Below are positions 1-25,840 of a DNA stretch of 25,840 nucleotides, piece by piece. The notes under the pieces were generated by a model. It saw only the letters and a list, made by a program, of their open reading frames with translations, was not told the origin of the DNA and did not search any database. The DNA comes from Candidatus Hermodarchaeota archaeon (lineage in GTDB: Archaea > Asgardarchaeota > Heimdallarchaeia > Hodarchaeales > Hodarchaeaceae). The translations under genes were made by a program, and so were the position numbers. Location: NCBI GenBank assembly GCA_048886185.1, contig JBHLKY010000015.1:102398-128237 (forward strand), given 5' to 3'. Each line of letters begins with the position of its first letter. Position 1 is the first letter of the stretch.

Positions 1-3000
1 GAAAGATTGCGTCTCGGTGATATTCATGACACTAAAGGTTACCCAGTTATTTGTAGTATAGTTGATCCAGACAGTGTTCAGACCCGCAGCATCAGTGGGT
101 TCTGATACCCAAATAGACACTTGGATGCTTTCATTATACTCAGGATTGGTAGAATTTTGGTTAGCTGGTACTTCAACAGTTGGAATGAAGGAATCTTTAA
201 CAAAGATTGATAATTCTGAGCTATATCCAATATTACCAAATGAGTCGTTATATCCAATCACCCATTTATATATCATACCATAATTCAGCATTGAGTCTGT
301 AAAGATGAATGATTGCATAGTGGTAATATTCACGAGAGTAAAAGTTACCCAATCATCTAAGGTGTAATTTATCCAGACGGTATCTAAACCCGCGGCATCT
401 GGTGGCTCATTTACCTGAATAGTCGTCAAGACACTTTGATTGTACTCAGGATTAGTGCTATTTTGACTGGCTGGAATCTCAACTGTGGGGGCAAAAGAGT
501 CAACTACTGTAAACCAAAATTCCTCACTGAAGCCAGTGTTCCCATAGGAGTCGTTATACCCTATTGTCCAATAATAAGTTAAGCTATAATTCAGCATTGA
601 GGCTACAAAGGTGAAGAATTGCGTGGTTGTTATGTTCATAACTTTGAAGGTTACCCAATCATCGAAGGAATAGTTAATCCAAACTGTGTCTAGTCCAGCA
701 GCATCCACGGGTTCACTTACTCTGATGGTTGCCAATACACTATGGTTGTATTCAGGATTGGTGCTATTCTGATTAGCTACCATCTCGACTGTGGGAGCGA
801 AGGAATCAACTACTGTAAACCAAAATTCCTCACTGAAACCAGTATTCCCATAGGAGTCGTTATACCCAATAAACCATTGATAGTTCTGACCATAGTTCAG
901 TATGATAGCTGAAAAAGTAAATGATTGTGATGTAGTGATATTCACGACATTAAAAGTTACCCAATCATCCAAGGTATAATTTATCCAGACAGTGTCTAGG
1001 CCTGCGGCATCTGGTGGCTCACTTACCCTGATGGTTGTCAGTACACTTTGATTGTATTCAGGGGTCGTAACGTTCTGGTTGGCTGCTATCACAACAGTAG
1101 GAATGAATGAGTCTTTCACTGTGAATGAGAGTTCTTGACTGTAACCTGTATTACCATAAGAGTCATTGTACCCAATTATCCAGTGATATATCATGCTATA
1201 ATTGAGTATTAAATCTGTAAAGGTAAAGGTTTGGGTTTCAGTGATATTTACGAGAGTGAAGGTTACCCAGTTATTTGTAGTATAGTTGATCCAGACAGTG
1301 TCTAGACCTGCAGCATCAATGGGTTCACTAACTTTGATGGTCACAAATACACTTTGGTTGTATTCAGGGATTGAAGTGTTCTGATTGGCTGCAATCTCGA
1401 CACTAGGAATGAAAGAATCTTTCACTGTGAATGAGAGTTCTTCACTACATCCTGTATTGTCAATAGAGTCGTTATACCCGATTCTCCATTTACAAGTTTG
1501 GCTATAATTCAACATTGAGTCCATAAAAGTAAAAGTTTGTGTTTCAGTGATGTTCACAATGAAAAAAGTCACCCAATTGTCAAATGTATAATTAATCCAG
1601 ACTGTGTCTAGACCCGCGGCATCTGGGGGTTCTAATACCCAGATAGATACCTGTACACTTTCATTATATTCAGGAGTCGTAGTGTTTTGATTGGCTACTA
1701 GCTCGACAGTTGGAGCGAAAGAGTCTTCCACTGTGAATGAAAGTTCGTAACTATATCCTGTATTACCATAAGAGTCGTTATAGCCCAGTACCCATTGATA
1801 TACCAAGCCATAATTAAGCATTGAATCCGTAAAGGTGAAAGATTGTGTGGTAGTGATATTCACGACAGTAAAAGTTAACCAATTATCTATGGTGTAATTA
1901 ATCCAAACAGTGTCTAAACCCGCGGCATCTGGTGGCTCACTTACCTGAATGGTTGTCAGTACGCTTTGGTTGTATTCAGGAGTCGTAGTATTTTGATTGG
2001 CTGCTATCTCGACAATTGGAGCAAAAGAGTCAATTACTGTGAACCAAAATTCATTGCTGAAGCCGGTATTCCCAAAGGAATCGTTGTATCCGATTATCCA
2101 CTGATATATCATGCTATAGTTCAGCATAGCTTCAATAAAGAGGAATGATTGGGTGTCAGAGATGTTCATAACAGTAAATGTTGCCCAATCATTGAAAGTA
2201 TAGTTAATCCAGACAGTGTCTAGGCCTGCAGCATCTGATGGTTCACTGACTTTGATGGTTGTCAGCACACTTTGGTTATATTCAGGAGTCGTGGCGTTCT
2301 GATTGGCTGCTATCTCGACAGTTGGAGCGAAAGAGTCTACTACTGTGAACCAAAATTCATCACTGAGGCCAGTATTCCCAAAGGAGTCGTTATATCCGAT
2401 TATCCACTGATATGTCATGCTAAAGTTCAGCATAGCTTCAGTAAAGAGGAATGATTGGGTTTCGGTGATGTTCACTATAGTATAACTTACCCAATCATCC
2501 AAGGTATAATTAATCCAGATAGTGTCTAAACCTGCTGCATCCAGTGGTTCACTCACCTGAATTGTCGTCAGCACACTTTGGTTGTATTCAGGAGTCGTGA
2601 CGTTTTGATTGGCTGCTATCTCGACAATTGGAGCAAAAGAGTCAATTACTGTAAACCAAAATTCATCACTGAGGCCAGTATTCCCAAAGGAGTCGTTGTA
2701 TCCGATTATCCACTGATATGTCATGCTATAGTTCAGCATAGCTTCAGTAAAGAGGAATGATTGGGTATCAGAGAGGTTCAAAACAGTAAAGGTTGCCCAG
2801 TCATTGAAGGTGTAGTTAATCCAGACGGTATCTAGGCCTGCAGCATCAACAGGTTCACTTACTTTGATGGTTGTCAGCACACTTTGGTTATATTCAGGAG
2901 TCGTGACGTTCTGATTGGCTGCTATCTCGACAGTTGGAGCAAAAGAGTCAATTACTGTGAACCAAAATTCATCACTGAAGCCAGTATTCCCAAAGGAGTC

Positions 3001-4479
3001 ATTATATCCGATTATCCACTGATATGTCATGCTATAGTTCAACATAGCTTCAGTAAAGAGGAATGATTGGGTGTAGGTGATGTTCATAACAGTAAAGGTT
3101 GCCCAGTCATTGATGGTATAGTTAATCCAGACGGTGTCTAAACCAGCAGCATCAATGGGTTCTGATACCCAAATAAATACTTGAACACTTTCGTTGTATT
3201 CAGGAGTTGTAGTGTTTTGATTGGCTGCTAGTTCGACAGTTGGAGCGAAAGAGTCCTCAACAGTAAAAGAAAGTGCTTGACTATATTCCGTGTTGCCATT
3301 AGTGTCATTAAAGCCAATCCTCCAGTGATAATTAAGACTATAATTCAACATTGAGTCTACAAAGGTGAAGGATTGGGTTTCAGTTATGTTCACAATAAAG
3401 AATGTAATCCAGTCGTTATAAGTATAATTAATCCAGACAGTATCTACACCGGCAGCATCTGATGGTTCACTGACTTTGATGGTTGCCAATACACTTTGGT
3501 TGTATTCAGGAGCCGTGGTGTTCTGATTGGCTGCTATCTCGACAGTTGGAACGAATGAGTCAATCACTGTGAACCAAAATTCATTACTGAAGCCAATATT
3601 CCCAAAGGAGTCGTTGTATCCGATTGTCCACAGATATGTAATACTATAGTTCAACATGGTCTTGGTAAAGAGGAACGACTGTGTGTCGCTGATGTTCACA
3701 ACAGTAAAGGTTGCCCAATTGTTGATGGTGTAGTTAATCCAGACGGTGTCTAGACCTGCAGCATCAGAGGGTTCTGATACCCAGATAAATACTTGGACAC
3801 TTTCATTATATTCAGGAGTTGTAGTGTTTTGATTGGCTGCTATCTCGACAGTTGGAGCGAAAGAGTCCTCAACAGTAAAGGAGAGTTCTTGGGAAAATCC
3901 AGTATTACCGTTAGAGTCATTAAAGCCAATCCTCCAATTACAAACATAATTATAATTCAACATTGAGTCTATAAAGGTGAATGATTGTGTGGTAGTGATA
4001 TTTATGACAGTGAAAGTCGTCCAATCATCAAAGGTATAATTAAGCCACACAGTATCTAGACCTGCAGCATCAGAGGGTTCTGATACCCAAATAAATACCT
4101 GGACACTCTCATTATATTCAGGAGTTGTAGTGTTTTGATTGGCTGCTATCTCGACAGTTGGAGCGAAAGAGTCCTCAACAGTAAAATAGAGTGCTTGACT
4201 ATATTCTGTATTACCATTAGAGTCGTTAAAACCGATCCTCCAATGACAGACATAACTATAATTCAACATTGAGTCTATAAAGGTGAATGATTGTGTGGTA
4301 GTGATATTTACGACAGTAAAGGTTATCCAATCATTAAAAGTATAATTAAGCCACACAGTATCGACACCGGCAGCATCTGATGGTTCACTGACTTTGATGG
4401 TGGCCAGTACACTTTGGTTGTATTCAGGAGCCGTGGTGTTCTGATTAGCTGTCATCTCAACTGTCGGAACAAAAGAATC
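1..4479 (-). repeat. Repeat subtype D, block 2 (14 complete units plus 1 partial, 306-bp period)
   Basis: 306-bp spacing is visible in the shadow ORFs at 1966, 2272, 2578 and 2884. Segments 2581-2765 and 2887-3071 differ at only 8 of 185 positions. Confidence 0.88.
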
Positions 4480-7400
4480 TTGAACAGTGAATAATCTTAT
4501 TGGCGTTTGATCACCATTTCCTGCCAAATCAGTGAACCAAAAGTAGTATTCGTAAACCTCTCCATATTTGAGTTGATTGGCTGTAAAAGTGTAACTGCCT
4601 GTTGTAGTGACATCCACCATACTCCAAGGATCTCCGAAATTTATACGATAGCGAAATAAAATAGTTAAAACACTACTAGCATCAGAGGGTTCAGAAATTA
4701 TGACTGAAATGGTATTTGATTCATTATACTCTGGCGTGAGCGTAGTTTGATCAAAATCTGAATAAGTTGGAGCCGTGTTATCACTCACAATGAAATTATA
4801 GATTGAAGTGTTATCAATATTACCAGCAGTATCGTTAAATTCGAAATACCAATTGTACACTTGATTATAAATTAAATCACTTTCAGAAAATGTGTAATAA
4901 CTTAAGGAAGTTACATCTTGTTTAATCCACGAACCACTATTAACTTGATAATAGAGCAGGATTGTATCAACTCCGCTTGCATCAAGAGTTTCTCCCACTG
5001 TAATAGTAACTGTATTCGATTCGTCATATTCAGGATTCGAGGTAGTTTGACTGGGACTAATTAAAATATCAGGTGCGTATGAGTCAGCCACTGTAAAAGA
5101 GAATATGTTGCTATAAGCTGTATTTGCTTCAGTATCATTGTACCCAATTCTCCATTGATATGTCAAGCTGTAATTAAGCATGGTCTCTGTAAAAAGGAAT
5201 GATTGCGTAGCAGTGATATTCACTACTGTATAGGATACCCAATTATCAATGGTGTAATTGATCCAGACGAGATCCACTCCTGAAGCATCAGGAGGTTCGC
5301 TGATTTGAATGGATGCCAGAACACTTTGGTTGTATTCGGGATTAGTAGCGTTTTGGTAGGCCGCAATATCAATTGTGGGAGCGAATGAGTCCTTAACGGT
5401 GAAGAAAAGTTCAGGACTGTAGCCTGTATTACTGATAGAGTCGTTGAACCCAAATCTCCATTTATATATAAACCCATAATTAAGCATTGCATCAGTAAAG
5501 GTGAACGACTGAGTACTAGTGATATTCACAACGCTAAATGTTACCCAGTTATCCAAGGTATAATTAAGCCAAACAGTATCCAGACCAGCGGCATCAGTAG
5601 GTTCACTGACTTTGATGGTTGTCAGCACACTTTGGTTGTATTCGGGATTAGTAGCGTTCTGGTAGGCCGCAATATCAATTGTGGGGGCGAATGAGTCCTT
5701 AACGGTGAAGAAAAGTTCAGGACTGTAGCCTGTATTACTGATAGAGTCGTTGAAGCCAAATTTCCATTTGTATGTAAGACTATAATTGAGTATTGCATCA
5801 GTAAAAATGAAAGACTGTGTATTAGTGATATTCACGACAATAAAAGTTACCCAATTATTAGTTGTATAATTGATCCAGATGGTGTCTAATCCTGCAGCAT
5901 CGGTGGGTTCTGATACCGTGATAGAGACCAGTACGCTTTGGTTGTATTCTGGGCTTGTAGTATTCTGACTCGCTGCTACCTCAATTGTTGGGGCGAAAAA
6001 GTCTATAACTGTGAATAAAAAGACTGAGCTATAACCTGTATTGCTAATCGAGTCGTTATAACCAATTTTCCATTGATAAGTTAAGCTATAATTCAACATG
6101 GTATCGGTAAAGAGGAATGATTGGGTCTCGGTAATATTCACGACAGTGAAGCTCACCCAATTATCAAGGGTATAATTGATCCAGACAGTGTCCATCCCAG
6201 CAGCATCAGGGGGTTCTGATACCGTGATAGACACTTGGACACTTTCATTGTATTCAGGATTTGTAGAATTCTGACTGGCTGCTACTACAACTATCGGGGC
6301 AAAAGAATCTTCAACTGTGAACAAGAAGATTGGGGTATACCCTATATTCCCACTAGAGTCATTATAGCCAATTCTCCATCGGTAGGTCAAGCTATAATTC
6401 AGCATGGTATCGGTAAAGAGGAATGATTGGGTCTCGGTAATATTTATGACTGTAAAGGTCGCCCAGCTATTAATGGTATAATTGATCCACACTGTATCAA
6501 CTCCTGCAGCATCGGAGGGTTCTGATACCGTGATAGACACCTGGACACTTTCATTGTACTGGGGGTTTGTATTATTCTGACTGGCTGCCACTAAAACTGT
6601 CGGTGCAAAGGAATCTTTGACAGTAAACCACAGGATTGGACTGTATCCTGTATTTCCACTAGAGTCGTTATAACCAATTCTCCAGTGATAGGTCAAACTA
6701 TAATTCAGCATGGTCTCAGTAAAGAGGAATAATTGGGTCTCGGTAATATTTATGACTGTAAAGGTCGCCCAGCTATTAGTGGTATAATTGATCCACACTG
6801 TATCAAGTCCTGCAGCATCTGGAGGTTCTGATACCGTGATAGACACTTGGACACTTTCATTATATTCAGGAGTTGTAGAATTCTGACTGGCTGCTGCTAT
6901 AACTATCGGGGCAAAAGAGTCTTTAACTGTGAACAAGAAGATTGGGGTATATCCTATATTCCCACTAGAGTCATTATAGCCAATTCTCCATCGATAGGTC
7001 AAACTATAATTCAGCATGGTATCGGTAAAGAGGAATGATTGGGTCTCGGTAATATTCACGACAATAAAGCTCATCCAATTATCACTGGTGTAATTGATCC
7101 ACACTGTATCTAGTCCTGCAGCATCAGGGGGTTCTGATACCGTGATAGACACTTGGACACTTTCGTTGTACTCAGGATTTGTAGAATTCTGACTTGCTGC
7201 CACTAAAACTGCTGGTGCGAAGGAATCTTTGACAGTAAACGATAGGATTGGACTATATTCTGCATTTCCACTAGAGTCGTTATACCCAATTCTCCAGTGA
7301 TAGGTTAGGCTATAATTCAGCATAGCCTCGGTAAAGAGGAATGATTGGGTTTCGGTAATATTCACGACAATAAAGCTCATCCAATTATCACTGGTGTAAT

Positions 7401-10400
7401 TGATCCACACTGTATCTAGTCCTGCAGCATCGGGAGGTTCGCTAACTTGAATGGATGCTATTACAGTCTCGTTGTATTCTGGATTTGTGGTATTTTGAGC
7501 TGCTGGTATCACAATTGTAGGTGCAAAAGAGTCTTCTATAGTGAATGATAATACTTGACTATATCCTGTATTACCACTAGAGTCGTTATAACCGATTCTC
7601 CATCGATAGGTCAAGCTATAATTCAGCATGGTATCAGTAAAGAGGAATGACTGGGTCTCAGTAATATTCACTATTGTAAAGGTCGCCCAATCATCAAAGG
7701 TATAATTAATCCAGACCATATGGATTCCACTGGCATTAATCGGTTCAGTCACATAGATCGACGCTATAACGGTGTCATTATATTCATAAGGAGGATTAGG
7801 GGTTTGATTCGCAGCTTCTATTGTATTTGGCAAATAATCATCCACAACGGTGAAAGAATATTCTAGACTATAACCTGTGTTTCCAGCAGTATCGTTATAC
7901 CCAATTATCCAGCTATAAATCTGGCCATACACTAAATTAGTAAAAGTATAATTTTGGGTTACAGTAATATCATTAATTGTATAAGTTATCCAGTTGTCGA
8001 TTGTATAGTTGATCCACACTTTATGTAAACCACTAGCATTTTCAGGTTCCATCACTTTAATCGACACCAAGACTGTTTCATTATACTGTGGGGTTGTAGT
8101 GTTTTGATTCGCGGCTTCTACAACATCTGGTGCAGAAATATCCCCAGTTGCAATAAAAAACTTATCACTATAACCTGTATTGCCTGCAGTGTCATTGTAT
8201 CCAATAATCCAGGTGTAGTTCTGATTATATTCTAATTGATCAAAAGTATATTTTTGAGTAGGAGTAATGTCTTTAATGATATAGGTTAACCAATTATCCA
8301 TTGTGTAATTAATCCAGACTTTATCAAGCCCACTAGCATTGATGGGTTCAGTCACATTAATCGATGCTACCACGATATCATTAACTTCGTAGGGAGGACT
8401 GGGGGTTTGACTCGCAGGTTCTATTACATCAGGCGCGTAGCTGTCTACAACCGTGAAAGAGAACTCAGCACTATAACCTGTATTGCCTACAGTATCGTTG
8501 TAGCCAATTGTCCAATTATAGATCTGACCATATGCTAGTTGAGCAAAATTGAAGTTTTGAGTCAGAGTGATGTCTTTTATAGTATAGGTTACCCAATTGT
8601 TAATTGTGTAATTAATCCAAACTGTATGAAGTCCACTAGCATTGATTGGCTCCGTTACATTAATCGAAATTGCGACAGTTTCATTAAATTCTGGCATCGT
8701 TATATTTTGACTAGCAGCTGCTACAACATCAGGAGCATAAGTATCTACAACTGTGAAAGAAAACTCCGTACTGTGGCCTGCGTTACCAGCAGTATCATTA
8801 TAACCGATTGTCCAGTTGTAGAACTGGCCATACACTAAATAAGTAAAGGTGTAATTTTGTGTTTCAGTAATATCCTTAATCGTATAGGTTGCCCAATTGT
8901 CTATTGTGTAGTTAATCCAGACTTTATGGATCCCACTAGCGTTAATTGGCTCTGTTACATTGATTGATGCTACTACAGTGTCATTAATTTCGTAGGGAGG
9001 ACTAGGAGTTTGACTTGCGGCTTCTATTACATCAGGTACATAGCTGTCCTCGACCATAAAGGAGAATCCAGCACTATAACCTGTATTCCCAGCAGTGTCG
9101 TTATAACCAATTGTCCATCTATAAATCGGCCCATACACTAAATAAATAAAGGTGTAATTTTGTGTTTCAGTAATATCCTTAATCGTATAGGTTACCCAAT
9201 TGTCTATTGTGTAATTAATCCAGACTTTATGAAGTCCACTGGCATTGATTGGCTCTGTCACATTAATTGTCGCTATAACAGTCTCATTATACTCGTAGGG
9301 AGGACTGGGGGTTTGATTTGCAAGTTTTATTATATTAGGCGCATAACTGTCCATGACTGTGAAGGAGAATTCAGGACAATAGCCCGTATTTCCCACGGTG
9401 TCGTTATAGCCTATTGTCCAATTGTAGGTCTGACCATACATTAAATAAGCAAAGATGTAGTTTTGAGTTGGAGTAATGTCTTTAATTGTATAGGTTACCC
9501 AATTATTTATGGTATAATTAATCCAAACCTTATGGAGCCCACTAGCGTTGATAGACTCAGTCACATTAATAGAAACCATGACTGTTTCGTTAAACTCTGG
9601 AGTTGTGGTGTTTTGGTAAGCAGCTATCACAACATCAGGTGCAAATGTATCTATAACTGTGAAGGAGAATTCATCACTATAGCCTGTATTCCCTACGGTG
9701 TCATTATAGCCTATTGTCCAGTTGTAGATCTGATCATACATTAAATAAACAAAGGTATAGTTTTGAGTCAGAGTGATGTCTTTAATTATATGGGTTACCC
9801 AATTATTTGTGGTATAATTAATCCAAACCTTATGGAGACCACTAGCGTTGATAGATTCAGTTACATTAATAGAAACCATGACTGTTTCGTTAAACTCTGG
9901 AGTTGTGGTGTTTTGGTGAGCAGCTATCACAACATCAGGTGCAAAAGAATCCACGACCGTGAAGGAGAATTCAACGCCATAATCTGTATTCCCTGCGGTG
10001 TCATTGTAGCCAATTGTCCAATTGTAGGTCTGACCATACATTAAATAAACAAAGGTGTAGTTTTGAGTTGGAGTAATGTCTTTAATTGTATAGGTTACCC
10101 AATTATTTGTGGTATAATTAATCCAAACCTTATGGAGCCCACTGGCATTAATTGGCTCTATTACATTGATCGATGCTATAACGGTGTCATTATATTGATA
10201 TGGAGGACTGGGGGTTTGACTCGCAGGTTCCATTACATCAGGTACATAATTATCAACTACAGTGAAGAAGAACTCAGCACTATAACCTGTATTCCCTATA
10301 GTGTCATTATAGCCAATTATCCAATTGTAGGTTTGGCCATATACTAGAAAAGTAAAGGAGTAATTTTGTGACTGTGTGATGTCTTTGATCGTATAAGTTA

Positions 10401-13400
10401 CCCAGTTGTCTATTGTGTAATTAATCCAGATTTTATGGAGTCCACTGGCATTGATTGGCTCTGTCACATTGATCGATGCTATAACAGTATCATTAAATTC
10501 ATAAGGAGGACTGGGAGTTTGACTCGCAGGTTCTACTACATCAGGTACATAATTATCAACTACAGTGAAGAAGAACTCAGCACTATAACCTGTATTCCCT
10601 ATAGTGTCATTATAGCCAATTATCCAATTGTAGGTCTGACCATACATTAAATAAGTAAAGATGTGGTTTTGAGTCAGAGTGATGTCTTTAATTGTGTTTG
10701 CTACCCAATTATTTGTGGTGTAATTAATCCAGATTTTATGAAGCCCACTCGCGTTAATCGGTTCCATTACATTGATCGAAACTATGATTGTTTCGTTAAA
10801 CTCTGGAGTGGTGGAGTTCTGGTTAGCAGCTATCACGACATCAGGTGCAAAAGTATCCACGACCGTGAAGGAGAATTCAACACTATAGCCTGTATTCCCT
10901 ACAGTGTCGTTATAGCCAATTGTCCAATTGTAGGCCTGACCATATATTAAATAAGTAAAGGTGTAGTTTTGAGTCAGAGTGATGTCTTTAACTGTATGGG
11001 TTGCCCAATTATTTCTCGTGTAATTAATCCAAACCTTATGGAGTCCACTAGCGTTAATTGATTCCGTTACATTAATCGACACTATGACTGTATCATTAAA
11101 TTCTGGAGTCATTGTAGTTTGACTAGCAGCTGCCAAAACATCAGGAGCATAGTTGTCTACAACCGTGAAAGAGAACTCATTACTATAGCCTGTGTTACCA
11201 ACAGTATCATTATAACCAATTGTCCAATTATAGGTTTGGCCATATACTAAATAAGTAAAGGCATAATTTTGTGTTTCAGTGATTTCCTTAACCGTATAAG
11301 TTGCCCAGCTGTCTAATGTGTAATTAATCCAGATTTTATGGAGCCCACTAGCAACGATTGGCTCTTTCACATTGATCGATGCTATAACAGTATCATTAAA
11401 TTCATAAGGAGGACTGGGAGTTTGACTCGCAGGTTCTATAACATCAGGAACATAGCTATCCACAACTGTGAATGAGAATTTTGTGCTATAGCCGATATTC
11501 CCCGCAATGTCTTCATAGCCAATTATCCAATTGTAGGCCTGGCCATACACTAGAGAAGTAAAGGTGAAATTTTGAGTTCCAGTGATATCCTGAATCGTAT
11601 AAATCAACCAATTATTCGTGGTGTAATTAATCCAGATTTTGTAGAGCCCACTGGCATTGATCGCCTCTGTTACATAGATCGATGCTATAACGGTGTCATT
11701 ATATTGATAGGGAGGACTGGGAGTTTGACTCGCAGGTTCTATTACATCAGGAGCAAAACTATCCACAGCTGTGAAGGAAAACACTGTACTATAACCTGTA
11801 TTCCCTACAGTGTCATTATAGCCAATTATCCAATTGTAGGTCTGACCATACACTAGAGAAGTAAAGGTGTGATTTTGAGTTCCAGTGATGTCTTTAATTG
11901 TGTTTGTTACCCAGTTGTTAATTGTGTAATTAATCCAAACCATATGGAGCCCACTAGCGTTGATCGACTCTGTTACATTGATCGACACCATGACTGTTTC
12001 GTTAAACTCTGGAGTGGTGGTGTTCTGGTTAGCAGCTATCACAATATCAGGTGCAAAAGTATCCACGACCGTGAAAGAGAACTCCATGCTATAATCAATA
12101 TTTCCCGCAGTGTCATTATAGCCTATTATCCAATTGTAACTCTGGCCATACACTAGAGAAGAAAAGGTGTGGTTTTGGGTTATAGTAATATCTTTAATTG
12201 TGTAGGTAGCCCAATTATTAATTGTGTAATTAATCCAGATCTTGTGGAGTCCACTAGCATTAATCGGTTCTGTCACATGGATCGACGCTACAACAGTATC
12301 ATTGTATTCGTAGGGAGGATTAGGAGTTTGATTCGCAGCTTCTACCACATCAGGCATATAATTATCCACAACAATGAAAGAAAACTCTGAACTGTACTCT
12401 GTGTTCCCAGCAGTGTCATTGTACCCGATCATCCAGTCATAGTTCCAATTAAATACTAGTTGACTAAAGGTAAAACTTTTAGTTAGAGTGATGTCCTTAA
12501 TTATATAATTTGCCCAATCATCTGTCGTGTAATTGATCCAGATCTTATGTAACCCACTAGCGTTTATTGGTTCCGTAACATTGATCATTACTAAGACTGT
12601 TTCATTAAATTCTGGAATCGTTGTATTTTGACTAGCAGCTGTTATAACATCAGGAGTATAGCTATCTACAACTGTGAAAGAAAAATCGGTACTGTAACCT
12701 ATGTTACCAGCAGTATCATTATAGCCAATTGTCCAGTTGTAGATTTGCCCATACACTAATTGAGTAAAAGTGAAATTTTGAGTCTGAGTGATGTCTTTTA
12801 TCGTATAAGTTACCCAGTTGTTAATTGTGTAATTAATCCAAACTGTATGGAGCCCACTAGCGTTGATCGGCTCCGTCACATTTATCGACATCATGACTGT
12901 TTCGTTAAACTCTGGAGTGGTGGTGTTCTGGTTGGCAGCTATCACGACATCAGGTGCAAAAGTATCCACGACAGTGAAAGAGAACTCCATACTATAATCA
13001 GTATTTCCCGCAGTGTCGTTATAGCCTATTGTCCAATTATAGGTTTGGCCATAGACTAGTTGAGAAAAGGTGTGATTTTGATGCAAAGATATATCCTTAA
13101 TTGTGAAGGAGCTCCAATTATCTGTTGTATAATTGATCCACACCTTATACAGGCCACTGGCGCTGAGAGGCTCCGTTACATTGATAGATATTACAACAGT
13201 ATTGTTAAATTCTGGGATTGTTGTGTTTTGATCAGCTGCTTTCACAACATCAGGCGCATGAGTATCCACTACAATGAAAAATACCTCATCAGTATAACCT
13301 GAATTCCCTACTGTGTCATTGAACCAGAAATACCAAGTATAATTCTGGTTGAACTTAAGAACATCCATATTAAATGTATAGTTACCTGTTTCCGTAACAT

Positions 13401-16400
13401 TAACTGAAATAAATGAATTATCATCTATTTTGTAGTATAATAAGATCGTGTCGACTCCACTTGCATCTCCTGGTTCTGAGACTGTAATTGACACCGTATT
13501 TGATTCATTATACTCGGGATATACGCTAGTTTGGGCTAAATCCGAATACGTAGGTACTGTTGAATCCCCAACAGAAAAAGTATTATTAGATGTTTGATCC
13601 CAATTCCCTGCGGTATCATTGAACCAGAAGAACCAGGTGTAATTTTGATTATATTTGAGAAGAGCTTTTGAAAACGTGTAATTACTAATGCTTGTGACAT
13701 CAGTCCAAACCCCAGGACCAGTGTCGTTCTCAAAATATACTAAAATTGTATCGATTTGACTGGCATCCACAGGTTCAATTACATTAATGGATATTGTGTT
13801 ATTTTCATTATACTCTGGTGATGGGTTGCTTTGAATCAAATTAGAAAAAGATGGAGCAATAGAATCAATAACAAGGAAAGTCATAACAGAGCTCTGATTA
13901 ATATTTCCCTCCGTGTCATTAAACCAGAAGTACCAGTCATATCTTTGATTATAAACAAGAATATCGGCGTTGAAGGTATAATTACTTGTATCAGTAACAT
14001 TATTTGATATCCATGGACCCTCATTGACCCGATAATAAAGGAGGATAGTATCTATTCCACTATCATCAGTAGCATTTATAGAAACCGTGTTATTTTCGTT
14101 ATATTCTGGTGATGCACTAGTATGATTGAGGTCTGAATACATAGGAGGTGTAGTATCTTGTTTTTCAGTTCTTTTAATGTTAAAACCAATGCTTACCCAT
14201 TCCTTGGTTTCATTTGTTGTCCACGACATCGTGACAGCTGGTGTTCCTGTCTTTGTACTCCCTGCTCCATAATGAGAGGAAGCCCCTGTTCCCCCCATCT
14301 CAATGTTCCACATTTGTGATTGGCCAGAATCAATTGTCGGCGTTCCATTTGCGAGAGAAGCTATAACATCCTGTACGAGATCCCCTGCACTACTAGCTAC
14401 TGTGATGATTGGTGTTGTATTGTAACCTTGAGCTGTATTTATGTCGTCAATAGGTTCTGTTTGATTTACTCCTGTATACGATATAACTCCAATTGCTGTT
14501 TTATCCTCATTACTCCCTGATAGTGAAACTATGACATTACCTATGCCAAGAGGTGGATTGATAAGCCCCCAAACCTCAATATTCGGTTTACCATTATCAT
14601 GCGAAATCTTTGTAATTAGGTTCAATGATTGGCCTGCAAACGTGATACTTTCTATACTAGTTCCACCATCTGTTTGAACAGATACAATTAATAATCTATT
14701 AGTTCCTGACACGTTATGACTATGCGTGAAAGTATTACTGTCTCCGCTATTGGTGGATACAGCATCAACTGTCACATGAATATAGACTGAAAAGGTCAGA
14801 ATTGGTGTTACACTACTGAAACTTGCGGTATCATTAAACCAAATAAACCACTCCCACCTGCCATAAGATAAAAGAGTAGACGAAAAAGTATAGTTTTGTT
14901 GATTAGTCACTTCCTCGTATTCCCATTTTCCCATATTTACATGGTAATAGAGTAAGAGGGTATCATGTGTAGGATAATTGTGTAAACCAAAATAAACTGT
15001 ATAATTTTGCTCATAATACAAATGTTGTTGCGTCTGATAGGCCCAGCTGTCATTAAACCCTCCATCAAGGTGAATATTATATGTGGTCCCGTTTGGGTTA
15101 CCTTCTCCTGCAGATATACTATTTACTATAAAGGTTATTACATTCTCAGAGGAATTTATCACATAAAAACCTGCTGCATCACCCCCTGGACCATCAACGC
15201 CGTTAATACCTCCTAATCCCCCATCACCTCCGGATATGGTAGTTATATTACTGTTTGAAAACAAGTTAAAACTAGAATTTTCTATATAAACACCTGATCC
15301 TAAACCCCCTGGACCACCATCGCCATTATTACCTCCATTCCCACCCATGCCTCCAGTAACATTTATTATCTCATTCCTATTGAATGTGATACTACTAGAA
15401 TTTTTTAAATAAATACCTGCTCCTAAACCACCTAATCCCCCATTTCCTTTGGTTCCTCCTGATTCTGCTGTTCCACCAATGATATTATTAATGATATTAT
15501 TTTCTATTGTATTATTAAATGAATTGTAAAGAAAAATCCCCGTGCCTGTCCCTCCTGGGCCGCCATTGACTTGGGACGGTGCTTTTCCATTATTTCCCCC
15601 AGTGATATTGGTCAAAATATTATCTAAAATAGAACAATTGTAGGAGTGACGTAATATTATTCCAGCACTTAAATTTTGTAAAATTTCTTGGAAATCTCGT
15701 ACCATATTATCTTTTATGATAATAGTGTTAGAGTTGTTGATATAAATTCCTGTTTTTCCACCAGCAACTAAATTGCCTGAGACATTTAAATCCGAAACTC
15801 TTTCTAGAATCAAACCATAATATTTCGATTTTATGATATTGTTTTTCAGAATAACTTCTTTACTTGCATTTATCCATAACCCTGCATTATAAAGAGGAAG
15901 AGAATAGCCACATCCTTCTATAAAACTATTCAGCATACGAAAAGTACTTCCTGATTTTACCCAGAAACTGTAACTGAAGGAACTAAACGGTGAAATTGTT
16001 GAATTTGCGAAAATATTCATTTCTCCTCCATTTATTACTTCAATGTTGAGCTCTCCATCATAATTGGAGTTTAAATTAATGCTAGAATTCGTTATTGTAA
16101 GATTTCCACCAGTCTGGATTTTCAAATTTCCATTAAAAACGATTATTGAGTTTTCAATTGTACAATTACTTGTATAGAGGTTAGTATGGCCAAAGATACT
16201 ATTTCTCACATCAATGTTTGAGTCAGTAGAATTTACTAAAGAAGTGATAATACCCTTAAGAGGTAATGTAGAGTTTACGATATTGACTGAAGTTGAATTG
16301 TCGCTATACACCCAATCAATACCCTGTTCTGAGGCTGATAGATTTATAAGCCGAATTCTTTGATTGATACCAGAATATATGTTCGTTTTGGTAGAGCTGA

Positions 16401-17421
16401 TTGTTGATCCAGTCAAATTAACATTCTGAGTTACGTAAGATGTTAAATTGTTAGGTGTAACCGATTCATTAGCAAGGATAGTTGCTGTTTTGCTAAGTTG
16501 TTGTATCTCATCATTTATTGAATTCAAGGATGAATTACCAAAGAGGGAGATATCAGTCAAAAGGGAGTCAGTAGAACTTAGAGTGGCGAAATCTAATAAT
16601 TTGATTGTATTTATAGATGATGATTCCTGTATGACTATTGAAGCATTGTTTAAACCTTTGAGATATCCAACTTGTGACTCATTTAGCTCAATTGTTGAAT
16701 TTCCTTTTAATAGAATGGCAGTTGTGTTAGTTTTGGTGCCATAAGTAGTACTATTATTTTCTCCTCTGAATAATTCTATTTCACTGCAAGAGGAATTTAC
16801 TATCGAAGTTGAATTCGCAACAATCAATGAAGGCCTATTAATAGACTTAATAGTAGAATTTATTAAATGAAGCTCTCCATTTCCAATGACTTTAATTCCC
16901 CAAAAGGAAGTTGTACAATTAAAAGTTAGAGTGATATTAACCAGTCGAAGAATTGATGAGTTCACAATAATTGTATGATTAACAGTTAAATGGATATTTT
17001 GCCAAATTGTAGTATCATTAATTATAATGTCTTTTTCAGATAGATCAATATCTTCATTTAAACGACTAATACCAACTTCTGAACCATTTGCTGCTTGAAC
17101 TGTCCCTGGATCATCAGTTGGATTAGTTATAATTATTTCATGTATTCTAAAGTTTGTACTGTCATCTTGCAGTACGTTTAAATCATTACTTTCCGCACTT
17201 GTCATGTAAGCAATTGTTTCGTTAAAATTTTTACTAGATACTTTAAAATTCATATATTGTGATGAATTTAGATTGTTGCGAAGAGGAGGTATTTTAATTT
17301 TTGGGACAGATTCATTTGTTTCTAAACTTCTTAAATTATCGCGATATAGAATGCTAGTAATAGATATCAAAATAATAGATGCAAATAATAATGAGTTAAA
17401 TATTCGATTGAATTGTTTCAT
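1..17421 (-). CDS. Giant secreted/surface glycoprotein (>=5,807 aa, 3' end outside the window): signal/TM, beta-helix, beta-rich module, >=47 tandem Ig/Fn3-like repeats
   Basis: ATG at 17421-17419 (MKQFNRIFNSLLFASIILISITSILY...), with an in-frame TAA at 17428-17430 upstream. The same frame still reads as a repeat at positions 48..1 (NWVTFSVMNITETQSF). Block lengths are exact multiples of the unit lengths. The ORF track lists no long minus-strand ORF here, as expected if there is no internal stop. Confidence 0.95.
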   Translation of the reverse strand, partial: MKQFNRIFNSLLFASIILISITSILYRDNLRSLETNESVPKIKIPPLRNNLNSSQYMNFKVSSKNFNETIAYMTSAESNDLNVLQDDSTNFRIHEIIITNPTDDPGTVQAANGSEVGISRLNEDIDLSEKDIIINDTTIWQNIHLTVNHTIIVNSSILRLVNITLTFNCTTSFWGIKVIGNGELHLINSTIKSINRPSLIVANSTSIVNSSCSEIELFRGENNSTTYGTKTNTTAILLKGNSTIELNESQVGYLKGLNNASIVIQESSSINTIKLLDFATLSSTDSLLTDISLFGNSSLNSINDEIQQLSKTATILANESVTPNNLTSYVTQNVNLTGSTISSTKTNIYSGINQRIRLINLSASEQGIDWVYSDNSTSVNIVNSTLPLKGIITSLVNSTDSNIDVRNSIFGHTNLYTSNCTIENSIIVFNGNLKIQTGGNLTITNSSINLNSNYDGELNIEVINGGEMNIFANSTISPFSSFSYSFWVKSGSTFRMLNSFIEGCGYSLPLYNAGLWINASKEVILKNNIIKSKYYGLILERVSDLNVSGNLVAGGKTGIYINNSNTIIIKDNMVRDFQEILQNLSAGIILRHSYNCSILDNILTNITGGNNGKAPSQVNGGPGGTGTGIFLYNSFNNTIENNIINNIIGGTAESGGTKGNGGLGGLGAGIYLKNSSSITFNRNEIINVTGGMGGNGGNNGDGGPGGLGSGVYIENSSFNLFSNSNITTISGGDGGLGGINGVDGPGGDAAGFYVINSSENVITFIVNSISAGEGNPNGTTYNIHLDGGFNDSWAYQTQQHLYYEQNYTVYFGLHNYPTHDTLLLYYHVNMGKWEYEEVTNQQNYTFSSTLLSYGRWEWFIWFNDTASFSSVTPILTFSVYIHVTVDAVSTNSGDSNTFTHSHNVSGTNRLLIVSVQTDGGTSIESITFAGQSLNLITKISHDNGKPNIEVWGLINPPLGIGNVIVSLSGSNEDKTAIGVISYTGVNQTEPIDDINTAQGYNTTPIITVASSAGDLVQDVIASLANGTPTIDSGQSQMWNIEMGGTGASSHYGAGSTKTGTPAVTMSWTTNETKEWVSIGFNIKRTEKQDTTPPMYSDLNHTSASPEYNENNTVSINATDDSGIDTILLYYRVNEGPWISNNVTDTSNYTFNADILVYNQRYDWYFWFNDTEGNINQSSVMTFLVIDSIAPSFSNLIQSNPSPEYNENNTISINVIEPVDASQIDTILVYFENDTGPGVWTDVTSISNYTFSKALLKYNQNYTWFFWFNDTAGNWDQTSNNTFSVGDSTVPTYSDLAQTSVYPEYNESNTVSITVSEPGDASGVDTILLYYKIDDNSFISVNVTETGNYTFNMDVLKFNQNYTWYFWFNDTVGNSGYTDEVFFIVVDTHAPDVVKAADQNTTIPEFNNTVVISINVTEPLSASGLYKVWINYTTDNWSSFTIKDISLHQNHTFSQLVYGQTYNWTIGYNDTAGNTDYSMEFSFTVVDTFAPDVVIAANQNTTTPEFNETVMMSINVTEPINASGLHTVWINYTINNWVTYTIKDITQTQNFTFTQLVYGQIYNWTIGYNDTAGNIGYSTDFSFTVVDSYTPDVITAASQNTTIPEFNETVLVMINVTEPINASGLHKIWINYTTDDWANYIIKDITLTKSFTFSQLVFNWNYDWMIGYNDTAGNTEYSSEFSFIVVDNYMPDVVEAANQTPNPPYEYNDTVVASIHVTEPINASGLHKIWINYTINNWATYTIKDITITQNHTFSSLVYGQSYNWIIGYNDTAGNIDYSMEFSFTVVDTFAPDIVIAANQNTTTPEFNETVMVSINVTESINASGLHMVWINYTINNWVTNTIKDITGTQNHTFTSLVYGQTYNWIIGYNDTVGNTGYSTVFSFTAVDSFAPDVIEPASQTPSPPYQYNDTVIASIYVTEAINASGLYKIWINYTTNNWLIYTIQDITGTQNFTFTSLVYGQAYNWIIGYEDIAGNIGYSTKFSFTVVDSYVPDVIEPASQTPSPPYEFNDTVIASINVKEPIVASGLHKIWINYTLDSWATYTVKEITETQNYAFTYLVYGQTYNWTIGYNDTVGNTGYSNEFSFTVVDNYAPDVLAAASQTTMTPEFNDTVIVSINVTESINASGLHKVWINYTRNNWATHTVKDITLTQNYTFTYLIYGQAYNWTIGYNDTVGNTGYSVEFSFTVVDTFAPDVVIAANQNSTTPEFNETIIVSINVMEPINASGLHKIWINYTTNNWVANTIKDITLTQNHIFTYLMYGQTYNWIIGYNDTIGNTGYSAEFFFTVVDNYVPDVVEPASQTPSPPYEFNDTVIASINVTEPINASGLHKIWINYTIDNWVTYTIKDITQSQNYSFTFLVYGQTYNWIIGYNDTIGNTGYSAEFFFTVVDNYVPDVMEPASQTPSPPYQYNDTVIASINVIEPINASGLHKVWINYTTNNWVTYTIKDITPTQNYTFVYLMYGQTYNWTIGYNDTAGNTDYGVEFSFTVVDSFAPDVVIAAHQNTTTPEFNETVMVSINVTESINASGLHKVWINYTTNNWVTHIIKDITLTQNYTFVYLMYDQIYNWTIGYNDTVGNTGYSDEFSFTVIDTFAPDVVIAAYQNTTTPEFNETVMVSINVTESINASGLHKVWINYTINNWVTYTIKDITPTQNYIFAYLMYGQTYNWTIGYNDTVGNTGYCPEFSFTVMDSYAPNIIKLANQTPSPPYEYNETVIATINVTEPINASGLHKVWINYTIDNWVTYTIKDITETQNYTFIYLVYGPIYRWTIGYNDTAGNTGYSAGFSFMVEDSYVPDVIEAASQTPSPPYEINDTVVASINVTEPINASGIHKVWINYTIDNWATYTIKDITETQNYTFTYLVYGQFYNWTIGYNDTAGNAGHSTEFSFTVVDTYAPDVVAAASQNITMPEFNETVAISINVTEPINASGLHTVWINYTINNWVTYTIKDITLTQNFNFAQLAYGQIYNWTIGYNDTVGNTGYSAEFSFTVVDSYAPDVIEPASQTPSPPYEVNDIVVASINVTEPINASGLDKVWINYTMDNWLTYIIKDITPTQKYTFDQLEYNQNYTWIIGYNDTAGNTGYSDKFFIATGDISAPDVVEAANQNTTTPQYNETVLVSIKVMEPENASGLHKVWINYTIDNWITYTINDITVTQNYTFTNLVYGQIYSWIIGYNDTAGNTGYSLEYSFTVVDDYLPNTIEAANQTPNPPYEYNDTVIASIYVTEPINASGIHMVWINYTFDDWATFTIVNITETQSFLFTDTMLNYSLTYRWRIGYNDSSGNTGYSQVLSFTIEDSFAPTIVIPAAQNTTNPEYNETVIASIQVSEPPDAAGLDTVWINYTSDNWMSFIVVNITETQSFLFTEAMLNYSLTYHWRIGYNDSSGNAEYSPILSFTVKDSFAPAVLVAASQNSTNPEYNESVQVSITVSEPPDAAGLDTVWINYTSDNWMSFIVVNITETQSFLFTDTMLNYSLTYRWRIGYNDSSGNIGYTPIFLFTVKDSFAPIVIAAASQNSTTPEYNESVQVSITVSEPPDAAGLDTVWINYTTNSWATFTVINITETQLFLFTETMLNYSLTYHWRIGYNDSSGNTGYSPILWFTVKDSFAPTVLVAASQNNTNPQYNESVQVSITVSEPSDAAGVDTVWINYTINSWATFTVINITETQSFLFTDTMLNYSLTYRWRIGYNDSSGNIGYTPIFLFTVEDSFAPIVVVAASQNSTNPEYNESVQVSITVSEPPDAAGMDTVWINYTLDNWVSFTVVNITETQSFLFTDTMLNYSLTYQWKIGYNDSISNTGYSSVFLFTVIDFFAPTIEVAASQNTTSPEYNQSVLVSITVSEPTDAAGLDTIWINYTTNNWVTFIVVNITNTQSFIFTDAILNYSLTYKWKFGFNDSISNTGYSPELFFTVKDSFAPTIDIAAYQNATNPEYNQSVLTTIKVSEPTDAAGLDTVWLNYTLDNWVTFSVVNITSTQSFTFTDAMLNYGFIYKWRFGFNDSISNTGYSPELFFTVKDSFAPTIDIAAYQNATNPEYNQSVLASIQISEPPDASGVDLVWINYTIDNWVSYTVVNITATQSFLFTETMLNYSLTYQWRIGYNDTEANTAYSNIFSFTVADSYAPDILISPSQTTSNPEYDESNTVTITVGETLDASGVDTILLYYQVNSGSWIKQDVTSLSYYTFSESDLIYNQVYNWYFEFNDTAGNIDNTSIYNFIVSDNTAPTYSDFDQTTLTPEYNESNTISVIISEPSDASSVLTILFRYRINFGDPWSMVDVTTTGSYTFTANQLKYGEVYEYYFWFTDLAGNGDQTPIRLFTVQDSFVPTVEMTANQNTTAPEYNQSVLATIKVSEPSDAAGVDTVWLNYTFNDWITFTVVNITTTQSFTFIDSMLNYSYVCHWRIGFNDSNGNTEYSQALYFTVEDSFAPTVEIAANQNTTTPEYNESVQVFIWVSEPSDAAGLDTVWLNYTFDDWTTFTVINITTTQSFTFIDSMLNYNYVCNWRIGFNDSNGNTGFSQELSFTVEDSFAPTVEIAANQNTTTPEYNESVQVFIWVSEPSDAAGLDTVWINYTINNWATFTVVNISDTQSFLFTKTMLNYSITYLWTIGYNDSFGNIGFSNEFWFTVIDSFVPTVEIAANQNTTAPEYNQSVLATIKVSEPSDAAGVDTVWINYTYNDWITFFIVNITETQSFTFVDSMLNYSLNYHWRIGFNDTNGNTEYSQALSFTVEDSFAPTVELAANQNTTTPEYNESVQVFIWVSEPIDAAGLDTVWINYTINDWATFTVMNITYTQSFLFTEAMLNYSMTYQWIIGYNDSFGNTGFSDEFWFTVIDSFAPTVEIAANQNVTTPEYNQSVLTTIKVSEPVDAAGLDTVWINYTFNDWATFTVLNLSDTQSFLFTEAMLNYSMTYQWIIGYNDSFGNTGLSDEFWFTVIDSFAPIVEIAANQNVTTPEYNQSVLTTIQVSEPLDAAGLDTIWINYTLDDWVSYTIVNITETQSFLFTEAMLNFSMTYQWIIGYNDSFGNTGLSDEFWFTVVDSFAPTVEIAANQNATTPEYNQSVLTTIKVSEPSDAAGLDTVWINYTFNDWATFTVMNISDTQSFLFIEAMLNYSMIYQWIIGYNDSFGNTGFSNEFWFTVIDSFAPIVEIAANQNTTTPEYNQSVLTTIQVSEPPDAAGLDTVWINYTIDNWLTFTVVNITTTQSFTFTDSMLNYGLVYQWVLGYNDSYGNTGYSYELSFTVEDSFAPTVELVANQNTTTPEYNESVQVSIWVLEPPDAAGLDTVWINYTFDNWVTFFIVNITETQTFTFMDSMLNYSQTCKWRIGYNDSIDNTGCSEELSFTVKDSFIPSVEIAANQNTSIPEYNQSVFVTIKVSEPIDAAGLDTVWINYTTNNWVTFTLVNITETQTFTFTDLILNYSMIYHWIIGYNDSYGNTGYSQELSFTVKDSFIPTVVIAANQNVTTPEYNQSVLTTIRVSEPPDAAGLDTVWINYTLDDWVTFNVVNITTSQSFTFSAIILNYGQNYQWFIGYNDSYGNTGFSEEFWFTVVDSFAPTVEMVANQNSTNPEYNHSVLATIRVSEPVDAAGLDTVWINYSFDDWVTFKVMNITTTQFFTFVASMLNYSLTYYWTIGYNDSYGNTGFSEEFWFTVVDSFAPTVEIPASQNSTNPEYNQSVLTTIQVNEPPDAAGLDTVWINYTLDDWVTFTLVNITTMQSFIFTDSMLNYGMIYKWVIGYNDSFGNIGYSSELSIFVKDSFIPTVEVPANQNSTNPEYNESIQVSIWVSEPTDAAGLNTVWINYTTNNWVTFSVMNITETQSF
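4480..5085 (-). repeat. Repeat subtype A, block 2 (2 units, 202 aa) interrupting the D array
   Basis: DTILLYYQVNSGSW...YNWYFEFNDTAGN and LTILFRYRINFGDPW...YEYYFWFTDLAGN resemble the first three units. Confidence 0.8.
5086..7533 (-). repeat. Repeat subtype D (102 aa), block 1, 8 units
   Basis: 2448 bp = 8 x 306. Motif AAGxDTVWINYT...NITETQSFLFTxxMLNYSLxYxWxIGYNDS. Confidence 0.85.
7843..13266 (-). repeat. Repeat subtypes B (100 aa, PEFNE) and C (101 aa, PPYE/QxND), 18 units
   Basis: 10 B plus 8 C units give 1808 aa, exactly 5424 bp. Shared motif SGLHKVWINYTTNNW...KDITxTQNYTF...YNWTIGYNDTxGN. Confidence 0.85.
13267..14157 (-). repeat. Repeat subtype A, block 1 (3 units, 297 aa)
   Basis: Units with a DTILLYY-type strand (e.g. 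DTILLYYRVN) and W-x-FWFNDT-x-GN; they lack WINYT. Confidence 0.8.
14170..14778 (-). other. ~200-aa non-repeat beta-rich module between the beta-helix region and the repeat stalk
   Basis: HVTVDAVSTNSGDSNTFTHSHNVSGTNRLLIVSV...EVWGLINPPLG...SYTGVNQTEPI...GDLVQDVIAS...TMSWTTNETKEWVSIGFNIK. It shares no motif with the flanking repeats. Confidence 0.6.
15130..15620 (-). repeat. Four ~41-aa beta-helix coils, each carrying a Gly-rich GGxGG loop
   Basis: GGNNGKAPSQVNGGPGGTGTGIFL / GGTAESGGTKGNGGLGGLGAGIYL / GGMGGNGGNNGDGGPGGLGSGVYI / GGDGGLGGINGVDGPGGDAAGFYV. Confidence 0.8.
15130..17050 (-). other. Right-handed parallel beta-helix region (pectin-lyase/NosD-like fold)
   Basis: Recurrent I/L-x-N-S-x-I and GI-x-L/I-x-N-S-x-N-x-I-x-x-N-x-I motifs, e.g. 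GIYINNSNTIIIKDN, GIILRHSYNCSILDN, GIFLYNSFNNTIENN. Boundaries are approximate. Confidence 0.7.
17344..17421 (-). other. N-terminal signal peptide or signal anchor of the giant protein
   Basis: Basic N-terminus (MKQFNR) followed by hydrophobic LLFASIILISITSILY. Confidence 0.7.
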
Positions 17422-17753
17422 GGCTATTTATCAGTCCATTCATATTTTTTTACTGGAAGACTGTGGTGGAAACTAATATTTCAGTGAAATCAAATGTACA
17501 CTTCTCTCTAGTCAAGCAGTTTTGGTAATATATTTATCTGATTGGTGTTGGACATCTGCTTATTCTATCCTAAGTGAATTTGTTTGTTATTAAGTTGTGA
17601 TTTTACATTTGCGGATAAATTTATTAGATGATTTTATTAATGAGAGTAGTGAATCTTGTAATGGATGGTTCCCTGTACTGATAGTACTTTGGGGTACCTA
17701 TATCGGTATGGGGACTCCATCATTCCCAAAAAAGAACTTTAGAAGGATTCAGG

Positions 17754-18512
17754 TCAGATTTGTTGCGGGAATTGATAGCTGTCTCGTAGCGGCAATATCG
17801 TGAAGCCTTGGGTATTATAGTCATCGCATCCACACCAGTCAGTTTCAATATCAAAGTCAACTTTCTTACCACAGATGTAACCGGTGACTGGGTCTGTGGC
17901 CCAGTTGGTCCAGCAGGTTGGACCATATACATCTGGATATTGGGTACTATCTAGTGAGATGTAATCTTTTGCTTTGATCTCACCAATATAGGTCCATGTC
18001 CAGCAAGGTTCATATTGACCTGGACCCCACTCAATGTAGGCCTCATGGACAATACCTTCTTTATCTTGATCAAGCGTTACTGTTTGTGTTTCAAGTAAGC
18101 TTGGGTGGTAGCCTCCAATGGCTACAGCAGTTACAGTTGCTATGTACTCATTTGGTGCATAGCATATTTTCATTTCTGGTATGTCAAATGAGAAAGTGAT
18201 TGAACCTTTCTCGACGATGCCTTTATCTTCTCCATGGCCTGTTTCCGCTACCGCTACGATGTCATCAATTCCCGTAATCGAATTCTTTACTGATTGTATC
18301 TTTCCCCCATCGGAATCTTCAAGCACTGTTTGATGATCAAACAATGGGTGAATATTCCCGTCAAGAATTTTTGTCCCACCCAGCATCCCACTCAAATTAC
18401 TGATAACTAGTGCTATAAATACTAAAATTATGAGTCCAGTGAAGAATGCTAGGATTTCCCCAACGGGGAGTTCCTTTTTATCTTCATTTTCCTGGAGATC
18501 TAGTGGAAGTAT
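17754..18512 (-). CDS. Hypothetical single-pass membrane protein with a Cys/Trp-containing C-terminal domain (~252 aa if started at ATA 18512; the track call starts at TTG 18395)
   Basis: The track ORF 17754-18395 extends in frame upstream through a clear TM segment (ILAFFTGLIILVFIALVISNL) to a TAG at 18516-18518. The C-terminal part has PCW, TCW, ICG and WCGC. The start codon is uncertain. Confidence 0.65.
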   Translation of the reverse strand: MLPLDLQENEDKKELPVGEILAFFTGLIILVFIALVISNLSGMLGGTKILDGNIHPLFDHQTVLEDSDGGKIQSVKNSITGIDDIVAVAETGHGEDKGIVEKGSITFSFDIPEMKICYAPNEYIATVTAVAIGGYHPSLLETQTVTLDQDKEGIVHEAYIEWGPGQYEPCWTWTYIGEIKAKDYISLDSTQYPDVYGPTCWTNWATDPVTGYICGKKVDFDIETDWCGCDDYNTQGFTILPLRDSYQFPQQI

Positions 18513-18519
18513 TAACTAG

Positions 18520-18525
18520 CACCTC
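18520..18525 (-). promoter_or_regulatory. Shine-Dalgarno-like GAGGTG, 7 nt upstream of the in-frame ATA at 18512
   Basis: Minus strand reads GAGGTG-CTAGTTA-ATA. Confidence 0.45.
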
Positions 18526-18555
18526 ATTTTTTTTGAGCATAACTTTACTTTAACT

Positions 18556-19053
18556 AGTTTTGTCGGACTTATTATTTGAAGTAGATAAATCCAAAGCTTG
18601 ACTATTTTTATTGTCATTGGTTACTGGGTTGTGTTATGTAGATCTCAGCGTTTATCCAATATCTCAATAAATAGAGATAGATTTTTTTCTCATCCGAGAT
18701 ATCATAGATTCTAATTGATTTGACTGCGTAATATGGTAATTTACCTTTTTCTTGATTGGCTAGATAATTCCTTCGGATTTCTTTATAACTTTTTCTAATG
18801 AGATTACTTTTGATTAGTTAAAACCTTTAAATCCATTTCCTACTATTTAACTCTTTCTCCTTTTATATATTGAAATCTAAAAATGTGCATACTTATGCAT
18901 GCATCTAAAGAATATGAGGCAATAGTCTTTATTTTTGGAAAAATAAAGTTTTGAGGGATAGGGGTGACAAGTGTATTTTTGTAGTATTTGAACTTAACTT
19001 TCCTTTTTCTCTCTAATAGCTGCCTATAATTTCTGAACAAGTCCGACAAAACT
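18556..19053. mobile_element. MITE-like or internally deleted IS remnant (498 bp) with 15-bp perfect terminal inverted repeats
   Basis: AGTTTTGTCGGACTT (18556-18570) is the exact reverse complement of AAGTCCGACAAAACT (19039-19053). Read as 13-bp TIRs, the flanks are CTAG (18554-18557) and CTTG (19052-19055). There is no intact transposase; two K/R-rich minus-strand frames lie inside. Confidence 0.6.
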
Positions 19054-19466
19054 TGAAAATATTGGTCTCATTCGAGAATTATACTATGAAAGGAGTTCAT
19101 ATTAATATTTAAAAGTTTAAAAAAGACTGATACTACTAGAATTGTAGATTTTAGGCCAACTTCTCGTCTTAATTCATTAATAGCTCTGATTAGAGGTCAT
19201 CAGATCATCATAATTATATTTTTTATTCTTATAGTTCAGTTTGGAAATCAAAATTTCTTTTCTATTATTTTATGGATTTTGAATGAAAAGTAATTAATCG
19301 AATAATTTAGCTAGAAAACTTATTCGCCTTTTAATAGATATACGGATAATTTTTTTAGTACCTCATTTAATAGATGAATCCTTGATCATTTAAAGTGGAA
19401 GAAACTAAGTTTTATGCGATAATTCCCGTTTTAGGGTTTGTATCAATCGAATAATGTTTCTAATTC

Positions 19467-19512
19467 AATTTGATCATGGATTCTAGAAGTTTTAAACCTA
19501 ATTTGATCAAAT
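19467..19512 (+). promoter_or_regulatory. Candidate promoter/operator of the MarR-like gene
   Basis: TTTAAA at 19491-19496 is followed by the perfect palindrome ATTTGATCAAAT (19501-19512). AATTTGATCA is directly repeated at 19467 and 19500, and a third TGATCA lies at 19383-19388. Confidence 0.4.
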
Positions 19513-19533
19513 ATCGTAGTAGGTGAGCTTATC

Positions 19534-20046
19534 CTGAAATATCTTAAAGAAAAGGGGTTTAACGTCTCAGGTGAATCTCAATATGAACATTTAATTGATA
19601 AATTGTCAGTAAAATCCATAATAATGTTGAATTTAGTAAGAGATCATCCTGGTATTAATGCTACAACAATTCAAAAACAATTAAACCTTGAAAGTAAACA
19701 CACTTTCTTGAAATATATGAGACAATTATTAAATAATGGTTTAGTTGAATTTCAAAAAGGTGAGAAGGACAAAAGACAAAAACATTTTGAATTGACTAGT
19801 AAAGGTCATGCTATTAGGCAGTTAATTCTTAAAAATGAGTTAGAAGACGCTTTAAACTTCTTCTTTAAATACTGCGAAGAAATATTTCTTAACTTCTACC
19901 CTGAATATATTAATTCAGATGAATGGCTAAATTTCAAAGAAAAGATAGGATATGTTGATGCTCTTGTTGAGAATTTAGAAAAACAAGTTCTGTCTTATAT
20001 TAAGACTTCTTTGGAAAATACAAACGATTTTAAAAAAGAAAAATAA
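19534..20046 (+). CDS. MarR-like winged helix-turn-helix transcriptional regulator (147 aa from TTG 19603; ~170 aa if started at CTG 19534)
   Basis: HPGINATTIQKQLNL...YMRQLLNNGLVEF...DKRQKHFELTSKG matches the wHTH/MarR wing motif D-x-R...LT-x-x-G. The frame is open back to a TGA at 19504-19506. AGGTGA (19521-19526) lies 7 nt before CTG 19534. Confidence 0.8.
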   Translation: MKYLKEKGFNVSGESQYEHLIDKLSVKSIIMLNLVRDHPGINATTIQKQLNLESKHTFLKYMRQLLNNGLVEFQKGEKDKRQKHFELTSKGHAIRQLILKNELEDALNFFFKYCEEIFLNFYPEYINSDEWLNFKEKIGYVDALVENLEKQVLSYIKTSLENTNDFKKEK

Positions 20047-20150
20047 ATTAAAATTAAGCAAAAGAGATCTCTGCGGAGTAATATTATAGACTTGAGAGAA
20101 GGCCAAGAAAACTATTTTTCATAAAACATTGAAAGCGTATTCTAATCAGG

Positions 20151-23100
20151 CTATAAATATCGTTGTCGATTCATTTTTCCAAGGATTAGGATTAAACTAA
20201 TTACTATAAAAAGGGAACCAAAGATTATTCCAGCAGCCACTCCTTCTGCGGTCAATCCTGCACGAATATCATTTGAATCTTCACTAGATGATTTTTTCTG
20301 AATTGATAGCAGTTCTGAAGAGATTTCTGCTGTTTCTTTTCTTTCTTCAGTAAAAAACGTAAATTGGACATTATCCCAGTTACCAGCTAAATCGCTTGCA
20401 TAAACATTCAGTATGTGCTTTCCATCTTCTTCTGGTAAAACCATTTCATATATAATACATGTTTTGTTTAGAGATCCATCCCAATTGTAAACAACTGTAT
20501 CAAGGTGTGAGTCATTAATTTCTAGGGTAATTACTGAACCTGATGGTAGTGTACTCATATTTTGGTAATCTAATAACCTAATTTCTGGTTTAGTGTCATC
20601 AATTGTAAAAGTGATGACTTTTATTGTCCAATGTCCAACATAATCTCTAGCAAAAATGTATAGAGTATGATTACACTCGCCTTCAGGTAATTTAACTATA
20701 TAAGGAGGAATTATAGAACTATTCTGAGTTCTATCCCAACAGTAAAGTACACTATCAAGATTTTCATCAGTCACATTGAATTTAATTTCAGATCTAGATG
20801 ACAATATACTCTTATTATTAAAAGTCCCCAAAAATATGTCTGGGATTATTGTATCGATTGTAAAGATTACTGTTACATATTGCTCATTACCAACAGAATC
20901 ATTTCCATATGCATATAGGGTGTAAATTCCATCGGAGAGTGTTCGGTTAACGTTTGTGGTCCATGTATTGTTTGAACTATCTAAGGTATCAATAATGTAC
21001 CAATAATTGATGGCATCACCCGAAATTATAACTGTTATAGTATTGGCTGAATAAGCAGTTGGTATTGGTAAATCGATATTCACTGTTGGGGGCGTAGTAT
21101 CGATTGTTAGAGTGATTGCTACATGCTGCTCGTTTCCTACTGAATCATTACCATAAGCATTTAGTATGTAGGTGTTATCGCTTAATGTTCGATCTACAGA
21201 AGTTGTCCATGTCAAATTGTATGAATCTAATCCGTGAATGAAGTACCAATAATTATTGGCATCACCAGAAAGTGTGACAGTCACTGAACTGGTTGAGTAA
21301 GTTATCGATACTGGTGAATCAATGTTCACAGTCGGTGGAGTAGTATCGATGGTAAATATTACTGAAGTGTGAGCTACATTCCCCACAGAATCATTACCAA
21401 ATGTATGTAGTGAATAAATTCCATCACTTAATATTCTATCCAATTTTGATATCCATGAACTATTTGTATCATCAATACCTTGAATGTAGTACCAATAATG
21501 CGTAGCGTCACCTGAAAGTGTAATAAATACAGTACTGGTTGTATAAGTTGTTGTAGTTGGTGAATCGATATTCACTGTTGGTGGGGTGGTATCAATGGTA
21601 AAGATAGCTATTATATGTTGTTCATTGCCAACTGTGTCGTTTCCATAGACATGTAAAGTGAAAGATCCATCAATTAAAGTACGATTTTCCTTTACAGTCC
21701 AGGTAATGTTTGAACTGTCAACATCTTGTATAAAATACCAATAATGGTCTGCATCGCCTGAAAATATCACAGTTATTGTACTGGTTGGATAAATTTCCGC
21801 ATTTGGTGAATCTATGAACACCTCTGGCGGCGTTGTATCAATTGTGAATGTTACTGTTGTATGCTGGTCATTACCTACTGAGTCATTACCATATGAATGA
21901 AGCGTATAAGTTCCATCACTCAGTACACGAATTTCGTCAGTCATCCATGTCTTATTAACAACATCAATATTTTGGATGTAGTACCAGTAATGGTCTGCAT
22001 CGCCTGAGAAAGAAATTGTTATTGAACGAGTTGTATAGGCTATTGCAGTTGGAGAATCAATATTAATTGTTGGGGGAGTTGTATCAATTAAAAATAATAA
22101 TGTTACATGTTGTTCATTACCAACAGTATCATTTCCATATGCATGTAGCGGATATGTACCATCTAATAGGATTCGGTCAATATTTGAAGTCCAGGTATTA
22201 TTGAAATCATCAACTCCCTGAATATAATACCAGTAGTTAACTGCATCACCAGATAGCATAATAGTAATTTTTGAGGTAATATAAGTAATAGCTATTGGGG
22301 AATCAATATTTACCGTCGGAGGGGTCGTATCAATTGTGAATGTCACTGAAACATGTTGTTCATTTCCAACAGTATCATTCCCGTACGCATGTAACGTATA
22401 ATTTCCATCTGATAGCGTTCTATCCTCATTACTGATCCAAGATCTATTTTTAAAGTCCACTCCCATTATGTAGTACCAATATTGGTCGGGGTCTCCTGAA
22501 AGGGATACACTGATTATACTGGTTGCATAAGTTTTAGCTATTGGTGATTCAATTGTTATTGTGGGAGGAGTAGTATCAATTGCGAATACCATTGACACAT
22601 GTTGTTCATTACCTACTGAATCATTACCATAAGCGTGTAATGTGTATGTGCCATCGTTTAGCGTTCTATCTTTGCTTGCTGTCCAAATTATTATAGCGTT
22701 GTCAATATCCTGAATATAGTACCAATAGTGTACTGCATCACCTGATAGTGTCACGGTTATTGTACTGGTTGCATAAATTGTTGGGGTTGGTGAATCGATG
22801 TTAACTGCTGGCGGGGTCGTATCAATTGTGAACGTCGCTGAAACATGTTGTTCATTTCCAACTGTATCGTTTCCATAAGCATGTATTGTGAAAGATCCGT
22901 CTACCAATGTACGATCTTCATTAACTATCCAAGTTATGTTTGAACTATCTATATTTTGGATATAATACCAGTAGTGATCAGCATTTCCTGATAATGAAAC
23001 AGTTATTGTGCTAGTTGGATAGGCTTTAGCTGTTGGTGAATTGATATTTACTGTTGGCCCTGTTGTGTCAATTGCAAAGGTTACAGATCTATGTGTTAAA

Positions 23101-25670
23101 TATTCACTAGTATCATTTCCATAAGCGTGTAATGTGTATGTGCCATCTAAAAGTGTACGACTAACATTTATGGTCCATGTGATATTAGAACTATCAACAT
23201 GTTCAATATAATACCAATAATGCAATGCATTTCCAGATAAAGTGACTGGAATAGAAGAGGTTGTGTAGATAGTATCTATTGGTGAGGTAATATTCAAAAT
23301 TGGACCTTGAGGTCTTGATGTAGACGATAAACTAAATTTTCCTGAACCAACATTTGTAAATGATGTTTTTACCACCAAATAATAAGTTCCATTCTTTTCT
23401 GTTGTATAAACGATTTTTTCATCTACTCCAAGTTCAAAATTTGTTGAATTTGCAGCTATTACAGGTTCCCCAAATTGGTTTGGGTCTGGTTCATATAAAA
23501 AAAGATCAAAATCCGCTCCATCTGGAACAGTAATTTCAAAGGTATAATTTGTCCCTTTAATCAATGTTACATTTTCTACCCAAACCTTCCGTTTTCCTAT
23601 TTCAGAGGATAACGTATCATTTACTAATGTTCCAATTTCATAAGTATTTTCGATAGCTTCAATAGCTGCATAAATATTTAACCTTCCATAACCTTCTACA
23701 GGATCCTTCCCTCCTCTATCATCTGAATATATTTCATTGGCGGTCATGAGGATCAATTGCTTTATTCTAAATGGATTAGTGGCTGATCCATAGCCTTCTT
23801 TCCAAAAATTATAGCCACCCATTGCTTGAATTAATAAGGCCAAGGATCCAGAGACAAATGGACAAGACATCGATGTTCCCTGAATATTAGTGAAATCGTT
23901 TGTAAATTTATCACTCCACGTAAAAGTTTTGGAGTCTGCATCATTACTATCAACTTGAAGGATACCTCCTTGAATCCTTTCCCCCCCAGGCGCAGCAATG
24001 TCTGGTTTTGTTGTATTAGACACTTCACCTGGTCCTTCCGAAGAATAGCTAGTGATGATGTCATAATCATCTGAAGCTGCCACAGTAATTGCTCCATCAA
24101 CTTGTCCAGGACTATAAATTGAATTTGATCCCTGACCATAATTACCTGCAGATAATACTACTGTTACTCCAGAATTCACAAGAGCAGCAGCAGCAGAGTC
24201 AACCGACGTAACTGTATCACGAAAGCTAAATGATCCAGACGCGACAATAATATGATAAGGTTCTTTATTATTCTTAATCCAATTAAAAGCTTCGATTACT
24301 TCAGCTGATGTACCATACCCAGATTTATCAAATATTTTTACTCCTACTAGCTTTACATCTGGTGCAACACCTGTAAAGCGGCTATGATTATCAGTTGGAT
24401 CTGGATATGGGTACTTATTGACACCTGCGATATCTAATAATCCTCCACTCATTCCCCAACTAACACCAAGGACTACTTTCCAATACCCAAAAGAATTTTC
24501 TGAGGACACAAAATGGTTCACAGTCATATTCGATTTACCTGATCTATCACTTACTATCTCAGTTCCGTTTGGAGCATATAGTTCCAGATATGTTCCCTTC
24601 GCATCCTTTTCCCCTTGCCACACATAATTAATGTCTATTACACCTGTTCGATTTACCCACAGGATATAAAAGAAAGAACCCGATTTCCCCCATTCTTCAT
24701 AACTGTAACTCCACGTAGATACTATTCTCCCATCGTCATAACTATCATTCAATTCATTTGCAGCAACTATTCCTGCTACATGGGAACCATGTCCAATATA
24801 ATCTTCTGGTGTTGTTGACCCATCAGTAGTTGCATCATACCACCCGACAATCTTTTTTGACCAATCTTGATCTTCATATCCAGGTGAGAAAGCGATATGT
24901 GAATCATCAATTCCTGTATCAAGAACTGCTACTGCAATATTAGGATCACCAGTATAATTCAGCTCATCCCACACAAATGTACGCACCATTCCTAGATGTG
25001 TTGATACATCGGAATTTCTAATGGTAGGTAAATTTTCTTCTATCAATACAATATTTGACCCTACTTGTTTAGAAAACTCTTTTATCTTTGAGGTGTCAAT
25101 TTCACCACTAAAACCATATACTATATCCGTAGGATCATTCCATTTATGATGAACTACTCCTCCTAATTTCTCAAATAATACCAATTCATCCTTAACGATA
25201 TCAGTTTTTGTGGTAATAATTATGGATACAATCGAATTGTCTTCAGAACTATTACTAATGATCTTTTTTTCTAAACTATCAGAGATATGATTCGCATTTT
25301 CGTCTAACCGATTAATTTGTTCATTTCTCATTTTTTCAATGTCAATAAGGTTATTCAGTTGTTTATCTTTGATTAATGGTGATTGAATTTCAAGATTTGC
25401 TGATATGTTTGCTGATAAAGGAGGAATGGAAGATAAAATTTCTCTTTTAGATGTAAGTAAATTCCTTTTATTTTCTAGTAAAAATTTATATCCATGAGTT
25501 GAATCTTTTTCTTTTGAAAGAACACCATACATTGAATTAGTATAGGTAGAGACCGTAAAAAAGCTTATTAGAATAATAATTTTAATTAGCGATAGGAATT
25601 GAACTTTCACTCCACAACACATTGTTAAATTATCTTTATAGGAACTAGAAGAGAGAGTTTTTGTATGCAA
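20151..25670 (-). CDS. Membrane-anchored subtilisin-like serine protease (S8) with I9-like prodomain, PPC-like domains, 12 Ig-like stalk domains and a C-terminal TM
   Basis: Catalytic motifs VAVLDTGID (Asp 24918-24920), GHGSHVAGIVA (His 24789-24791), SAGN, and GTSMSCPFVSG (Ser 23871-23873). N-terminal hydrophobic segment; C-terminal GVAAGIIFGSLFIVISLILILG followed by KMNRQR. The start could be TTG 25670, ATG 25622 or GTG 25610. Confidence 0.95.
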   Translation of the reverse strand: MHTKTLSSSSYKDNLTMCCGVKVQFLSLIKIIILISFFTVSTYTNSMYGVLSKEKDSTHGYKFLLENKRNLLTSKREILSSIPPLSANISANLEIQSPLIKDKQLNNLIDIEKMRNEQINRLDENANHISDSLEKKIISNSSEDNSIVSIIITTKTDIVKDELVLFEKLGGVVHHKWNDPTDIVYGFSGEIDTSKIKEFSKQVGSNIVLIEENLPTIRNSDVSTHLGMVRTFVWDELNYTGDPNIAVAVLDTGIDDSHIAFSPGYEDQDWSKKIVGWYDATTDGSTTPEDYIGHGSHVAGIVAANELNDSYDDGRIVSTWSYSYEEWGKSGSFFYILWVNRTGVIDINYVWQGEKDAKGTYLELYAPNGTEIVSDRSGKSNMTVNHFVSSENSFGYWKVVLGVSWGMSGGLLDIAGVNKYPYPDPTDNHSRFTGVAPDVKLVGVKIFDKSGYGTSAEVIEAFNWIKNNKEPYHIIVASGSFSFRDTVTSVDSAAAALVNSGVTVVLSAGNYGQGSNSIYSPGQVDGAITVAASDDYDIITSYSSEGPGEVSNTTKPDIAAPGGERIQGGILQVDSNDADSKTFTWSDKFTNDFTNIQGTSMSCPFVSGSLALLIQAMGGYNFWKEGYGSATNPFRIKQLILMTANEIYSDDRGGKDPVEGYGRLNIYAAIEAIENTYEIGTLVNDTLSSEIGKRKVWVENVTLIKGTNYTFEITVPDGADFDLFLYEPDPNQFGEPVIAANSTNFELGVDEKIVYTTEKNGTYYLVVKTSFTNVGSGKFSLSSTSRPQGPILNITSPIDTIYTTSSIPVTLSGNALHYWYYIEHVDSSNITWTINVSRTLLDGTYTLHAYGNDTSEYLTHRSVTFAIDTTGPTVNINSPTAKAYPTSTITVSLSGNADHYWYYIQNIDSSNITWIVNEDRTLVDGSFTIHAYGNDTVGNEQHVSATFTIDTTPPAVNIDSPTPTIYATSTITVTLSGDAVHYWYYIQDIDNAIIIWTASKDRTLNDGTYTLHAYGNDSVGNEQHVSMVFAIDTTPPTITIESPIAKTYATSIISVSLSGDPDQYWYYIMGVDFKNRSWISNEDRTLSDGNYTLHAYGNDTVGNEQHVSVTFTIDTTPPTVNIDSPIAITYITSKITIMLSGDAVNYWYYIQGVDDFNNTWTSNIDRILLDGTYPLHAYGNDTVGNEQHVTLLFLIDTTPPTINIDSPTAIAYTTRSITISFSGDADHYWYYIQNIDVVNKTWMTDEIRVLSDGTYTLHSYGNDSVGNDQHTTVTFTIDTTPPEVFIDSPNAEIYPTSTITVIFSGDADHYWYFIQDVDSSNITWTVKENRTLIDGSFTLHVYGNDTVGNEQHIIAIFTIDTTPPTVNIDSPTTTTYTTSTVFITLSGDATHYWYYIQGIDDTNSSWISKLDRILSDGIYSLHTFGNDSVGNVAHTSVIFTIDTTPPTVNIDSPVSITYSTSSVTVTLSGDANNYWYFIHGLDSYNLTWTTSVDRTLSDNTYILNAYGNDSVGNEQHVAITLTIDTTPPTVNIDLPIPTAYSANTITVIISGDAINYWYIIDTLDSSNNTWTTNVNRTLSDGIYTLYAYGNDSVGNEQYVTVIFTIDTIIPDIFLGTFNNKSILSSRSEIKFNVTDENLDSVLYCWDRTQNSSIIPPYIVKLPEGECNHTLYIFARDYVGHWTIKVITFTIDDTKPEIRLLDYQNMSTLPSGSVITLEINDSHLDTVVYNWDGSLNKTCIIYEMVLPEEDGKHILNVYASDLAGNWDNVQFTFFTEERKETAEISSELLSIQKKSSSEDSNDIRAGLTAEGVAAGIIFGSLFIVISLILILGKMNRQRYL
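20856..23306 (-). repeat. Ten tandem 82-aa (246-bp) Ig-like repeats of the protease stalk, followed by two divergent ~85-aa units down to ~20350
   Basis: Consensus DTTPPTVNIDSP...SGDA-x-HYWYYIQ...N-x-TW...R-x-L-x-DGTYTLHAYGNDSVGNEQHV...FTI, counted in the translated ORF. Confidence 0.92.
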
Positions 25671-25708
25671 TTATTAAGCTCCAAAATCATTAGGTATTAT
25701 GATTACTG

Positions 25709-25715
25709 TTATAAA
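25709..25715 (-). promoter_or_regulatory. TATA-box-like TTTATAA upstream of the protease gene
   Basis: About 40 nt upstream of TTG 25670, which fits an archaeal promoter with a short leader. The AT-rich context weakens this call. Confidence 0.3.
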
Positions 25716-25840
25716 GCACTTATATCCTATTTATGATAAAGGATTCTATCTGGACTGTTCGTACCGTCACAGAAATTTTTATTAATAAGCTTATTATTTT
25801 CAGGTGTAAGAGCGCGCAACTATTTTTCAAAAGAAGAGAA

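Follow-up and report, generated by a model that had tools for sequence, protein, structure and literature searches.

An Asgard archaeal gene of about 12,566 codons and its predicted product, a membrane-anchored surface protein with a long array of Ig-like domains

Extent and layout of the giant gene

The best reading of our data is that the 25,840-nucleotide stretch analysed here (the window) contains about half of a single gene from an Asgard archaeon, namely the part for the outer, N-terminal 5,807 residues; the whole gene would have about 12,566 codons. Sequence features and structure models point to a probable function of the product as a membrane-anchored, glycosylated fibrillar adhesin or tether, about 0.4-0.5 µm in length, with a binding-type tip at its N-terminal end. 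With about 12,600 residues it would rank among the largest predicted archaeal proteins.

The open frame starts with an ATG and runs for 5,807 stop-free codons on the minus strand (window positions 1..17421), its 3′ end remaining open in the ORF listing. An earlier note, made from the letters of the window, had claimed an uninterrupted minus-strand frame of at least 5,807 residues over 17.4 kb, and this is borne out. As the next-longest stop-free frame in the whole 4.84-Mb genome has only 4,204 codons, this length is far beyond chance for DNA of 35% GC. The note had also stated that the frame continues beyond the window. It does reach a stop, at C15:81941, but base 1 of the window first abuts a scaffold gap of 100 Ns (C15:102298-102397), which has to be passed. 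Translation on the full contig, proposed in the note as a check, located this stop together with a C-terminal anchor, a membrane helix followed by KRKKNT. The merged gene is the longest frame of the genome by far and codes for about 12,566 aa (1.41 MDa, pI 4.05).

The gene had been described as hidden, which cannot be upheld: the public gene calls contain it as two pieces, an exact 5,807-aa product and a 6,768-aa product from the far side of the gap, both recorded for the 128,237-nt contig. It was presumably missing from the ORF track used for the note because the frame runs off the end of the window.

From the N- to the C-terminus, the merged protein is composed of a signal or membrane segment, a beta-helix, one Ig-like unit, a module of 215 aa, 99 contiguous units, a second beta-helix paralogous to the first, seven further units, a membrane helix and a six-residue tail (Table 1). 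The proposed order of signal/TM segment, beta-helix head, accessory module and Ig/Fn3-like domains was checked part by part and holds.

Table 1 Features of the window. Positions are those of the window; residues are those of the giant protein.
Feature	Residues	Position	Strand	Basis
ATG start codon of the giant gene		17419..17421	-	first start in the open frame
N-terminal hydrophobic segment, Sec signal peptide or signal anchor	7-26	17344..17403	-	Kyte-Doolittle peak
Distal head: right-handed parallel beta-helix with glycine-rich inserts	27-790	15052..17343	-	Pfam PF13229
First Ig-like unit, divergent	791-881	14779..15051	-	unit HMM, 34.7 bits, E 9e-13
Accessory module (215 aa): two-lobed all-beta domain, phage minor tail homologue	~878-1092	14158..14778	-	AF2, PHROG, BFVD
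Stalk array, window part: 46 complete Ig/FN3-like units of ~100-102 aa and one edge-cut unit	1089-5807	1..14157	-	unit HMM, TRF, AF2
77-nt sequence with an exact copy beyond the gap (C15:102221-102297)		1..77	.	assembly joint, not gene end
Small conserved upstream gene P0003, 213 aa as called		17754..18395	-	homologues upstream of orthologous giants
S8 subtilase, membrane-anchored, with ~10 Big_13 Ig-like repeats, 1,839 aa		20151..25670	-	Pfam

The scaffold gap

At the gap, 77 nt are exactly shared by the two flanks as a suffix-prefix overlap. This 77-mer is found nowhere else in the genome, and merging the overlap preserves the reading frame. The gene is continuous within each side of the gap, and the number of units across the 100 Ns is one that we infer. 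In an independent metagenome contig, a single frame codes for a 75%-identical protein (P0006) that extends from one side of the joint to the other and aligns across it without a gap. When this alignment was shifted, the register after the joint proved to be clear (79% identity vs at most 59% when shifted), while the register before the joint was uninformative (71-75% identity at every shift), so that P0006 backs one gene across the joint, not an exact unit count. An 83-nt exact repeat with copies two units apart is located 34 nt from the joint. Logan contigs from four sediment-metagenome runs of a single study tile the locus, and none of them bridges the gap; the listed Logan joints all trace to one contig, which runs off the end of the locus and touches repeats. 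In a protein search, no near-identical protein spanning the joint was found, only relatives of at most 53% identity.

Were there a stop, a frameshift or DNA of unrelated origin in the gap, an unanchored secreted protein of 5.8 thousand residues would be encoded by the window, and the far side would be a pseudogene or code for a separate protein of 6.8 thousand residues. The 100 Ns at the joint, the lack of a bridging contig or protein in other assemblies of this population and a frame break within one unit of a related metagenome contig (L005) are consistent with two genes or a broken one. We nevertheless regard this as very unlikely. The 77-nt overlap is exact and in frame and the 75%-identical relative has one frame throughout; moreover, a separate far piece would be devoid of a signal peptide and a separate window piece of an anchor, while the recovered orthologous end pieces have the signal at N-terminal ends only and the anchor at C-terminal ends only. 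Finally, purifying selection extends along the entire array.

The repeat array

An HMM built for the repeat unit detects 107 units in the merged protein, with the contiguous ones having about 102 aa. The window part accounts for 47 of them in full and for a further one that is cut, in agreement with the at least 47 Ig/Fn3-like domains of the earlier note. Tandem Repeats Finder reports periods of 300-306 nt with 75-79% matches between window positions 227 and 13320. Pfam comparison and structure prediction for single units had been proposed as a check; the AF2 model of one unit has a pLDDT of 94.9, and its best matches in the PDB are FN3 domains (TM 0.6-0.69). According to this model, the repeat unit is an Ig/FN3-like beta-sandwich. 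Conserved acidic residues occur near the unit ends (E31, D85, N89 and D102).

The note had not recognised the repeat as a named family, and it indeed fits none well. At E<=0.01, Big_13 (PF19077) is detected in 12 of 45 units that were searched singly (best 3.8e-5); a stretch of 12 units adds up to 41.8 bits and no single stretch passes, while a search with the unit profile found no PDB relative by sequence. The protease encoded nearby has genuine Big_13 repeats, to which hhalign showed no relationship of the unit (probability 2.5%) other than a 10-residue motif with NDxxGN.

The array is not an assembly expansion, which we count in favour of the best reading. Its units are diverged, with a median of 52% amino acid identity, and only seven exact nucleotide repeats of at least 77 nt occur, the longest having 184 nt. 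The Logan contigs of the four runs tile the window array at >=99% identity without any indel, and the depth of array contigs equals that of the single-copy head (51-60 vs 52 in run X1). Other assemblies reproduce aa 1-2288, 6023-8310 and 10059-12566 at 99.9-100%. Between neighbouring units, dN/dS is 0.19 at a dS of about 1 (0.17 and 0.9, respectively, for the window part), and the array is thus under purifying selection.

Distal head and accessory module

The head and the C-proximal module both exceed the 25.9-bit cut-off of Pfam Beta_helix (PF13229), with 53.9 and 67.9 bits, respectively, which confirms the proposed beta-helix head. The two are paralogous (34% identity over 335 aa, E 9e-28). 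The head is 51-56% identical to those of the orthologues P0009 and P0014, the alignments starting from residue 3 or 94, and the N-termini of both orthologues are likewise basic and then hydrophobic. The head also has a weak PDB sequence match to NosD (E 5e-4). Membership in the NosD family (TIGR04247) was rejected, since 32.5 and 20.3 bits were obtained against a curated cut-off of 300; the common ground is restricted to the beta-helix repeat.

The accessory module, too, has stood up as a confidently folding domain (AF2 pLDDT 93.7), for which no Pfam match was found. It matches PHROG 553 and 2106, both annotated as minor tail protein, with E-values of 6.9e-11 and 4.4e-7, the former match covering residues 5-205 of 215. 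Structure comparison retrieved minor tail proteins of Mycobacterium and Gordonia phages from BFVD (TM 0.8-0.91, E 5e-18 to 1e-10) and viral clusters of the Atlas (TM 0.85-0.87). Sequence and predicted fold both identify the module as a homologue of phage minor tail proteins; here it is an insert in a cellular giant and not part of a virion. No clear solved relative was found: matches to PDB jelly-roll and bicupin structures are weak (Foldseek TM <=0.33, VIA Z <=5.7), and a PDB sequence search with the tip-module profile returned nothing. The module is absent from both available orthologous heads (P0009 and P0014).

Predicted surface attachment and glycosylation

Only two Kyte-Doolittle peaks above 1.8 are present in the 12,566 residues. 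The first (aa 7-26) represents the signal/TM segment of the earlier note; the second (about aa 12538-12560) is the single membrane helix which, with its KRKKNT tail, provides the C-terminal anchor for which a search had been proposed. Surface attachment is thus predicted to involve an N-terminal signal-type segment and a single C-terminal helix with a basic tail.

The protein contains 571 N-x-S/T sequons, whereas shuffles of its own residues contain 250 +/- 13. This corresponds to 4.5 sequons per 100 aa, six times the density in the ORFs of at least 200 aa of the genome (0.75 per 100 aa). Heavy N-glycosylation is predicted and, like export, stalk extension and binding, is an inference.

Gene neighbourhood and distribution

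In two further species, homologues of the small gene P0003 lie immediately upstream of the orthologous giants (E 5e-12 and 3e-22). P0003 is probably longer than called, in which case about 18396-18461 would code for a membrane helix at its N-terminus; it has no match in Pfam or NCBIfam and no usable match in an atlas look-up. The subtilase gene further upstream (Peptidase_S8 6e-48, Big_13 8e-52 in Pfam) codes for a C-terminal hydrophobic helix and a basic tail, and the contig ends 170 nt upstream of it. No S8 gene was found within 10 kb upstream of the orthologues, and the subtilase is thus not a conserved neighbour. The 3′ flank is syntenic with that of another species, the neighbours being 38-43% identical. 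In G001, the 3′ neighbour adjoins an unrelated 595-aa ORF in which similarity to the C-terminal part of the giant is undetectable. Rfam detects no RNA gene in the window, tRNA genes are absent from the window and from 20 kb downstream, and the assembly contains no 16S rRNA.

Heimdallarchaeum has been reported to possess aloposons, mobile elements that carry tandem giant genes (PMC8813620), and it was considered if the gene described here is cargo of a comparable element. Aloposons are characterised by integration at a tRNA gene located downstream of the giant genes, by four conserved genes upstream of these, one of which codes for a MinD/ParA ATPase, and by homology to Otus/Ephialtes. It shares with them two large genes in tandem on the same strand (1,839 and about 12,566 aa), its occurrence within the genus is patchy, and its flanks differ between species. 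Against this, there is no tRNA at which integration of the aloposon type could have occurred in the window or the 20 kb downstream, and neither an integrase nor ParA was seen in the available flanks, the upstream one being restricted to 170 nt beyond the protease gene. The 3′ flank is syntenic and the 1,839-aa gene codes for an ordinary S8 protease that is not conserved beside the orthologues. Transport by a mobile element is thus highly improbable.

Of 21 other genomes searched within the genus, 5 contain close orthologues. The gene was not found in G010, the most complete single-contig genome of the genus (96% complete), and is therefore accessory; a core cell-biological role is unlikely. 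The orthologous pieces, which are N-terminal (P0009, P0014) or C-terminal (P0007, P0010, P0012, P0015), have the head, the second beta-helix and the membrane tail in common. More distant proteins with the same repeat occur in a Helarchaeota MAG (6,711 aa) and a Promethearchaeota MAG (7,032 aa). As the assembly has no 16S rRNA, the taxonomic placement draws on the labels given by the submitters of homologues, which are Heimdallarchaeota, Hodarchaeota, Hodarchaeales, Thorarchaeota and Promethearchaeota. The listed sequencing runs with the gene include no RNA run, which speaks neither for nor against its expression.

Comparison with known giant proteins

Halomucin from Haloquadratum walsbyi had been named as the known example of an archaeal protein of this size. 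It is not the sole precedent. Asgard archaea are the main source of the proteins with more than 10,000 aa that have been reported (bioRxiv 10.1101/2023.11.21.568195), and numerous giant genes from this group are also on record (PMC8813620). The giant belongs to this already noted kind of Asgard surface protein, with which it shares a very long Ig-like ectodomain, a single membrane span and many sequons. Its own features are the cytoplasmic tail of only six residues, the two beta-helix modules and the phage-type tip domain. Halomucin (9,159 aa) likewise is archaeal, extracellular and of giant size, has a signal sequence and is found around the cell; it is described as secreted and mucin-like and not as a membrane-anchored rod of Ig domains (PMC4378361, PMC1544339).

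Close parallels exist with MpIBP, the ice-binding RTX adhesin of Marinomonas primoryensis (PMC5550230, PMC4083281). The two proteins are nearly equal in mass (1.5 MDa vs 1.4 MDa for the giant). Each has a stalk of Ig-like beta-sandwich domains, about 100-120 in number and about 102-104 residues in length, with a coding sequence of about 37 kb; modules of the ligand type are located opposite the anchored end, and the repeats break genome assemblies in both cases. However, MpIBP is a bacterial protein that is secreted by a type I system and has C-terminal RTX repeats and an N-terminal outer-membrane plug, while the polarity of the giant is reversed, with an N-terminal signal and a C-terminal membrane helix. 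The repeats of MpIBP are identical and those of the giant have diverged, and heavy N-glycosylation is predicted for the latter. We rejected an assignment as an RTX adhesin of the MpIBP/LapA type, as the C-terminus consists of the membrane helix and KRKKNT and RTX repeats were not found: there is no RTX or hemolysin-type family in the second beta-helix region (merged aa 11114-11834, Pfam) or in the C-terminal 1,453 residues (NCBIfam). Adhesins of this type have Ig-like extender domains that are stabilised by Ca2+, beside which the acidic residues conserved near the unit ends of the giant may be set.

Fibrillar adhesins have been defined and surveyed as a class in bacteria (bioRxiv 10.1101/2020.12.07.414375, published as PMC8286594; PMC9210967). 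The giant resembles them in its surface anchor, its stalk of tandem domains and its non-repeat, candidate adhesive tip. It differs in that the anchor is a plain membrane helix instead of a sortase, T1SS or autotransporter device and in that neither of its tip domains is from a recognised adhesive family.

Proposed function

The giant would be exported via its N-terminal signal and fixed in the cell membrane by the single C-terminal helix, whose cytoplasmic tail is basic and has six residues. A thin stalk, about 0.4-0.5 µm long when fully extended, would be formed by the approximately 107 Ig/FN3-like domains, which are strongly acidic and would be densely covered by N-glycans. At its far end, this stalk would present the right-handed beta-helix and, in this species, the inserted domain of the phage minor tail type, while seven domains separate the paralogous second beta-helix from the membrane. 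Held far out in this way, tip modules with affinity for glycans or surfaces may grip partner cells, particles or matrix. We assume about 5 nm per domain, a value derived from MpIBP, in which about 120 Ig-like repeats with 104 residues each make up a length of 0.6 µm (PMC5550230). The earlier estimate of about 200 nm is too low, the gene being more than twice as long and coding for about 107 units.

The beta-helix and the minor-tail-type domain are the candidate adhesive domains at the distal end. Neither represents a proven adhesive family and no tip domain is from a family with a proven ligand; the beta-helix tip could also be an enzyme (lyase or hydrolase) and not a binder.

Non-repeat modules at the distal tip are typical of adhesins, not of coat polymers. 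The giant has distinct modules of this kind, including the species-specific phage-tail-type insert, it is anchored by one membrane helix, and it was not found in most of the other genus genomes searched, which is unexpected for a basic envelope layer. This argues against a structural coat or spacer, i.e. a hydrated, glycan-rich layer or sheath that resembles halomucin or a stalked S-layer and that protects or spaces cells without specific targets. Such a role would fit the extreme sequon density and acidity, the great length with few non-repeat modules, and the example of halomucin, which is described as a secreted archaeal protein of 9,159 aa that surrounds cells (PMC4378361). On balance, we consider a coat function rather unlikely, and an adhesin or tether the better explanation.

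In tailed phages, right-handed beta-helices and minor-tail-type domains occur at receptor-binding ends (tailspikes). The head and the insert are thus module types of such ends, and the giant could be an antagonistic or defensive device, either a tethered, tailspike-like polysaccharide depolymerase that attacks the envelopes of other cells or feeds on them or a decoy or barrier against viruses. The patchy distribution and the swapping of tip modules would fit an arms-race gene, and giant proteins of Omnitrophota have been proposed to act in predation (bioRxiv 10.1101/2023.11.21.568195). However, no catalytic family or motif was found, the beta-helix matches being generic (PF13229, with NosD-like models far under cut-off), and lytic, peptidase and glycosidase domains are absent from the giant. 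We therefore regard a weapon or shield as improbable and retain the adhesin or tether as the preferred function.

Significance

Little is known of the surface proteins of Asgard archaea or of how their cells grip partners, and the giant is a concrete and very large candidate. It has a clear polarity, with the anchor at the C-terminus and binding-type modules far away at the N-terminus, and its parts are amenable to expression and to tests. The gene also illustrates how true sizes are obscured when scaffold gaps break up such genes, the pieces appearing as 'partial' proteins in the public databases. Through the tip module, a surface protein of a cell is connected with an uncharacterised domain frequently found in phage minor tail proteins, and this link could help to assign a function to that domain.

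A more specific version of the preferred function, which we offer as speculation, is that the giant acts as a glycan-clad 'fishing line' of half a micrometre which finds and holds specific partner or prey cells by a tip of phage-type modules (beta-helix and minor-tail-type domain), with tip domains being exchanged between species in a manner similar to the receptor-binding proteins of phages. If true, this would provide a molecular handle on the Asgard cell-cell contacts that are invoked in models for the origin of eukaryotes.

Reading frame and gene length

The window corresponds to C15:102398-128237 of a 4.84-Mb genome (75 contigs, 35% GC, 96% complete). When open ends are allowed in the ORF listing, a minus-strand frame without stops runs from an ATG at 17421 to base 1 (5,807 codons), which reproduces the uninterrupted 17.4-kb frame described in the earlier note. 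As had been expected, this frame continues beyond the window, but the window edge is not an arbitrary cut: base 1 follows immediately upon a 100-N scaffold gap (C15:102298-102397). The window's initial 77 nt are an exact copy of those which precede the gap, and this 77-mer is absent from the rest of the genome, a pattern which would fit two contigs ending on a shared assembly k-mer. The frame is kept both when the Ns are read through and when the 77-nt overlap is merged. The merged frame has 12,566 codons, with its stop at C15:81941, and merged coordinates equal those of the window protein up to aa 5807. The second-longest frame in the genome has 4,204 codons.

The joint remains the weak point of the reconstruction. 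An 83-nt exact repeat, with copies two units apart, is located 34 nt from it, and no spanning contig was found among the Logan contigs of four sediment-metagenome runs. That two genes or a broken gene are present here is very improbable. P0006, a related giant protein encoded on a 45.6-kb JGI contig of an independent metagenome, is 75% identical and spans both sides of the joint in one frame. After the joint its register is clear (79% identity vs at most 59% for shifted alignments); ahead of it no register outscores the others in this shift test, so that the comparison supports one gene and not the exact unit count. The relative's gene is itself called as two overlapping genes of 3,204 and 4,924 aa. 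The frame change (L005:9300-9900) falls inside one unit, of which about 25 residues are apparently missing, and reflects a genuine lesion or an artefact of assembly.

Architecture of the merged protein

The merged protein (1.41 MDa, pI 4.05) has 1,429 acidic vs 301 basic residues and 22 Cys. Only two hydrophobic segments occur, at aa 7-26 and at aa ~12538-12560. The second, a predicted membrane helix directly followed by KRKKNT and the stop, supplies a candidate for the C-terminal anchor envisaged previously. Judged by sequence, the two segments fit a Sec-exported type I membrane protein almost without cytoplasmic part, and a longin-type cytoplasmic domain is absent. The proposed beta-helix head is matched by Pfam, and the second beta-helix is its paralogue (34% over 335 aa, E 9e-28).

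Features of the giant protein (aa, merged coordinates) and of neighbouring genes (nt, window positions)
Feature	Position	Strand	Evidence or remark
Head, right-handed beta-helix with glycine-rich inserts	aa 27-790		PF13229, 53.9 bits
Single unit	aa 791-881		unit HMM
Accessory module, two-lobed all-beta	aa ~878-1092		model pLDDT 93.7
99 contiguous units	aa 1089-11137		unit HMM
Insert, short Ig-like segment and second beta-helix	aa 11138-11812		PF13229, 67.9 bits (second beta-helix)
Seven units	C-terminal of the 675-aa insert		unit HMM
P0003	nt 17754-18395	minus	conserved small gene
MarR/winged-helix-type regulator, 147 aa	nt 19603-20046	plus	weak NCBIfam matches only
Membrane-anchored S8 subtilase, 1,839 aa	nt 20151-25670	minus	~10 Big_13 repeats of 82 aa

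The unit HMM detects 107 units of about 100-102 aa, and 47 complete units plus one cut are encoded in the window, in agreement with the at least 47 Ig/Fn3-like domains counted before. A unit is modelled as a seven- to eight-stranded beta-sandwich (pLDDT 94.9). Its best matches among solved structures are FN3 domains (TM 0.6-0.69), which bears out the suggested fold, and in the ESM Atlas it resembles Ig-like domains from surface proteins of archaea and bacteria (TM about 0.8). Big_13 is reached at E<=0.01 by 12 of 45 units, profile comparison shows no relationship to the neighbouring protease's genuine Big_13 repeats, and the PDB holds no relative by sequence. At the level of sequence the unit is a poor fit to any named family, and the family can still be called unnamed.

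There are two main unit types, WINYT/IGYND (85 units) and ILLYYRVN/WYFWFND (14 units). The latter occur in pairs or triplets which punctuate the array and flank both beta-helices. Their sites, inside and outside the window part, include aa 4114-4315, 6662-6862, 8393-8593 and 10022-10322, at a spacing of ~15-25 units. The pattern suggests array growth by duplication of larger blocks, or hinge markers.

Expansion of the array during assembly, considered in the earlier note, is contradicted by several observations. Identity between units has a median of 52% (range 17-93%), and only seven exact nucleotide repeats of at least 77 nt exist, the longest with 184 nt. Neighbouring units show a median dS of ~1 and a dN/dS of 0.19, and thus the copies are old and under purifying selection rather than assembler duplications. 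Logan contigs from the four runs, which belong to one study that is possibly the source of the assembly, tile the locus free of indels, with identities of >=99%, and array contigs have the depth of the single-copy head (51-60 vs 52 in run X1). Three stretches, aa 1-2288, 6023-8310 and 10059-12566, recur at 99.9-100% in other NCBI assemblies from this population. Exact repeats coincide with two of the ends: the first piece ends inside a 99-nt repeat, and the second begins with copy two of the 83-nt repeat.

N-x-S/T sequons number 571, or 4.5 per 100 aa, vs 0.75 per 100 aa in the genome's ORFs of at least 200 aa and vs 250 +/- 13 expected from shuffling the protein's own composition. That the protein forms a glycan-rich coat is unlikely.

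The accessory module at the tip

The accessory module has no Pfam match. Its homologues are small proteins of 256-375 aa with at most 52% identity, and solved structures yield only weak jelly-roll or bicupin matches. By sequence it is matched by PHROG 553 and 2106, both "minor tail protein" (E 6.9e-11 and 4.4e-7). By fold it resembles the predicted structures of minor tail proteins of Mycobacterium and Gordonia phages (TM 0.8-0.91, E down to 5e-18), many proteins of uncultured Caudovirales (likewise TM 0.8-0.91) and viral Atlas clusters (TM 0.85-0.87). We regard it as decidedly unlikely that the giant protein is an antagonistic or antiviral device. The module is missing in the orthologous N-terminal pieces P0009 and P0014, whose heads align over the whole 790 aa at 51-56%, and it thus represents a tip insertion peculiar to this species.

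Relatives and genomic neighbourhood

Among 1.84 billion representative proteins, 851 are matched by a 45-unit profile at E<=1e-3, and 52 of them remain at E<=1e-30. The best matches are MAG fragments, most of them situated at contig edges, which submitters labelled Heimdallarchaeota, Hodarchaeota, Hodarchaeales, Thorarchaeota or Promethearchaeota. Homologue records that apparently stem from one GTDB genus bear the names of different Asgard phyla (Heimdallarchaeota, Hodarchaeota, Thorarchaeota), and such labels are an unreliable guide to taxonomy. Less closely related arrays of greater length are present in Helarchaeota (6,711 aa) and in Promethearchaeota, where the 7,032-aa product is annotated as "Ig-like domain repeat protein". 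Within the GTDB genus, 5 of 21 further genomes carry the unit at E<=1e-10, and 20 genomes of the same class but other genera are all without it at this threshold; it is not matched in the genus's three single-contig genomes (G010, 96% complete; the others 70-71%). Head, second beta-helix and membrane tail all recur among the orthologous pieces.

In three species P0003 or a homologue is the gene immediately 5′ of the giant gene (E 5e-12 and 3e-22). Synteny of the 3′ flank holds for one other species and fails for another, and the S8 protease is not conserved beside orthologous giant genes. Carriage as cargo of a mobile element is highly improbable.

A membrane helix of P0003 is encoded at ~18396-18461, in the same frame but ahead of the earliest ATG/GTG/TTG. 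Out of frame, an ATG at 18484-18486 (ATGAAGATAAAAAGG) would enter the frame via a -1 shift in a five-A run. In the orthologues the helix is preceded by a plain ATG (L015) or by TTG (L014); possible explanations are a sequencing error, non-canonical initiation and a frameshift. The regulator gene is located in an AT-rich stretch (27% GC) between P0003 and the protease gene. The subtilase probably starts not at the TTG at 25670 but at an ATG 16 codons further in (MCCGVKVQF..., signal-like).

A further large S8 protease (1,711 aa) is encoded at L003:7788-12923, downstream of the giant gene. Two convergent genes beyond the stop (L003:17465-18952 and 19427-19900) code for membrane proteins without Pfam family, one of 495 aa with a coiled-coil-like tail and one of 157 aa with multiple helices. 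Both are conserved in another species, where their counterparts (38% and 43% identical) adjoin the 3′ end of the orthologue.

Proposed function

The N-terminal Sec-type segment would direct export and the C-terminal helix would provide membrane anchoring. Because the anchor is C-terminal and the non-repeat modules are N-terminal, the stalk should hold the phage-type domain and the head beta-helix at a distance from the membrane. In MpIBP a length of 0.6 µm is spanned by ~120 Ig-like repeats, each of 104 residues (PMC5550230). The 107-unit stalk of the whole gene would, by analogy, reach about 0.4-0.5 µm; the ~200 nm estimated previously is revised accordingly. Fibrillar adhesins combine an anchor with a stalk of repeats and a binding domain at the far end (PMC8286594, PMC9210967). 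This architecture is recognisable here, with candidate binding modules at the tip, in a protein which is archaeal and has a plain membrane anchor; compared with RTX adhesins its polarity is opposite. We infer export, glycosylation, extension and binding, and consider it fairly likely that the protein is an adhesin or tether.

Giant genes have been noted before in Asgard archaea (PMC8813620), and archaeal proteins >10,000 aa have been reported mainly from this group (bioRxiv 10.1101/2023.11.21.568195). Nor is the present gene hidden, as had been claimed: public gene calls already contain the exact 5,807-aa and 6,768-aa pieces, so that it represents an unusually large addition to a known kind. 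Of interest are its true length after reading through the scaffold gap, the unnamed Ig-like repeat family, which is largely limited to Asgard MAGs, the duplicated beta-helix module and the phage minor-tail-type domain at the tip.
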